IMG/VR virus record: IMGVR_UViG_3300037420_001924
Span: 1-49,864 of that record
Direction: 5' to 3' (one strand)
DNA length: 49,864 nucleotides
Source: a virus
Lineage: Duplodnaviria > Caudoviricetes
Shown here: one piece after another, positions 1 through 49,864 of the stretch
How the letters are laid out: every line of letters begins with the position of its first letter
How positions within the stretch are numbered: the stretch's first letter is position 1
The notes under the pieces: model-generated
What the model was told of the DNA's origin: nothing
The model's database searches: none
Seen by the model: only the letters and a program-made list of their open reading frames with translations
Translations under genes and position numbers: made by a program

Positions 1-1
1 T

Positions 2-106
2 AACGCCCAGGAAAAAGCGGTGATTGACCAACTGGCTAACGCCGCCCCCGGCAAAAAAGAAGTAAACGACTTTTTTAAAAAAACAAGACTAAACAATGGC
101 AGTTGA
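2..106 (+). CDS. 3' end of a truncated ORF, probably a tail assembly chaperone
   Basis: Open frame from the window edge (NAQEKAVIDQLANAAPGKKEVNDFFKKTRLNNGS*) overlapping the tape measure start; function inferred from position only. Confidence 0.4.
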   Translation, partial: NAQEKAVIDQLANAAPGKKEVNDFFKKTRLNNGS

Positions 107-3100
107 TATCACAGGCGCAGAGGGTTCGCTGTTCTGGAAAGCAGGAATAGATTTATCGGATTTTGATCAGGCCATAAACCAAATCACCAACCAGATTCAG
201 GCCTCTACCCAAAAGCAAATCCTCTTGCAACAACAAGCAGCACAGGGGCAAAAGCAGATCGTCCAGAGCATCCTTTCAAGCGCGGGGCTCATCAAGGGCA
301 TGGACCAGGACGTGGAAGCCCAGGTGCAGCACCTATCCGCTTTACAACAGCACATCCAGGCCATCAAAGGGCAAAGCCTTGAGCTTTCAGCAAAAGGCGT
401 GGACACCACTACTTTAACCGAGGGGTTGGATCGGGTTTTATCAGAAATCGACAAAATCAAAAACTCCCCAATAGAACTTCAAGCGGGCAGTGTGGATGTC
501 TCGCCCCTGTTAGAGGCGCTAAAAAGTGTTCAAGCGGAATTTGACCGCCTATCAGGGGAAGAGCTACACATAAAAGTGGGTTCTATTGATACGCAAAGTG
601 TGCTAAAGTCCTTTGATGATCTAAAAACCAGGCTTGCCAATGTGCAGGATGCCACTTTTGAACTTAGGTTAAGCGGGGTCAATACCGATAAACTGCAAAC
701 GTCCCTGGACAAGATCAAAAACGAAGTCAGTGGCCTGGAAAACGTCTCGATTCGCTCCTCGGCTGATTTAGACATTGAGGCGTTCCAAAAAGGGTATCAG
801 ACGATTTTAGACGAGGTAGGGAAGCTGGAAAGCCAGAGCATAGAACTAAAGGCACAAGGCATCGATACATCGGTTTTGGATAGGGAAATAGCCGCCCTAA
901 AACAGCGGGCCAAAGATGCTTCTACGGGCTTTCAAATCAAAGTAGACGGCATAGACGACTCTTCCTTTAATGCGGTCTTTGTATCGTTAAAAAAGAAAGT
1001 AGAAAGCCTTCAAAGGGCGGCCATTACTTTAAAAATAGGGGAGATCGATACTGCTTCCCTGACCACTTCTTTACAAAAGGCGCAGGAGAAACTGGACCGG
1101 TTAAACGACTTTCATATAGAAGGTACGATAACCTTTAATGACGAAGCTTTTCAAAAGACCTATAACGAGCTATTGGCAGAAATCCAGAACCTGGAAAACC
1201 AGACCATTGAACTGAAAGCCAAAGGACTGGACACCTCAGAGGTAGAAGCGGAGATTCAACGGCTGCGTACCTCCCTGGAACTGCCCCCCGTAGACATACC
1301 CATAAAAATCGGTTCGTTAAATGAGAAGCTGGCGGAACTGGATCAACTAAAAAAGAAGTTTGCGGAACTATCCGAAGTCGACCGCAATTCCGAGATCGGG
1401 CAGGGGATTGTCCAAAACATCCAGCGCGTGGAGGGGGAAGTAGAGCGCATCAACCAGGTGTTCCAGCGGGTGGAGCAAAACGCCGCCGGTTCTTTGAACG
1501 AAAAAGTAGCCAGGCTCAATGAATTAAAGAATCAGTACGCTGCCTTATCGGAGGTGGACCGCCAAAGCGATGTAGGCAAGCGCATGGCCCAAAACATCCA
1601 CGGCCTGGACGCAGAGATTAAAAAGATCAACAGCCAGTTTGAGCAAACCAATAGTCTGGCTAAACAGGTAGCGGCTTCCCTGGCCGCCTATGCCACGCTG
1701 ACCACGGCCACTAACTTTGTCAAAGACTTAGTCAGGGTACGGGGAGAATTTCAGCAGTTAAACGTGGCCTTTACCACCATGCTGGGTAGCAAGGAACGGG
1801 CCGATAAACTCATGCAGGAAGTCACCCAGTTTGCCGCCACCACGCCTTTTGAACTCTCGGAGGTGGCAGGGGCTACAAGGTCTTTGTTAGCCTTTGGAAT
1901 TTCAGCCGATAAGATCAAAGAAACTCTTCGCAGCTTAGGCGACGTATCCGCCGGGGTAGGCGCTCCCATTCAGGAGATCGCGGAGGTCTACGGAAAGGCA
2001 AGGGTGCAGGGAAGGCTCTTCGCTGAAGACATCAACCAGCTAACCGGTCGGGGGATTCCCATTATCCAGGAACTAGCCAAACAGTTTGGCGTAGCCGAAG
2101 ACCAGGTACGGGGGCTGGTGGAATCCGGTAAGGTGGGATTTCCGCAGATTGAAAAAGCCTTCCAGGATTTGACCGCCGAGGGCTCTAAGTTTGGGGGATT
2201 GATGGAGGCGCAATCCAAGACCCTCACCGGCCAGCTATCGAACCTCTCGGATGCGTGGAATCAGATGCTTAATAATATTGGCAAGAGCGGTGAAGGTTTA
2301 TTTTCTTCAGCTATTGAAGGTGCTACCTCTTTAGTCAATCACTATCAGGATGTACTAGATATTTTGGAGGTATTGGTAGTAGCGTATGGTACTTACAAAG
2401 CAGCTGTTTTAGCTACCGTAGCGGTTCAAAAATTACAAGAAGCAGCAATGGTTCAAACGGCCCTGGCAGGTACAGAACTATCCGTAGCGCAAGGGTTGGC
2501 TGCGGCAGCTTCGGTATCCTTCCAAAGGGCTATGCAAGTGTTAAATGCCACCTTGTTGGCTAACCCCTTTGCTGTAGCTGCCGCTGGTGTAGGGTTGCTG
2601 ATTGGCGCTTTGACGTTTCTTAGAGACAAACAGTTTGATGTTAAAACGTCGACTGAACTGCTAAAAGATGCACAAGAGAAATCCACCGAAACTTTTGCCA
2701 AACAGCAATCAGAGATCAAGCAGTATGTAACAGCCCTGCACGATCAAAACCTAGCCGAGTCTACAAGGTTGGAGGCCTATAACCAGCTTAAAAAGATCGC
2801 TCCTGATATCATTGGGCAACTCTCTTTTCAGGAGGCAAAGACTACAGACCTTACCAACGCTACGAATACATATATCGCTACCCTTCGGCAGCGAATGGTA
2901 TTGGAAAGCAAGCAAGCTGCCTATGCCGAAGCTTTGCGCCAAAGAGATGAGAAATTTAAAGCCGCCCAACCCTTTATCGGATCGGATGGAAAGGCCAATG
3001 ATGGAGGGCTATTAAACATCTTGAACCCCTTTACCCAATCTACGTTTAGAAGCAGTGAGGGAGAGCAGGCCATTGAGGCCTTTAAAAAGGCTTCAGAGGT

Positions 3101-5726
3101 GGTGGTGGGCATTGAAAATGACATCCAAAATTCCATCGGCGGCACTAAAGAAGCCCTCCAGTTTCAGATATCCGCTTTAGAAAGCCAAAACAAGGTGTTG
3201 GATCAAAACTCTAAGGCGTATAATGAGAACCAAAAACAAATTGATTCACTGAAAAAATCACTCACCGATCTTAATAAAACCCCCGGCCCTTCCCTCACCA
3301 ATCAACAGCAAATTGACGGTGCAGCTTCTCTGGATGCACTAAAACTACTCCGTCAAAAAATCGAGGATGCGTATAATTCAGAGACCGATGCGGCCCGTAA
3401 AAAACAATTGGCTGCTGATTTGGAATATGCAGATAAACGAAAGAAAATCCTTGACCCCTATGCCGCCTTTAAAGAAGGGCAAAAGCAACAAAAAAAGGAC
3501 GAAGCGGAAACCAATAAACTGCTGGAAAAACGAAAGGATCTCTTGCAGGCGATTTCGGATGTGCAAAGGGATGCCAGCCAGTCCGGTTTGGTCAAAGAGC
3601 AATCGGAGGTGGATAAGGTCAATGAAAAATATGATACCCTGCTTCGAAAGATCGTGGAGTTCAACCAAGAAGTTGACAAGACCGGCAACGGCCAAAAAAT
3701 AGGGCTTACCGATATTAACGCTTTGGCAGCGGCAAGGGCGCAGGAACTTCAGAACGTCAACTTAAAACAGGATGCTGAACACTTTAAGCAGAACCTGGAG
3801 CAACAAAAACAACTTTTTGAGCAGTACGAGGAAGCCAAAAAGCAAATCGGCGTAGAAAAGGCCAACGAGATGTTCTCTGAACAGAGAAAAGGTTTTACCT
3901 CTTATGCAGACTTCCTAAGAAATGAGTTTGGAAAGATGCTGCCTAAAATCCAGTTGGGTATCGGGAATGTAGGGGAGCAGGAAAAGTTCAAGACCCTGTT
4001 AAAAGCAGGGGCAGATTTTCAAAAGGATCAAATCAAACAACAGCTTGAAGATCAAAAGACGCTGTTTGAAAAAACAGCCTCCTTCGTCCAGCAAAAAGAG
4101 GTATTGGACTTACAATACCAACGCCTGTATAAAACGCTTAAGGAGGAACGCGAAAAGTTAGGGGAGGAAGAATACGATCGGCAATTAAAGCTCTTGCAAC
4201 AGTCACAAAAACAAGAGGTAGAAACCCTTCGGGTAACTTCATCCGACATCTTTAAACGGATTGGCAGGGACTTGCTTTTGCAAACAAGCTCCGATATAAA
4301 GAAAACAATAGATCTCATTGATAAAGCCCTTGAGGAAGGTTCTTTTAAGGATCAGGCAGGCAACGTTATTCAACTGACCCCTGAAATGCGGGCGCAGCTT
4401 CAAAACGCCCGTACCCAGTTAAAGGGCATGGTCGATGATGCGGGAAAGGTGGCTAATATCTTTAAGTCATTGGGCAGCACCGTTGGACTATTCAACAAAG
4501 GATTGGGGGAAGCCCTGAATTTACTAAGCAGCATGGTGGAAGCCTCCAAGTCCATCCAGGACAATATAAAAGCGTTTAAGGAGGGCAAATCAGAAAAAGG
4601 CTTTACGGGTCTATTGGACCAGATATCCTCTGTAGTGGGCATTGCAGGAGCGGTCGGCTCCGTAGTGGGCTCGGTGGCCAGTTTTGTGTCTTCTGTGATG
4701 GGGCCATCGGTAAAACAGGTCAACGAGCAGGCGCTCAACTTTCAAAACCAGGTCTTTGTAGGCGAGCAACAAATCAATCAACTCTACCGCGAACGGCTCC
4801 GCGATCAGGTCTTGCTCAATAAAACCAAACTCCAGGGCCTATCGGATGAAATGGAGCTGCTGAAAAAGCAAAAAGTAGAGATTCAAAGCAATATCGATAC
4901 GGTCTTTCAACAGCTCGCCAAGGAAAAGGCCAAGATCACCCGCACCGTGGACACGGCTGTGGGCGGCACCGTGACCTTTGTGATGCAAGGGGAATCCCTG
5001 GCCGGGAAAACATTTGACCAGTTGAACGAGTTGTTTTTAAAAGGCCAGTTGAGCGACCGGGCCAAAGAGTTGTTCCAGCAGCTGGAGAAACTAAAACAGG
5101 AAGGAATAGACGTAGACAAGGCGCTACAGGACGCTGAAAGTACCCGCCGTGAACTTTTGACCGGGGGCGCTACGGCGGATTCGATTGCGGATTCGATCGC
5201 TGAAGGCTTTGCCCAAGGGAAACGCTCAGCCGCTGATTTTGCCGATACCTTTAAAGACCTGATGCAAAAAGCTGCCCTTGCTGCCCTAAAACTTCGGTTT
5301 TTGGATGAACCGTTAAAAAAGTTCATTGAGCAGTTCCAGGATGACGTAGTAAGCGGCGACCAACTGGACGCCTCCGAAGTGGCCAGTCTAAAGGACTTTT
5401 GGGATAAGATGATTACCAACGCTTCCAACGCAATGGACCAGATCCAAAAGATCGCGGGCATTGATTTTTCTTCGGTTACGGGCAGCAGTGGGGCGAATTC
5501 TTTGCAAGGGGCCATTAAAGGAATTACCGAAGATACGGCAGAGCTACTCGCGGGACAGTTTGGAGCCATGCGTCTAACGGCCATCGAGCAGTTAAACGTA
5601 GCCATGCAGTCCTTGGATCGGTTAAACCAAATCCAGAACAACACCTTTAACACGGTAAACCGGATAGAAAAATTAGAAGCTACAATGGTAGATTATTTCC
5701 AGACCAAAGGGGTAAAGATCGCGTAA
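96..5726 (+). CDS. Tail tape measure protein
   Basis: 1876 aa helical protein with tape-measure motif (FAATTPFELSEV...LGDVSAG...YGKARVQGRLFAEDINQLTGRGIPI), hydrophobic Ala/Gly segments and C-terminal SLQGAIKGITEDTA typical of Bacteroidota phage TMPs. Confidence 0.95.
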   Translation: MAVDITGAEGSLFWKAGIDLSDFDQAINQITNQIQASTQKQILLQQQAAQGQKQIVQSILSSAGLIKGMDQDVEAQVQHLSALQQHIQAIKGQSLELSAKGVDTTTLTEGLDRVLSEIDKIKNSPIELQAGSVDVSPLLEALKSVQAEFDRLSGEELHIKVGSIDTQSVLKSFDDLKTRLANVQDATFELRLSGVNTDKLQTSLDKIKNEVSGLENVSIRSSADLDIEAFQKGYQTILDEVGKLESQSIELKAQGIDTSVLDREIAALKQRAKDASTGFQIKVDGIDDSSFNAVFVSLKKKVESLQRAAITLKIGEIDTASLTTSLQKAQEKLDRLNDFHIEGTITFNDEAFQKTYNELLAEIQNLENQTIELKAKGLDTSEVEAEIQRLRTSLELPPVDIPIKIGSLNEKLAELDQLKKKFAELSEVDRNSEIGQGIVQNIQRVEGEVERINQVFQRVEQNAAGSLNEKVARLNELKNQYAALSEVDRQSDVGKRMAQNIHGLDAEIKKINSQFEQTNSLAKQVAASLAAYATLTTATNFVKDLVRVRGEFQQLNVAFTTMLGSKERADKLMQEVTQFAATTPFELSEVAGATRSLLAFGISADKIKETLRSLGDVSAGVGAPIQEIAEVYGKARVQGRLFAEDINQLTGRGIPIIQELAKQFGVAEDQVRGLVESGKVGFPQIEKAFQDLTAEGSKFGGLMEAQSKTLTGQLSNLSDAWNQMLNNIGKSGEGLFSSAIEGATSLVNHYQDVLDILEVLVVAYGTYKAAVLATVAVQKLQEAAMVQTALAGTELSVAQGLAAAASVSFQRAMQVLNATLLANPFAVAAAGVGLLIGALTFLRDKQFDVKTSTELLKDAQEKSTETFAKQQSEIKQYVTALHDQNLAESTRLEAYNQLKKIAPDIIGQLSFQEAKTTDLTNATNTYIATLRQRMVLESKQAAYAEALRQRDEKFKAAQPFIGSDGKANDGGLLNILNPFTQSTFRSSEGEQAIEAFKKASEVVVGIENDIQNSIGGTKEALQFQISALESQNKVLDQNSKAYNENQKQIDSLKKSLTDLNKTPGPSLTNQQQIDGAASLDALKLLRQKIEDAYNSETDAARKKQLAADLEYADKRKKILDPYAAFKEGQKQQKKDEAETNKLLEKRKDLLQAISDVQRDASQSGLVKEQSEVDKVNEKYDTLLRKIVEFNQEVDKTGNGQKIGLTDINALAAARAQELQNVNLKQDAEHFKQNLEQQKQLFEQYEEAKKQIGVEKANEMFSEQRKGFTSYADFLRNEFGKMLPKIQLGIGNVGEQEKFKTLLKAGADFQKDQIKQQLEDQKTLFEKTASFVQQKEVLDLQYQRLYKTLKEEREKLGEEEYDRQLKLLQQSQKQEVETLRVTSSDIFKRIGRDLLLQTSSDIKKTIDLIDKALEEGSFKDQAGNVIQLTPEMRAQLQNARTQLKGMVDDAGKVANIFKSLGSTVGLFNKGLGEALNLLSSMVEASKSIQDNIKAFKEGKSEKGFTGLLDQISSVVGIAGAVGSVVGSVASFVSSVMGPSVKQVNEQALNFQNQVFVGEQQINQLYRERLRDQVLLNKTKLQGLSDEMELLKKQKVEIQSNIDTVFQQLAKEKAKITRTVDTAVGGTVTFVMQGESLAGKTFDQLNELFLKGQLSDRAKELFQQLEKLKQEGIDVDKALQDAESTRRELLTGGATADSIADSIAEGFAQGKRSAADFADTFKDLMQKAALAALKLRFLDEPLKKFIEQFQDDVVSGDQLDASEVASLKDFWDKMITNASNAMDQIQKIAGIDFSSVTGSSGANSLQGAIKGITEDTAELLAGQFGAMRLTAIEQLNVAMQSLDRLNQIQNNTFNTVNRIEKLEATMVDYFQTKGVKIA

Positions 5727-5727
5727 G

Positions 5728-6186
5728 CTACCTTGCAAAAACCAGGTAAACAATCGTAATCAATACAACGATGAACACGCAAAAAAACAGGGTGTTTTGC
5801 CTATCTATTTTTTTATGAAATTTATAGGCTGCGTGAACGTCCGGGGTATGGGGGTGGAACTTGGCCTTTGTTAGGTAAATCTGTTCGGCCTTTGCAAACT
5901 CCCCCTTTTCATAGGCCCGGTAAAAGCTTTGTTCCCAGGTCTTTCGCTCCTGCACCCGATTTTGAAAATCCTCCGTCCGCTTTTGTTCTGCTAGTTTTTT
6001 GGGGTTCCATGTGTGCCCACACGAAAGACAGGTCACATCTATATTGCTGCTGCCATGTAGTCCGGCCAGTAGACCGATGCCGCCGGTAAGGATGGCCCCT
6101 GCTGCGGCTTTACCGGGGGAAAACCCGTGCTTTTGGGCGGTGAGTTGGGTCGAATTACATTTAGGGCAGTGTAGGGAATCGGCCAT
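5728..6186 (-). CDS. Zn-ribbon/glycine-zipper membrane protein (moron)
   Basis: CPKC...CLSC flanking GKAAAGAILTGGIGLLAG; C-terminal TM helix; opposite strand to the tail operon. Confidence 0.7.
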   Translation of the reverse strand: MADSLHCPKCNSTQLTAQKHGFSPGKAAAGAILTGGIGLLAGLHGSSNIDVTCLSCGHTWNPKKLAEQKRTEDFQNRVQERKTWEQSFYRAYEKGEFAKAEQIYLTKAKFHPHTPDVHAAYKFHKKIDRQNTLFFCVFIVVLITIVYLVFAR

Positions 6187-6369
6187 GGCTAGTCGTTTTT
6201 AGAACACTATATTATAAAAGATATTTTACATACACAAAAACGAGTCGTTAAACCTTACCCACTCTTTAAAGAGCGTATTTTTTCAACTTGCGGGTAAGTT
6301 GACCTACTCAAATTGTAATCCTATTTCGTAAGGTATAGTTTGCAAGGCAGAAAAAAGCCCGTGTAATTT

Positions 6370-6864
6370 ATGCCTGCCGATTTTTCAGGATATTGGAAGT
6401 TAGATGCCGTTGACCTGTGGTCGGGGTATCACACCCTGATTTTAAACGGCACTACCGACTTTTTAAAATACGCCCCCAAAAAAGACTCTACCGAATACTC
6501 TTGGCCTGACCAGCATGGGCTGGACGTTGACCTGACCACTCCCAAATTCCAAGCCCGAACGATTACCCTCAATTGCGCGATTATTTGTGATGACAGAACA
6601 GCGTTCAACGACAACTACACGGCGCTTATTACCCAGCTCATGCAGCCAGGCTTTCACAACTTTACCGTCAATGCCCACGGCCCAAAGACCTACTCTGTAG
6701 AATACCGGGAGTGCAACAGTTTTAAACCGGTGTGGCCGCTCACCGTAGAGGGCACAGCGTATAACGTTCACCAATTCACGCTCCTTTTGCGGGAGTTGGA
6801 ACCCAACCCCGGAGCGGCTACGCTTCGATTAGTAGATGAATCCGGAAACCCCATCGTATCGTAA
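6370..6864 (+). CDS. Distal tail (Dit-like) protein
   Basis: Follows the TMP; WPDQHGLDVDL...ARTITLNC motif seen in Bacteroidota siphovirus tail genes. Confidence 0.65.
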   Translation: MPADFSGYWKLDAVDLWSGYHTLILNGTTDFLKYAPKKDSTEYSWPDQHGLDVDLTTPKFQARTITLNCAIICDDRTAFNDNYTALITQLMQPGFHNFTVNAHGPKTYSVEYRECNSFKPVWPLTVEGTAYNVHQFTLLLRELEPNPGAATLRLVDESGNPIVS

Positions 6865-8435
6865 TGGATAGCATCACTCTATATCGAATGGTGGGGGTCA
6901 CAGAAACAGAAGTGGCTGAAATAAAACCCGACGCAACGAGCGTACAGCAAAAACAGGTGATGGGCGATAACGTGCTTACGGTGAGCTTTACCCATCCTGA
7001 AAACCCCTCCTTCCAGGTGGGGGATTACTGCACAGTCTACGAGGAACGCTACCAGTTAAACCAACCTGCCTTAGCCAAAAAATTAGGGGAGAACCGCTAC
7101 CAGTTTTCCCTTCGCCTGGAAGCGGAATACTTTGATTTATCCAAGGTGCAGTTTTTAAACTATGGGGCGGACGACTCTTTAAGGGAAAGTGATTTTACCC
7201 TCATGCTCAACGCCCGGGGGTTTATCGACCTTTTGTTAAAAAACGCCCTACGGGTAAGTGTAGGCTGGAAAAAAGGTGACGTACAGGCGACCACCTATAA
7301 AAACCTTTCCTTTTCCAAAGAAAACTGTTTAGGTGTCCTTCAACGCCTGTCGGAAGAATTTTCTTTGGAATGGGCCGTAGAGGGCAAGACCATTCATTTA
7401 TCGAAACGCAGGCTGATTTCCAATCTAAAGTTTCGCCACGGAAGAAACAAGGGACTTTATACGATTACCCGCCAACCGCTTTCGGGCTCTAAGCTCGTCA
7501 CGAGGTTATACGCCTATGGTTCTGATAAGAACCTGCCGGCGGGCTACCGCAACTATACCACCCGGCTAAAAATGACCGGGGGGCTGGACTACCTGGAGGC
7601 CAACACTGCTCAGGGGATCATTGAAGACACGGCGGTCTTTGAGGATATCTACCCCCATCGGGTAGGAAAAGTAACCGCTATAGGGGCGGACATCTATACG
7701 TTTTATGATCTGAATTTAGACTTTGATGTTCGACAGTACCTGCTCCCCGCAGTAGAGGCCAAGCTCACCTTTCAGACCGGGCAACTAGCCGGTTACACCT
7801 TTAAACTCTCCCCAAAGAGCAACTTTGCCGCCAAGGAAATCATCCTGCTGCCCAACACCGAGGAAAAGGCCCTTCAGATTCCTTCTGATCTTTTGCATCC
7901 CCAGGTGGGCGATACCTACGTGCTGACCGATATTGCGATGCCGCAGGCCTACATTGATGCAGCAGAGCGGGCGCTAAAACGCGAGGCCCAAAAGCTGCTC
8001 AATAAAATTTCTGTGCCCCAATACTCCTACACCATCGACTTTGACCCCGCTTACATGAAACGAAGGACAAGGGTCATCGGGGTAGGCGAGGAAGTAACGA
8101 TACAGGACAGTGACCTGGGCGTGGACCAACGGCTTTCTATTGTGTCGTGTACCCGCAATTTGGTCAACGAGTACCAGTTCCAGGTCGAAGTCTCAGATCA
8201 GAAGACCAAGGGGACGCTCTCCCAGATTCAGTCCAATCTAAGCTCGAACGCTAGGGATATTTCCACGATCAAAAACACCTATACCACCCTTCAGGATAAC
8301 AAGGTGGTAGGGGACTTTACAGTAGACAAAGGCTCGATCATATTTTCTGAACTGCCCGTAGTGGACTCAGACCTTACGGGCTACGCAACCATTTACGTAA
8401 ACCGGCAAACCGGAAAACTTTACAGGGAGGCATAA
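6864..8435 (+). CDS. Baseplate hub / Tal-like tail protein
   Basis: VTRLYAYGSDKNLP...FEDIYP motifs; position after Dit. Confidence 0.75.
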   Translation: MDSITLYRMVGVTETEVAEIKPDATSVQQKQVMGDNVLTVSFTHPENPSFQVGDYCTVYEERYQLNQPALAKKLGENRYQFSLRLEAEYFDLSKVQFLNYGADDSLRESDFTLMLNARGFIDLLLKNALRVSVGWKKGDVQATTYKNLSFSKENCLGVLQRLSEEFSLEWAVEGKTIHLSKRRLISNLKFRHGRNKGLYTITRQPLSGSKLVTRLYAYGSDKNLPAGYRNYTTRLKMTGGLDYLEANTAQGIIEDTAVFEDIYPHRVGKVTAIGADIYTFYDLNLDFDVRQYLLPAVEAKLTFQTGQLAGYTFKLSPKSNFAAKEIILLPNTEEKALQIPSDLLHPQVGDTYVLTDIAMPQAYIDAAERALKREAQKLLNKISVPQYSYTIDFDPAYMKRRTRVIGVGEEVTIQDSDLGVDQRLSIVSCTRNLVNEYQFQVEVSDQKTKGTLSQIQSNLSSNARDISTIKNTYTTLQDNKVVGDFTVDKGSIIFSELPVVDSDLTGYATIYVNRQTGKLYREA

Positions 8436-9760
8436 TGGCAGATGTACGTATCAACGATTTACCCGACTCTTCCACCTACGGCGACCTTGCGCCAGGGGAT
8501 TATATTTTAGGCTATATGGCCTCGGTGGATAAAACCGTAAAAATCCCCCTTTCGGCTTTAAGTGACGTGGTAGGGGGTGGGTCTTCTACCCAACTCGCCT
8601 CGCCAGCGCTATCGCTTTCGGTGGTAGGCGACGACGAGATCGATGCCTCTTGGCCTGCCGTGACCTCGGCTACGGGTTATAAACTCTATAGGTCAGAAAC
8701 CTCGCTGTTTTCAGACGCAGAACTGATTTATACCGGCTCAGCCCTGCTCTTTAATGATGCGGGGCTTTCAGCGGGCACCCTGTATTATTACTGGCTGCAG
8801 GCGACCGCCTCTGGGTTTTTGGATTCGGGCTACTCGCAGGCCTCCGATACTACGACTGCGGCGGGTGTGGACACGACCCCTCCGGTGCTGTCGTCTGCCG
8901 TGGTTAACTCTGCCAATCCTGCGCAGATTATTTTAACCTATAACGAGGCCCTGCAAACGAATTCTTCGGCCACTACCACGCAGTGGAGTATGGTGGGCAG
9001 GACCATCACCCACGCTTCTATTAGTGGCACCACGGTTACCCTTACTTTGGATAGCGCAGTTACGGCAGGGCAGGTATTACTGTTAAACTATACCGGCTCC
9101 CAGGTCAAGGATATTGCGGGTAATTTGGCCGCTACCTTCTCTAACCAGGCGGTCTTTAACGGGGTGGTAGCTTCGGCTTCCCAGCTGATTTACCCCAACC
9201 TAACGGCCTCGCCGATTTCGGATACGGAAATTAACCTTACGTGGGTCAACGTACCCAACGAGTCTTCTTACTCCCTGGAAATGTCCACCGACAGCGGTTC
9301 GACCTGGAGCGTGATTGCCACGCCTGCCGCCAATACGGTAAACTATGTAAAAGATTCTCTGACCGCTGCTACGGTTTATTGGTTTAGGGTAAAAGCGGTG
9401 GGCGATGGGGTGAACTTTACCGATTCTATTTATTCTACCGCCTCTGCCAAGACCAACCCCTCGACCGGGGCTACGTTTGATACGATCCTTACGTTTACTT
9501 CCTCGCCCAACGATTCGGACGCCGGGGTGAACGGGGCAGCGGGCACGACAAACGCCAACAAGCAGTTCCAGTTTAACGCGATTTCGATTCGAAGCGGCAC
9601 TCCGATGACAATGGTCATCAAGGTCACGGTGTTTGGCTTTACCTCTACAGGGGTGGTCGTGGACTTTCCGGACGACTACTTCGGTCAGGCCTTCCGCTAT
9701 ATCCACTCCAACGGGTCGGTGTATAACGGATTTTTCACCAACTCAACTGTTAATTTTTAA
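8435..9760 (+). CDS. Tail/virion protein with fibronectin type III and SwmB-like Ig domains
   Basis: Two FN3 signatures (ASWPAV..ATGYKLYRS..GLSAGTLYYYWLQA; LTW..YSLE..LTAATVYWFRVKA) around DTTPPVL..LTYNEAL..VKDIAGNLAATF. Confidence 0.75.
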   Translation: MADVRINDLPDSSTYGDLAPGDYILGYMASVDKTVKIPLSALSDVVGGGSSTQLASPALSLSVVGDDEIDASWPAVTSATGYKLYRSETSLFSDAELIYTGSALLFNDAGLSAGTLYYYWLQATASGFLDSGYSQASDTTTAAGVDTTPPVLSSAVVNSANPAQIILTYNEALQTNSSATTTQWSMVGRTITHASISGTTVTLTLDSAVTAGQVLLLNYTGSQVKDIAGNLAATFSNQAVFNGVVASASQLIYPNLTASPISDTEINLTWVNVPNESSYSLEMSTDSGSTWSVIATPAANTVNYVKDSLTAATVYWFRVKAVGDGVNFTDSIYSTASAKTNPSTGATFDTILTFTSSPNDSDAGVNGAAGTTNANKQFQFNAISIRSGTPMTMVIKVTVFGFTSTGVVVDFPDDYFGQAFRYIHSNGSVYNGFFTNSTVNF

Positions 9761-11622
9761 TGGTTAATATTTTTGCATACCGCCCCACGATTGTCATTGC
9801 CCGAAAGGATACCTCGTTTACGGACTGCGGGGTCAGTGTGGCCAATACCCTACGGATCGTTAAAATAGGGGAGCCGTTTTTATCCTACTATCCTGCAAGG
9901 GATGTGAACGGCATTACGGGTTTTGAGCGGGACCAGGCCTATTTTTATTTCGCCTCCCAGAACATCGATTTGGAAGGCATCGCCGATAACCAGATCCCTG
10001 CGGACCTGCAAATTACACCGGGCACAAATGTATTTGCGAGTCGCGCTTTTGCAGGCATTGCCCTGCAAACGGTGGATTTTTCAACGGTGGGTTTTGACGC
10101 CTCCAACCTTCTTTATATCTACAAGGTGGGTGACCCTTACCAAAGCTATGCCCCTTTAAATGATATTAATGCGCTGAGTGGCTTTGAAATGGGCGAAGCC
10201 TATTATGGGTATGCTTTAGCAGATATGGACCTGTCCGCCTACTTAATTCCCCCCATTGTAGTCACGACCGATGTAGACCAACCGGTGGAACCCTATCACT
10301 ACTACGGAACAGAAGCCACTACGGATAAGAGTTATTATAAAGTGCCGGTACGTTTTTTTGACAATGTAGCCGCCTTCCCTGTAAGGGGGGAGGAAAATAT
10401 TGCCTACATCGCCAAAGCGCCGGACAATGCCTCTTATTATTGGGATGGGGCAGCCTACCAACAGATTGGCGGCGGGACATCCTACAGTGACGAACAGGCG
10501 CAGGACGCCGTAGGTACGATTCTTTCCTCAGAATTTACCTATGACGATGCCACCCCTCAAATTTCAATTAACTCAATCCCTTATAGTAAAATATCGGGTG
10601 CGCCAACTATTCCTACAGATACAAACATTTACAACACAGACGGCACACTTGCAGCCAATAGAACCATAACAGGAAACAACAAAACCCTTACCCTATCAGG
10701 TGGCAGATGGGAAGAAAGCAAGGGCGCAGACGTAGCCAGTGCTAACAACCTCACTTTAGGTACCGACGGTAACACATTTAAGATTACAGGTGCAACGCAA
10801 ATAAACGCCCTTACTATAGCTAACTGGCAGGCGGGAAGCAAAATACATTTAATATTCTCCAGCACTCCAACCATCAAACACAACACAGCAGGGGGGGCAG
10901 GAACAGCCGTAATACTTCTTTCGGGGGGTGTGGATTACGTAGCAGCCGCAAATGATGTTCTTTCCCTTATCTACGATGGCACCTCATGGCATGAGGTAGG
11001 CAGAAAATTAGCAGTAGCTGGAAGCGGCGTAAACGCTTTAGCGGCCATAGGTTCGTCACCCAACGCCAACGGTGCAACGATTTCAGGAAGTACATTGAAC
11101 CTACAGCCTGCAAGTACCTCATTTGGAGGCGTCGTGACTACGGGCTCACAATCGTTTGTAGGCACTAAAACCTTTACCAGTAGTACCGTCTTTACCGGCA
11201 AAATTTTCTACTTCCGTACCAGTTTTACCTCCACGGGCACGCTGGCTGGAACTAACTATTATATGGCCTCGCTGAATACCAGTACTTCAGGTCAAACCCT
11301 GACGCTCCCCACACCGGCAGACGGCCAGGTGCTGATTATACGCAATGAAAATTCTGCGGCCTGGTCCATTGCGGCCACGTCTGGAACTATAAAAGATGAA
11401 TTTAATGTAGCCCTTACCACTTTTGATGCGTATTCGTCCTACCTGGGTTATGCAAATGGTACGGGATGGGTATTTAGCCGGTTAGGGGGCAGGATTTTGT
11501 ACACTCCAACCTCGTCTACGGATAACACCTACCCTAAAGGAACGGTTACCTATGATGATAATTATCAGTATTTCAGGACATCAACAGGGGATTGGAAAAA
11601 AATAGCATTAATACCATTTTAA
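9760..11622 (+). CDS. Tail fibre / receptor-binding protein
   Basis: Gly/Thr/Ser-rich mosaic; fibre motifs YSDEQAQDAVG, NIYNTDGTLAANRTI and C-terminal GTVTYDDNYQYFRTSTGDWKKIAL. Confidence 0.7.
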   Translation: MVNIFAYRPTIVIARKDTSFTDCGVSVANTLRIVKIGEPFLSYYPARDVNGITGFERDQAYFYFASQNIDLEGIADNQIPADLQITPGTNVFASRAFAGIALQTVDFSTVGFDASNLLYIYKVGDPYQSYAPLNDINALSGFEMGEAYYGYALADMDLSAYLIPPIVVTTDVDQPVEPYHYYGTEATTDKSYYKVPVRFFDNVAAFPVRGEENIAYIAKAPDNASYYWDGAAYQQIGGGTSYSDEQAQDAVGTILSSEFTYDDATPQISINSIPYSKISGAPTIPTDTNIYNTDGTLAANRTITGNNKTLTLSGGRWEESKGADVASANNLTLGTDGNTFKITGATQINALTIANWQAGSKIHLIFSSTPTIKHNTAGGAGTAVILLSGGVDYVAAANDVLSLIYDGTSWHEVGRKLAVAGSGVNALAAIGSSPNANGATISGSTLNLQPASTSFGGVVTTGSQSFVGTKTFTSSTVFTGKIFYFRTSFTSTGTLAGTNYYMASLNTSTSGQTLTLPTPADGQVLIIRNENSAAWSIAATSGTIKDEFNVALTTFDAYSSYLGYANGTGWVFSRLGGRILYTPTSSTDNTYPKGTVTYDDNYQYFRTSTGDWKKIALIPF

Positions 11623-11662
11623 AAACCAAAATATCAGACAATCCTACTAATACGATAAATAC

Positions 11663-12268
11663 ATGAAGACAATAAATATCACCACCACCCCGGAAGGCAA
11701 CTTAAGTTATTCCCAGTCGGGGGAAGAGGAAATCATCATTACCACGCCGGTCAATTTGTGGGTAGACCCCACTTCCGTATCCTTTCGCATTGATTCGGAG
11801 GTAAGGAGTATGAGCCTGTCGGATGTAATTACCATTAACTCGGTTGGGTTTTCCGGCACATTGGATGAGCTAAAAACCACCTTGGAAGGGTTACTCCCCA
11901 CCGCCTCCGGGGGCTCTGGTGGTTCCGGTACTGCTTATAAAGTTTGGACAGGCTATTTAGTCTCTACTGGAGGTGGAGAGGTAACCCTGAATCCTTTGGG
12001 TACTCCTACCATAACCGAACTTTCCATCACCAATGACGGGTCAGGATCGTTTTATTTCTCCTCTCCTGATTTTTTGGTAGACAAACTATGGGCCATCGCT
12101 CAACCTAATAAAGCATGGGGAGGGGCAGTGGAATATATCCAAATTCAGGGGAAATACAACACAGACGGCTATCCTGAAGCCATGCTCTATAGTTTTTTTT
12201 CCAATAACGGGACAGGTACTTCAGATTTCGGGGCTCCGGTCTTTATTGAAATACGAGCCTACTTATAA
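11663..12268 (+). CDS. Hypothetical tail-associated protein
   Basis: ORF track; two domains joined by a GGSGGSG linker. Confidence 0.55.
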   Translation: MKTINITTTPEGNLSYSQSGEEEIIITTPVNLWVDPTSVSFRIDSEVRSMSLSDVITINSVGFSGTLDELKTTLEGLLPTASGGSGGSGTAYKVWTGYLVSTGGGEVTLNPLGTPTITELSITNDGSGSFYFSSPDFLVDKLWAIAQPNKAWGGAVEYIQIQGKYNTDGYPEAMLYSFFSNNGTGTSDFGAPVFIEIRAYL

Positions 12269-12318
12269 ACCAATTATTTATGAGTGCAATCCCCTCCACC
12301 ATTGTTAACAAATAAATC

Positions 12319-12651
12319 ATGTCTAAATCAAAAAAACATATGGAAACCTTACAACAAGTGCTGGACAACGGCTCCACGCTGGACAAAAACGCCTACATCG
12401 AGGGCGCTGGCTTTGACTTCAACGCCGAAGGCTTTGGCGATTATAACATCTACGCCCAAAAGGGCACGGCCCATATAGTAGAAGATGTCTCCAATAAAAG
12501 CGAGGTCGTGCAGTGGTCAGACCGCCTGTGGCTTACGGTAGCGGATAAAAACTCCGGTGACAAGGTAAGCGTAGAGATCAGCCCTACGTATTTCAGGGTG
12601 TACAAAAACGGGGTAGTGAAAAATCTTTTAGACCTGTTGTTTGCACCCTAA
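12319..12651 (+). CDS. Hypothetical protein
   Basis: ORF with A-rich start region; TLQQVLDNGST motif of the kind seen in fibre-associated proteins. Confidence 0.55.
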   Translation: MSKSKKHMETLQQVLDNGSTLDKNAYIEGAGFDFNAEGFGDYNIYAQKGTAHIVEDVSNKSEVVQWSDRLWLTVADKNSGDKVSVEISPTYFRVYKNGVVKNLLDLLFAP

Positions 12652-12707
12652 CAGTCCTTTCAACTAAAAAAAGGGTGCCTCTGGGTAAGCACCCCTTACA
12701 ACTAAAA

Positions 12708-12896
12708 ATGGAAAAGCCGCAACTACAAACCTTCGTCTCCATTCTCTTTACGGGCCTTTCGTGGATCTCGCTGCAAAATATGCAGGTACTGGCCGCTATT
12801 GTAGCCTCCATTGTGGCCGCCCTATCCGGAACGCTGGCGGGGGTGAACTGGTGGTACTCGATACAGGAAAAGCGTAAAAACTTAAAATCAAAATGA
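12708..12896 (+). CDS. Holin-like small membrane protein
   Basis: Two hydrophobic helices and a basic C-terminus at the start of the lysis cassette; ATG at 12708 preferred to the ORF-track start. Confidence 0.55.
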   Translation: MEKPQLQTFVSILFTGLSWISLQNMQVLAAIVASIVAALSGTLAGVNWWYSIQEKRKNLKSK

Positions 12897-13117
12897 AAAA
12901 GATTCTGGAAACCTTCTCGAAAACCGAAGTAAGAAACATCATCGCCCTGACCTATATCCTGCTGTGTCTGGGGTATATCTACATTTTGGCCTTCGTGAAA
13001 GTACCCCCGGAGAATAAAGATTTGGTCAACGTCTTGGGCGGGAGTGTGATCGGGGGGCTGGGATTGATCCTGGCGTACTTCTTTGGCTCTTCGAAGGGCG
13101 ATAGTAAAACCTTGTAG
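12893..13117 (+). CDS. Holin-like 2-TM protein
   Basis: Two TM helices ending ILAYFFGSSKG; upstream of the endolysin. Confidence 0.65.
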   Translation: MKKILETFSKTEVRNIIALTYILLCLGYIYILAFVKVPPENKDLVNVLGGSVIGGLGLILAYFFGSSKGDSKTL

Positions 13118-13118
13118 T

Positions 13119-13739
13119 ATGAATAAAGACAAATACCGCTACGATCATCTGTGGATATGGGTTGTATTCCTTCTGTTGTTAGGCGTACTGCTTATGGTCG
13201 GCTGCGCCTCCTCAAAAGTAAAATCCAGTAGTCAAGTAAAACTGGATAGTTCCGCTACCCATCGGGAGCAGAAAGACTCGGTCAGCCACCATGACAGCAC
13301 AAAACTAGTGAAGGCGCACAGCACAATCATAGTGCACTTGGACACAACGACCACAAAGGAAGAAACCACCATCCACCAGACTAAGGAAGTGACCAAGTAT
13401 GACAGCTTAGGCAAAGTGAGGGAGTATCACAAAACCACCACCGACCTAACGAAGAAAAAGAACCAAGCCACCGGGGGCAAGTTGTTTATTGAAGATCATT
13501 CAAAGATTGATTCCAGCGCATATAAGAACCGAGACAGTGTAAGTCATACAAAATCGGAAACAGTTGATCTGCATAAGGACCAGCGCCAATCGAGCAAGGA
13601 AAAGAAAATACCCGTGTTCAACCTTTTGTGGCTGCTATGGCTGCTTTTGATCCCTGTAGGGGCGTGGGTGTGGAAGAATCGCTGGAAGATATACCAACGC
13701 TTAAAAATGATTGTGGTAAAGCTCCTTACGGGCCTTTGA
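13119..13739 (+). CDS. Putative unimolecular spanin (lipoprotein with C-terminal TM helix)
   Basis: Lipobox LLMVG-C after a hydrophobic stretch and C-terminal TM IPVFNLLWLLWLLLIPVGAWVW; located in the lysis cassette. Confidence 0.6.
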   Translation: MNKDKYRYDHLWIWVVFLLLLGVLLMVGCASSKVKSSSQVKLDSSATHREQKDSVSHHDSTKLVKAHSTIIVHLDTTTTKEETTIHQTKEVTKYDSLGKVREYHKTTTDLTKKKNQATGGKLFIEDHSKIDSSAYKNRDSVSHTKSETVDLHKDQRQSSKEKKIPVFNLLWLLWLLLIPVGAWVWKNRWKIYQRLKMIVVKLLTGL

Positions 13740-13821
13740 CCACCCCTTTGAAAAACCCAACCCGCACCCTGAAGAAATTTTTAATCCGTCCCTTTCTTTT
13801 ATCACCTGAAACACCAAAGAA

Positions 13822-14148
13822 ATGGACCAGCAAATAGCCCAAGAAGCGGTTTTAAAGTTGTTTGAACTATCAGGAGTGCCCGTATCGGTACGGGACAAGG
13901 TACAGGACAAGGCCGTGGAGTATGTAGCCGACACCCTTTTAAGGTGCGTTGTACTGAGTCATTTAACAGAAAGGCACATAGAAATACTAAGACTTTTAAG
14001 CGAGGGGTATAGTTCCAAAGAAATAGGGGAGCAGTTGTATTTAAGTTACCGGACCGTGGAAGTACACCGCTACAATTTGATACGGTTATTCAAGTGCCGC
14101 AACATGGCCCAGCTCATAAAAAAGGCCACTGACTATAAAATCATTTAA
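13822..14148 (+). CDS. LuxR/GerE-family HTH regulator
   Basis: LTERHIEILRLLSEGYSSKEIGEQLYLSYRTVEVHRYNL is a canonical LuxR HTH; no receiver domain. Confidence 0.9.
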   Translation: MDQQIAQEAVLKLFELSGVPVSVRDKVQDKAVEYVADTLLRCVVLSHLTERHIEILRLLSEGYSSKEIGEQLYLSYRTVEVHRYNLIRLFKCRNMAQLIKKATDYKII

Positions 14149-14158
14149 ACCACGAACT

Positions 14159-14632
14159 ATGAAACCCTCGCAAACCGCAATAGATTTCATTACAAGGGAA
14201 GAAGGATGCGTACTCCATGCTTATGCAGATTCGGCAGGGGTTATGACGATAGGCATCGGCTCAACGATGTATAAGGACGGCTCTAGGGTCAAAAAAGGCG
14301 ACACCATTACCAAAGAACAGGCTGTTGAACTGCTTAGCTGGGAAGTAGAGAACAAAAGTAAATCCGTTTCGGCCTTTGTCTTAGGTGTACCCCTCACCCA
14401 ACACCAGTTTGACGCGCTGGTTTCCTTTGCCTATAACGTGGGCATCGGAGCACTGCAACAATCCACGCTTCTTAAAAAAGTAAAGGCCAACCCTAATGAT
14501 CCCTCTATTCGGGAAGAATTTGCCCGCTGGAACAAAATAAGAAAAGACGGCAAACTAATTCCTTCGCTGGGCCTTACCAAACGAAGATTAAGGGAATGGC
14601 AGCTCTACTCCAAACAAACTAAATCCTTATGA
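14159..14632 (+). CDS. Endolysin, GH24 lysozyme
   Basis: EG...AYADSAGVMTIGIG catalytic motif; QFDALVSFAYNVG; GLTKRR. Confidence 0.95.
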   Translation: MKPSQTAIDFITREEGCVLHAYADSAGVMTIGIGSTMYKDGSRVKKGDTITKEQAVELLSWEVENKSKSVSAFVLGVPLTQHQFDALVSFAYNVGIGALQQSTLLKKVKANPNDPSIREEFARWNKIRKDGKLIPSLGLTKRRLREWQLYSKQTKSL

Positions 14633-15627
14633 GTTTAAAAACCCAAACCGCTAAACAGTACCGTGCCCGTTACCCTGAAAAGCCAACGCTTGCTTTGGCC
14701 CGGATTCTTTATAAGGAAAACCGCCTGCTGTTTAAAGACATAGAAACCGCCCGTTCCGCCCTTCGTTATATAGAGGGAAAAATGGGGGCGCTGAGAAGAA
14801 AATCCGTCAAAGGCAGCGAGTTTTTACGCTCCGAGCCCCGCCCTTACAATCCCTATAACCTGCCGGAAAGCTACCAACAGGAGCGCACCCCCTATAAACT
14901 GCCCACGGCGTGTAATAACGTGCTTTTGATTTCCGATCTGCACATTCCCTACCATGATATTTCAGCCATTACCATCGCCTTGGACTACGGCAAAAAACAT
15001 AAGGTCAACACCATTTTTATCAACGGGGATTTGATTGATAACCACCAGGTCAGCCGCTTTGAACGGGACCCTAAAAAACGAAGCGTGAAGCAGGAGTTCG
15101 ATGCTACTAAAGAGTTTTTGCGGGTGCTGAGAAAAACCTTCCCTCGCGCCGCGATCTACTGGCTCAAAGGCAACCACTGCATTCGGTGGGAAAAGTTCCT
15201 TTTGCAAAAGGCCTCAGAAATCTGGGACGATGACTATTTCCATTTGGAGCAACGTCTGCGCCTCTCGGAAGAAAGGGTTACGCTGCTGGATGACAAGACA
15301 TTGGTTAAGATCGGCAAGCTCTCCGTGACCCACGGCCACCTGATATTTAAAGGGGTCTTTACCCCGGTCAATCCTTCCCGTGGGGCGTTTTTAAGGGCCA
15401 AGCAAAGTGTGCTGGTGGGGCATCTGCACAGGGCCTCCCACCACCCGGAAATCACAATGGATGGGGATACAATCTCGTGCTGGTCGGTGGGTTGTTTGGC
15501 AGAATTAAAACCCGATTATTCCCCCTTAGTAAGTAACTGCCAGCATGGCTTTGCCCATATCATAGTGGAACCAAACGGGGATTACCAGGTTAAAAATTAT
15601 CAGATCATCCGGGGAAAAATCTACTAA
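14629..15627 (+). CDS. Calcineurin-like metallophosphoesterase
   Basis: SDLH, GDLID, GNH, HGH and GHLH motifs. Confidence 0.9.
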   Translation: MSLKTQTAKQYRARYPEKPTLALARILYKENRLLFKDIETARSALRYIEGKMGALRRKSVKGSEFLRSEPRPYNPYNLPESYQQERTPYKLPTACNNVLLISDLHIPYHDISAITIALDYGKKHKVNTIFINGDLIDNHQVSRFERDPKKRSVKQEFDATKEFLRVLRKTFPRAAIYWLKGNHCIRWEKFLLQKASEIWDDDYFHLEQRLRLSEERVTLLDDKTLVKIGKLSVTHGHLIFKGVFTPVNPSRGAFLRAKQSVLVGHLHRASHHPEITMDGDTISCWSVGCLAELKPDYSPLVSNCQHGFAHIIVEPNGDYQVKNYQIIRGKIY

Positions 15628-15628
15628 C

Positions 15629-15826
15629 ATGAATATCCTTACAAAAATCGAAGAACTCTATGAAGAGGGAACCCGATCAAAAGAAGAACGAAGAAAACCC
15701 TTCCCTGACAGGGGACTACCCAACTTCTTTGACGCACTGGACGGATACACAGATTCGGGAGATGATCCGAAGGAAGGAAAGGGAACTGAAGCTACTGTAC
15801 CAGGAATCCAGAAGGAGGGTGTATAA
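15629..15826 (+). CDS. Hypothetical protein
   Basis: ORF starting directly after the preceding stop codon. Confidence 0.45.
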   Translation: MNILTKIEELYEEGTRSKEERRKPFPDRGLPNFFDALDGYTDSGDDPKEGKGTEATVPGIQKEGV

Positions 15827-15830
15827 ATTA

Positions 15831-15898
15831 TGAGCCCAGCAAAGAATACCTATTTAGCTTCTCTTGCGTCGCACTCGTGTACGCCTTGTAATTCTATT
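15831..15898 (-). repeat. ~70-bp dispersed element, copy 1 (inverted)
   Basis: Reverse complement AATAGAATTACAAGGCGTACACGAGTGCGACGCAAGAGAAGCTAAATAGG aligns with the other copies. Confidence 0.8.
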
Positions 15899-15903
15899 GA
15901 GCT

Positions 15904-16146
15904 ATGAATTGTATATGCTGTAATAGTGAAGTAAAAGAATTATACCCTGACTGGAAAGATGTTCCGCCCATGTGGAACAGTGCAGCCGCAGGGATTATTG
16001 ATGCCGGCTACGGGAGCAACCACGACTTAGACAGTTTTTCTTTTCTCATTTGTGATTCGTGTATTTCCGAAAAGCTGAAGGCAGGTGTAATAAAGCTCAA
16101 TAGCGAACAAAGCCCTGAAGGGAGTGACACAAGTAAAGTTTCATAG
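15904..16146 (+). CDS. Small Cys-rich (Zn-binding?) protein enclosed by inverted element copies
   Basis: CICC...CDSC; its C-terminus NSEQSPEGSDTSKVS is read from element copy 2. Confidence 0.65.
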   Translation: MNCICCNSEVKELYPDWKDVPPMWNSAAAGIIDAGYGSNHDLDSFSFLICDSCISEKLKAGVIKLNSEQSPEGSDTSKVS

Positions 16147-16168
16147 TAGTACAACAGCTAAGTACCTA
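16099..16168 (+). repeat. ~70-bp dispersed element, copy 2
   Basis: AATAGCGAACAAAGCCCTGAAGGGAGTGACACAAGTAAAGTTTCATAGTAGTACAACAGCTAAGTACC; 5' half nearly identical to copy 7. Confidence 0.85.
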
Positions 16169-16268
16169 AAAAGGCGAATATTTTAAAGATTCGACTAAAC
16201 AGGCGAACCTTTAAAACCCAGCCAAAACCGAGTAAAAAGCGGACTGTTTTGGATAAAATGATTACCCA

Positions 16269-16574
16269 GTGGAAAAACCCTATTTTATGGATACTGAAAT
16301 CAAAAAAGAAGAAGACCTCATCTTAGGCGATGAACAGGCAGAAGAAATCCTGGTGGACGACCCCTTTGAAGAGTACGACCTGCACGCAGAAATCACCTCC
16401 GCCTGCAATGCGCTGGGCGCTATTACGGACATGGACGAAGCCCTGTTTTCCAAAGAAAAGGCTAGAATGATCCGGGTTATCCGCAGAAAGTCACTGGAAA
16501 TCATTTACGAGAACATCGGCCATATCCATGCCCAGATATTTGAAAGAAAAGAAGAGGAGGAAGAAGAGGAGTAA
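16269..16574 (+). CDS. Acidic hypothetical protein
   Basis: ORF track; Glu/Asp-rich with a poly-E tail. Confidence 0.6.
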   Translation: MEKPYFMDTEIKKEEDLILGDEQAEEILVDDPFEEYDLHAEITSACNALGAITDMDEALFSKEKARMIRVIRRKSLEIIYENIGHIHAQIFERKEEEEEEE

Positions 16575-16603
16575 CAATTTTCTTTTTTCATATGCAGTTG
16601 GTT

Positions 16604-16634
16604 AGCCCAGGTGTGTCTACACCGGGCTTTTTTT
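16604..16634 (+). terminator. Intrinsic terminator-like hairpin (same type as the 26.1-26.8 kb units)
   Basis: AGCCC-A-GGTGT-gtct-ACACC-GGGCT followed by a T run. Confidence 0.75.
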
Positions 16635-16852
16635 ACCCCCTCAGTTGCGCCCTCACTTACCCCCTCATTTTTTACTGTATCCGGTAGTGTAACCTTTAGT
16701 GTAACAAAGAGGTTTAGGGTATAATAAACTGAGCCGGTTTATTATATACTTCTTTGGTTTATCTACTGTTAGGTTTATCCGTAAAAAGGTAACAGAGAAG
16801 TTGTATAAGGTCCACTGTAGTGAACATCCCTAAAGGTGAAATGTTTACTGTA

Positions 16853-16921
16853 ATGAACTTAGCTGAAGAATTACTATTAAGCCCCGGTTGCCACGCTCGC
16901 TTGTACTGCAACAATTCTATT
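16853..16921 (-). repeat. ~70-bp dispersed element, copy 3 (inverted), left of the Ro60 operon
   Basis: Reverse complement AATAGAATTGTTGCAGTACAAGCGAGCGTGGCAACCGGGGCTTAATAGTAATTCTTCAGCTAAGTTCA. Confidence 0.8.
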
Positions 16922-16961
16922 CGGCATTTTGTAAATTGTAAATCTTGTTGCAAAAATAAAT

Positions 16962-17003
16962 TTTGAACGTGCGTATGTTGTGTGTATATTTGATGTATGT
17001 TTG
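16962..17003 (+). promoter_or_regulatory. Bacteroidota sigma-A promoter with tandem operator repeats
   Basis: TTTG (16962-16965), 19-nt spacer, TATATTTG (16985-16992); GTATRTTK repeated at 16973, 16984 and 16995 (11-bp period). Confidence 0.75.
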
Positions 17004-17009
17004 TACCTA

Positions 17010-17156
17010 ATGAGGCGTTTTAATTTTTTCATAGAACAAGAGTGGATAGATCGTATTAGGCGGGATATGAGAAAACATGGTTTTACCAACGTTTCCAGTT
17101 TTATTCGGTATATTATAATACAGTTCTTTAAAAATATTGACAGTAGCGATAAGTGA
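17010..17156 (+). CDS. 48-aa ribbon-helix-helix (CopG/Arc-like) regulator, absent from the ORF track
   Basis: MRRFNFFIEQEWIDRIRRDMRKHGFTNVSSFIRYIIIQFFKNIDSSDK: alternating beta strand, helix, G-x-x-x-x-S-x-x-IR second helix. Confidence 0.7.
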   Translation: MRRFNFFIEQEWIDRIRRDMRKHGFTNVSSFIRYIIIQFFKNIDSSDK

Positions 17157-17262
17157 GTTACTTCGTGTCGTCGGTTCGAATCCGATCGTTAGCAATAACG
17201 TAGCTCAATTGGTAGAGCAAAAGGCCCGCAAGGGTTATACTTACTTAGATTATCTCTGTCAA
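17137..17262 (+). ncRNA. yrlA: YrlA-type Y RNA (tRNA mimic)
   Basis: Terminal helix TTGACAG/CTGTCAA plus TAAGTGAGT/ACTTACTTA; inside are a T-arm (GGTTCGAATCC), a GCAA-capped acceptor-like stem CGTTA/TAACG and then a D-arm (TAGCTCAATTGGTAGAGC), the T-before-D order of YrlA; adjacent to a Ro60 gene. Confidence 0.88.
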
Positions 17263-17267
17263 CATTC

Positions 17268-17335
17268 TTGCAAGTAGTGAGAAGTGCGTTACTTCAATTG
17301 GTATGAAACACACGTACTTCGGTTTTCTCTTGCAA
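17268..17335 (+). ncRNA. Short Y RNA 2
   Basis: TTGCAAG-TAGTGA-GAAGTGCGT-TACTTC...ACGTACTTC-GGTTTTCT-CTTGCAA; same geometry as unit 1 with compensatory changes. Confidence 0.8.
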
Positions 17336-17339
17336 ACTT

Positions 17340-17410
17340 ATTAGGATAGCGAAGGTTGAGTTACTTCATCTGCAAATTGAAACAACACTTAGCCTGTTTT
17401 TCTTCCTAAT
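17340..17410 (+). ncRNA. Short Y RNA 3
   Basis: ATTAGGA-TAGCGA-AGGTTGAGT-TACTTC...ACTTAGCCT-GTTTTTCT-TCCTAAT; same geometry. Confidence 0.8.
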
Positions 17411-17418
17411 GTTTTTGT

Positions 17419-17450
17419 AAGGGTTGCCATCGTGCAGCCCTTTTTATTTT
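17419..17450 (+). terminator. Terminator/attenuator between the Y RNAs and rsr
   Basis: AAGGGTTGC-catcgt-GCAGCCCTT followed by TTTATTTT. Confidence 0.7.
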
Positions 17451-17469
17451 GTCTTAAAACCAACTCAAT

Positions 17470-18918
17470 ATGTCAAGATTCAACACTACAACAACAGGAG
17501 CGAAAACGGTCAATTTAGCAGGGGGTGAAGCATACGGCCAAAACCCGGAACTGGAATTGGTTTCTATTCTTTTAACATCCTTTGCCAACGATCAGTTTTA
17601 CCGATCGGCAAATGATACGTTTGAACGCCTGAAGCAATTGGTTGGACTGTGTAATAAAGAATTCGTGGCAAAGGCGGCGGTTTATGCCCGGACGCAGTTT
17701 GGTATGCGGTCTATTACCCATGTTGTAGCCTCTGAACTGGCAAAGCATATCGGCGGCGAAAAATGGGCTAAAGACTTTTATTCCGCTATTGTTTACCGGC
17801 CGGATGATATGCTGGAAATCCTTTCCTACCATACACAAAATAATGGCAAGATTCCCAACTCCATCAAGAAGGGGTTTGCCAGGGCATTTGACCGGTTCTC
17901 TAAATATGATCTGGCTAAATACCGGGGCGAAAACAAGGGTTTTAAATTGGTAGATGTAGTGAACTTGGTTCACCCCACGCCAACCGAAAACAACCGGGAA
18001 GCGATTGATGCGCTGGTAAAGGGAGAGCTGAAATCCTTTGATACATGGGAATCGGAACTGACAAGGGCGGGGCAGGCGGCAGCGAATGAAGAGGAAAGGG
18101 CGGAATTTAAAAAAGAGGTTTGGGTAAAGCTGGTACGCGAAAAGAAAATCGGCTATTTCGCCCTGCTTCGGAATTTACGAAATATCATTGAGCAAGCGCC
18201 CGAAGTCGTGGCAGAGGCTTTGGAAACCCTCACCAATGAAGCTATTATTAAAAAGTCGCTGGTGCTGCCTTTCCGGTTCTTAACGGCCTTTGAGGAAATC
18301 CGGAAGCTAAACGATGGCAAAGTAATTCGGGATGTTCTTATGGCATTAAATAAAGCCGTGGATATTGCCGTTAATAATGTTCCCAAGTTCGATGGTGAAA
18401 CCCTTGTGGTGTTGGACGTCTCCGGTTCTATGCGCGAAATGGGCAAGGGAACCAAATCGCCTCATATCATCGGGGCTTTATTTTCTGCAGTATTGGTAAA
18501 GGCGAACAACTGCGATCTTATGACCTTTGATAACCATGCAAGGTATGTAAACATAAATCCATTTGATTCAACCATTACCATATCGAATTCCATTCCATTT
18601 ACAGGTGGTGGTACGGATTTTCACTCTATTTTCAGAACCGCTAATAAGAAGTACGACCGGATTATTATTTTATCCGATATGCAGGGATGGATAGGGTATC
18701 ATTCCCCTTCCCATGTATTCAATGTGTACAAACAAAGCACCGGGGCCAACCCGTTTGTTTATTCCTTTGATTTGAACTCCTACGGCTCCCTGCAATTCCC
18801 TGAACAGAACGTTTTTGCAATAGCCGGTTTCAGTGAGAAGGTGTTTGATATCATGAAACTAATGGAAACCGATAAGCGGGCTTTAATCAATGAGATTAAA
18901 AAGATTTCATTTAGCTAG
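17470..18918 (+). CDS. rsr: Ro60/Rsr RNA-binding protein (TROVE + vWA)
   Basis: TROVE motifs NLAGGEAY, DLAKY, LVHP, TWE and ALLRNLRN; vWA MIDAS DVSGSM...GGTD...SD. Confidence 0.95.
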   Translation: MSRFNTTTTGAKTVNLAGGEAYGQNPELELVSILLTSFANDQFYRSANDTFERLKQLVGLCNKEFVAKAAVYARTQFGMRSITHVVASELAKHIGGEKWAKDFYSAIVYRPDDMLEILSYHTQNNGKIPNSIKKGFARAFDRFSKYDLAKYRGENKGFKLVDVVNLVHPTPTENNREAIDALVKGELKSFDTWESELTRAGQAAANEEERAEFKKEVWVKLVREKKIGYFALLRNLRNIIEQAPEVVAEALETLTNEAIIKKSLVLPFRFLTAFEEIRKLNDGKVIRDVLMALNKAVDIAVNNVPKFDGETLVVLDVSGSMREMGKGTKSPHIIGALFSAVLVKANNCDLMTFDNHARYVNINPFDSTITISNSIPFTGGGTDFHSIFRTANKKYDRIIILSDMQGWIGYHSPSHVFNVYKQSTGANPFVYSFDLNSYGSLQFPEQNVFAIAGFSEKVFDIMKLMETDKRALINEIKKISFS

Positions 18919-19048
18919 CTTCGCCCTTGGTTTTTCATAGGATATTGGACCCTGAAAAAAGACCGCTAACAAAAATAGCTGCTTTTTTATTTAAAAACCC
19001 CAACGTTAACAAAAGGCTGAGCCTGTTGCAAATTATTCCTTAAAAAAG

Positions 19049-19080
19049 AAGCGGCAAACCCTTACGGACAGCCGCTTTTG
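19049..19080 (+). terminator. Terminator-like hairpin downstream of rsr
   Basis: AAGCGGC...GCCGCTT followed by TTG. Confidence 0.45.
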
Positions 19081-19093
19081 TCGTAAATTAGAG

Positions 19094-19729
19094 TTGACTA
19101 AAAACCAATTTACGATGAGCAATTTAAACAATTTTCCCCAACGAAAAAGACGTTCGCTGGAAGAGCGGCTTCAAGACCTAAAAGCTAAGATTCAAAGGCG
19201 CAAAGAAAGGGAACAAAGAAAAGCGCCGCCTGTGGTCAAAAACATAGAAGACAGAATATTAAACAATATTAAGAGGATTAAAGAAACCGGCTGTTGGGAA
19301 TGGCAAAGGGCTTTAAATGCAAGTGGATACGGTCAAATCTTTTACAAAGGTAAAAACTGGGTAGCCCATAGGCTTTCTTACCTGCTGTTCAAAGGAGAAC
19401 TGGATGAAACCCTATTTGTCTGTCATAAGTGCGACAACCGCAAATGCGTAAACCCTGACCATCTTTTTTTAGGAACAGCAAAAGAGAATATGGATGATTG
19501 CTTTAGAAAGGGAAGGCATACCAACATATTCACCAAAGGACACACGCCTGTTAACGCCAAATTAGATAAAGACACAGCTGCTAAGATTATCCTTTACATT
19601 TGGGATCACCCCCATGAACGGGTTTCAAAAATTGCTGATCGGTTCAATGTCTCCGTCTCGGTTGTTAAAGATATAAAGCGGGGCCGGTCTTATAATAATC
19701 TTATAGAGGAAGTAGAACCGATCAGCTGA
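19094..19729 (+). CDS. HNH endonuclease (HNH_3-like) with C-terminal HTH
   Basis: CWEW..GYG..AHRLSY..VCHKCDNRKCVNPDHLFLGT..EN; IADRFNVS..VKDIKRGRSY. The real start may be ATG 19115. Confidence 0.9.
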   Translation: MTKNQFTMSNLNNFPQRKRRSLEERLQDLKAKIQRRKEREQRKAPPVVKNIEDRILNNIKRIKETGCWEWQRALNASGYGQIFYKGKNWVAHRLSYLLFKGELDETLFVCHKCDNRKCVNPDHLFLGTAKENMDDCFRKGRHTNIFTKGHTPVNAKLDKDTAAKIILYIWDHPHERVSKIADRFNVSVSVVKDIKRGRSYNNLIEEVEPIS

Positions 19730-19935
19730 CAAAATCTTTCCAATTTTTTTTAGTGGCCTGAAAGTCAATACTGTAGCTGAAAAAAAATAGTGTGGTGGTC
19801 TCGTCGCCTCCACTTTCAAACCCACGCCAGCCGTGGGTTTTCTTATTTTAAAGGGGAAATGGGGCAAACTCTACAGGGGCAGAAAGGGCATATTTTGACA
19901 AAAAAGGCTATCTTTCTTTCCAAAATCTTTCCAAT
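19730..19935 (+). mobile_element. Putative attP: tmRNA-3'-like core, replacement terminator and arm repeats
   Basis: CTCGTCGCCTCCACT (19800-19814), hairpin AAACCCACG/CGTGGGTTT, and exact 15-bp repeat CAAAATCTTTCCAAT at 19730 and 19921; directly upstream of the integrase. Confidence 0.65.
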
Positions 19936-19947
19936 AATCTTGACAAA

Positions 19948-21138
19948 ATGGCTACTGCAACCGCGATTCTAAACGAAAAATACAAAAGCAAAGACGGCAC
20001 GTACCCCATTGTGATTCGCTTAATAGACGGTCGCCGCCAAAAGCTCCACCCCATAAAATACAAGATCCCAAAACACTACTGGCAGGCCGGGCAGGTGAGG
20101 GACATCCACCCCGAAGCGGACATTATCAATTCCGTAATCGACGAAGAACTCCTGCGGGCCAAACGCTATTTTAGGGACTGCCGCCTGCAAAATATTCACA
20201 TTGATTTGGAGCTGGTCTTTCAGGCGGTGAAAAGCCACTCCTTTACCGAATACCTTCGCCACAGGGCTCGCCAACACAAAGAAGCGGGACAGGTGGAAAT
20301 GCACTTTAAGGCCAACCGCTACCAAAAGGAATTTGTAAAATGTTTTGGCCGGGAGGTGTATTTTTCCGAACTCACCCAGGATGCGCTCCGCACCTTTGAC
20401 GCCTGGCTGATGCGCGAGGACCCGGAGCAAAAGAAAAAGGCCAATAGCGCCAACACAAGGGCCAAAAAATACGAGTTTTTGGGCAAGTATTACAATAATG
20501 CCGTTAGAGAAGGCAAGGCGATGGACCCCAACCCTTTTTACGAGTTTAAAAAGACGGTGAAAACCACGCCCGTAAAAAAACAAAAGCTCACCCGCGAGGA
20601 AATCTCCTCAATCGAGAACCTACCCTTAAAGGACGGCAAGGTACGGCTGGCCCGCGACCTGTTCCTCTTTTCCTATTACTGTAAAGGCGCTCGGTTTGAA
20701 ACCTGCCTACTGATGAAAAAAGACGCCCTTCAGAACGGGCGGCTATACTTTCAAACCAACAAGGGCAAAAAACACCTCTCGGTGGAACTGCACCCCAAAC
20801 TAAAAGCTATTATCGAGCATTATATTGATAACCCCACCGATACCATCTTTGGCCGGGTTATGTCGGATTTGGGAAATCAGAAGCGAAGCAAAGTAGGCTC
20901 TGAAAACTTTATGGTCAACCGGGAATTAAAGGTGGTCGCGCAGTTAGCAGAGGTTCCTATCGCCCTTTCCATGCACCACGCCCGCCATACCCTGGCCTTT
21001 CACTTAAAAAAGAACAAGGCCGATATTCACGCCATCAAACAGGCGTTGGGGCACAGTCGCACCCAAACTACAGAGATTTACCTGACCGATTTGGACGATG
21101 AGGCGATTGATCCGGTGATGCGTAGTTTGTACCAGTAA
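19948..21138 (+). CDS. int: Tyrosine integrase (Bacteroidota Arm-DNA-bind/SAM/catalytic type)
   Basis: KDGTYPIVIRL arm domain; catalytic R (GARF), K (NKG), HHARH, LGH and Y (TEIY). Confidence 0.95.
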   Translation: MATATAILNEKYKSKDGTYPIVIRLIDGRRQKLHPIKYKIPKHYWQAGQVRDIHPEADIINSVIDEELLRAKRYFRDCRLQNIHIDLELVFQAVKSHSFTEYLRHRARQHKEAGQVEMHFKANRYQKEFVKCFGREVYFSELTQDALRTFDAWLMREDPEQKKKANSANTRAKKYEFLGKYYNNAVREGKAMDPNPFYEFKKTVKTTPVKKQKLTREEISSIENLPLKDGKVRLARDLFLFSYYCKGARFETCLLMKKDALQNGRLYFQTNKGKKHLSVELHPKLKAIIEHYIDNPTDTIFGRVMSDLGNQKRSKVGSENFMVNRELKVVAQLAEVPIALSMHHARHTLAFHLKKNKADIHAIKQALGHSRTQTTEIYLTDLDDEAIDPVMRSLYQ

Positions 21139-21263
21139 GGGTTCCAGCACCTATAAACGCCCATAGCAATTACCAGCAGCAAAAGCAGAAGGCAAGCCTA
21201 TTTATGGTCTTTTGACTTATTATATTTTCATGGTTCAGAATAGGGTTAGTGAAAGACTAAAAA

Positions 21264-21956
21264 CTACAGAACAACCTTTTTAAAACTGTTGTTATCGTCT
21301 GCTAATAAATAGATACTTGCACTTTTAAGGAACTGCGTATCAGTGATCTTATTATCGACCAAATTTTTAAGGTTTTTTAGAGAAGTTGAAAGTATCATAC
21401 TCTCTGTATTGTAATTATAATTCTGTTCCCCTTCGGTGAAATCTTTACTTAGATATAGAACATGTACACTGATTGTGGAAGGGAGGGCCCCTTCAAAATT
21501 GTTATACAGAGATTGTAGGAAATTAAATACGAAGGCATCTAATACAGTAGAGGCCCTCTTCTTTGTATTATACTGGAGCGTATTAAACACCTTAGAATAT
21601 AATAAACCTGAAAAATACCACCCATTTGCTCCCAGATCATTAGTAAAGTCACTTATAAAACTGCATTCGGTCTGCTTAACCGGGCGGTATTTAACGTTAT
21701 CGTACAGGTTTTCAAATTTGTCATACTTTGAAGTTATAAAAGAGGCCTTGCTATTTTTTAAGCAATCCTTTATTGTAAGATCAGATTGGGTAAGATCAGA
21801 CAGGCCTTTTGTAAGGATTGATGTTTCGAACAATAGTTGTAACCTCTGTGCATTAAGCAGTACGTGTTGTATGCCAGGCGCCTTTTTAGATGCTGACGAT
21901 TTTGTTTGTCCAAAAGATAGGCCTGGAATGAACATTAATAGGAAAATGTATCTCAT
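21264..21956 (-). CDS. Exported protein with signal peptide (lysogenic conversion candidate)
   Basis: MRYIFLLMFIPGLSFG-Q signal peptide; AT-rich; co-oriented with the repressor. Confidence 0.65.
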   Translation of the reverse strand: MRYIFLLMFIPGLSFGQTKSSASKKAPGIQHVLLNAQRLQLLFETSILTKGLSDLTQSDLTIKDCLKNSKASFITSKYDKFENLYDNVKYRPVKQTECSFISDFTNDLGANGWYFSGLLYSKVFNTLQYNTKKRASTVLDAFVFNFLQSLYNNFEGALPSTISVHVLYLSKDFTEGEQNYNYNTESMILSTSLKNLKNLVDNKITDTQFLKSASIYLLADDNNSFKKVVL

Positions 21957-22255
21957 ATAGTGTGATTTTGGGTTTACGTATTATTACTTATATACTTACC
22001 GTTTACCTATGTAACAGGTCCGCTTCACGAATTTTAAGGTTGATTAACAAAAACAATATATTTAATAAACAAACGTTTGATATATTCACCTACCCAAACA
22101 CACCGTTAACCACACGAATTCAACAGTTTACTAAACCTTAAACTAACGATCATCTATGAGTGTGGAAAACTATTTTTTTGCTAAAGCTTTTAGCATTCGT
22201 CTTCAAGTAGTACATTTAGTCTCCATTATTAATTTTTAAAGCACGTCCGATTATT

Positions 22256-22432
22256 ATGAACACTATGATCAAAAAGAACTGCGGAGACTGTATCTACGCC
22301 CAAGAAAACAAATGCCCGATTGTTTGCCAGCTTTCTCCCTTCTGCCCCAAAGAAGCGGCTAAGCCACTACTGAAGCCGATCAAACGAAATGCGGAAGAAT
22401 ACGGGAAAATCAGAACTTACTTTGAAAACTAA
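22256..22432 (+). CDS. 58-aa Cys-rich small protein, absent from the ORF track
   Basis: MNTMIKKNCGDCIYAQENKCPIVCQLSPFCPKEAAKPLLKPIKRNAEEYGKIRTYFEN, ending just before a terminator. Confidence 0.5.
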   Translation: MNTMIKKNCGDCIYAQENKCPIVCQLSPFCPKEAAKPLLKPIKRNAEEYGKIRTYFEN

Positions 22433-22437
22433 CCACG

Positions 22438-22462
22438 AAACCAGCCCCACGGCTGGTTTTTT
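22438..22462. terminator. Bidirectional terminator
   Basis: AAACCAGCC-ccac-GGCTGGTTT-TT between convergent genes. Confidence 0.75.
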
Positions 22463-22904
22463 ATTCATCCTCTTTGGCTGGCATTGTTTTCGATCCAGGT
22501 GTACCAGCTGGGGCTAACCCCATACGCCCTTTAATCAATCCTTTCACTTCTTTCTTATCACCTACAATAGTAAGTAAATACTCAATAATCCGGGCATGAA
22601 TTAAATCTGTTTCTGCATGATCCTTCGCCGTAACAGATAGGTTGTAGATGGTTTGAATCCAGACGTCAGATTCTGCTGATTTTGGCCCTTCCGCTTTCTT
22701 CTTTAGCGTGTCAATATTGTCAGCGTGTGTAAATATTGACGATTTAAAATACCCTTCAAATTTGTCTTTTGTTTCTTGCTCCAACACTTCACTTTCAAAT
22801 AATTGATACAAATTCTGCCGGGACATAGATAAATCTGAAGCAATAGCCGTTTTACTAATCTTTTGATTCTCAATAAAATTTTTAAGGATAGCCCCCTCAG
22901 TCAT
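22461..22904 (-). CDS. CI-like XRE HTH repressor
   Basis: ISKTAIASDLSMSRQNLYQLF HTH; divergent from a Cro-like gene. Confidence 0.8.
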   Translation of the reverse strand: MTEGAILKNFIENQKISKTAIASDLSMSRQNLYQLFESEVLEQETKDKFEGYFKSSIFTHADNIDTLKKKAEGPKSAESDVWIQTIYNLSVTAKDHAETDLIHARIIEYLLTIVGDKKEVKGLIKGRMGLAPAGTPGSKTMPAKEDE

Positions 22905-22929
22905 AGTTAAAATGTTAAAGAATTGTTAA

Positions 22930-22975
22930 TGTAAACTTTACATATTGACATTTGTAAACTTTACACTTAGCTTTG
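22930..22975 (+). promoter_or_regulatory. Lytic promoter with two palindromic operators
   Basis: TGTAAACTTTACA at 22930-22942 and 22953-22965; TTG (22945), 20-nt spacer, TAGCTTTG (22968-22975). Confidence 0.8.
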
Positions 22976-23008
22976 ATATTAGAAATGCAAGCATAAACAT
23001 AATCAAAA

Positions 23009-23236
23009 ATGCAAACAATCACTAATAATGCGGCCAACAAGATTAAGGGTAATCAAAGGGTTATCGGTCAACTGATGGCTCTTTTTAATAAAAGCTCCTT
23101 CACCATTAACCGATGGATAGAGGATAAGGATATACGCCTGACAACACCTGGAGCCTTGAAGGTTATTCGTGAGGAAACCGGATTAACCGACGAGCAAATC
23201 TTGGAAGCGATCCCGGCGGGTAACGCCGCCGCCTGA
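23009..23236 (+). CDS. Cro-like regulator
   Basis: Small HTH (LMALFNKSSFTINRWI) divergent from the repressor. Confidence 0.7.
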   Translation: MQTITNNAANKIKGNQRVIGQLMALFNKSSFTINRWIEDKDIRLTTPGALKVIREETGLTDEQILEAIPAGNAAA

Positions 23237-23298
23237 CAGTATAAAGGTAATCTGTGCAAATGCAAATAAAGTATTAACCCAATTATAAAAGATTGATA

Positions 23299-23478
23299 AT
23301 GCTACTCAACCGTAAACAGTGTGCTAAGAAGTTAGGCGTATCGGAAAGAACCATTAATCGGTGGACAAAGGATCGCAAGATACCCTACAACAACCTAAAC
23401 GGCATTATCCGGTTCGATGAAGAAAAGATCGACAACTGGCTTCGAATGAAAGAAGTAAGAATGCGATCCATCGCCTAA
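23299..23478 (+). CDS. Excisionase-like HTH protein
   Basis: LLNRKQCAKKLGVSERTINRW...IP...IRFDEEKIDNWL. Confidence 0.85.
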   Translation: MLLNRKQCAKKLGVSERTINRWTKDRKIPYNNLNGIIRFDEEKIDNWLRMKEVRMRSIA

Positions 23479-23547
23479 CATAATTGAAAAAGCGGCTTGT
23501 ACCGTGGAAAGTTTAAGCCGCTCTTTAAAAATCTTAAATATAATAAG

Positions 23548-23805
23548 ATGAGACCAAAATTAAAGGACAAAACTGACATCACCAAACCTCCATTGCCACC
23601 GAACACGAACATGGACCTACTCACCCAAATGGCTGCTGAATACTACCAGCAACCCACTCAAATAGAAATATCTGAAGAGGAGAGACTGCGCAAGCAATGG
23701 GAAGATATGGCAAGAAATCTCGATAGCTCCCAACTTAGGGTAGCCAGCCGTAACTATTCCATCTGGTGTGCCCGCCAACGGGAACGTAAAAACCAAACCG
23801 CTTAA
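23548..23805 (+). CDS. Hypothetical early protein
   Basis: ORF track; start moved to the ATG after the hairpin at about 23487-23526. Confidence 0.5.
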   Translation: MRPKLKDKTDITKPPLPPNTNMDLLTQMAAEYYQQPTQIEISEEERLRKQWEDMARNLDSSQLRVASRNYSIWCARQRERKNQTA

Positions 23806-23825
23806 CCCCCAAAACCATTTGAGTT

Positions 23826-24215
23826 ATGAAAATTCAAACTGTTGTCACCAAAAACGAATTAGTAGAACTGGACATTCAACTGCCCTTCTATTGCAAGACC
23901 TCTGCTTCGGTTTATTATAAAGTAGTAAGCGAAACAAAAGCCATCCGGGTTACGCATAAATGGGTCGACTGTATAAATACCTGCAACCCTCAGGATAGCC
24001 ATACTGCCAATGAAATTACTCAGGCCACTGCTTGCAGTGAGCAGGAATACGAAGCCGCCAAAGCGAAGGTATTTGAAAACATTCAGGAGGCCGAAGCAAC
24101 CGAAGCAGATAGGGAAGAAGATCCCAACATCTACCATGAAACTATAATCGAAGAAAGGTTATTTGATGAATCCTTTCAAAACGAACTATACGAAAGAGAG
24201 GAGGGCTTGTCATGA
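23826..24215 (+). CDS. Hypothetical early protein
   Basis: ORF track; acidic C-terminus. Confidence 0.6.
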   Translation: MKIQTVVTKNELVELDIQLPFYCKTSASVYYKVVSETKAIRVTHKWVDCINTCNPQDSHTANEITQATACSEQEYEAAKAKVFENIQEAEATEADREEDPNIYHETIIEERLFDESFQNELYEREEGLS

Positions 24216-24577
24216 ACACACTGCACACACCAGGGCCTTGGGAAGCTCGGTTTACTAATGACCAAATGAGCTATGAGGAGACAACCGTTTGCCAGCTTAA
24301 ATATCTACAGCATCCAAACGGGTATTGGGTGGTAACATCACCAGTAACCAATCACGGAGATGAGGAGTCCACCGCCCGCTTTATCGCAGCGGCGCCGGAA
24401 CTCTTGGAAAAGTTGCAATGGATAATCAAGAAACCTTCATTGGCTTTTGATTGCAAATATTGGTACGACAACCCACACAAACAGATTAATGAGACAAGAG
24501 AGGAAATGGCTAAACAATGGGAAGATTTATTGGCTGTTGTGGCTAAAGCTACCTGCAAAAAGGAGGGAGCAAAATGA
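24212..24577 (+). CDS. HTPGPW-family phage protein
   Basis: HTPGPW...ARFIAAAPELL. Confidence 0.7.
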   Translation: MNTLHTPGPWEARFTNDQMSYEETTVCQLKYLQHPNGYWVVTSPVTNHGDEESTARFIAAAPELLEKLQWIIKKPSLAFDCKYWYDNPHKQINETREEMAKQWEDLLAVVAKATCKKEGAK

Positions 24578-24870
24578 AAACACTGCACACTCCAGGGACC
24601 TGGGAAGTATCAGATATTATGCTGAACTACCCCGATCAATCGAAAAGCTATGACGTTAAAGTGGACTCCCAGGTAATTGCCACTGTATACGGTAAGAATC
24701 AAGAAGAAGCCAAAGCCAACGCCCGCATTATAGCCACTGCATCTGATATGCTAGACGCTTTGCAAATAATTGCAAGCTGGGATAGAAATGATACCGAGAC
24801 ATTACGCATGAAAGCTTTAGCTCGCGCAATAATTAAAAGAGCCACCGGCGAAAAGGAGGATGAGCAATGA
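24574..24870 (+). CDS. HTPGPW-family phage protein (paralog)
   Basis: HTPGTW...ANARIIATASDML. Confidence 0.7.
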   Translation: MKTLHTPGTWEVSDIMLNYPDQSKSYDVKVDSQVIATVYGKNQEEAKANARIIATASDMLDALQIIASWDRNDTETLRMKALARAIIKRATGEKEDEQ

Positions 24871-25121
24871 ACACACTAACCACCGAAAGCAAGCCCACCT
24901 TGATTGAGAAGTTCTTAAAGTTTGAACTCTCCTATAAGCAGATGTGCGTAGGAACGGTGCTGTTCTTTACTCTATTGGTCCTGTTTTATGCCGTCTGTAT
25001 GCTGTGGGGCATTCACCAGATCGTGAACTATTTCAACGAGACCGCTAAAGCCTCCGGCCCTATCGTAGTGGTGTGGAGTGCTACAAGACTTAAAAAAGTA
25101 TTCAGAACTAAAACAAAATAA
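24867..25121 (+). CDS. Small membrane protein
   Basis: One TM helix; ATGA-coupled start. Confidence 0.55.
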   Translation: MNTLTTESKPTLIEKFLKFELSYKQMCVGTVLFFTLLVLFYAVCMLWGIHQIVNYFNETAKASGPIVVVWSATRLKKVFRTKTK

Positions 25122-25125
25122 AGCC

Positions 25126-25389
25126 ATGACACATTTTAAAGTGATTTGTATAGCAAAAGAAAACGGACCAGGCATCATCCCTGGCCCCACACCAAAGGTT
25201 GGTGAAATCTATACGGTTATAAGAGCAGTAACCGGTTATGACGCCTGGGATTTTCCACAGCCTGCATATGAAATAGCAGAACTGTTCCCTAATGAATGGT
25301 GCTATGATCAAAAACTATTCGCTGTGTTATCGGATCTGGATGAAACTAAATTAGCCACCATTCGTAAACAAGATGAAATCTACCACTAA
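25126..25389 (+). CDS. Hypothetical protein
   Basis: FKVICI..PKVGEIYTV..YEIAEL; ATG 25126 preferred. Confidence 0.55.
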   Translation: MTHFKVICIAKENGPGIIPGPTPKVGEIYTVIRAVTGYDAWDFPQPAYEIAELFPNEWCYDQKLFAVLSDLDETKLATIRKQDEIYH

Positions 25390-25532
25390 TGCCGTACTCC
25401 TATCATTTTATCTGTGTTATGATCGACCATTACCAGGATCTGTTGAAAACGGCTGAGTCCCTTAGCCAAAAGCAAATTGCCAACCAGGGATTACACCTGT
25501 ACCAGATGAAACACCAAGAGTACCTGGACTAA
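25389..25532 (+). CDS. 47-aa hypothetical protein, absent from the ORF track
   Basis: TAATG-coupled ORF MPYSYHFICVMIDHYQDLLKTAESLSQKQIANQGLHLYQMKHQEYLD. Confidence 0.4.
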   Translation: MPYSYHFICVMIDHYQDLLKTAESLSQKQIANQGLHLYQMKHQEYLD

Positions 25533-25579
25533 AAACGCTAACCTAAGCACCCATTGTTAAACGACTAAATCACCTTGTT

Positions 25580-25810
25580 ATGAAAATGCTTCTGCTTTCG
25601 TGTACCCTTGCCATCCTTCTTTGTTCGTGTGCAACCTACAGATGCCTTCCATCTAAACATTCGAGGGACTATTCGGTGACCGGGGTAAAAACCCTCTACC
25701 TGGTGACGTATCAAAAAACCTGGGGCGCCCGTCGTATGCAAAAAACCGTATTGCTGGAGTGTCTGCCACCGGAGCTTTCAGGGTATGTAAACCAAAAGGA
25801 GGGCAAATGA
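25580..25810 (+). CDS. Small lipoprotein
   Basis: Lipobox LLCS-C after a hydrophobic signal. Confidence 0.6.
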   Translation: MKMLLLSCTLAILLCSCATYRCLPSKHSRDYSVTGVKTLYLVTYQKTWGARRMQKTVLLECLPPELSGYVNQKEGK

Positions 25811-25811
25811 T

Positions 25812-26084
25812 ATGGGTAATTGTAACGGTGATCGTGCTGTTTATCTGGATGCCGGAGGCCAAGCCCCAAAGGAAAAAGCGATACGTGAGAAGGAACTCCT
25901 GTTGCTCTATGTACTTAGTCAAACCGATCCACAAACCCTATTCGGAGCCTACGTCCAGGGAGCCCTTAAAGACGGAAAATTTGAATCCTTAGTAGGGGAA
26001 CTAAAGGACCAGGCGCGGGATGCACATCAGGGATTAGCAAGGGTGTTGGGTGAAGTAGTGGTAAGGGTTATAAACGAATTATAA
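25812..26084 (+). CDS. Hypothetical helical protein, overlapped by an alternative-frame TM ORF at 25807-25992
   Basis: ORF track. Confidence 0.5.
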   Translation: MGNCNGDRAVYLDAGGQAPKEKAIREKELLLLYVLSQTDPQTLFGAYVQGALKDGKFESLVGELKDQARDAHQGLARVLGEVVVRVINEL

Positions 26085-26089
26085 AGATA

Positions 26090-26803
26090 GTGGCCTCAGG
26101 GGCCACGGTAGTTTTGGTTGACGCGTCCTGTTTCCACAGGAGGCTTTTAAAAACGAATTAGCTCTTTCTCATAAATGATGGTTTTGGTTTACCGGGTGGG
26201 TTTCCACTCACCCGTTTTTTAAACCCTTACCAGTGAAAACGAATTGTTGAAAAACCAAAGGTCACCATCCTTAACCCCCTTGGAAATTATTGGACGTATG
26301 AATCATTGATAATAGGAGATGGATTAAAGACGGTTTTTCATAGGGTAAATAGCAACGGGGTAGTTATTCATAGCTGGCCCCTTTCATTAAACAATTAGTT
26401 CTTTTCATATAGCATAATGCAATCGTTAGAGACGGCCTGTTGATCGCAGCGGGCCTTTTAAACCGAAGTTCTTTGAATTAAAATAATTGTGTTGATAAAC
26501 AAAGGCGACCATAGCCAAAGGATAGTAGCCTCAATAAAAGTGAGGGTGGTGGATAATGAAACTCGAATCCTTTATCAACACATAATATTCCGCCCATGCA
26601 ACACTCTGAGGCCAACCTGAAAAGGGGAACAATGCGGAGTGGCCACCGCCTCTACTTGAAAGTTCAATTATTGAAAACGGTTTTGGTATAGGCTCTTTAA
26701 TTGAAAGGCAGGGGCGGTTTTAAACTTATTAAATGCGCTTGGTTTAATTCTTAGGCCGAGTCAGGTTTCAACGGGGCTTGTTCTCTACTCGCCCCTCATT
26801 TTT
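26090..26803 (+). ncRNA. Cluster of hairpin units / candidate sRNA array
   Basis: No ORF of 60 aa or more over about 750 bp; at least five GC hairpins with T-rich tails, several preceded by TTTYTCATA or TTTTGGTT, plus larger stem structures. Confidence 0.55.
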
Positions 26804-26840
26804 AAAAACCAGATCTCTTAACCAACTAAATAAATAAATC

Positions 26841-27107
26841 ATGGTACAGTTGAAACAAATTGCCGAAACCGTAAAAGCCATCGTTGGCCATGAGTACCTG
26901 TACTTTGATTCAGCCATACAGGTGAAACTATCTCCGCACTCTCATCCGGTGACTTTGTGGGGTGTATGTGTCTCTCCCTTAGAAAAGGTTTATGTCATGG
27001 ACAGTGACGAGCAGTGGCACGAGGTAAAGGCCCATAAAAAGACCATCATCGCTTCCCTTTTTCAAAGGGTTCAATTAATCGCTTTACATCAATTAAAAAC
27101 CGCTTAA
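26841..27107 (+). CDS. Hypothetical protein
   Basis: ORF track; A-rich start region. Confidence 0.6.
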   Translation: MVQLKQIAETVKAIVGHEYLYFDSAIQVKLSPHSHPVTLWGVCVSPLEKVYVMDSDEQWHEVKAHKKTIIASLFQRVQLIALHQLKTA

Positions 27108-27126
27108 CCTTTTTAAAATTAAGAAT

Positions 27127-27759
27127 ATGGCAATTATTGCATCCAACAACGGCGTAAAAAGGGAACTGATCCCCGCCGGTAATTATGTCGCCCGCTGCTA
27201 TCAGATGATCCACATCGGGACCATTGAAGAAAATTATGCAGGGGAAACCAAGCTACAAAACAAGGTCCGGATCGGTTGGGAGTTGCCCACCGAACTAAAA
27301 GTGTATAGTGAGGAAAAGGGCGAACAGCCCAAAGTGATCGGCAAGGAATACACCCTTTCACTAAACGAAAAATCAAACCTTAGAAAAATGCTGGCTTCCT
27401 GGCGGGGCAAGGACTTTACCGAAGAAGAAGCCAAACGCTTTGATATTACCGTTTTGGTGGGCAAACCCTGTATGCTCAACATCATACACAAGCCTTCCCA
27501 AAAAGACCCCTCCATAGTCTATGAGGAAATCGGCTCGATTTCTCCCATGCCCAAAGGCTTTGCCTGTCCTGATCCCATCACACCGCCTTTTGTGCTGGAC
27601 TATGAAAACTTTGACACGACAATGTTTGAGGCCCTGCCCGACTTCATTCGAGATAAGATAAAGAAAAGCCAGGAGTACCAAAACATGATGCACCCAGCCG
27701 AATCCACCATTGGCGGCAAAAGCCTTGCAGAAGACTCGGAAGATGATCTGCCCTTTTAA
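27127..27759 (+). CDS. Putative phage ssDNA-binding/replication protein
   Basis: IPAGNYVARC...YTLSLNEKSNLRKML.SWRG...LVGKPC; acidic tail ending DDLPF. Confidence 0.7.
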   Translation: MAIIASNNGVKRELIPAGNYVARCYQMIHIGTIEENYAGETKLQNKVRIGWELPTELKVYSEEKGEQPKVIGKEYTLSLNEKSNLRKMLASWRGKDFTEEEAKRFDITVLVGKPCMLNIIHKPSQKDPSIVYEEIGSISPMPKGFACPDPITPPFVLDYENFDTTMFEALPDFIRDKIKKSQEYQNMMHPAESTIGGKSLAEDSEDDLPF

Positions 27760-28136
27760 TGGAAAAGAAGTTTGTACCCTTTTACCGCCCTGTAGGATTG
27801 GACCAAAGGATTCATTTCGGAAAGCACAAAGGAGAAACAATAAAGAGGATTTGTGAAATAGACTGTGCTTGGATTGGCTGGGCCATTGAAAACATTGATC
27901 TACAGTTAGACACATGGGCCTTTGAGTATTACAGGCAGTGTTGCGAAACGGAGTTTGAAAACCGATACGGAATTAAAAAACCGGAAATCTCAAAAGGGCA
28001 AATGGAAAAAGTAATGGAACGAATTGAGGCGGGAGAAGCAGACATAATGGATAAAGTGCGTGACCATTTTACCCTGACCCAGGAACAGGAAAAATATTTA
28101 ACCCTATTTATTCAAACTAAACATTTAAGACAGTGA
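27759..28136 (+). CDS. Protein with FGKHKG (DUF3820/ExoX C-terminal-like) domain
   Basis: IHFGKHKGETI...WIGW. Confidence 0.6.
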   Translation: MEKKFVPFYRPVGLDQRIHFGKHKGETIKRICEIDCAWIGWAIENIDLQLDTWAFEYYRQCCETEFENRYGIKKPEISKGQMEKVMERIEAGEADIMDKVRDHFTLTQEQEKYLTLFIQTKHLRQ

Positions 28137-28621
28137 CCCCAACACAGTTAAGCCTATCCTTCTCCCTGATCCATAGTGATAAGAGTAAACGGGACGCCTT
28201 TGTAACGGACATCCTAAGGGGCATCGATTCAGGGGAAGTAAACCCGCTGGATGCCCACCTATTCCTGAAGTCTTTGGAAGATGTGACCAAGAAAATCTAT
28301 GCCTCCGATTGGTACAAAGCACAGGTACTCACAGAAGCACAGAAATATTCTGCCAAGTCCTTTGAGTACCGCAATGCCAAAGTAGAGATCAAAGAAATGG
28401 GTGGCAACTACAACTACGAGGGCTGCAATGATCCTGAACTGGTGGAACTTCTTAGACAGGAAAAGGAAATCAAAGCCAAGATCAAGGCAAAGGAAGATTT
28501 TCTAAAGTCCTTACCTGCGCAGGGACTCCAAACCCTTGACGGTGAGACAGGCGAAATCTACATGATGTACCCCCCGGTTAAGGAAGGATCAAAAACCACT
28601 ACGGTTATAACACTGAAGTAA
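28133..28621 (+). CDS. Hypothetical recombination-module protein
   Basis: ORF track; coiled coil and DGETGEI..PP motif. Confidence 0.6.
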   Translation: MTPTQLSLSFSLIHSDKSKRDAFVTDILRGIDSGEVNPLDAHLFLKSLEDVTKKIYASDWYKAQVLTEAQKYSAKSFEYRNAKVEIKEMGGNYNYEGCNDPELVELLRQEKEIKAKIKAKEDFLKSLPAQGLQTLDGETGEIYMMYPPVKEGSKTTTVITLK

Positions 28622-28622
28622 G

Positions 28623-29045
28623 ATGAAAGAAGTATTTCTAACTATTAAGGATAAGCGGGTGGTTGAAAAGGTGGATCTGCCCGATGGTAGGTATGCTGCC
28701 AAATGGAGCCGCAAGGACAATCGCAGCAACCAGCAGAACCGCTACCTGCATGGGGTGATGCTGCCGGTGATAAAGGAGGCACTGCTGGGCGCTGGCTGGA
28801 ACATGATTAAGAGTATAGAGGACGCTAAAGACTTTGTAAAAATCAAGTTCTTAAAGTACGATATGGTGAACGAAGAAACCGGCGAAGTCGTGGAGATGTA
28901 TAGAAATACCAGCGCCCTCACCAAAGCACAGTTTTCAGAGCTGGTGCAGGATGTTCAGATATGGCTATTGGAGTTTTTTAATATCAACCTTCCCTTACCG
29001 GGAGAGCAAGCCAGTTTGTTTAACGAAAAAAATAAAGCAGCATGA
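28623..29045 (+). CDS. NinB/Orf-like recombination protein
   Basis: RSNQQNRYLHG...TSALTKAQFSELV. Confidence 0.65.
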   Translation: MKEVFLTIKDKRVVEKVDLPDGRYAAKWSRKDNRSNQQNRYLHGVMLPVIKEALLGAGWNMIKSIEDAKDFVKIKFLKYDMVNEETGEVVEMYRNTSALTKAQFSELVQDVQIWLLEFFNINLPLPGEQASLFNEKNKAA

Positions 29046-29236
29046 CAAAGCAAGAAGCTATAAAATTAATGGAACAGGACAAAAAGGTAGCCCATAGATT
29101 CTTTGAGCCTTACGAGTGGATTACTATGCTGGCAGGAAAAATAGTTACAGAGGAAGGGTATTGTGTATCGGCTAATCAATTCTGGAGCTACAGACAGGAT
29201 AAGTTTTGGGAAGAAGATTGGTCAATTGTTGAATAG
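29042..29236 (+). CDS. Small hypothetical protein
   Basis: MTKQEAI...KKVAHRFF...WEEDWSI; stop codon lies in element copy 4. Confidence 0.65.
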   Translation: MTKQEAIKLMEQDKKVAHRFFEPYEWITMLAGKIVTEEGYCVSANQFWSYRQDKFWEEDWSIVE

Positions 29237-29301
29237 CGATCAGGACGTACAAGTGTGCGACGCAACAAAAGCTTAATAGATACTGAAAAGCTCGGTACCC
29301 A
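29232..29301 (+). repeat. ~70-bp dispersed element, copy 4
   Basis: AATAGCGATCAGGACGTACAAGTGTGCGACGCAACAAAAGCTTAATAGATACTGAAAAGCTCGGTACCCA. Confidence 0.85.
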
Positions 29302-29327
29302 AATAAACACACACAAAATAAAATCTT

Positions 29328-29615
29328 ATGGAACGTCTCTTTAACTCCTCTCAACTACTGGAAGCCTTTACCCTGGCTTTAGCAATCGCTCAGAAGTCGG
29401 GCACCTTAGTGTCCGTAAACCTCCACCGGGGGGAGTTGGAAATCGAAGTCACCACCCAGAGTGAGCATTCTTCTTTTCGGCTCCTATGGAAGGAAGAATA
29501 CCAGGTAAGGAACGAAAGTGAACTTAGGATTCTTCGGGAGTTAAAACAGGAACTGGAGAGTGGGCTGGTTTTGAGTGGTGAAAAGGACGCCTCTTTTTTT
29601 TCTCCACACTGTTAA
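29328..29615 (+). CDS. Hypothetical protein
   Basis: ORF track. Confidence 0.55.
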   Translation: MERLFNSSQLLEAFTLALAIAQKSGTLVSVNLHRGELEIEVTTQSEHSSFRLLWKEEYQVRNESELRILRELKQELESGLVLSGEKDASFFSPHC

Positions 29616-29653
29616 GGAATGACAAATTTTTTATAAAAAATTAGAAAAGCAGC

Positions 29654-30133
29654 ATGAAGCACCAGCTCTGTTCTGTAAAAGGTTGCCCCTACTTCGGTCG
29701 TTACTGCCGCCTTCCTCACGGATCGGAAAAAGAAGAAGTGGTCGAATCCCTACCCGTCCTTTTAAAGAAGGCAGAGTCGGTTTTTAACCTCTTTATCCGA
29801 CTTCGGGATAAGGACAAGGGTTGCATCAGTTGCACCGGCAAAGTGGAAGATGCCGGTCATTACCTGGCTGTAGGCTCTTATTCAGGGGTCAGGTTCGATG
29901 AAGTAAACGTAAACGGCCAGTGCCACCATAATTGCAATACGGGTAAATACGGCAATCCTAAAGCCTACCGGGAGGGACTGGTAAAACGGATCGGGAAAAA
30001 GAAAGTGGAGCAATTGGAGCAGAGAGCCAAACAGACCAAACAGTACAAGTGGACAAGGGGTGAACTGTTGGAAATCATTGAAACGTACACGGTAAAGGTG
30101 AAACAGTTTAAAAAACAAAAGCAATCTGTATGA
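29654..30133 (+). CDS. ninG: NinG/Rap-like endonuclease
   Basis: FNLFIRLRDKDKGCISC...DAGHY...RFDEVNVNGQC..CN. Confidence 0.85.
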   Translation: MKHQLCSVKGCPYFGRYCRLPHGSEKEEVVESLPVLLKKAESVFNLFIRLRDKDKGCISCTGKVEDAGHYLAVGSYSGVRFDEVNVNGQCHHNCNTGKYGNPKAYREGLVKRIGKKKVEQLEQRAKQTKQYKWTRGELLEIIETYTVKVKQFKKQKQSV

Positions 30134-30405
30134 CCCTTCCTCTTTCAGAACCGAAGTATTACTTCTTAGAAGGATTTTACTGGCAGGTAACGGAAAACGG
30201 ACTACTCCAGTTTGATGAAAATTTCTGCAATCCCTGGAAACCGGGAACCAAGATGTACGAGTGGAAAAGAAGGCAGCTATCAGTTATCCGGCCCATTCAC
30301 CACTCTGAAGGGGAATATGTGCTGGACCTGTTGATTAAGTATTTAGAGGGAATTAGAACAAGTCAAAAAGATAATAAACAATTCATGGAGAATCCTGTAC
30401 TATGA
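30130..30405 (+). CDS. Hypothetical protein
   Basis: ATGA-coupled ORF. Confidence 0.55.
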   Translation: MTLPLSEPKYYFLEGFYWQVTENGLLQFDENFCNPWKPGTKMYEWKRRQLSVIRPIHHSEGEYVLDLLIKYLEGIRTSQKDNKQFMENPVL

Positions 30406-31085
30406 AAAAGGACGCTTACTATTTTTCTCACGATGCCAATGCTCAAGATGATCCTAAGATGATGGTTCTTATCGATCAATTAGGTATGGAAGGCTACGGT
30501 ATTTTTTGGGCAATTATTGAAAAACTTAGAAATGAAGCCGAATACCGGCTGCCCTTATCAGTTACTGCATCATTCGCAAGACGTTGGGGAACCAGTAGAG
30601 AAAAGGTAGATACGGTAATCCTCAAGTATGGCCTGTTTATCGTAGAGGATGAATATTTCTTCAGTTTAAGGTTACGCAGAAGTATGATAGAAAAGAGCGA
30701 AAAAGCAAGAGTATCAGCTAATTATAGGTGGCAAAATGCGAACGCATTGCCATCGCATAGCGAACGCAGTCCGAACGGTATGCGAAACGATGCTATTAAA
30801 GTAAAGGAAAGAAAAGGAAAGAAAAGTAATCTAATAGACGATTTGTTTGAGGCCTTTTGGGATAAGTACGCCAATAAGATTGATAAGAACCAAGCACTAA
30901 AGGCATGGAGCAAACTAAGCGAATCTGAAAGGCAAAAAGCTATTGACTACATCCCGATCTATTTTTCCAACCTACAAGAGTGGCAATCTAAAAAATATCC
31001 GGCAACCTATCTAAATGGTAAAAGTTGGGAGGATGGCGCAGAGATGAAAAACAATTTTATACCTATCAAAAAAATGGTTGACTAA
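30402..31085 (+). CDS. Replication initiator (DUF4373/Lin1244-like N-terminus)
   Basis: YFSHDANAQDDPKM..GMEGYGIFWAIIEKL; C-terminal FEAFWDKY..K..A..AW..YPATYLN. Confidence 0.8.
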   Translation: MKKDAYYFSHDANAQDDPKMMVLIDQLGMEGYGIFWAIIEKLRNEAEYRLPLSVTASFARRWGTSREKVDTVILKYGLFIVEDEYFFSLRLRRSMIEKSEKARVSANYRWQNANALPSHSERSPNGMRNDAIKVKERKGKKSNLIDDLFEAFWDKYANKIDKNQALKAWSKLSESERQKAIDYIPIYFSNLQEWQSKKYPATYLNGKSWEDGAEMKNNFIPIKKMVD

Positions 31086-32809
31086 TGAACATCAATTGGG
31101 CAAAATTCGGAATAGACATTTCAAAGGCTGTAGGCGGTAAAATGGTCTGCCCCAAATGCAGCCCTAACCGTAAAAACAAACGGGACCGTTCTCTGTCCGT
31201 TGACCTTAAAACCGGTGCTTACAATTGTCACTACAACGGCTGCGACTTCAGGGGCTACGCCGTGGATGTTCAAAAAGAAAAAAAGCAGTACGTAAAGCCT
31301 GTCCCCCGTTTGGAGAAACTATCCAAAAAATCCATTGACTTTTTTGAAGCAAGGGGTATATCCAATAACACGTTACTAAGACTGAATGTTACCGAATCCA
31401 TAGAACAGATGCCCCAATTTGAAAAGAAAGTGCCTTGCATTTGCTTCAACTATTACCGGTGTGGCGAACTGATAAACATCAAATTCCGGGGGCCGCAAAA
31501 GTCATTTAAGATGGCAAGGGAAGCGGAATTGATTTTTTACAACCTCGATGCGGTAATAGGCGAAGAAGAAATTGTAATTGTAGAGGGAGAAATGGACTGC
31601 CTCACCCTTCATGAATGTGGCATCTACAACGTGGTCAGTGTGCCCAACGGGGCCAGCATGGGCAACCAAAAACTGGAATATCTGGATAATTGCTGGCAGG
31701 TATTTGAACAGGCCAAACGAATTGTGCTGGCCGTGGATAACGATAGTGCCGGTATGGCACTACGGGATGAACTAGCCCGGCGCTTAGGGAAAGACAGATG
31801 CTTTACCGTAGCCTACCCTGAAGATTGTAAAGATGTAAACGACGTTTTAGTGAAGCAAGGCAAAGAAGCGGTAAAAGCCGTATTGGACGGCAAGGTGCAG
31901 TGGCCCCTGGAAGGCATTCTTACAATGGATGAAATGTACGATACTATTTGCAACTGGTACGAACACGGCTACCCCAAAGGGGCAAGGGCAGGTGTGGAAG
32001 GTTTGGACGAACTGTTAACCTTTGTGCCCGGCCAACTCACCACCATAACGGGCATTCCCTCTCACGGTAAGGATGAATTTACCAACTGGATCTTATCGGG
32101 ACTTGCCAAAAATTGCGGGTGGAAGATTGCCGATTGTGGCTTTGAGGAAGAACCCCCGCAAACCGTAACCAAGCTGATTGAAAAGCTAATCGGAAAATCC
32201 TTTGACTTTCGGGTGAACCCTTTGCAACGGGTCTCTATTGAGGAATTTGAACAGGGCGTGTACTTTGTCGATCAACATTTTTATTTCTACAATACCGAAA
32301 CCATTGAAACCGATATTGATTCCCTTTTGGCTATTGCTGAAAGCCTGGTAAAACGCTACGGCATTAAAGCCCTTCGCCTCAACCCCTGGAACTGGATTGA
32401 AGCCAACCGCCCCACAGGGATGAATGAAACGGAATGGGTCAGCGTTGTTTTAAGCAAAGTTATCCGCTTTGCCCGGAAGTTTGGCGTCCATGTGTTTTTG
32501 ATTGCCCACACCACCAAAATGCAAAAGGACAAGCAAACCAAAAAATACGATGTACCCAACCTTTATGATATTTCCGGCTCAGCACACTTCTACAATAAAA
32601 CCCACAACGGCATCAGCGTGTACCGGGATGAGGAAACAGTAGACGTGTACGTACAGAAAGTCAAGCAATCCTGGTTAGGGCAAAAGGGCTTTAGTATGTA
32701 TAAGTACGATACAATGACCCGCCAGTATCAGTTTCTGAATTGTTCTGCCCGTACTGCATCCAAGCTCATTTCGGTAAAAGATATTACGGAACCCAAAAAA
32801 TCAGCGTAA
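31085..32809 (+). CDS. Primase-helicase (Zn finger, TOPRIM, SF4 helicase; T7 gp4/Twinkle-like)
   Basis: CPKC..CH..C; IVEGEMD, SVPNGA, DND, KDVND; helicase motifs GIPSHGK, LIAH, YDISGS. Confidence 0.9.
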   Translation: MNINWAKFGIDISKAVGGKMVCPKCSPNRKNKRDRSLSVDLKTGAYNCHYNGCDFRGYAVDVQKEKKQYVKPVPRLEKLSKKSIDFFEARGISNNTLLRLNVTESIEQMPQFEKKVPCICFNYYRCGELINIKFRGPQKSFKMAREAELIFYNLDAVIGEEEIVIVEGEMDCLTLHECGIYNVVSVPNGASMGNQKLEYLDNCWQVFEQAKRIVLAVDNDSAGMALRDELARRLGKDRCFTVAYPEDCKDVNDVLVKQGKEAVKAVLDGKVQWPLEGILTMDEMYDTICNWYEHGYPKGARAGVEGLDELLTFVPGQLTTITGIPSHGKDEFTNWILSGLAKNCGWKIADCGFEEEPPQTVTKLIEKLIGKSFDFRVNPLQRVSIEEFEQGVYFVDQHFYFYNTETIETDIDSLLAIAESLVKRYGIKALRLNPWNWIEANRPTGMNETEWVSVVLSKVIRFARKFGVHVFLIAHTTKMQKDKQTKKYDVPNLYDISGSAHFYNKTHNGISVYRDEETVDVYVQKVKQSWLGQKGFSMYKYDTMTRQYQFLNCSARTASKLISVKDITEPKKSA

Positions 32810-32811
32810 CC

Positions 32812-33045
32812 ATGCACCTAACCGAAGTATATACCGTGGAGTACAGCGTCCTTCAAAACTGCTACCACATAGACACCCTAGATAAAACCCTGCGAAACAA
32901 CCTAAGTGCCGTGGATAGGGAGTTGAACAACGGCTACTTAATCATCGGCATCTTTAAAAACTATGAAGCTGCCAGTGATTTTGTATCCTGGCACAAGCAA
33001 ACCAATCTAAATTATCGCAGAATCCAAACAATAGAAAAGCTATGA
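32812..33045 (+). CDS. Hypothetical protein
   Basis: ORF track; ATG after the helicase stop preferred. Confidence 0.55.
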   Translation: MHLTEVYTVEYSVLQNCYHIDTLDKTLRNNLSAVDRELNNGYLIIGIFKNYEAASDFVSWHKQTNLNYRRIQTIEKL

Positions 33046-33320
33046 CAATAGAAATCTATTTAAACGGAAAGCTAATCGGGGAGCGGGAGATTCCTTCGTA
33101 CAACCTTCCCAACTGGAAAGAGGACACTTGGGAGCAGAACTGTGAACGCCGGGAGCGGATCATTCAAAAGGAACTCGAATCAATCAAAGAGGGACTAAAG
33201 CCCTTACTTAAAAGCTACCTGTTCAAAGAAACCGTTCATCTGTCCTTTGCCCTTTGCTTTGAATCGAAGATGAACAAGGTGGGTTTTGTAGTACCCGAAG
33301 AACTCAAAAAAGCCAGCTAA
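33042..33320 (+). CDS. Hypothetical protein
   Basis: ATGA-coupled ORF. Confidence 0.55.
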   Translation: MTIEIYLNGKLIGEREIPSYNLPNWKEDTWEQNCERRERIIQKELESIKEGLKPLLKSYLFKETVHLSFALCFESKMNKVGFVVPEELKKAS

Positions 33321-33321
33321 A

Positions 33322-33663
33322 ATGAAACAAGTAATTCAGGGCGTATGCCCCTCCAAATCGAATTGTTATAGGATAGGAGACAAGGGACTTTTTAAAACCC
33401 AAGCCCTAAGTGACTATGAAAAAGCCTTTTACCTACAGTGCAACCACTACCGGAATCGAAACATAACGGGCCTGTTTGAATTGTATTTGGATGTGTACTA
33501 CCCGGCAAACCGGGCGGATTTGGACAATTCACTCAAAGTGACCATGGATTGCTTGCAGCACGTAGGGGCGATCAAAAACGATCGAAACTGCATAAAAATC
33601 GTAGCCCAAAAGTTTGTGAGCCGGTATGAACCACGTATTGAATTTGAGATACGGCCGGTGTAG
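33322..33663 (+). CDS. rusA: RusA-like Holliday junction resolvase
   Basis: PSKSN...DLDNSLKVTMDCLQ..IKNDR. Confidence 0.85.
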   Translation: MKQVIQGVCPSKSNCYRIGDKGLFKTQALSDYEKAFYLQCNHYRNRNITGLFELYLDVYYPANRADLDNSLKVTMDCLQHVGAIKNDRNCIKIVAQKFVSRYEPRIEFEIRPV

Positions 33664-33717
33664 GATGGGTTCTAAACATAGCCTAAAAAGCTATTATAAA
33701 CGAAGAAATGAACAAAA

Positions 33718-34416
33718 ATGACCAATCAAATTCAATATGCACTGCTTAATTGGGTAAAAGGTGGCTATGATGTGGTGGTTCCTAACTTTTTCTATGGCTG
33801 GAATGAGTGTGACCTATTTAGAATCACGCAGTCGGATTTTGTATTTGAGTATGAAATAAAGGTTAGCCGTAGTGATTTTCTTGCCGACTTTAAAAAGTCC
33901 AACCGGCAGGGTAAAAAGCACGATAGCTTAAACACTGGCACCGGCCAATATTGCCCAAATAGGTTTTTTTACGTAGTTCCACAGGGGCTTATAGAAAAGA
34001 GGGAAGTGCCAAAGTATGCAGGTCTTATCTACTTCAAAGGGTATTCGTTTGATGTCATAAAGCCAGCCCCGCTACTTCACAGAAATAAAATTGGATTTGA
34101 GGTGTACCGGGATATATGCAGAACCCTTTCATCCAGATATCAAGAGCAGCGCAAGCGAATCCGACAAATCAGAAATACGGAATTTGATAAGGAGATAGCG
34201 GCTATGAAAAGAGAGGTCGCCAAGTTGGAAACAGCCAGAAGGGAAGCTAATAATGAATCTTTCTTGTTTAAAGCGGCGTCGAGAAAAATGAAAAAGGAAT
34301 TAGATGCGGTTTTAACAGGCGTTATCAATGAAGAAAAAATTAAAGAGTGCTTCAGCTTCTATTGGCGAATAATGAACCAATACGTCGAAGTGTGTGACGG
34401 AAGGGACGCTTCATAG
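33718..34416 (+). CDS. MmcB-like PD-(D/E)XK protein
   Basis: ECD...EYEIKVSRSDFLADFKK...PNRFFYVVP...YAGL; C-terminus read from element copy 5. Confidence 0.7.
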   Translation: MTNQIQYALLNWVKGGYDVVVPNFFYGWNECDLFRITQSDFVFEYEIKVSRSDFLADFKKSNRQGKKHDSLNTGTGQYCPNRFFYVVPQGLIEKREVPKYAGLIYFKGYSFDVIKPAPLLHRNKIGFEVYRDICRTLSSRYQEQRKRIRQIRNTEFDKEIAAMKREVAKLETARREANNESFLFKAASRKMKKELDAVLTGVINEEKIKECFSFYWRIMNQYVEVCDGRDAS

Positions 34417-34439
34417 TAGCACCAAAAGCTGAGTACCCA
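34368..34439 (+). repeat. ~70-bp dispersed element, copy 5
   Basis: ...CGTCGAAGTGTGTGACGGAAGGGACGCTTCATAGTAGCACCAAAAGCTGAGTACCCA. Confidence 0.8.
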
Positions 34440-34458
34440 AAATAATAAAACCAACTAT

Positions 34459-34632
34459 ATGTTTAAAAAGATAGGAATTAAAATTAAAATTAAAATTAAA
34501 ATCCTCTTTTATAGGCGGTTAATATCAGAGTGGGAGCATACTATGTTTATTCAGGGCTGCACCTTCTCTGAGTATCAAAAATGGACACGGTTTTATCAGA
34601 TGAAAATTTACCAACTAAAAACTATCAAATAA
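34459..34632 (+). CDS. 57-aa ORF with IK repeat, absent from the ORF track
   Basis: MFKKIGIKIKIKIKILFYRR...; A-rich start region AAAACCAACTATATG. Confidence 0.45.
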   Translation: MFKKIGIKIKIKIKILFYRRLISEWEHTMFIQGCTFSEYQKWTRFYQMKIYQLKTIK

Positions 34633-34639
34633 GTTAGTT

Positions 34640-35020
34640 ATGACACAGGAAAAGAACATAAAAAATTATATACACCTGTACCCCAAAGTGCCCATTGCTA
34701 TTTGTGAACCAGGCATTGAACCCGTTGGGCATTATTTAGAAGGCTACGATTGGAATTTAGAACAAGCTATAGCCGAAAGAGTTAAATACCCTATAGAATG
34801 GATAAAGCTCATCCTGCGCCCCTTAAGTTCCATAACAGACGATGAGAGAATGGATTGGGAATTAATCGGGTTAAGCTGTCCGAACGCCGATAAATATAAA
34901 ACAGCCATAATGGAAGCAGAAGCAACCTTATTCCTTCTATCAAAGCACTTTGACGTTTTCGGCTTGATTGACGCTGGATTGGCCTTGGATGCCACCACCT
35001 TAAAACAAACTACGTTATGA
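34640..35020 (+). CDS. Hypothetical phage protein
   Basis: KLILRPLSSITDDE...LLSKHFDVFGLI family motif. Confidence 0.65.
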   Translation: MTQEKNIKNYIHLYPKVPIAICEPGIEPVGHYLEGYDWNLEQAIAERVKYPIEWIKLILRPLSSITDDERMDWELIGLSCPNADKYKTAIMEAEATLFLLSKHFDVFGLIDAGLALDATTLKQTTL

Positions 35021-35451
35021 CACCAAAGAAAATACAACCGTTAGATCCCGCCTCCATATTAGAAGGGAATAAACTAATAGCGGACTTTGACGGGAAGAAA
35101 TGGACGGATGATAAAAACGAATTTATGCGTTCGGATGAAGATTTACTCTTCCCAGAAAGCCTTTATTATCATCTAAGCTGGTATTGGCTTATGCCAGTAG
35201 TGGGAAAGATAGAAGACTGCTGGAATCCGTTAAGTGACCGGTGTGTATATGACGAATCCGAAATAAGCCGGTTTGAAATTATAACGACGGGCTGTTGGGT
35301 TTATTCTTCGGGCTATAAAAATGGGAAGTATTTAAAGTTTGATGCGTTCTATGATTTAGAGGGGAATGTGGTGACGAAACTACAGGCTGTGTGGCTGGCC
35401 GTCGTGGACTTTATAAAATGGTTTAACCAAACAATTAAAAATAATGAGTAA
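35017..35451 (+). CDS. Hypothetical phage protein
   Basis: GNKLIADF...YHLSWYWLMPVVGKIE...AVVDFIKWFN family motif. Confidence 0.65.
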   Translation: MTPKKIQPLDPASILEGNKLIADFDGKKWTDDKNEFMRSDEDLLFPESLYYHLSWYWLMPVVGKIEDCWNPLSDRCVYDESEISRFEIITTGCWVYSSGYKNGKYLKFDAFYDLEGNVVTKLQAVWLAVVDFIKWFNQTIKNNE

Positions 35452-35764
35452 GAAACGAAAGCATAAAACAACGAAAAATACTATACCTAAGCCTCCCATA
35501 ACACGGCTACGAGTTATCGGGGTTGAATGTAACGGCTATTCTGAGTTAGTTACTGACTTTCCTACCCAGGAGGAATTTGATAAAATTTTTATGGAATGGT
35601 TTGACCATCCTGCCACAACAATGTGGTGTGCGGAAAGCCTTATAGCTTATATAAAAAGGAAGCAGCCCAAACGGATTTGCCTTTTGAAAGAAGATTTCGA
35701 CGCTATAACCAAAGGCAAGTTTATCCCGGCAACTAAAGAAGAATGGGAGGCTGAAAATAACTAA
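35444..35764 (+). CDS. Hypothetical protein
   Basis: ORF track. Confidence 0.55.
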   Translation: MSKKRKHKTTKNTIPKPPITRLRVIGVECNGYSELVTDFPTQEEFDKIFMEWFDHPATTMWCAESLIAYIKRKQPKRICLLKEDFDAITKGKFIPATKEEWEAENN

Positions 35765-35784
35765 CCAGCAAACTCAAAAGAACA

Positions 35785-36195
35785 ATGGATAAGAAAACAA
35801 CCCCTACCAACGTAGTTACAAAAGCAGAAAGGTTGCAGCAGTTAAAAGACCAAGAGTCTTTTTATAAAGTTCTGGATAAGTATTTTGACGCTGGCTGGCG
35901 GGATTTTGTAAAAGAAATTCATCGGAAAAATGATGTGTCCAATATCAGAATGTTCAAGCTATTATCTGCTATAAATGGGAATGATTTTGTTGCTGATCTA
36001 ATAAAATTAATGGGCAGGCAAAACAAATCAGCCCTTATTAAACTTACTAAAAAGCCGAAAGGAATATTATTAAAAGACAGCCGGTTTAAAAATATTCCAG
36101 AGCTAATGGTTAATAAATATCCATCTGGCAGCTACAAGGAAGGAGAAATCTTTATTCAGGTGCATCCTGATAGATGGATAACATTTGTGTATTAA
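35785..36195 (+). CDS. Hypothetical protein
   Basis: ORF track. Confidence 0.55.
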   Translation: MDKKTTPTNVVTKAERLQQLKDQESFYKVLDKYFDAGWRDFVKEIHRKNDVSNIRMFKLLSAINGNDFVADLIKLMGRQNKSALIKLTKKPKGILLKDSRFKNIPELMVNKYPSGSYKEGEIFIQVHPDRWITFVY

Positions 36196-36212
36196 CCAAC
36201 AAAACTTAATCA

Positions 36213-37031
36213 ATGGACACTAAAGCAATCCAACAGTTAGCCGAACAACTGGCTAAAGAACAATTCCCTGATGATAAGTGGGGACGAAAGGTATGGTCTG
36301 ACGGGTTTGAGGCAGGAGCCGCTGATAAGGGTCTTGTTCTAAAAGACGGGTTAATTGAATACATCTACGATTTTGCATGGCACTATGGCCGCTTATTTCA
36401 TTTAGGAAGCGCAGAAAAAATAAAACAAGCCATTCAGGAACATTTTCAATTACCGGAGGAATGGTTAGAGGAAGACCCATCTCCGACCTCGCTGGCTGAT
36501 TGGAGTGTGTTAGCCAAAATCGCACCTCCTGAAAAGTGGGTAGAAATGTACCAGCATTATCAAGAGCTATTGGTGGCAGCAGACACCGCTGCTTTCTGGA
36601 AAGAGCAATATGATATAGCCAATGCTGAAAGAAATACCTTAAAGCACCCGGAAGCTACCGTCTCGCAAACTATCCCCGAATTTAAAGCGTTAGAGGCGTG
36701 TTTGCTTGGTGCTGAATCTGCAAAGGCTATTATAGACAATTTAACTAATTGGCAGCTATATGATGGTGCAGTTGACTGTTATAACAATTTAGTGGAAGGC
36801 ATTGAAGCTGCTAAAGCCGCTTTACAAGGTGAAGCTATCTCACGCCCCATAGTAGCTGAAAAAGAGAATTGCGGCAGGGAGTCATGTGTAAATAAAGATT
36901 GCGATGAATGTTTTAAAATAGCTAATGAGAATTGGTGGAGGAAAGAACAGTTTGATATAGCTAATGCAGAAGGAAATGTATTAAAGCAACAGGAAGCCAC
37001 CTCGCAAACAATCCCGAATTCAAACCATTAA
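36213..37031 (+). CDS. Mosaic hypothetical protein with internal duplication
   Basis: KEQYDIANAERNTLK..EATVSQTIP repeated as KEQFDIANAEGNVLK..EATSQTIP. Confidence 0.6.
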   Translation: MDTKAIQQLAEQLAKEQFPDDKWGRKVWSDGFEAGAADKGLVLKDGLIEYIYDFAWHYGRLFHLGSAEKIKQAIQEHFQLPEEWLEEDPSPTSLADWSVLAKIAPPEKWVEMYQHYQELLVAADTAAFWKEQYDIANAERNTLKHPEATVSQTIPEFKALEACLLGAESAKAIIDNLTNWQLYDGAVDCYNNLVEGIEAAKAALQGEAISRPIVAEKENCGRESCVNKDCDECFKIANENWWRKEQFDIANAEGNVLKQQEATSQTIPNSNH

Positions 37032-37040
37032 ATCAATTGT

Positions 37041-37565
37041 ATGAGTAGCGAAAGAAGTCTTACCAAAGAAGTAAAAAACGAAATTATCAAAGAGATGCGT
37101 GCCTTTCATGAAGAGACCATGAACCGCCACTCCAAAGGACTCAAACACTATTTCTATCCCAAGGTTCCCTTTATGCGTCCAAACGGGGTGCGTGTCATTG
37201 GCATGTTCCGCTCCGAACTTGAAAAACCCGATGAAAATATTTTTATTGAAACCATCAACTTACACTACGAAGCACTCGACAAGCGCCGCACCCTATATCG
37301 CCTTAAATACAATCCCCATTTTAAGGAAGAATACGAACACGTAGGCAACGACCGGTACAATGTCCCTTTAGACGATCTGGAAATCATCTGGCAGTTGCAG
37401 GAACATTCTCCCAACGATTTGCCCGAACTGCCCCTGCTCTACGACTCTGAAATGATTGCGGATAACAACCTCACCCAAATGACCATCCGCGACCTGGCCG
37501 CCATCCTACTCAAAAAACCAGTGAGTTACAAACCCTGGCTCAACGACCTGGTCATGGGCCGGTAA
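37041..37565 (+). CDS. Hypothetical protein
   Basis: ORF track; C-terminal MTIRDLAAILLKKPVSYKPWLNDLV. Confidence 0.65.
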   Translation: MSSERSLTKEVKNEIIKEMRAFHEETMNRHSKGLKHYFYPKVPFMRPNGVRVIGMFRSELEKPDENIFIETINLHYEALDKRRTLYRLKYNPHFKEEYEHVGNDRYNVPLDDLEIIWQLQEHSPNDLPELPLLYDSEMIADNNLTQMTIRDLAAILLKKPVSYKPWLNDLVMGR

Positions 37566-37616
37566 CTCCGATTGAGCTTTTGGGGCGACGCTCAGTTCAA
37601 CGCCTGTGCTACTATA
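37551..37616 (-). repeat. ~70-bp dispersed element, copy 6 (inverted, degenerate)
   Basis: Reverse complement AGGCGTTGAACTGAGCGTCGCCCCAAAAGCTCAATCGG aligns without gaps to copy 1. Confidence 0.6.
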
Positions 37617-37659
37617 AAACAACACTACCTAACATTTTAAACTAAAAAAATGGTCACTT

Positions 37660-37902
37660 ATGAAAATAGATAACGTAGTATGTAAAATAAGAGTAGGCGA
37701 CAAGGTAGAAGTAAGGCCGTTATGGGGGCCAAGTTTAGCGGGCAAGGTTGCCACCGTCACAAAGGTAGAACGGTACATCAACTGCGAATCCGGCTTTATG
37801 GTCAGCATTGACATATACGACAGGCCATTGGATGCCAACTGGTTCATCCTCTTGCCAAATAGCGAACAAAGCCCTGAAGTGAGTGACACAACAGACGCTT
37901 AA
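37660..37902 (+). CDS. Small SH3/KOW-like protein enclosed by inverted element copies
   Basis: IRVGDKVEV...GKVATV; C-terminus NSEQSPEVSDTTDA read from copy 7. Confidence 0.6.
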   Translation: MKIDNVVCKIRVGDKVEVRPLWGPSLAGKVATVTKVERYINCESGFMVSIDIYDRPLDANWFILLPNSEQSPEVSDTTDA

Positions 37903-37927
37903 TAGTAGTACAAAAGCTGATAACCCA
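37858..37927 (+). repeat. ~70-bp dispersed element, copy 7
   Basis: AATAGCGAACAAAGCCCTGAAGTGAGTGACACAACAGACGCTTAATAGTAGTACAAAAGCTGATAACCCA. Confidence 0.85.
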
Positions 37928-38001
37928 AAATCCTTTCCTTATCGAAAAGAAAAACACCACCCCATTTTTTAAAACAACTAAAACTAAAAATTAGACCCCT
38001 T

Positions 38002-38415
38002 ATGAGTCAATCCCCCACCCCAGAACAGACTTTAGGCCAGATCCTATCCTGCCAGACCCAAAACGACCCTCAGAAATGGAAGCGTCCCGCCCTATCGGAA
38101 GAAAAGAAAATCTTATCGGATGAGGACATAAGAAACTTTATTATCCGGGTAGAAGACTCCTTAGACCTGCCTTTGGGCATCTTAAGCCAGCCGGGAAAGG
38201 GAACCGTCAAAGGTCACCAGATACCAGCGGTCAAGCAGGCCGTAATCTACCACTTAACCCAAACCACCAAAGTCAGCCAAAAGACCTTAGCCCCGTTTTT
38301 TGCCTTAAACCAGCAAAACATAGGCTATCATGTTCAGGAGGCTAAGAACCACATAAAAACCAATGATGAAATCTTTTCACAGTATTACTTAATCATTCAA
38401 AATTTAGCCGTATGA
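38002..38415 (+). CDS. HTH protein (DnaA C-terminal-like), possible late regulator
   Basis: KQAVIYHL...VSQKTLAPFFALNQQNIGYHV. Confidence 0.55.
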   Translation: MSQSPTPEQTLGQILSCQTQNDPQKWKRPALSEEKKILSDEDIRNFIIRVEDSLDLPLGILSQPGKGTVKGHQIPAVKQAVIYHLTQTTKVSQKTLAPFFALNQQNIGYHVQEAKNHIKTNDEIFSQYYLIIQNLAV

Positions 38416-38888
38416 AAGTTTGCAGTAAGTGTAAAGTTGAGAAGGACGAAATAGAGTTTTATAAAAATAAATCTAAATCGGACGGATTGTCGACGTATTG
38501 CAAAAAATGTTCTTGTGGTGCATCGAGTGAATTCCGTAAAAAAAATAGTACATACTGGAATAAATATAAAGAAAAGAGAAAGTTGTGGAAGAAGGATAAT
38601 CCAGATAGCGTTAAGAAATTTAAGAAGACTTATTATAATAAGCATAAGGATAGTATAATAGAAAAAGCAAAATTGAGATATACAAATAACCATGAAGCAA
38701 AAAAGTCGATTTTAGCCACTTCCAAAAAATGTAGAGAAGAATTACGTCCATCATATATAGTATGGCTATTAAAACAACAGGGATTTACAAGAGAGCAAAT
38801 AGATAAAGAGAGCGGACTTATAAATATAAAAAAGGCAATCATTCAAATTAAACGCTTTACAAAAGATAACAGTAGCTTAAGTAGTTAA
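38412..38888 (+). CDS. Basic Cys-rich protein (HNH N-terminal Zn-finger-like)
   Basis: KVCSKC..K..EFY...DGLSTYCKKC; AT-rich. Confidence 0.6.
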   Translation: MKVCSKCKVEKDEIEFYKNKSKSDGLSTYCKKCSCGASSEFRKKNSTYWNKYKEKRKLWKKDNPDSVKKFKKTYYNKHKDSIIEKAKLRYTNNHEAKKSILATSKKCREELRPSYIVWLLKQQGFTREQIDKESGLINIKKAIIQIKRFTKDNSSLSS

Positions 38889-38898
38889 AATCAATTGT

Positions 38899-39342
38899 AT
38901 GGGTAAAGTATGCGGCAAATGTAATACTTATAAAAACGAAGATGATTTTGGTTATAGAGGCAAGTATCTACATAGTTATTGTAATAGTTGCAAAAAGGAA
39001 TATACAAAAGAATGGAGAGATCAAAACCAAATTAGGATGAAGAAATATAGAGAGGATAATAAGGGTAAGATAAGTAGTAATTACAAAAAATGGGCTGATT
39101 CAAATAAACAAAAAAGGGATGAATATATAAGAAATTGGGTTGAGCAAAACTATACAAATGAACATAAATCTTTTTTTAGAAAAAATTGGGTATCCAATCT
39201 TAAAGATGGTTATATAAAAATGATATTAAGACAAAAAGGGTTCACTAAAGAACACATAAAACAAAGCCCAGAATTATTAACAATACAAAAAACAATCCTT
39301 CAAATTCAACGTTATGCAAAAAACAACAGTAACAAATCTTGA
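38899..39342 (+). CDS. Paralog of the preceding Cys-rich protein
   Basis: KVCGKC...SYCNSC; shared C-terminus YI..L.Q.GFT.E.I...IQ/LQI.R. Confidence 0.6.
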   Translation: MGKVCGKCNTYKNEDDFGYRGKYLHSYCNSCKKEYTKEWRDQNQIRMKKYREDNKGKISSNYKKWADSNKQKRDEYIRNWVEQNYTNEHKSFFRKNWVSNLKDGYIKMILRQKGFTKEHIKQSPELLTIQKTILQIQRYAKNNSNKS

Positions 39343-39544
39343 ACAATTAGGAACAGACCTATTAAAAGTTTATGGTGAGCTAAGAGATGGATCTATGGAA
39401 ATTAAAACAGCCGAAGCTTTAGCAAACGTAGCCGGTAAAGTTATAGGTGCAACCAAAGTAATTGCTGATGTACGATCTTATCAAGGTGCATTAGGAGAAA
39501 TGCCTTTAGTTGATGACAGTAAAGGGCTAAAAGCGGCTTCCTGA
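39314..39544 (+). CDS. Hypothetical protein
   Basis: LRDGSMEIKTAEALANVAGKVI; overlaps the previous ORF. Confidence 0.6.
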   Translation: MQKTTVTNLEQLGTDLLKVYGELRDGSMEIKTAEALANVAGKVIGATKVIADVRSYQGALGEMPLVDDSKGLKAAS

Positions 39545-39551
39545 TTTGCTG

Positions 39552-39621
39552 AATAGAATTACTGGAAGTACACGGGAGCGTCGCAACGGATGCTCCATTT
39601 TTATTCTTCAGCCGGTTACAT
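39552..39621 (+). repeat. ~70-bp dispersed element, copy 8
   Basis: AATAGAATTACTGGAAGTACACGGGAGCGTCGCAACGGATGCTCCATTTTTATTCTTCAGCCGGTTACA. Confidence 0.75.
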
Positions 39622-39818
39622 AATCTTCTTACCCCTTAACACAATTCCAACACAATTCTAAGGGCGCAGTTATTTCCCTACCCCTGTTACTCTGACTACT
39701 TTAGTAGGACAAGCCACCAAAAACCACTTCCTACGAACAAACGAACGCCTTCTCATATAGCAAGCAATCGTAACGCCCAGTGTTTTTACACCGGGCATCC
39801 TCATTTTAAATCCCCTAT

Positions 39819-40325
39819 ATGCTGGTACTAGATGCCCCCATAGCTGCAAAAGACTACGCCCTGATCGGCAAGCTCCACGTCCGCCAGAACCCGGATGAGG
39901 CAAGGCAACTCATTGAGGGCTATAGGCAGGAGCAGTCCAGGGCCTTAGACTCAGACCTTCACAATTTGAACTTTTATTTTTTAAGCTATTGTAAACTAAA
40001 GGGCTACCTGGCCACCGACTACATAGGCTCGGTAAAAAAACGGGACAAGACCGAAGCTAGAAAACTATTCATCGCTTCGATGATCCGCATCTTCCACCCA
40101 CAGCTGTTCACCTATGATGTGAACCTAAAGTCCGGCCTATCGGAATCCCTATGCATCGTGCTTCGGTTAGACTCCGGCGAGATGAGTAAAATCTTAGAAG
40201 AAGTTACGGCTTATTACAACCACAACTGGCAGGACTTTTCCCAAAGGGTCAACCAGCTGTCCACCCGGCTCATCAGTTTAAAGGACGGTTACCCGTGCAG
40301 CTTATTTGAGGAGGAGGCAGCGTAA
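39819..40325 (+). CDS. Hypothetical protein upstream of the terminase
   Basis: ORF track; TAATG-coupled to terS. Confidence 0.6.
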   Translation: MLVLDAPIAAKDYALIGKLHVRQNPDEARQLIEGYRQEQSRALDSDLHNLNFYFLSYCKLKGYLATDYIGSVKKRDKTEARKLFIASMIRIFHPQLFTYDVNLKSGLSESLCIVLRLDSGEMSKILEEVTAYYNHNWQDFSQRVNQLSTRLISLKDGYPCSLFEEEAA

Positions 40326-40744
40326 TGGCAGCAGAACAGGGAAATAAGTACGCCGAAACGATTACTAAGGAAGTGGCCTTGGAGTTGGCACAAAAGGCAC
40401 TGGCGGCTATAAATGACAATTGCTACTTCCTTTCCGAAGTGGCTGAAAAGTGCGAAACCTACCGCACCAAGTTCAATTACGTGCTGGAAAAGTTCAAGGA
40501 AGACGAAGAAGTTTTCGACGCGATAAAAAGGATGTATAACAAATGCGAGGCTATTGTGGTCAAAAAAACGGCTAAAGGTGACATCATACCCTCACTGGGG
40601 ATCTTCATCTTAAAAGCCTACCACGACCTGATAGAGACCTCCAAAGTAAACCAGGAAGTAACCGGCAAGGATGGCAAGGACCTGTTCCGAAACCTATCGG
40701 AAGAAGATATTAACGATAGGATCCAAAAGCTCTTAAACAAATGA
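40325..40744 (+). CDS. terS: Terminase small subunit
   Basis: MAAEQGNKYA start, IFILKA and EVTGKDGKDL; directly upstream of TerL. Confidence 0.75.
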   Translation: MAAEQGNKYAETITKEVALELAQKALAAINDNCYFLSEVAEKCETYRTKFNYVLEKFKEDEEVFDAIKRMYNKCEAIVVKKTAKGDIIPSLGIFILKAYHDLIETSKVNQEVTGKDGKDLFRNLSEEDINDRIQKLLNK

Positions 40745-42195
40745 CCATAAGTGATAAAAGGGAGCTTTTATACCTATTGGAGCAAAAGGCGAAGCTAAGG
40801 GCTAAAAAGGATTTGCTGGGGTTTGCCAAGTGGACTATGCCCACCTTTCAGCCCAATTGGTTCCATGAGAAATACTACGAAGTTCTTTCACAGTTTGCAG
40901 AGGGGAACATAAAAAAGCTGATGGTCTTTGTGCCACCGCAACACGGCAAATCGGAAGGGTCTACCCGTAGGCTGCCCGCTTACCTGTTAGGACACGACCC
41001 GGACAAGAAGATAGCAGTAGTGAGTTATTCGGCACCCAAAGCCCGAAAATTTAACCGGGAAATTCAACGGGTCATAGATACCCCCGAATACCGGGAAGTG
41101 TTCCCGAACACCCGCCTAAACGCTTCTAATGTCATTACAGTGGCAGGAAGCTGGCTTAGAAATTCAGACGAATGCGAGATCGTAGGCAGGCGCGGCGGAT
41201 TTAAGACGGTGGGAGTATGCGGCCCGCTCACAGGGGAGCCGGTAGATGTATTGATTATGGACGACATCTACAAGGATGCCAAGACAGCCTGGAGCGAAAC
41301 GGTCAGGGACAGCATCCAGGATTGGTATGGTACGGTAGCCGACACCCGCCTTCATAACGATAGCCAACAACTTATCGTCTTTACCCGTTGGCACGAAAAC
41401 GACCTGGCTGGCTATTTACTCAGAAAGGAAGGGAGGATAGAAGAGGGCGGTGATTGGGCTGTATTTGTGTTCCCTGCCCTTAAGATTGGCCCTCCTAATC
41501 AGTATGACCCGAGAGAGGAAGGAACTCCCTTATGGCCGGAGCGCCACGGGCTGGAGAAGCTAATAAAGTCGCGGCAAAGGGATAGCCACATTTTCGAATC
41601 GCTGTACCAGCAGAATCCAAAGCCAAAAGAAGGGCTTTTGTATAAAGAGTACAAGCTATACAGAACCCTTCCCGTAGAGGCTGGGACGAAAAAGGCGGTC
41701 ATTGATACCGCTGATACCGGCGAGGATTACCTGTGTTCTATCGTGTATAGCCCTACCCCCCACGGTTACTATCTTTTGGATGTGTACTATACCGCTCAGG
41801 GCATGGAAACCACCGAAGACGCTACGGCAAGGCAGTTGACCAAGTTTTTGGTAGATAGGGTAAAAGTGGAGTCCAATAACGGGGGCCGGGGCTTTGCCCG
41901 CAACGTGGAAAAGAAGTGCCGGGAGCTACACAACCGAAAAACCGCCTTTTCGTGGTTCCATCAGACCCACAATAAGGAGGTTCGGATATTCACAAAGGCC
42001 GCTGAAGTGCAGAATATGATCTACTACCCCGAAGGATGGGATTTGATGTGGCCGGAGTTCTATAGTGCCGTGACGGGGTATATGGCGACAGGAAAGAACA
42101 AGCACGACGACGCCCCCGATGCCCTGACCATGATCGTGGAAGAAGAAACAATATCTAAACAACCTAAAAAGAATCTTTCAAACATAGCCCCATAA
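40741..42195 (+). CDS. terL: Terminase large subunit
   Basis: PPQHGKS Walker A, LIMDD Walker B, TRWHEND, LYQQNP, and nuclease motifs DTAD, ESNNGG, HDDAPD. Confidence 0.95.
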   Translation: MTISDKRELLYLLEQKAKLRAKKDLLGFAKWTMPTFQPNWFHEKYYEVLSQFAEGNIKKLMVFVPPQHGKSEGSTRRLPAYLLGHDPDKKIAVVSYSAPKARKFNREIQRVIDTPEYREVFPNTRLNASNVITVAGSWLRNSDECEIVGRRGGFKTVGVCGPLTGEPVDVLIMDDIYKDAKTAWSETVRDSIQDWYGTVADTRLHNDSQQLIVFTRWHENDLAGYLLRKEGRIEEGGDWAVFVFPALKIGPPNQYDPREEGTPLWPERHGLEKLIKSRQRDSHIFESLYQQNPKPKEGLLYKEYKLYRTLPVEAGTKKAVIDTADTGEDYLCSIVYSPTPHGYYLLDVYYTAQGMETTEDATARQLTKFLVDRVKVESNNGGRGFARNVEKKCRELHNRKTAFSWFHQTHNKEVRIFTKAAEVQNMIYYPEGWDLMWPEFYSAVTGYMATGKNKHDDAPDALTMIVEEETISKQPKKNLSNIAP

Positions 42196-43613
42196 TGAAA
42201 ACAGAACGGTTAAACGAATTATTGCAAGGCAACCCCAATGAGCTAAAGCAGGTCTTTGAAAAAGAGGTCGGCGATAAGGACAAAAACCTTGCAACCTATC
42301 AAAAGCAGTACGATGTTACCCAGCACGACATCTTTGACCCGGTAAAGCGAAAAAATAAGCCCATCAAAGACGATAACGGCAATATCGTAGACTATAAAGA
42401 AGTGGCCCGCATCGGGGTACCCATGCAAAAGATCATCACCCAAACAGCGGCGGCCTTCCTCTGCGGCAATCCCATTAAGTTGGTTGCTAACGCAGAAGAG
42501 GACACCGTGGGAAAAACACTCTTAGAGGGCATAGAAAAAGTATGGGACGACAATAAACTGGATTATAAGAGCATGGACCTCTCGGAAAAGATGATGAGTG
42601 AAACTGAAGTTGCGGAACTGTGGTACACCGAAGAGTTGGAAGACCCTACGGAGTATTGGGGGGACACTAAAATTAACGGCAAGTTCCGCCTTCGCATGAA
42701 GATGCTAGCCCCTTCGCTGGGGGATTCGCTCTTACCCGTCTTTGATCCTACCGGCAACCTAATCGCCTTTGGCCGGGGCTATACCCTAAAAAATGAAGGG
42801 GCGCAGGAGGAGCATTTTGATGTCTATACCGACAAATTCTTTTACCACGGCGTAAGGACTAAAGACGGCTGGCTTCTGGACGTGCCCGTTCAAAACGTAG
42901 TGGGCAAGATTCCTGTGGTGTACTACTCCCAACCCACCCCGGAATGGGCCGACGTGCAAGCCGCCATTGACCGTATTGAAATGGTCTTGTCCCGCCATGC
43001 CGATACCAACGATTACTCGGGGGCGCCGATCCTCTTTACCAAAGGGCAGATTCTATCGCTGCCCGAAAAAGAGCAGGACGGTAAAGCCATCCAGGCCGAA
43101 GAAAACGCCGACGCCAAGTTCCTTTCCTGGGACCACGCCCCCGAATCCATTAAGCTGGAAATTGAACAACTCTTTAAGGTGATCTATGCCTGCACCTTTA
43201 CACCGGACATCTCCTTTGACGCCCTAAAAGGGGTGGGGCAGACCTCCGGCTTTGCAATGGAATGTATGTTCATGGGAGCGCACCTGAAAGCCGCCAAAAA
43301 AGCGGGCATCTTTGGTGAAGGGGTGCAGCGCAGGATCAACTACTTAAAAGCGGCGCTGTCCACCATTGACCTAACGCTTAAAAAAGGAATTAGCTTAAAG
43401 ATCAAGCCGCAGTTTGAGTTTTTCCTGCCCAAAGACATGGAGGGGTTGGTGAACACGCTGACCACGGCGGTCAGTGGAGGCATCATGTCCAAAGACACGG
43501 GGGTGCGCCAGCTGGGGATTGCAGAAGACGTTCAGGCCGAGCTAGCACAGATTGAACAGGAAGCTAATAGCGCCGGGGCCTTAAACCAAATCATGAATCA
43601 AAACCAACTCTAA
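42195..43613 (+). CDS. Portal protein (SPP1 gp6-like)
   Basis: AFLCGNPI, KIPVVYY, DTNDYSGAPIL, TPDISF, SGFA; follows TerL. Confidence 0.9.
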   Translation: MKTERLNELLQGNPNELKQVFEKEVGDKDKNLATYQKQYDVTQHDIFDPVKRKNKPIKDDNGNIVDYKEVARIGVPMQKIITQTAAAFLCGNPIKLVANAEEDTVGKTLLEGIEKVWDDNKLDYKSMDLSEKMMSETEVAELWYTEELEDPTEYWGDTKINGKFRLRMKMLAPSLGDSLLPVFDPTGNLIAFGRGYTLKNEGAQEEHFDVYTDKFFYHGVRTKDGWLLDVPVQNVVGKIPVVYYSQPTPEWADVQAAIDRIEMVLSRHADTNDYSGAPILFTKGQILSLPEKEQDGKAIQAEENADAKFLSWDHAPESIKLEIEQLFKVIYACTFTPDISFDALKGVGQTSGFAMECMFMGAHLKAAKKAGIFGEGVQRRINYLKAALSTIDLTLKKGISLKIKPQFEFFLPKDMEGLVNTLTTAVSGGIMSKDTGVRQLGIAEDVQAELAQIEQEANSAGALNQIMNQNQL

Positions 43614-43615
43614 AT

Positions 43616-44053
43616 ATGGGTAAGAAAGCCAAACTAAAAAAGATAAGAAAAATAGCCGCTCAAATGCCCAGGGTCATGGTAGGCCATGTTCAGGGCGAAC
43701 GGGTAAGCGGGGCCGAACTCTTTAAGTCAGGCGTGGAAGAAGTGGAAGGAAGTCCGGTTGATGTTGATGCGACCTACAAAAAGAAAAACGTGGTTGCTGT
43801 GCCCCTGAATCATAACCGCAAAATGAAGCAGATGTACAATAAGCAGGGAGTTAAGGGGGTGAGCGCCTACATACAGGCCGTTAACCGTTATATGATGGCT
43901 CAAAAGTTGGCAGAGAAGGCAAAGCAAAAAGAGCAGGAAAAGCTGGAAGGAGTAATGAGCGATGGGGCACATGAAAATGATTATTGTGCAGAACCGGTTT
44001 TGGAAACAAAAGGTGAAGTACTCTTAAAAGAACAGGGCGGCGATAAATTTTAA
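43616..44053 (+). CDS. Hypothetical basic protein
   Basis: ORF track; NHNRKMKQMYNKQGVKGV. Confidence 0.6.
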   Translation: MGKKAKLKKIRKIAAQMPRVMVGHVQGERVSGAELFKSGVEEVEGSPVDVDATYKKKNVVAVPLNHNRKMKQMYNKQGVKGVSAYIQAVNRYMMAQKLAEKAKQKEQEKLEGVMSDGAHENDYCAEPVLETKGEVLLKEQGGDKF

Positions 44054-44109
44054 AATCATGTTCACCTGTATAATCCTGTTTTTGATCGTTGGCCTTGTGT
44101 TAAGGATAT

Positions 44110-44277
44110 ATGAAGGAAGAAAAGCCCCATACTGACCCTGATGAGCAGATCGAGGAAGCCCTAAAAAAGCTCTCCTATGAGAGTTTGAAGGCATGGAATG
44201 AGCAATTACAAAAACAAAAAGACGAGAGCAACCCGCTTCGTAGCGGCATGGATGAAAAAACCGAAGGCATACCGTAA
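44110..44277 (+). CDS. 55-aa hypothetical protein, absent from the ORF track
   Basis: MKEEKPHTDPDEQIEEALKKLSYESLKAWNEQLQKQKDESNPLRSGMDEKTEGIP. Confidence 0.45.
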   Translation: MKEEKPHTDPDEQIEEALKKLSYESLKAWNEQLQKQKDESNPLRSGMDEKTEGIP

Positions 44278-44289
44278 ACAATACTTATA

Positions 44290-44511
44290 ATGCAACATAT
44301 AGAAAAGCAAAAAATCTGCTTTGAATATTTAGAAAGTGGGGATAAGTGCTTAGATGCCTTATTTTTTATTAAAATGATGTTTGAGATTCAAATGATTACA
44401 CCGGCCCAAAAACAATTGGTTTTAAATTATTTATTAAGTGAATCTATGATATCTGACAGAGAAGTGGAAACCTCAAATAAACGAAGGTCGTATGAGTTAC
44501 CAAAACCTTAA
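44290..44511 (+). CDS. Hypothetical protein
   Basis: ORF track; AT-rich. Confidence 0.45.
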   Translation: MQHIEKQKICFEYLESGDKCLDALFFIKMMFEIQMITPAQKQLVLNYLLSESMISDREVETSNKRRSYELPKP

Positions 44512-44677
44512 AAAGAAGCTGCTGTTTTATAGCCTGTGGTGGTGCGAGATGAGCGCAGAGGAAAGGAAGGGATTTACCGGAAAGTGGGTACGGGAGCGTA
44601 TTGAAATATTCGACGGCATCCTTAAAGAGATTGAAAAGCATATTGAGCAGTTTCAAAGATTAATAAAAAGAGCATAA
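44492..44677 (+). CDS. Hypothetical protein
   Basis: ORF track. Confidence 0.45.
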   Translation: MSYQNLKKKLLFYSLWWCEMSAEERKGFTGKWVRERIEIFDGILKEIEKHIEQFQRLIKRA

Positions 44678-44878
44678 ATGAAACTTATACAGATGCGCCA
44701 TTTGTATTTCATGTCTTGTAGTTGGTATCCCTCCCCAATTAACTTGCCTTATTGGATGGAGTGTAGAAATGCTAATGACGAGATAGTGGCATACGTAAGA
44801 ATTAAGAGCTTTAAACGCATTTTGGGCCGAATAGAATTACCCAAAGCCGAAGAGTGCGACGCAAGTAAAGCCAAATAG
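44678..44878 (+). CDS. Small hypothetical protein ending in element copy 9
   Basis: C-terminus RIELPKAEECDASKAK read from the repeat. Confidence 0.5.
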   Translation: MKLIQMRHLYFMSCSWYPSPINLPYWMECRNANDEIVAYVRIKSFKRILGRIELPKAEECDASKAK

Positions 44879-44900
44879 TAGTAAAACAGCTAAGTTCCTA
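44830..44900 (+). repeat. ~70-bp dispersed element, copy 9
   Basis: AATAGAATTACCCAAAGCCGAAGAGTGCGACGCAAGTAAAGCCAAATAGTAGTAAAACAGCTAAGTTCCTA. Confidence 0.85.
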
Positions 44901-44904
44901 ATTC

Positions 44905-45960
44905 ATGCCCAACTTGGAAGACCTCTTTAAAGACTTTGAAGCCCGTAACCTTCGCATCATCGCCCGCAATGCACAAAAGATCCGGGCCTTGTACCAGGGC
45001 GCTATCATTGAAATCTCTTTGGTCGGTGCGACCATCAAGCTAAAAGAAGGGGTGTTTAAGCTTTCTAAATACCCTGCGCTGCAAAAGGTAGTGGAACGGG
45101 AGCTAAAAAAGCTACACGGATCGATTTATGCCACCCTTGTCAACTCCATAAAAGAAAGCTGGGACCTCGCCAATCAAAAAAACAACCTCTTTGTCGACCG
45201 ACGATTGGCAGGCAGGAAACCCACCCGTAAAGGACGGCAAATATTGTACGACCCCAACAGGGGCGCCTTAGAGCAGTTTTTAAACCGTAAGGAAAAGGGG
45301 TTAAACCTCTCCAAAAGGGTCTGGAATACGCTGGAGCCTTTTAAAACCCAACTGGAAACAGGGCTTGCGGTGGGTATATCGGAAGGTAAGAGTGCCGCAG
45401 AAATGGCTAAGCAACTCAAAAGTTTTTTAAACGAACCTGACCAATTATTTCGCAGAGTACGGCAAATAAAAGGTGATCCAAACAGTAAGTTGGTATTAAG
45501 CAAGGCGGCACAGGAATTCCATCCGGGCCGGGGCGTTTATCGTTCCTCCTACCAAAACGCCCTTAGATTGACCGCAACGGAAACAAACATAGCCTACCGA
45601 AGTGCAGATCATGAACGCTGGAAGAACCTTGCCTTCGTTATCGGTATTGAAGTAAAGACCTCCAACAACCACCCCGAATACGATCAGTGTGATCAGTTAA
45701 AGGGTGTATATCCCAAAGACTTTAAGTTCACCGGTTGGCACCCAAAATGCCTGTGTTTTTCAGTTCCTAAGCAGATGACGGATGAACAGTTTGATCAGTA
45801 CCAAGAAGCTATACTAAATGGAGAACAACTGCCACAGGTGCAGGGGATAGGAAAAATGCCGGAATCCTTCATGGGTTACGTCAAGGAAAATAAGAAGCGC
45901 ATAGAGGGCTGGAAATCGACCCCGTATTGGTATTCAGACAACAAACATTTATTAAAATAA
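44905..45960 (+). CDS. Minor head protein (SPP1 gp7/Mu F-like)
   Basis: LNLSKRVW, NALRLTATETNIAY, CDQLKGVYPKDFKFTGWHPKCLC. Confidence 0.85.
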   Translation: MPNLEDLFKDFEARNLRIIARNAQKIRALYQGAIIEISLVGATIKLKEGVFKLSKYPALQKVVERELKKLHGSIYATLVNSIKESWDLANQKNNLFVDRRLAGRKPTRKGRQILYDPNRGALEQFLNRKEKGLNLSKRVWNTLEPFKTQLETGLAVGISEGKSAAEMAKQLKSFLNEPDQLFRRVRQIKGDPNSKLVLSKAAQEFHPGRGVYRSSYQNALRLTATETNIAYRSADHERWKNLAFVIGIEVKTSNNHPEYDQCDQLKGVYPKDFKFTGWHPKCLCFSVPKQMTDEQFDQYQEAILNGEQLPQVQGIGKMPESFMGYVKENKKRIEGWKSTPYWYSDNKHLLK

Positions 45961-45995
45961 ATAAGCCCTGAAAGTAGGAAAACTACAGGGCTTAT
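45959..45995 (+). terminator. Hairpin after the minor head gene
   Basis: AATAAGCCCTG...CAGGGCTTATT. Confidence 0.55.
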
Positions 45996-46032
45996 TCGTA
46001 CATTAGCATTTCACCAAAAAACACTAATTACG

Positions 46033-46230
46033 ATGTCAAATCTAACACTTTTAGAAGTGAAAGAAGCCAAAAAAGTCTTACGTAGCGAAGTATCAGGCGC
46101 TATTACAAAATTCATAGATCAAACAGGAATTATCCCTACTTTAGAAGTTAAGGTGATAACATTTGATACTCTTATGTCTGATAAACCTGTAGTTGGCTCT
46201 GTTGAAGTAAATGTAAACGCCTCTATATGA
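46033..46230 (+). CDS. Hypothetical protein
   Basis: ORF track. Confidence 0.55.
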   Translation: MSNLTLLEVKEAKKVLRSEVSGAITKFIDQTGIIPTLEVKVITFDTLMSDKPVVGSVEVNVNASI

Positions 46231-46622
46231 CTACAACCCAACCCACCATCAAGGCAGAGGAATTAAGAATCGGAAATTGGGTATTGATGCAAAACCAATT
46301 GGAAGACTATTGGCCTATGCCTATTGAAGATGGGTGCGAAATATCAGGTGCTGAAAAATATAAACCCATTCCCTTAACCCCTGAGATACTTGAAAAGTAT
46401 GGGTTTGAAATGACGAATAGCAAAAACTATTTGTCGCTTCCTAATCAAAGTCATTTGTACGAATTGAGTATAGATGAAAATAATCTTGGCATACATTATC
46501 AGATGGTAACTAAAAGAAATGTAGAGCCAAGAACGGTTATAGGCAATCGTCTGCAATACCTCCATCAACTCCAAAACCTCTACTTCGCCCTCACTGGCGA
46601 AGAACTACAAATCAACTTATAA
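46227..46622 (+). CDS. Hypothetical Bacteroidota phage protein
   Basis: ELRIGNWV...PIPLTPEILEKYGF...YLHQLQNLYFALTGEEL family motif. Confidence 0.7.
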   Translation: MTTTQPTIKAEELRIGNWVLMQNQLEDYWPMPIEDGCEISGAEKYKPIPLTPEILEKYGFEMTNSKNYLSLPNQSHLYELSIDENNLGIHYQMVTKRNVEPRTVIGNRLQYLHQLQNLYFALTGEELQINL

Positions 46623-46758
46623 GACTATGAATGAGTAAAGCACGTTATAAGCCTACTATCATTTATTTAAGTTGTTGTAACAAAGGACTAGTAAAGTCAT
46701 ATAATTTTTTGAACAGACTTATAAAACCAAAGCGTAAAATTAACTATAGGATATTTTG

Positions 46759-46956
46759 TTAATCCACCATATCCGTATAGATCCATCCGGACACGCCTTC
46801 TGCTTTTTCAAACTTCACGTACCGCTTTCTTTTTCTTTCTAAATCCATAAACGGCACCAACACCACGCTTTTATCCGGTTGCAGGTAGAGGGGGATATAG
46901 AAACGAGCCTTTTCCGCCAGTTCCATCCCGGTAATATCACCGTAATAATGAAGCAT
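46759..46956 (-). CDS. Hypothetical protein
   Basis: ORF track. Confidence 0.5.
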   Translation of the reverse strand: MLHYYGDITGMELAEKARFYIPLYLQPDKSVVLVPFMDLERKRKRYVKFEKAEGVSGWIYTDMVD

Positions 46957-46981
46957 ACCCTAAATATAGCAAGCAGCGGGG

Positions 46982-47395
46982 TTACACCCCTGTAGAAGTT
47001 GTGTTAAGATCCCGTTGTAAGATTTCATCCCGAATTTTTGCAGCCTCTTCGTAGTATTCGTTTTCAATAGCTTCCTGTAAAAGATGTTTCAGCAACAACG
47101 TAGGAATATCCGATGGCTTAGGGGTATAATCTAATGAACTCGGCCAGGTATAAACCTGTGCATCCACCCTCGTACCGGGGCATACGTCCAATTTTTTAGA
47201 GAATGGATAGTCCAATACCTGAAGGAAGTGGGGTAGCGGATAAATGATGTCTTCCACGCCAATCATAGAACAATCCGCAATGCCTACGGCTTCATATTCC
47301 AATACTTTATAGCCTAAAGACTGCATGACGTTTTGAGGATGGCCCGTGTAGCCTTCCCTGTGGGCTCCGATCCAATCGTAGCGAAGAACTTTCAT
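46982..47395 (-). CDS. Hypothetical protein with UVR (UvrB/C) coiled-coil motif
   Basis: LQEAIENEYYEEAAKIRDEI. Confidence 0.65.
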   Translation of the reverse strand: MKVLRYDWIGAHREGYTGHPQNVMQSLGYKVLEYEAVGIADCSMIGVEDIIYPLPHFLQVLDYPFSKKLDVCPGTRVDAQVYTWPSSLDYTPKPSDIPTLLLKHLLQEAIENEYYEEAAKIRDEILQRDLNTTSTGV

Positions 47396-47529
47396 GGCTC
47401 TAAACTACCACTAAAAACAGGCATTTCAAAGCATTTATTCAACTTCCCTCTAAGTTGCCTTTACTGATTTTATCCTCCATGAACTCCCTTCTAATTTACA
47501 CTTCAAATCAAAAAGTTCTTTTCAATTCT

Positions 47530-48129
47530 ATGGTAGACAAAATCAAAGCACAACTAAAGGCGAAGCTACAGACTTTAGGTGTGAAGAACCTCTCCCAGGC
47601 AAGGATAGACGCGATAGCGGATAAACTTAGCTCAAAGATTACAGAGGAATCCCAAATCGACGACAAGCTGGACGAACTAAACGACATCATGCCCTTTGCG
47701 GATATTGCCCGCAATGATGACAGGCTCAGGACTTTGGAAGCAAAGACTGGGAAGCCGCAAGCCCAGCCCAAAAACGAGCCTACGGACGACGATCCCATGA
47801 AGGTACTCCTAGCGCAGATGCAGCAGCTAACGGAAAAAGTTTCCTCCTTTGAAAAAGAGAAAACCCAGGCTCACCTGCAAAAGAAGCTCCAGGAAAAGAT
47901 GGCCGAAAAGAAAATTCCCGCCATCCTCTTAAAAGGTAGATCGGTGGAATCGGAAGACCAGTTAGACCAGGTGCTTTCGGAGATCGAAGCCGACCACACC
48001 GCCTACAAACAGGAACTCGTCAACCAGGGATTTTCCCAAACCTCTGCTCCCGTGGGTGGGGTCAGTACGATTAAGTCGGAAAGCATCGACCAGGACATCA
48101 AAGCCTGGGCTGGAAAGGACAAAAAGTAA
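47530..48129 (+). CDS. Capsid scaffolding protein
   Basis: Charged helical protein upstream of the decoration and capsid genes; ATG 47530 preferred. Confidence 0.7.
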   Translation: MVDKIKAQLKAKLQTLGVKNLSQARIDAIADKLSSKITEESQIDDKLDELNDIMPFADIARNDDRLRTLEAKTGKPQAQPKNEPTDDDPMKVLLAQMQQLTEKVSSFEKEKTQAHLQKKLQEKMAEKKIPAILLKGRSVESEDQLDQVLSEIEADHTAYKQELVNQGFSQTSAPVGGVSTIKSESIDQDIKAWAGKDKK

Positions 48130-48153
48130 ATCACCTAAAAAAAATAACTAACA

Positions 48154-48510
48154 ATGGGTTTAATTCCAGTAAAAACAACCGCCTCTAATGGCGTGGTGGT
48201 TTTTCAAAGGATCGATACTGTCCTTCAGGGCGGGGCGTCTTTGGATGCTACCGGCCTTACGGCAGGCGACACGCTGGCCGCCGGCACCGCCATCATCGTA
48301 GATGAAGCGACCCGCAAGGCGACCGTAGTGGACGCTGATACAGACACTCCGACCGGCCTATTAGCCTCGGATGTCACAATTGCGGATGACGCCGAAGTGG
48401 TCGTAGTGTTGGAGGGTGTGGTCTACAAACGCCGCATTTCTCACGCCGCCTCCAAGACCGCAGCCATCATCGCCAAATTACCTCGAATCACATTCTCTAA
48501 CTCATTCTAA
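48154..48510 (+). CDS. Head decoration protein
   Basis: LAAGTAI...PTGLL..DV...GVV...LPRITF; lies between scaffold and capsid. Confidence 0.7.
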   Translation: MGLIPVKTTASNGVVVFQRIDTVLQGGASLDATGLTAGDTLAAGTAIIVDEATRKATVVDADTDTPTGLLASDVTIADDAEVVVVLEGVVYKRRISHAASKTAAIIAKLPRITFSNSF

Positions 48511-48525
48511 ACAGGACTATAAACA

Positions 48526-49611
48526 ATGGCACAAATTAAATCTGTATTTGGTGGCTACAGCGATAAGCTGCAAACCATCGTGGATAACAGCCTGGACAAA
48601 TTTGCTCCTGTTTGGTATCCCAAGTATTTCACCTTCGGCACCCCTCAGCTCAATCTTACCTATGTAAGTGTGCTGGGCGCTTCCCGGATTGAAGCCGCCG
48701 CCTCTATTATCGCCCGTGGCAGCGCAGCCCCGCTTCGCAGTAGGGCCACTTTAGACAAGCTCTCCGGGGAAATCCCCGCGATCGCCGAGAAGTTCAAGAT
48801 GGACGAAAACGACTACCGCAACTTCTACGCCATCCAGCAACTGCCCTTGGACGAAGCCGCCAAAAAGCAACAACTCTTAGACCTCTTATTTGGGGACGTG
48901 CAAAAGGCCGGTAACTCGGTGCATAAAAAACTGGATCAACTGGCCCTGCAGGCCGTTTCCACCGGGCAGATCACCATTGATGTCAACACGAACCCCGATG
49001 GTTACGTTTCCAGCGTAGCGGTTGACTTAGGGATGCCTTCCGGCAATAAGTCTAACGCCGCCGTCAATTGGGCTACTTCTGCCACCGCCACCCCGATTAC
49101 GGACATTCAAACCGTAGTGGAAGCCGCAGAAGCCGTAGGCCTGTCCTTCGCTGAAATTTTGATGTCGAGGGCCGTATGGCTGAAGTTCGCCGCCTGTAAG
49201 CAGGTGACCGATTCATTAACCGCCTACAACCAGCTTCAAAAAGGCGCTGCCGTAGCCACGCTGCAAAGGGTCAACGACTATTTGCAGGCGATGCAACTGC
49301 CCCCCATCACGATTGTAAACGAGCAGGTGGGCGTGGAAAAAGATGGGGTGACCACCGCTACCAAGCCGTTCTCTCAGACCAACGCGGTCTTTGTTCCGGC
49401 AGGCCCGCTGGGTAAGATCCACAACGCCCTGGCGCAGGAGCAATTAACCCCCGTAGCGAATGTTAGCTATGCTACGTTCAATCGGGCACTGATCTCTAAA
49501 TGGAGCCAAAATGAACCGTTTGGCGAGTACACCAAGGCTGAATTCAACGCCTTCCCAGGCTTTGAAGCCATCAACCAGGTCTACTTGTTAAGCACCACTT
49601 TGGCGTACTAA
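48526..49611 (+). CDS. Major capsid protein (phage cap E-like)
   Basis: AAASIIARGSAAPLRSR, GEIPAI, LQAVSTG, W..SATATPITDI. Confidence 0.9.
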   Translation: MAQIKSVFGGYSDKLQTIVDNSLDKFAPVWYPKYFTFGTPQLNLTYVSVLGASRIEAAASIIARGSAAPLRSRATLDKLSGEIPAIAEKFKMDENDYRNFYAIQQLPLDEAAKKQQLLDLLFGDVQKAGNSVHKKLDQLALQAVSTGQITIDVNTNPDGYVSSVAVDLGMPSGNKSNAAVNWATSATATPITDIQTVVEAAEAVGLSFAEILMSRAVWLKFAACKQVTDSLTAYNQLQKGAAVATLQRVNDYLQAMQLPPITIVNEQVGVEKDGVTTATKPFSQTNAVFVPAGPLGKIHNALAQEQLTPVANVSYATFNRALISKWSQNEPFGEYTKAEFNAFPGFEAINQVYLLSTTLAY

Positions 49612-49626
49612 TAAACGAGTTCTTTG

Positions 49627-49864
49627 ATGACCAACAAAGAAGCCCTTTTAGCAGTTTTGCAGGATGTTACCGTACCTGATTTGACAGCAGATAAAGTCCT
49701 ACTTGATGCTAATATAACAGGAACGGACATCTACGTCTCAGGCAGTGCAAAGCAGATAGACCTATGCGCTATTGAACTCTTATATGGCTTGTACACAAGT
49801 CCTGATGTAGGTGAAGGCGGTTACTCCGTAAGTCACCCCGACTTCCTGCGCAAGATCGAAAAAA
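49627..49864 (+). CDS. Head-tail connector protein (truncated by the window end)
   Basis: MTNKEAL...IDLCAIELL...PDVGEGGYSVS directly after the capsid gene. Confidence 0.6.
   Translation, partial: MTNKEALLAVLQDVTVPDLTADKVLLDANITGTDIYVSGSAKQIDLCAIELLYGLYTSPDVGEGGYSVSHPDFLRKIEK

Follow-up and report, generated by a model that had tools for sequence, protein, structure and literature searches.

The stretch of DNA analysed here, termed the window, comprises all 49,864 nucleotides of a viral record (Caudoviricetes; IMGVR_UViG_3300037420_001924) and carries nine copies of a short repeat element at the borders of accessory genes. A minus-strand copy (15826..15903) has its 5′ end adjoining the ATG of an 80-aa open reading frame (15904..16146, plus strand), and a plus-strand copy (16094..16171) closes this unit; the open reading frame is flanked by an inverted element pair, and its final ~15 residues are element-coded. 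The next copy (16849..16926, minus strand) has its 5′ side towards a 58-aa open reading frame and a YrlA-like RNA/Ro60 block, and a plus-strand copy (29227..29304) overlaps the stop codon of a 64-aa open reading frame. A 232-aa accessory open reading frame of the phrog_2776 family (33718..34416, plus strand) ends within the plus-strand copy at 34363..34442. A second 80-aa accessory open reading frame (37660..37902, plus strand), also with an element-coded tail, lies inside an inverted pair formed by a degenerate minus-strand copy (37544..37621) and a plus-strand copy (37853..37930). Two further plus-strand copies are found at 39547..39625 and at 44825..44903, the latter encoding the tail of a 66-aa accessory open reading frame (44678..44878, plus strand) and preceding a head-morphogenesis gene. 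The phage is temperate. It encodes NinB, NinG/Rap and RusA-like proteins, and no HUH or DDE transposase was found in it.

A first-pass annotation had listed these nine copies, and all are present at the positions and on the strands given there. Its length estimate of ~70 bp is corrected to ~78 bp; the element is real, begins sharply at the G of GCYNAATAG on its 5′ side and has an A-rich edge on its 3′ side. With a profile run over the whole window, eight copies are strong and one is degenerate. Leave-one-out profiles score the eight at 36–47 bits and the degenerate copy (37551, minus strand) at 13 bits (E 0.003), whereas 20 shuffled windows never exceed 8.3 bits; no unlisted copy in the window exceeds 6 bits. 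A profile built from 151 chromosomal copies only also recovers all nine, and nothing else in the window above 3 bits. Spacing between copies is irregular (268–12,378 bp) and strands are mixed, in agreement with the earlier view that this is not CRISPR, as there is no regular short-spacer array.

The element consists of two imperfect direct-repeat arms, 43–45 bp apart, which flank a core of 16–20 bp. The core is near-invariant across genera and the arms are variable. The core palindrome had been described as co-varying. The switch is real, with C-G in 105 of 151 copies and T-A in 46, but it is tied to a third position, and the pattern therefore resembles a pair of inherited haplotypes more than recurrent compensatory change. 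The copies are patchworks of short words, a few of these words being used in both arms, and linkage between positions reveals no single crossover point. A duplication of the arms at insertion was considered and rejected: with three offsets tried, only one region of the four, that of G086 at offset 43, had within-copy arm similarity clearly above that of shuffles. A MITE would have target-site duplications and terminal inverted repeats around a short interior. Seven units examined for target-site duplications share only 3–5-nt, mostly A-rich words near their outer ends, and no duplication is evident in 35 '−+' pairs. Units of the '− cargo +' type have inverted ends, but many copies are single.

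At the RNA level, the element copies yield no consensus fold, and folding z-scores for both strands (18 strands) range from −1.6 to +1.5. No Rfam family matches the element in the window at E up to 1 or, with E up to 0.5, in 60 kb of G005, a genome rich in copies. The proposal of an RNA element thus finds no support in folding or Rfam, and no match to a described family emerged. Three copies scanned have no terminator; sigma-70-like sites in these copies are close to chance expectation, at 6 against 3.9 (sd 2.2), in a scan that did not include Bacteroidota promoters. At the amino acid level, element-coded tails end unrelated proteins, and the four similar peptide tails noted earlier are confirmed. 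The closest homolog of the 80-aa protein encoded at 15904, P0003 (66 aa, 67% identical), stops where the tail starts.

The element is a dispersed chromosomal repeat of Chitinophagaceae that is also resident in this phage lineage. The exact core is found in 81 of 151 Chitinophagaceae genomes and is absent from 70, with copy numbers of 0–1,427; a reversed control gave 0. Host copies are intergenic at the mapped loci. They occur singly between housekeeping genes whose order is preserved between species, and some copy positions persist between species as well. Across 109 host cases, copies have no strict orientation relative to the genes beside them. Back-to-back doublets are frequent: in 800 kb from three genomes, no more than 250 bp separates 37 of 91 '−+' neighbours, versus 8 of 94 '+−' neighbours. 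In G005, other repeats are found at 84 of 138 5′ flanks and at only 12 of 138 3′ flanks; G086 (2 of 58 for either flank) and G078 (0 of 44) show no such 5′ excess. Among 87 loci of Y1 (HUH)-transposase genes, the nearest copy, where within 800 bp, points its 5′ end at the gene in 12 of 13 cases, a test that is partly post hoc, since 30 loci were retrieved by similarity to a case already seen. The host species are too distant to provide usable filled/empty pairs.

The first-pass annotation proposed a cassette-shuffling site, and comparison with related phages shows that breakpoints of gene gain and replacement do map to the element. The main feature beyond that proposal is that exchange is one-sided, at the 5′ end of the element. 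Among four phages, this one and three relatives, synteny is broken at every one of the 31 informative gene junctions with an element and at 159 of 225 without one, although these pairwise counts are not independent; the 159 breaks show that the element is not required for gene exchange. At the 31 element breaks, the 3′-side gene is retained and the 5′-side gene lost in 29 and both are retained in two, with no case of the reverse. Breaks without an element split 66:79 between the sides. When collapsed by hand to distinct sites, the polarity is 10:0 (p = 0.002), and as three of the 10 are minus-strand copies, it follows the element and not transcription.

The breaks are also localized within the element. 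DNA homology resumes within its first ~30 bases: by hand count, element positions −13 to +29 hold 15 of 128 homology-block ends and the 3′ edge holds three. At four sites the 5′ arm varies with the cargo and the core is common; at three sites the break is at the 5′ boundary. At 37853..37930, four phages have the element at one and the same site, with a different upstream gene in each and a downstream gene common to all. At 15826..15903, homology with the relative G158 ends at the element 5′ end and other genes follow, and at the 16849..16926 site G158 is without the YrlA-like RNA/Ro60 block. The 5′ side of the copy at 29227..29304 is an unrelated 143-aa gene in G158; the 5′ flank there is common to G159, a pair removed by the contig-edge filter. 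At 39547..39625, the core and 3′ arm are common to G159 while the 5′ arm and upstream genes differ, and G160 has no copy. At 44825..44903, L177 has the element with another upstream open reading frame, and G159, G160 and L170 are without the element. G158 compared with G160 has an extra 92-aa open reading frame between a common gene and the element 5′ end. Empty sites show arm-like words at the upstream stop codon, and where a relative has no copy, homology restarts at or just beyond the 3′ edge (positions 75 and 93).

The pattern has irregularities. Four sites also show patchwise replacement within the 3′ arm; at 34363..34442, the 3′ arm is common to G158 and G160, the 232-aa open reading frame is replaced in relatives and both neighbouring genes differ. 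One intragenic copy is unbroken. A second set of phage loci shows 21 of 38 element junctions conserved and breaks of 10:4, i.e. four sites versus two doubtful ones. The earlier remark that tail and capsid genes have no copies holds in this window, but other phages have copies between tail genes. A filled/empty pair at 13690–13740 of the window versus L180 was rejected on account of a diverged flank. Searches for the cargo open reading frames with elements in another context yielded nothing beyond the phage itself and two distant homologs that have no copy.

Environmental contigs from public soil and rhizosphere runs display similar replacements. Sequence from 29045 to 29246 is replaced, with homology resuming in the element, in three of four runs, and from 37647 to 37860 and 33717 to 34414 in one of four runs each; the 37660..37902 open reading frame is the one replaced in the run X10 contig. 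The contigs also hold two low-depth back-joints, for which a circle and a rearranged relative are indistinguishable. One connects 34451, just past the element 3′ end, to 33697, just before the 232-aa open reading frame, and is found at low depth in three of five runs. Both metagenome scans gave no confirmed relative, cultured phage records gave no match, and a search for an RNA holder found none.

No cognate enzyme for the element was found, although a co-occurring recombinase or transposase was sought. With the element mainly chromosomal and single between housekeeping genes, the idea of a phage-specific, integron-like system with its own recombinase is not borne out. A RAYT flanked by copies in G005 suggested a mobiliser, but its relatives L137–L140 (63–71% identity) are unflanked; an element copy is present at only 6 of 32 RAYT loci, many being flanked by other repeats, and because the relatives carry other repeats, RAYT was rejected. 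TnpA genes of subclass 1.2 have arms of their own, and element copies lie upstream, outside those arms, at 8 of the 22 closest loci and none of the next 8. This clade was not found in G005, G007 or G010 with the query used, and subclass 1.2 is therefore retained only as evidence on cargo. Y2 transposases of the IS91 type are found in 4 of 17 high-copy and 2 of 19 zero-copy genomes, and 10 Y2 loci contain only two weak partial element matches. Clustering and reading of the neighbours of chromosomal and viral copies disclosed no prominent recurrent enzyme gene.

REP, BIME and REPIN-RAYT systems resemble the element in being high-copy, family-restricted, intergenic and often arranged as inverted doublets, with copy numbers that span orders of magnitude (PMC3733652, PMC6006769, PMC8266576). 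REPs are 20–40-bp stem-loops with GTAG or CGTC at the foot, whereas the element is ~78 bp, with direct-repeat arms, no stem-loop and no such tetranucleotide at a hairpin foot. Both core words are absent from Table S1 of PMC6006769 by a word search of that file. The RAYT and subclass-1.2 genes nearby are accompanied by different repeats of their own, and the element differs further in showing polar exchange of phage genes. Searches of openly accessible full texts returned no description of the repeat.

Of other explanations, passive portable homology has a precedent in the PeSL cassettes of the T4-type phages RB49 and phi1. PeSLs are ~80–100-bp repeats by accessory ORFans, where insertions, deletions and replacements occur and circles were proposed; they are described as phage promoter-terminator cassettes that recombine between flanking copies (PMC2839356). 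Differential accessory genes adjoin the present element also, but it resides mainly in chromosomes, its copies often enclose cargo in inverted orientation, and exchange at it is one-sided. By analogy, a selfish host repeat would enter prophages and ordinary phage or host recombination would cross over in the core, with polarity arising from selection or from back-to-back doublets that enclose dispensable DNA. Crossovers often at the core edge, the phage NinB, NinG/Rap and RusA-like proteins, the common host doublets and the mosaic copies are consistent with this. Yet symmetric homology should swap either side, in contrast to the 10:0 observed with minus-strand copies included; three breaks at the 5′ boundary are outside the best homology, and host transposase cassettes show the same facing. 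Relaxed recombination by phage recombinases carries no expectation of intrinsic polarity or of a dedicated dispersed site. We consider this explanation doubtful. Somewhat less probable is a one-ended mobile unit led by the element, which would work like an IS91/ISCR origin end or an HUH-recognised end; its 3′ end would insert precisely at A-rich stop-codon sites and drag along a variable length of 5′-side DNA, solo copies being cargo-free. The polarity is like that of IS91/ISCR one-ended transposition, where what varies is the DNA flanking a short end on one side. The restart of homology at the 3′ edge where a copy is absent, the wide range of copy number in the family and the 34451–33697 joint, such as a cargo-plus-element circle would give, point in this direction. 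Against it, there is no Y2 association, the joint may come from a rearranged relative, and the 3′ part of a resident element is kept while cargo changes at shared sites, which calls for a second process.

A regulatory or structural site, either a protein-binding palindrome or an RNA element whose link to accessory genes is incidental, would account for a near-invariant core amid variable arms and for positions that persist between host species. It appears improbable in view of the folding and Rfam results, the lack of strict gene orientation and the many genomes without an exact core, and leaves the break polarity unexplained. Most improbable is an integron-like cassette system with a phage or host tyrosine recombinase. 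Integron cassettes are similar in that a short site lies at the 3′ end of small promoterless open reading frames that differ between genomes; here too short open reading frames run into the site and are exchanged there, and an XerC-like gene followed by a copy occurs in some unrelated phages. Integron attC sites and gene cassettes are also reported in phages, and have RYYYAAC and GTTRRRY ends. As stated at first pass, the element does not follow this rule: such ends are found in 0 of 29 phage copies on either strand, 20-bp flanks included. It also has no long hairpin, IntI or fixed crossover, breaks are spread over ~40 bases, successive copies face in alternating directions, and hosts carry hundreds of them. 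The window integrase scores 37.7 bits against a cut-off of 265 and has the arm-binding domain of phage integrases, and was rejected as an integron integrase.

The replacement or addition of the 5′-side gene and retention of the 3′-side gene indicate that the element is likely a one-sided docking site for new genes. The best explanation, with a probability of about 0.5, is that this host repeat is a recombination joint working from one side: DNA is taken up at its 5′ end, and the element and 3′-side gene stay in place. Weighing against it are the failure to find an enzyme, the many phage breakpoints without an element, the conserved junctions in the second set of phage loci, the stable gene order around host copies and the lack of a single crossover point in the linkage data. 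We infer that a nick or break may form at or just 5′ of the invariant core, and that the core-bearing end would then pair with a second copy, carried by a different phage or by the host chromosome, and copy the 5′ arm of its partner plus whatever adjoins it upstream. A short match, often an arm-like stop-codon context, would serve to rejoin the product to the upstream gene already in place. Homology-anchored illegitimate recombination is a known process in which one homologous anchor and a short match at the opposite end can insert foreign genes, although it too carries no expectation of intrinsic polarity and involves no dedicated dispersed site. The enzyme would probably be host-encoded. A gene whose 3′ end comes to lie in the arm would lose its stop codon and acquire the element-coded tail.

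On a wider and more tentative view, a host-encoded nicking enzyme might recognise the invariant core at hundreds of sites and join foreign DNA to its 5′ end. The chromosome and its prophages would then form a distributed, array-free counterpart of the integron, a family-wide means of gene capture by which phages sample accessory genes. What is new here is the polarity of the element: one short site marks strictly directional gene exchange in a natural phage population, and has the same facing to mobile cassettes in hosts. This touches on two open questions, how phages gain small accessory genes at clean borders and how REP-like repeats spread without a dedicated transposase. For a bacterial family of soil and water, it specifies a site, an orientation and an expected junction that can be tested directly, and if an enzyme is indeed behind the element, the element would represent a new type of polar site for DNA insertion.

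The window, an entire 49.9-kb virus record, represents a temperate tailed phage whose gene set includes tape measure, lysis, integrase, primase-helicase, terminase, portal and capsid genes. A first-pass annotation had described nine copies of a ∼70 bp element, and all nine align; the repeated element stands, with its length corrected to ∼78 bp. Leave-one-out profile scores are 36–47 bits for eight copies and 13 bits for the degenerate ninth, shuffled sequences reaching at most 8.3 bits, and the same nine are regained with a profile made from 151 chromosomal copies. From 5′ to 3′, the element consists of an arm beginning GCYNAATAG, a near-invariant core with the consensus AAGWGWGYGACRCAAC, a second arm and an A-rich edge. 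The second arm is of the same type as the first and lies 43–45 bp after it; a variant arm in the bacterial genome G005 is found in either position. A C-G/T-A switch is linked to a third base, and its counts fit two haplotypes. No stable fold was found, and the proposed Rfam check returned no family match.

Related phages also carry copies (12 in G158, four in G159 and five in G160), and gene order around the copies was compared between phages, as the first-pass annotation had suggested. The window phage and these three were set against each other in every ordered pair: of the informative gene junctions, 31/31 with a copy are synteny breaks vs 159/225 without. At 29 of the 31 the gene on the 3′ side of the element is shared and that on the 5′ side absent; the reverse does not occur, and the other two retain both genes, though not as neighbours. 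Where no copy is present, the breaks divide 66:79, and 14 more keep both genes. Collapsing the copy-bearing junctions by hand leaves 10 distinct sites (p = 0.002), with the minus strand at three. A conserved 5′ flank at 29227, common to the window and G159, was removed from the count by the contig-edge filter. An intragenic copy is unbroken between phages; a minus-strand copy lies in frame inside a 263–283-aa phage ORF (G158 30697–31548, G160 1861–2652).

Of 128 homology-block ends at the DNA level, 15 fall within the opening ∼30 bases of a copy, and three more at its 3′ edge. At site 37853 the upstream gene and the 5′ arm are different in each of four phages; the core and downstream gene are the same in all. 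Three breaks coincide exactly with the 5′ boundary, namely those at 15826, 29227 (against G158) and G158 24214; relative to G160, G158 has a 92-aa ORF between a shared gene and the 5′ end of the element. Where a relative has no copy, the upstream stop region is arm-like or homology restarts at the 3′ edge. Replacement also reaches patches of the 3′ arm, at four sites, and correlation between segments of the 16 site-level copies is only weak, so copies trade sequence often and on either side of the core. Minus-strand copies extend ORFs at G158 24002–24295 and G159 2054–2350, giving a shared tail from the opposite strand; the window homologue (30130–30405) has neither copy nor tail. A block at window 38412–39544, of two paralogous zinc-finger/HNH-like ORFs and a 76-aa ORF, is replaced by one 158-aa ORF in G159 and is missing from G160.

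Thirteen sequences of other phage groups contain 38 element junctions, of which 21, including some between tail genes, are conserved. The breaks favour the same direction 10:4 (four sites against two), and the two opposing sites are judged to be artefacts, one a non-syntenic integrase match and the other a short ORF call. Contigs of five public runs contain the window phage and relatives, with replacements that resume within the element (29045 to 29246, 37647 to 37860 and 33717 to 34414). One joint connects the 44825 copy with the flank of the one at 29227 (2/4 runs), and back-joints run from 34451 to 33697 (3/5 runs) and from 39564 to 37876 (2/5). Such joints often derive from other organisms or repeats, and the back-joints come without side lengths, so they are at most candidate circles.

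The element is a repeat of host chromosomes. Scanning 185,579 species genomes gave an estimated 700 matching stretches, and nearly all of the 80 listed titles are Chitinophagaceae or unclassified Bacteroidota; one is titled alphaproteobacterium, possibly a mis-binned contig (L040). The exact core is present 1 to 1,427 times each in 81 of 151 Chitinophagaceae genomes, where the reversed core gave no matches, and in 12 of 301 phylum genomes, of which ten were already in the family draws and two have a single variant match. This distribution suggests that the phage host is a member of the Chitinophagaceae. Three copy-rich genomes have one copy per ∼3 kb; adjacent copies lie on alternating strands, and many form back-to-back doublets. 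Host copies sit between housekeeping genes, recognised by reading. Gene order is unbroken at four junctions between bacterial genomes G086 and G157, two with copies in both and one each with a copy in only one. The loop of a heptamer-built palindrome in G005 (L042, 2850–3260) contains an element doublet; in the congener G152 the palindrome occurs without the doublet.

A co-occurring recombinase or transposase had been proposed as a check; candidates were tested one by one and no cognate enzyme was found. No HUH or DDE transposase was detected among the 78 window ORFs by PHROG and Pfam scans. RAYT (copy at 6/32 loci), TnpA subclass 1.2 (8/22, then 0/8 loci), IS91/Y2 and integron integrase were unsupported. 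Within 800 bp of Y1-transposase genes in hosts, the nearest copy faces the gene 5′-first in 12/13 cases at 20 bits and 15/16 at 12 bits, in a partly post hoc test of 87 loci with nine duplicates removed. These genes form two groups, each with its own repeats, and therefore look like passengers. Other repeats crowd the 5′ flank of the element in G005, not in G086 or G078. Short palindromic repeats of their own bracket TnpA subclass-1.2-type genes at L461, L463, L441, L471, L479 and relatives; 3′ of the L471 transposase gene, short palindromes are inserted in one copy's core and a second copy follows directly. In a lambdoid phage group (L291 and L294, about 2092–3040), a 294-aa XerC-like recombinase gene lies beside the terminase gene, with a copy directly after it. 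A YrlA-like RNA (window 17137–17265, plus strand; 33 bits against an Rfam gathering score of 69) directly precedes a Ro60/TROVE gene (17470–18918, plus strand), here in a phage; the block is missing at that site in G158. A 35-nt direct repeat (family D4) occurs three times around the RNA (17130–17367).

The most likely reading, with a probability of about one-half, is that the element is a polar recombination joint. From the observed breakpoints and polarity, a break, a copying step and an enzyme are postulated: DNA would be broken at or 5′ of the core, another copy would serve as the repair template and contribute its 5′ arm and upstream DNA, and repair would be completed at a short sequence match. 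Passive homology between dispersed copies is a less probable explanation. Somewhat less probable still is a one-ended mobile end. The element fails the tests that define IS91 ends, and also those of REP-RAYT and, as to target-site duplication, of MITEs. A regulatory site is improbable. An integron-like system is very improbable; the attC tests failed, as the first-pass annotation had anticipated.

Among known systems, PeSL cassettes (PMC2839356) likewise mark accessory-gene exchange, and the distribution of the element is like that of REP/BIME repeats (PMC3733652, PMC6006769). No description of the repeat was found in the open full texts searched. It is doubtful that it represents a categorically new gene-capture system; what is new here is the polarity of exchange at the element.

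What the first reader, a model, noticed from the sequence alone, without database searches (positions are those of the whole stretch)
26107..26460. Array of sRNA-like units antisense to Bacteroidota translation starts
Seen: four units, each a pyrimidine-rich leader, a GC hairpin (loops TTCC, TTCC, TTCA, ATCG) and a T tail, at 26107-26148, 26155-26220, 26329-26385 and 26393-26460. Reverse complements of three leaders read AAACCAAAACCATCATTT-ATG-AGA-AAG, GCTATTTACCCT-ATG-AAA-AAC and GCATTATGCTAT-ATG-AAA-AGA; the first unit has only the AACCAAAACT part. These resemble A-rich Bacteroidota start regions plus the first codons (MRK, MKN, MKR), yet the minus-strand frames close after 4, 5 and 14 codons. 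Established: Bacteroidota largely lack Shine-Dalgarno sites and exported proteins often begin MK/MR. Inference: a polycistronic array of antisense sRNAs silencing host mRNAs such as outer-membrane receptors or defence genes.
Basis: partly seen in the sequence, partly recalled or inferred. Interest (0 to 1): 0.8.

Follow-up and report, generated by a model that had tools for sequence, protein, structure and literature searches.

The report
Phage cluster of borrowed small RNAs
A soil phage that likely infects Chitinophagaceae bacteria carries, in a gene-free gap among its early genes, four back-to-back copies of three small-RNA-like elements that also occur in those bacteria's chromosomes; three of the four are complementary to start-codon regions and would likely damp translation of host exported proteins, but no transcript or target has been shown.

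Summary
Observation confirmed. The window is a temperate tailed phage, likely of Chitinophagaceae, and the units lie in a 756-nt gap among its early genes. Each unit resembles one of three Chitinophagaceae chromosomal families absent from Rfam: U1/U2 family A (28 of 41 genomes), U4 family B (104 of 151), U3 family C (64 of 151). All share the FopS design: an unpaired UUUYUCAUA seed, then a terminator hairpin (covariation shown for A). The cluster varies between strains; a close relative has one unit, without the anti-AUG. Array seeds keep the anti-AUG core but differ from host seeds (13-14/20), while three dispersed phage copies stay host-like (18-19/20). No unit has its own promoter; boxA-like sites and an enclosing stem suggest processing from the early transcript. 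Target tests on stand-in hosts were weak or negative, and own-gene targeting was not supported. Best reading (0.55): FopS-like translational repressors. Main rival (0.25): a terminator stack. Not a FopS member (RF04319 negative). This scan noted similar phage arrays and Chitinophagaceae families before on other DNA.

The parts
26107..26148 (+). U1: 3' part of a family-A element (AGTTTTGGTT, GT-TTCC-AC hairpin, T tail); no anti-AUG core
   Evidence: host-only model R1, model positions 24-65, 35.3 bits, E 2.7e-7; fold
26157..26220 (+). U2: full family-A element; anti-AUG core TTTCTCATAA; strongest terminator
   Evidence: R1 52.6 bits, E 9.2e-12; terminator scan; a related contig carries the host-type seed here
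26331..26386 (+). U3: diverged family-C element; 5' GGTTTTTCATAGG shares 11 nt with the FopS-10 5' end; weak terminator
   Evidence: R3 full length, 22 bits, E 0.0011; sequence-only HMM E 0.071; alignment; FopS-10 primer
26399..26460 (+). U4: family-B element with a 3-nt insertion in the seed and an AUCG loop
   Evidence: sequence-only HMM E 3.3e-6; CM R2 only E 0.19; alignment
26059..26069 (+). 5' arm of an 11-bp long-range stem that encloses hairpin 26090-26106, U1 and U2; possible processing stem (inferred)
   Evidence: fold of 26050-26240, z -3.84, 0 of 200 shuffles as stable; inverted repeat I2
26222..26232 (+). 3' arm of the same long-range stem
26090..26106 (+). GC hairpin just after the stop of ORF 25812-26084
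26161..26698 (+). four boxA-like GYTCTTT sites (26161, 26398, 26468, 26692); two overlap the 5' ends of U2 and U4
   Evidence: 4 of the 15 + strand sites lie in 756 nt, post-hoc P 6e-5; GTTCTTT also flanks a host 16S gene
26764..26801 (+). fifth, seedless hairpin of family-C type at the end of the gap
   Evidence: R3 E 0.016; the equivalent in relative G403 matches family C at E 3.6e-4
16576..16633 (+). dispersed family-A copy, 3' of ORF 16269-16574; seed 19/20 host-like
   Evidence: R1 38.1 bits
18929..18991 (+). dispersed family-C seed (19/20 host-like) with a different hairpin, just after the Ro60/TROVE gene
   Evidence: R3 34.7 bits
39741..39802 (+). dispersed family-B copy (18/20 host-like) upstream of ORF 39819
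   Evidence: R2 E 0.0023; HMM E 9.5e-6
25812..26084 (+). upstream flanking early ORF (90 aa, no family)
26841..27107 (+). downstream flanking early ORF (88 aa, no family above cut-off)
22968..22975 (+). TAGCTTTG, Bacteroidota -7-type box before the first rightward early ORF (23009); candidate promoter of the transcript that would carry the cluster
   Evidence: motif scan; the promoter consensus is recalled and the role inferred

Best explanation
The four units are phage-borne copies of three Chitinophagaceae chromosomal small-RNA-like families, likely transcribed as part of the phage's early message and likely cut into 40-65-nt RNAs, of which three would pair through an unpaired UUUYUCAUA seed with AUG-ARA start regions and so would damp translation of many host mRNAs, most likely those of exported MK/MR-starting proteins. 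Shown: similarity of each unit to a host family, + strand hairpin polarity and covariation in family A, absence of internal promoters, strain-to-strain gain and loss, and retention of the anti-AUG core in U2-U4 while the adjoining seed bases changed. Inferred: transcription from the early promoter with boxA-assisted read-through; release by termination at each hairpin plus nucleolytic 5' trimming, as for the prophage sRNA DicF; repression by occluding the start region, as for FopS; and a benefit such as lowering envelope or receptor protein synthesis in early infection or induction. U1 is probably a seedless remnant that acts only as a terminator.
For: Models built from host chromosomal copies alone find the units: R1 gives U2 E 9e-12 and U1 E 3e-7; the family-B HMM gives U4 E 3e-6; R3 gives U3 E 0.001. 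The families are widespread: A in 28 of 41 genomes, up to 8 matches; B in 104 of 151; C in 64 of 151; reversed-pattern controls hit 1 and 0 genomes. In family A, 7 of 9 stem pairs show double-sided change, 98.8% of cells pair, and G-U pairs fix the + strand, while the unpaired leader is nearly invariant. Family C has a -7-like box at a fixed -12 offset in 15 of 26 copies (relaxed pattern; strict 3 of 26), as expected of stand-alone sRNA genes. FopS has the same layout and 5' seed and blocks susC translation (PMC11697453). RRM proteins occur in 3 of 3 stand-in hosts. Seeds are mostly unpaired in released units (0.57-0.75) and more buried for U3/U4 in the precursor (0.32-0.35). U2's top-decile start regions are enriched in signal-peptide-like proteins, 22 of 47 against 125 of 448, P 0.003.
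Against: No expression data were obtained. Target tests on 448 stand-in host genes are weak. Among the 90 strongest duplexes the AUG is covered 28, 25 and 37 times for U2, U3, U4, against 28.6, 21.2 and 32.6 for an average coding position. In-register scores beat flank-shuffled seeds only for U3 (1/200; U2 25/200, U4 17/200). Signal-peptide enrichment is not significant for U3 (P 0.09) or U4 (P 0.2), and U2's is one of five seeds tested. The orthologous gap in relative L402 holds one unit that lacks CAT, as does the copy in prophage G078, so the anti-AUG is dispensable in some phages. Seed divergence could be decay. U2's match to R1 is partly circular because family A was collected with a U2-derived pattern; the 12-nt GGTTTTGGTTTA and the stem were not in that pattern. 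None of 14 other phage loci with such a unit has a second unit in the flanks fetched, 300-700 nt.
Confidence: 0.55

Rival explanations
1. The cluster is a stack of intrinsic terminators picked up from host-type 3' elements. It attenuates early transcription into the recombination and replication genes until antitermination at boxA-like sites sets in; the seeds are passengers that are decaying.
For: Position between early genes and the recombination/replication block. Five hairpin-plus-U units and four boxA-like sites. U1 and the 26764 hairpin lack seeds; relatives lack CAT. Array seeds are only 13-14/20 host-like. Dispersed copies sit at gene 3' ends like ordinary terminators. Target enrichment is weak.
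Against: All three full units keep the 9-13-nt anti-AUG core intact while changes cluster just 3' of it. U3 is a poor terminator yet keeps its seed. Host leaders are far more conserved than their stems, which a terminator does not need.
Confidence: 0.25
2. The RNAs are made but act as decoys: they soak up the host RRM (RbpB-like) protein or other partners of the host families and so unbalance the host's own sRNA circuit, without needing exact pairing.
For: RbpB binds FopS in its unpaired 5' part and counteracts it (PMC11697453). Stand-in hosts carry 2-8 RRM matches and the phage record none. Copies of all three families in one spot would suit titration.
Against: A decoy should stay close to the host sequence, but the array copies are the most diverged. 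Binding was not tested.
Confidence: 0.1
3. The RNAs regulate the phage's own genes, for example the signal-peptide gene 21264-21956 between integrase and repressor.
For: U2 pairs across that gene's AUG at -21.2 kcal/mol, and it is U2's best in-register phage start. Earlier AI notes report own-gene targets in other phages.
Against: Across nine phage sequences the best own-genome start ranked first for 2 of 8 correctly extracted seeds, with about 0.9 expected; 3 of 11 seeds were mis-extracted and set aside. With automatic gene calls another gene (43616) pairs better with U2, and other phages' starts reach -22.8.
Confidence: 0.07
4. The ATGs are real minus-strand minigenes or remnants of gene starts.
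For: The start contexts look like Bacteroidota starts.
Against: In host copies the reverse frames range from 4 to 102 codons with no shared peptide. G-U pairs and U tails mark the + strand. No such unit lies on the - strand.
Confidence: 0.03

Closest known systems
FopS / GibS sRNAs of Bacteroides thetaiotaomicron (Rfam RF04319, RF04182; PMC11697453: abstract, passages, section 8 and rows of the oligonucleotide supplement read)
   Same: About 60-70 nt; unpaired 5' seed starting G-UUUUUCAUAG (11 nt shared by U3 and FopS-10); Rho-independent hairpin; multicopy; intergenic or 3'-UTR-derived; seed complementary to start regions; one FopS copy was noted in a phage.
   Different: No match to RF04319 at the array. 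Different family of bacteria. FopS are dispersed genes with their own promoters and near-identical seeds; here three families are stacked without promoters inside a phage early operon and the seeds differ. Targets and RRM binding are unshown here.
DicF of the Qin prophage (PMC12197685, section 3 and passages read; its processing by RNase III/E is recalled)
   Same: A ~53-nt terminator-like untranslated product of a prophage operon that pairs with host mRNA and blocks translation.
   Different: Unrelated sequence; single RNA per prophage; Hfq-dependent; specific targets (ftsZ, xylR, pykA) rather than a generic anti-AUG core.
3'-UTR-derived envelope sRNAs such as CpxQ and MicL (recalled, not read)
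   Same: Host families A and B lie 3' of a small heat-shock-like gene and a small lipoprotein gene, suggesting mRNA-plus-sRNA stress units.
   Different: No sequence relation; Enterobacteriaceae, Hfq-dependent; not phage-borne clusters.
boxA antitermination of untranslated arrays (rrn, CRISPR; PMC13753749, passages read)
   Same: boxA-like words (E. coli UGCUCUUUAACA) cluster in this untranslated stretch and near a host 16S gene.
   Different: NusB binding untested; no CRISPR repeats or spacers; two of the four sites overlap pyrimidine-rich seeds.

Membership tests
FopS (RF04319) | Scores above the Rfam gathering threshold (56 bits) | tested here: not met
   No match at the array at E up to 10 or in the family search; the model rings over cut-off only in the B. 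thetaiotaomicron control.
FopS (RF04319) | [quoted passage not shown] | tested here: met
   Folds of the units; units are 42-66 nt; U3's tail is weak.
FopS (RF04319) | R1-type seed GUGUUUUUCAUAGUAUUAG | tested here: inconclusive
   U3 shares 11 nt with the FopS-10 5' primer; U2 and U4 share only the UUUYUCAUA core.
FopS (RF04319) | Own sigma-A promoter (or 3'-UTR origin) | tested here: not met
   No -7 box within 45 nt upstream of U1-U4; the only TAnnTTTG in the gap lies inside U1.
FopS (RF04319) | Binds RbpB and represses susC translation | not testable with these tools
   RRM proteins are present in three stand-in hosts; SusC-like genes rank among the best partners of host seeds A and B (SusC label recalled from sequence).
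Chitinophagaceae family A (defined here) | Significant match to a model built from chromosomal copies only | tested here: met
   U2 E 9e-12; U1 (3' part) E 3e-7; selection pattern partly circular for U2.
Chitinophagaceae family B (defined here) | Significant match to a model built from chromosomal copies only | tested here: met
   U4: sequence HMM E 3e-6; the CM, built on a poorly aligned stem, gave E 0.19.
Chitinophagaceae family C (defined here) | Significant match to a model built from chromosomal copies only | tested here: inconclusive
   U3: CM E 0.0011 with rough calibration, sequence HMM E 0.071. The family was found from 18925-18949, not from U3.
GUCCY-hairpin, Flavo-1, Bacteroides-2 motifs (PMC2864571) | Consensus sequence and structure of those motifs | tested here: not met
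   Supplement alignments seen differ; no Rfam hit.

The most novel reading that the evidence does not exclude
The phage builds a multiplexed translation-silencing cassette by capturing three different host sRNA families, keeping the anti-AUG core and terminator as a scaffold and rewriting the adjoining seed bases to aim at new host mRNAs (receptors, envelope or defence proteins). The units are released from a boxA-protected early transcript, and the cassette grows and shrinks between strains like a guide array without a dedicated effector protein.
Probability: 0.2. Interest if true: 0.8.

Novelty: new variant of a known kind. Interest (0 to 1): 0.5.

Why it matters
Bacteroidota lack Shine-Dalgarno initiation (PMC6847099, abstract), so a short anti-AUG-ARA seed can reach many mRNAs for exported proteins. 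FopS showed this in gut Bacteroides. This locus suggests soil phages take such RNAs from their hosts, stack them in the early operon and vary the seeds, which would be RNA-level host takeover or receptor masking without a protein. It also defines three Chitinophagaceae RNA families with no Rfam entry, testable in culturable Niabella, Niastella or Flavihumibacter. The interest is limited by the missing host, the lack of expression data, weak target statistics and earlier similar notes in this scan.

Tried and rejected
Rfam and ARAGORN on the window: nothing. RF04319: no hit on the array. Sequencing runs: no RNA holder listed, which says nothing on expression. U3's own 19-nt seed in host genomes: 18 of 151, with the reversed control in 20, so chance. 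Pairing with 16S rRNA: longest complement 6-9 nt; 23S not tested. Own-phage targets: not supported. The U4 hairpin scan of metagenomes gave 6 loci, all unrelated GC-rich coding or terminator matches. Host identification: integrase search found one related prophage in 401 genomes; a DNA search with 16500-19990 found no clear attachment site. Niabella gene calls were left out of the target tests because start picking was noisy. The phage half timed out. The filter missed TTTCTCAT forms and was redone. The Hsp20 label of host neighbours was not confirmed by Pfam. Literature searches listed no paper on these Chitinophagaceae families or on such a phage cluster; subscription journals are mostly outside the library, and FopS supplementary figures (alignment, phage copy) could not be seen.

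Full report
Setting. The window is a whole 49,864-nt virus record. PHROGs place a tape measure and tail block, endolysin, integrase (19948-21138), excisionase, NinB/NinG, primase-helicase, terminase, portal and capsid: a temperate tailed phage. The units lie in a 756-nt stretch without long ORFs (26085-26840), between small early ORFs and the recombination/replication block. Near-identical DNA is held by soil and rhizosphere metagenome runs, 9 of 11 listed with half or more of the sampled words. A related prophage (integrase 43-46%, tape measure 35%, capsid 50%) lies in 1 of 401 genomes drawn from the family of Niabella, which is Chitinophagaceae. The host family is therefore inferred, not shown.

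Observation. Sequence, loops, reverse complements and the 4-, 5- and 14-codon minus frames are as described. A post-hoc unit rule finds three units in the gap, one more on the + strand and none on the - strand; 998 of 1000 shuffles give none. An independent contig spans the region without a difference. U3's terminator is weak and U1 has no CAT.

Fifty had an uninterrupted stem of 6 bp or more, and all 50 are titled Bacteroidota, mostly Chitinophagaceae. They share a nearly invariant leader TTTCTCATAAGCAGTTRGTTTTGGT before a variable stem. I aligned 45 copies: 40 of the 50 plus 5 with an interrupted stem. Seven of 9 pairs covary, 98.8% of cells pair, slid controls reach at most 57%, and G-U pairs fix the strand. 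The model finds 28 of 41 family genomes, up to 8 matches each. It finds U2 (E 9e-12), U1's 3' part (E 3e-7) and a further copy at 16576. In all 5 genomes examined one copy lies just after a small heat-shock-like gene, and in 4 another follows a release-factor-like gene (labels recalled from the sequences).

Families B and C. Family B, TTTCATATRGCAAGCAATCGTT plus hairpin, occurs in 104 of 151 genomes with a control of 1. It follows a 57-79-aa lipoprotein-like ORF in 13 of 25 loci read. U4 matches it at E 3e-6 by sequence HMM but only E 0.19 by a CM with a poorly aligned stem; host copy L445 has almost U4's stem. Family C, GGTTTTTCATAGGATATTGG plus hairpin, was found through the phage's 18925-18949. 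It occurs in 64 of 151 genomes with a control of 0, and 15 of 26 copies have a -7-like box at the same offset. U3 matches it end to end at E 0.001 (sequence-only E 0.07). The phage thus holds one host-like copy of each family elsewhere (seeds 19, 19 and 18 of 20) and four diverged copies in the gap (U2-U4: 14, 13 and 13 of 20, ungapped), all three keeping the anti-AUG core.

Variation among phages. Of 119 viral loci from a pattern scan, 16 have the seed-plus-stem unit; 2 are this phage. The other 14 carry varied seeds on the same hairpin, and none shows a second unit in its 300-700-nt flanks. The close relative L402 has the orthologous gap without U1 and U2 and with one unit that joins U3's start to U4's body and lacks CAT. 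Contigs in soil runs show the same U1/U2-less form, a version of U2 with the host-type seed and a changed stem base (one contig, depth 5.1, laid at 80% likeness), and a tRNA-like start after U4's hairpin. The copy in prophage G078 also lacks CAT. The cluster is a recent, strain-variable pile-up.

Expression route (inferred). No -7 box precedes any unit; the nearest upstream + strand box is at 22968, before the first early ORF. Four of the 15 + strand GYTCTTT words fall in the gap (post-hoc P 6e-5), and GTTCTTT recurs around a host 16S gene. boxA protects untranslated rrn and CRISPR RNA from Rho (PMC13753749, passages). An 11-bp stem encloses U1-U2 (z -3.84). Seeds are more open in released units than in the precursor. 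This fits processing from the early transcript, as for DicF (PMC12197685), and equally fits a terminator stack.

Targets. With no host, I used 448 genes called in two stand-in genomes; Niabella calls were dropped as noisy. For: start-versus-coding preference beats dinucleotide-shuffled seeds for U2-U4 (0 of 20 shuffles each). In-register pairing is higher at starts than at internal ATGs and higher for signal-peptide-like proteins (P below 1e-8), largely because these begin MK/MR. U2's top decile is enriched in such proteins (22 of 47, P 0.003). Against: absolute duplex energies at starts are no better than in coding regions. Only U3 beats flank-shuffled seeds. Strongest sites are not enriched at the AUG for the phage seeds, whereas host seeds A and B show 30 against 18 and 31 against 21. 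Own-gene targeting is not supported, although U2 pairs with the start of the signal-peptide gene 21264-21956 at -21.2 kcal/mol. rRNA (16S) is not a partner.

Comparison. FopS RNAs are 65-70 nt, have an unpaired 5' seed and a terminator, bind RbpB and block susC translation at the start codon; one copy was seen in a phage (PMC11697453). The FopS-10 5' primer shares GTTTTTCATAG with U3. The array does not score against RF04319 and has no promoters, so it works like FopS at best and is not filed as FopS. GUCCY-hairpin and Flavo-1 differ. My literature searches listed no description of these families or clusters. Earlier unchecked AI notes of this scan describe similar phage arrays and Chitinophagaceae families on other DNA; none was listed for this genome.

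Verdict. A real, + strand, host-type RNA cluster. Most likely it yields three FopS-like translational repressors and one remnant (0.55). A terminator stack (0.25), decoy (0.1), own-gene control (0.07) and minigenes (0.03) remain. New variant of a known kind; interest 0.5.

Noticed in passing
window 17470-18918 and 17120-17460: Ro60/TROVE-vWA gene preceded by an untranslated stretch with tRNA-like words and a boxA-like site at 17123; not called by ARAGORN or Rfam. Possibly a Y-RNA-like partner or decayed tRNAs.
   Followed up: no
window 18919-19033: Family-C seed with its own hairpin, kept at 91% in relative L402 just upstream of the integrase there. Could be a 3' element of the Ro60 gene or part of an attachment site inside a host sRNA gene.
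   Followed up: partly
window 16853-16930: About 80% similar to a repeat found in many of 401 Chitinophagaceae genomes.
   Followed up: no
window 21264-21956 (-): Signal-peptide protein of no known family between integrase and repressor; a similar slot holds another signal-peptide gene in L008. Its start region scores weakly against model R1 (E 0.65).
   Followed up: partly
L402, about 40-480 nt after the U4-like hairpin: Long untranslated, hairpin-rich stretch after a boxA-like word, in place of window 26480-26700; no Rfam match at gathering level. Candidate further ncRNA.
   Followed up: partly
window 26488-26582: 12-bp perfect inverted repeat enclosing smaller hairpins; the 26462-26845 fold as a whole is not unusual (z -0.85).
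   Followed up: partly
window 26072, 26151, 26236, 26389: A short AAACGAATT-like word recurs at the end of ORF 25812-26084 and between units, perhaps an insertion scar or processing signal.
   Followed up: no
L378 (G078): A secreted-protein gene whose start region is almost the exact complement of the family-A seed (-31 kcal/mol): a candidate host target.
   Followed up: partly
host genomes G030:C41, G049:C6, G031:C495: Family-B copies repeat at about 400-nt spacing, probably tandem small genes each ending in the element.
   Followed up: no
L486, L488: Weak FopS/GibS-like matches (32-35 bits) in Niastella and Niabella with yet another seed, TTTTCATAGGATAAGG: a possible fourth family.
   Followed up: no
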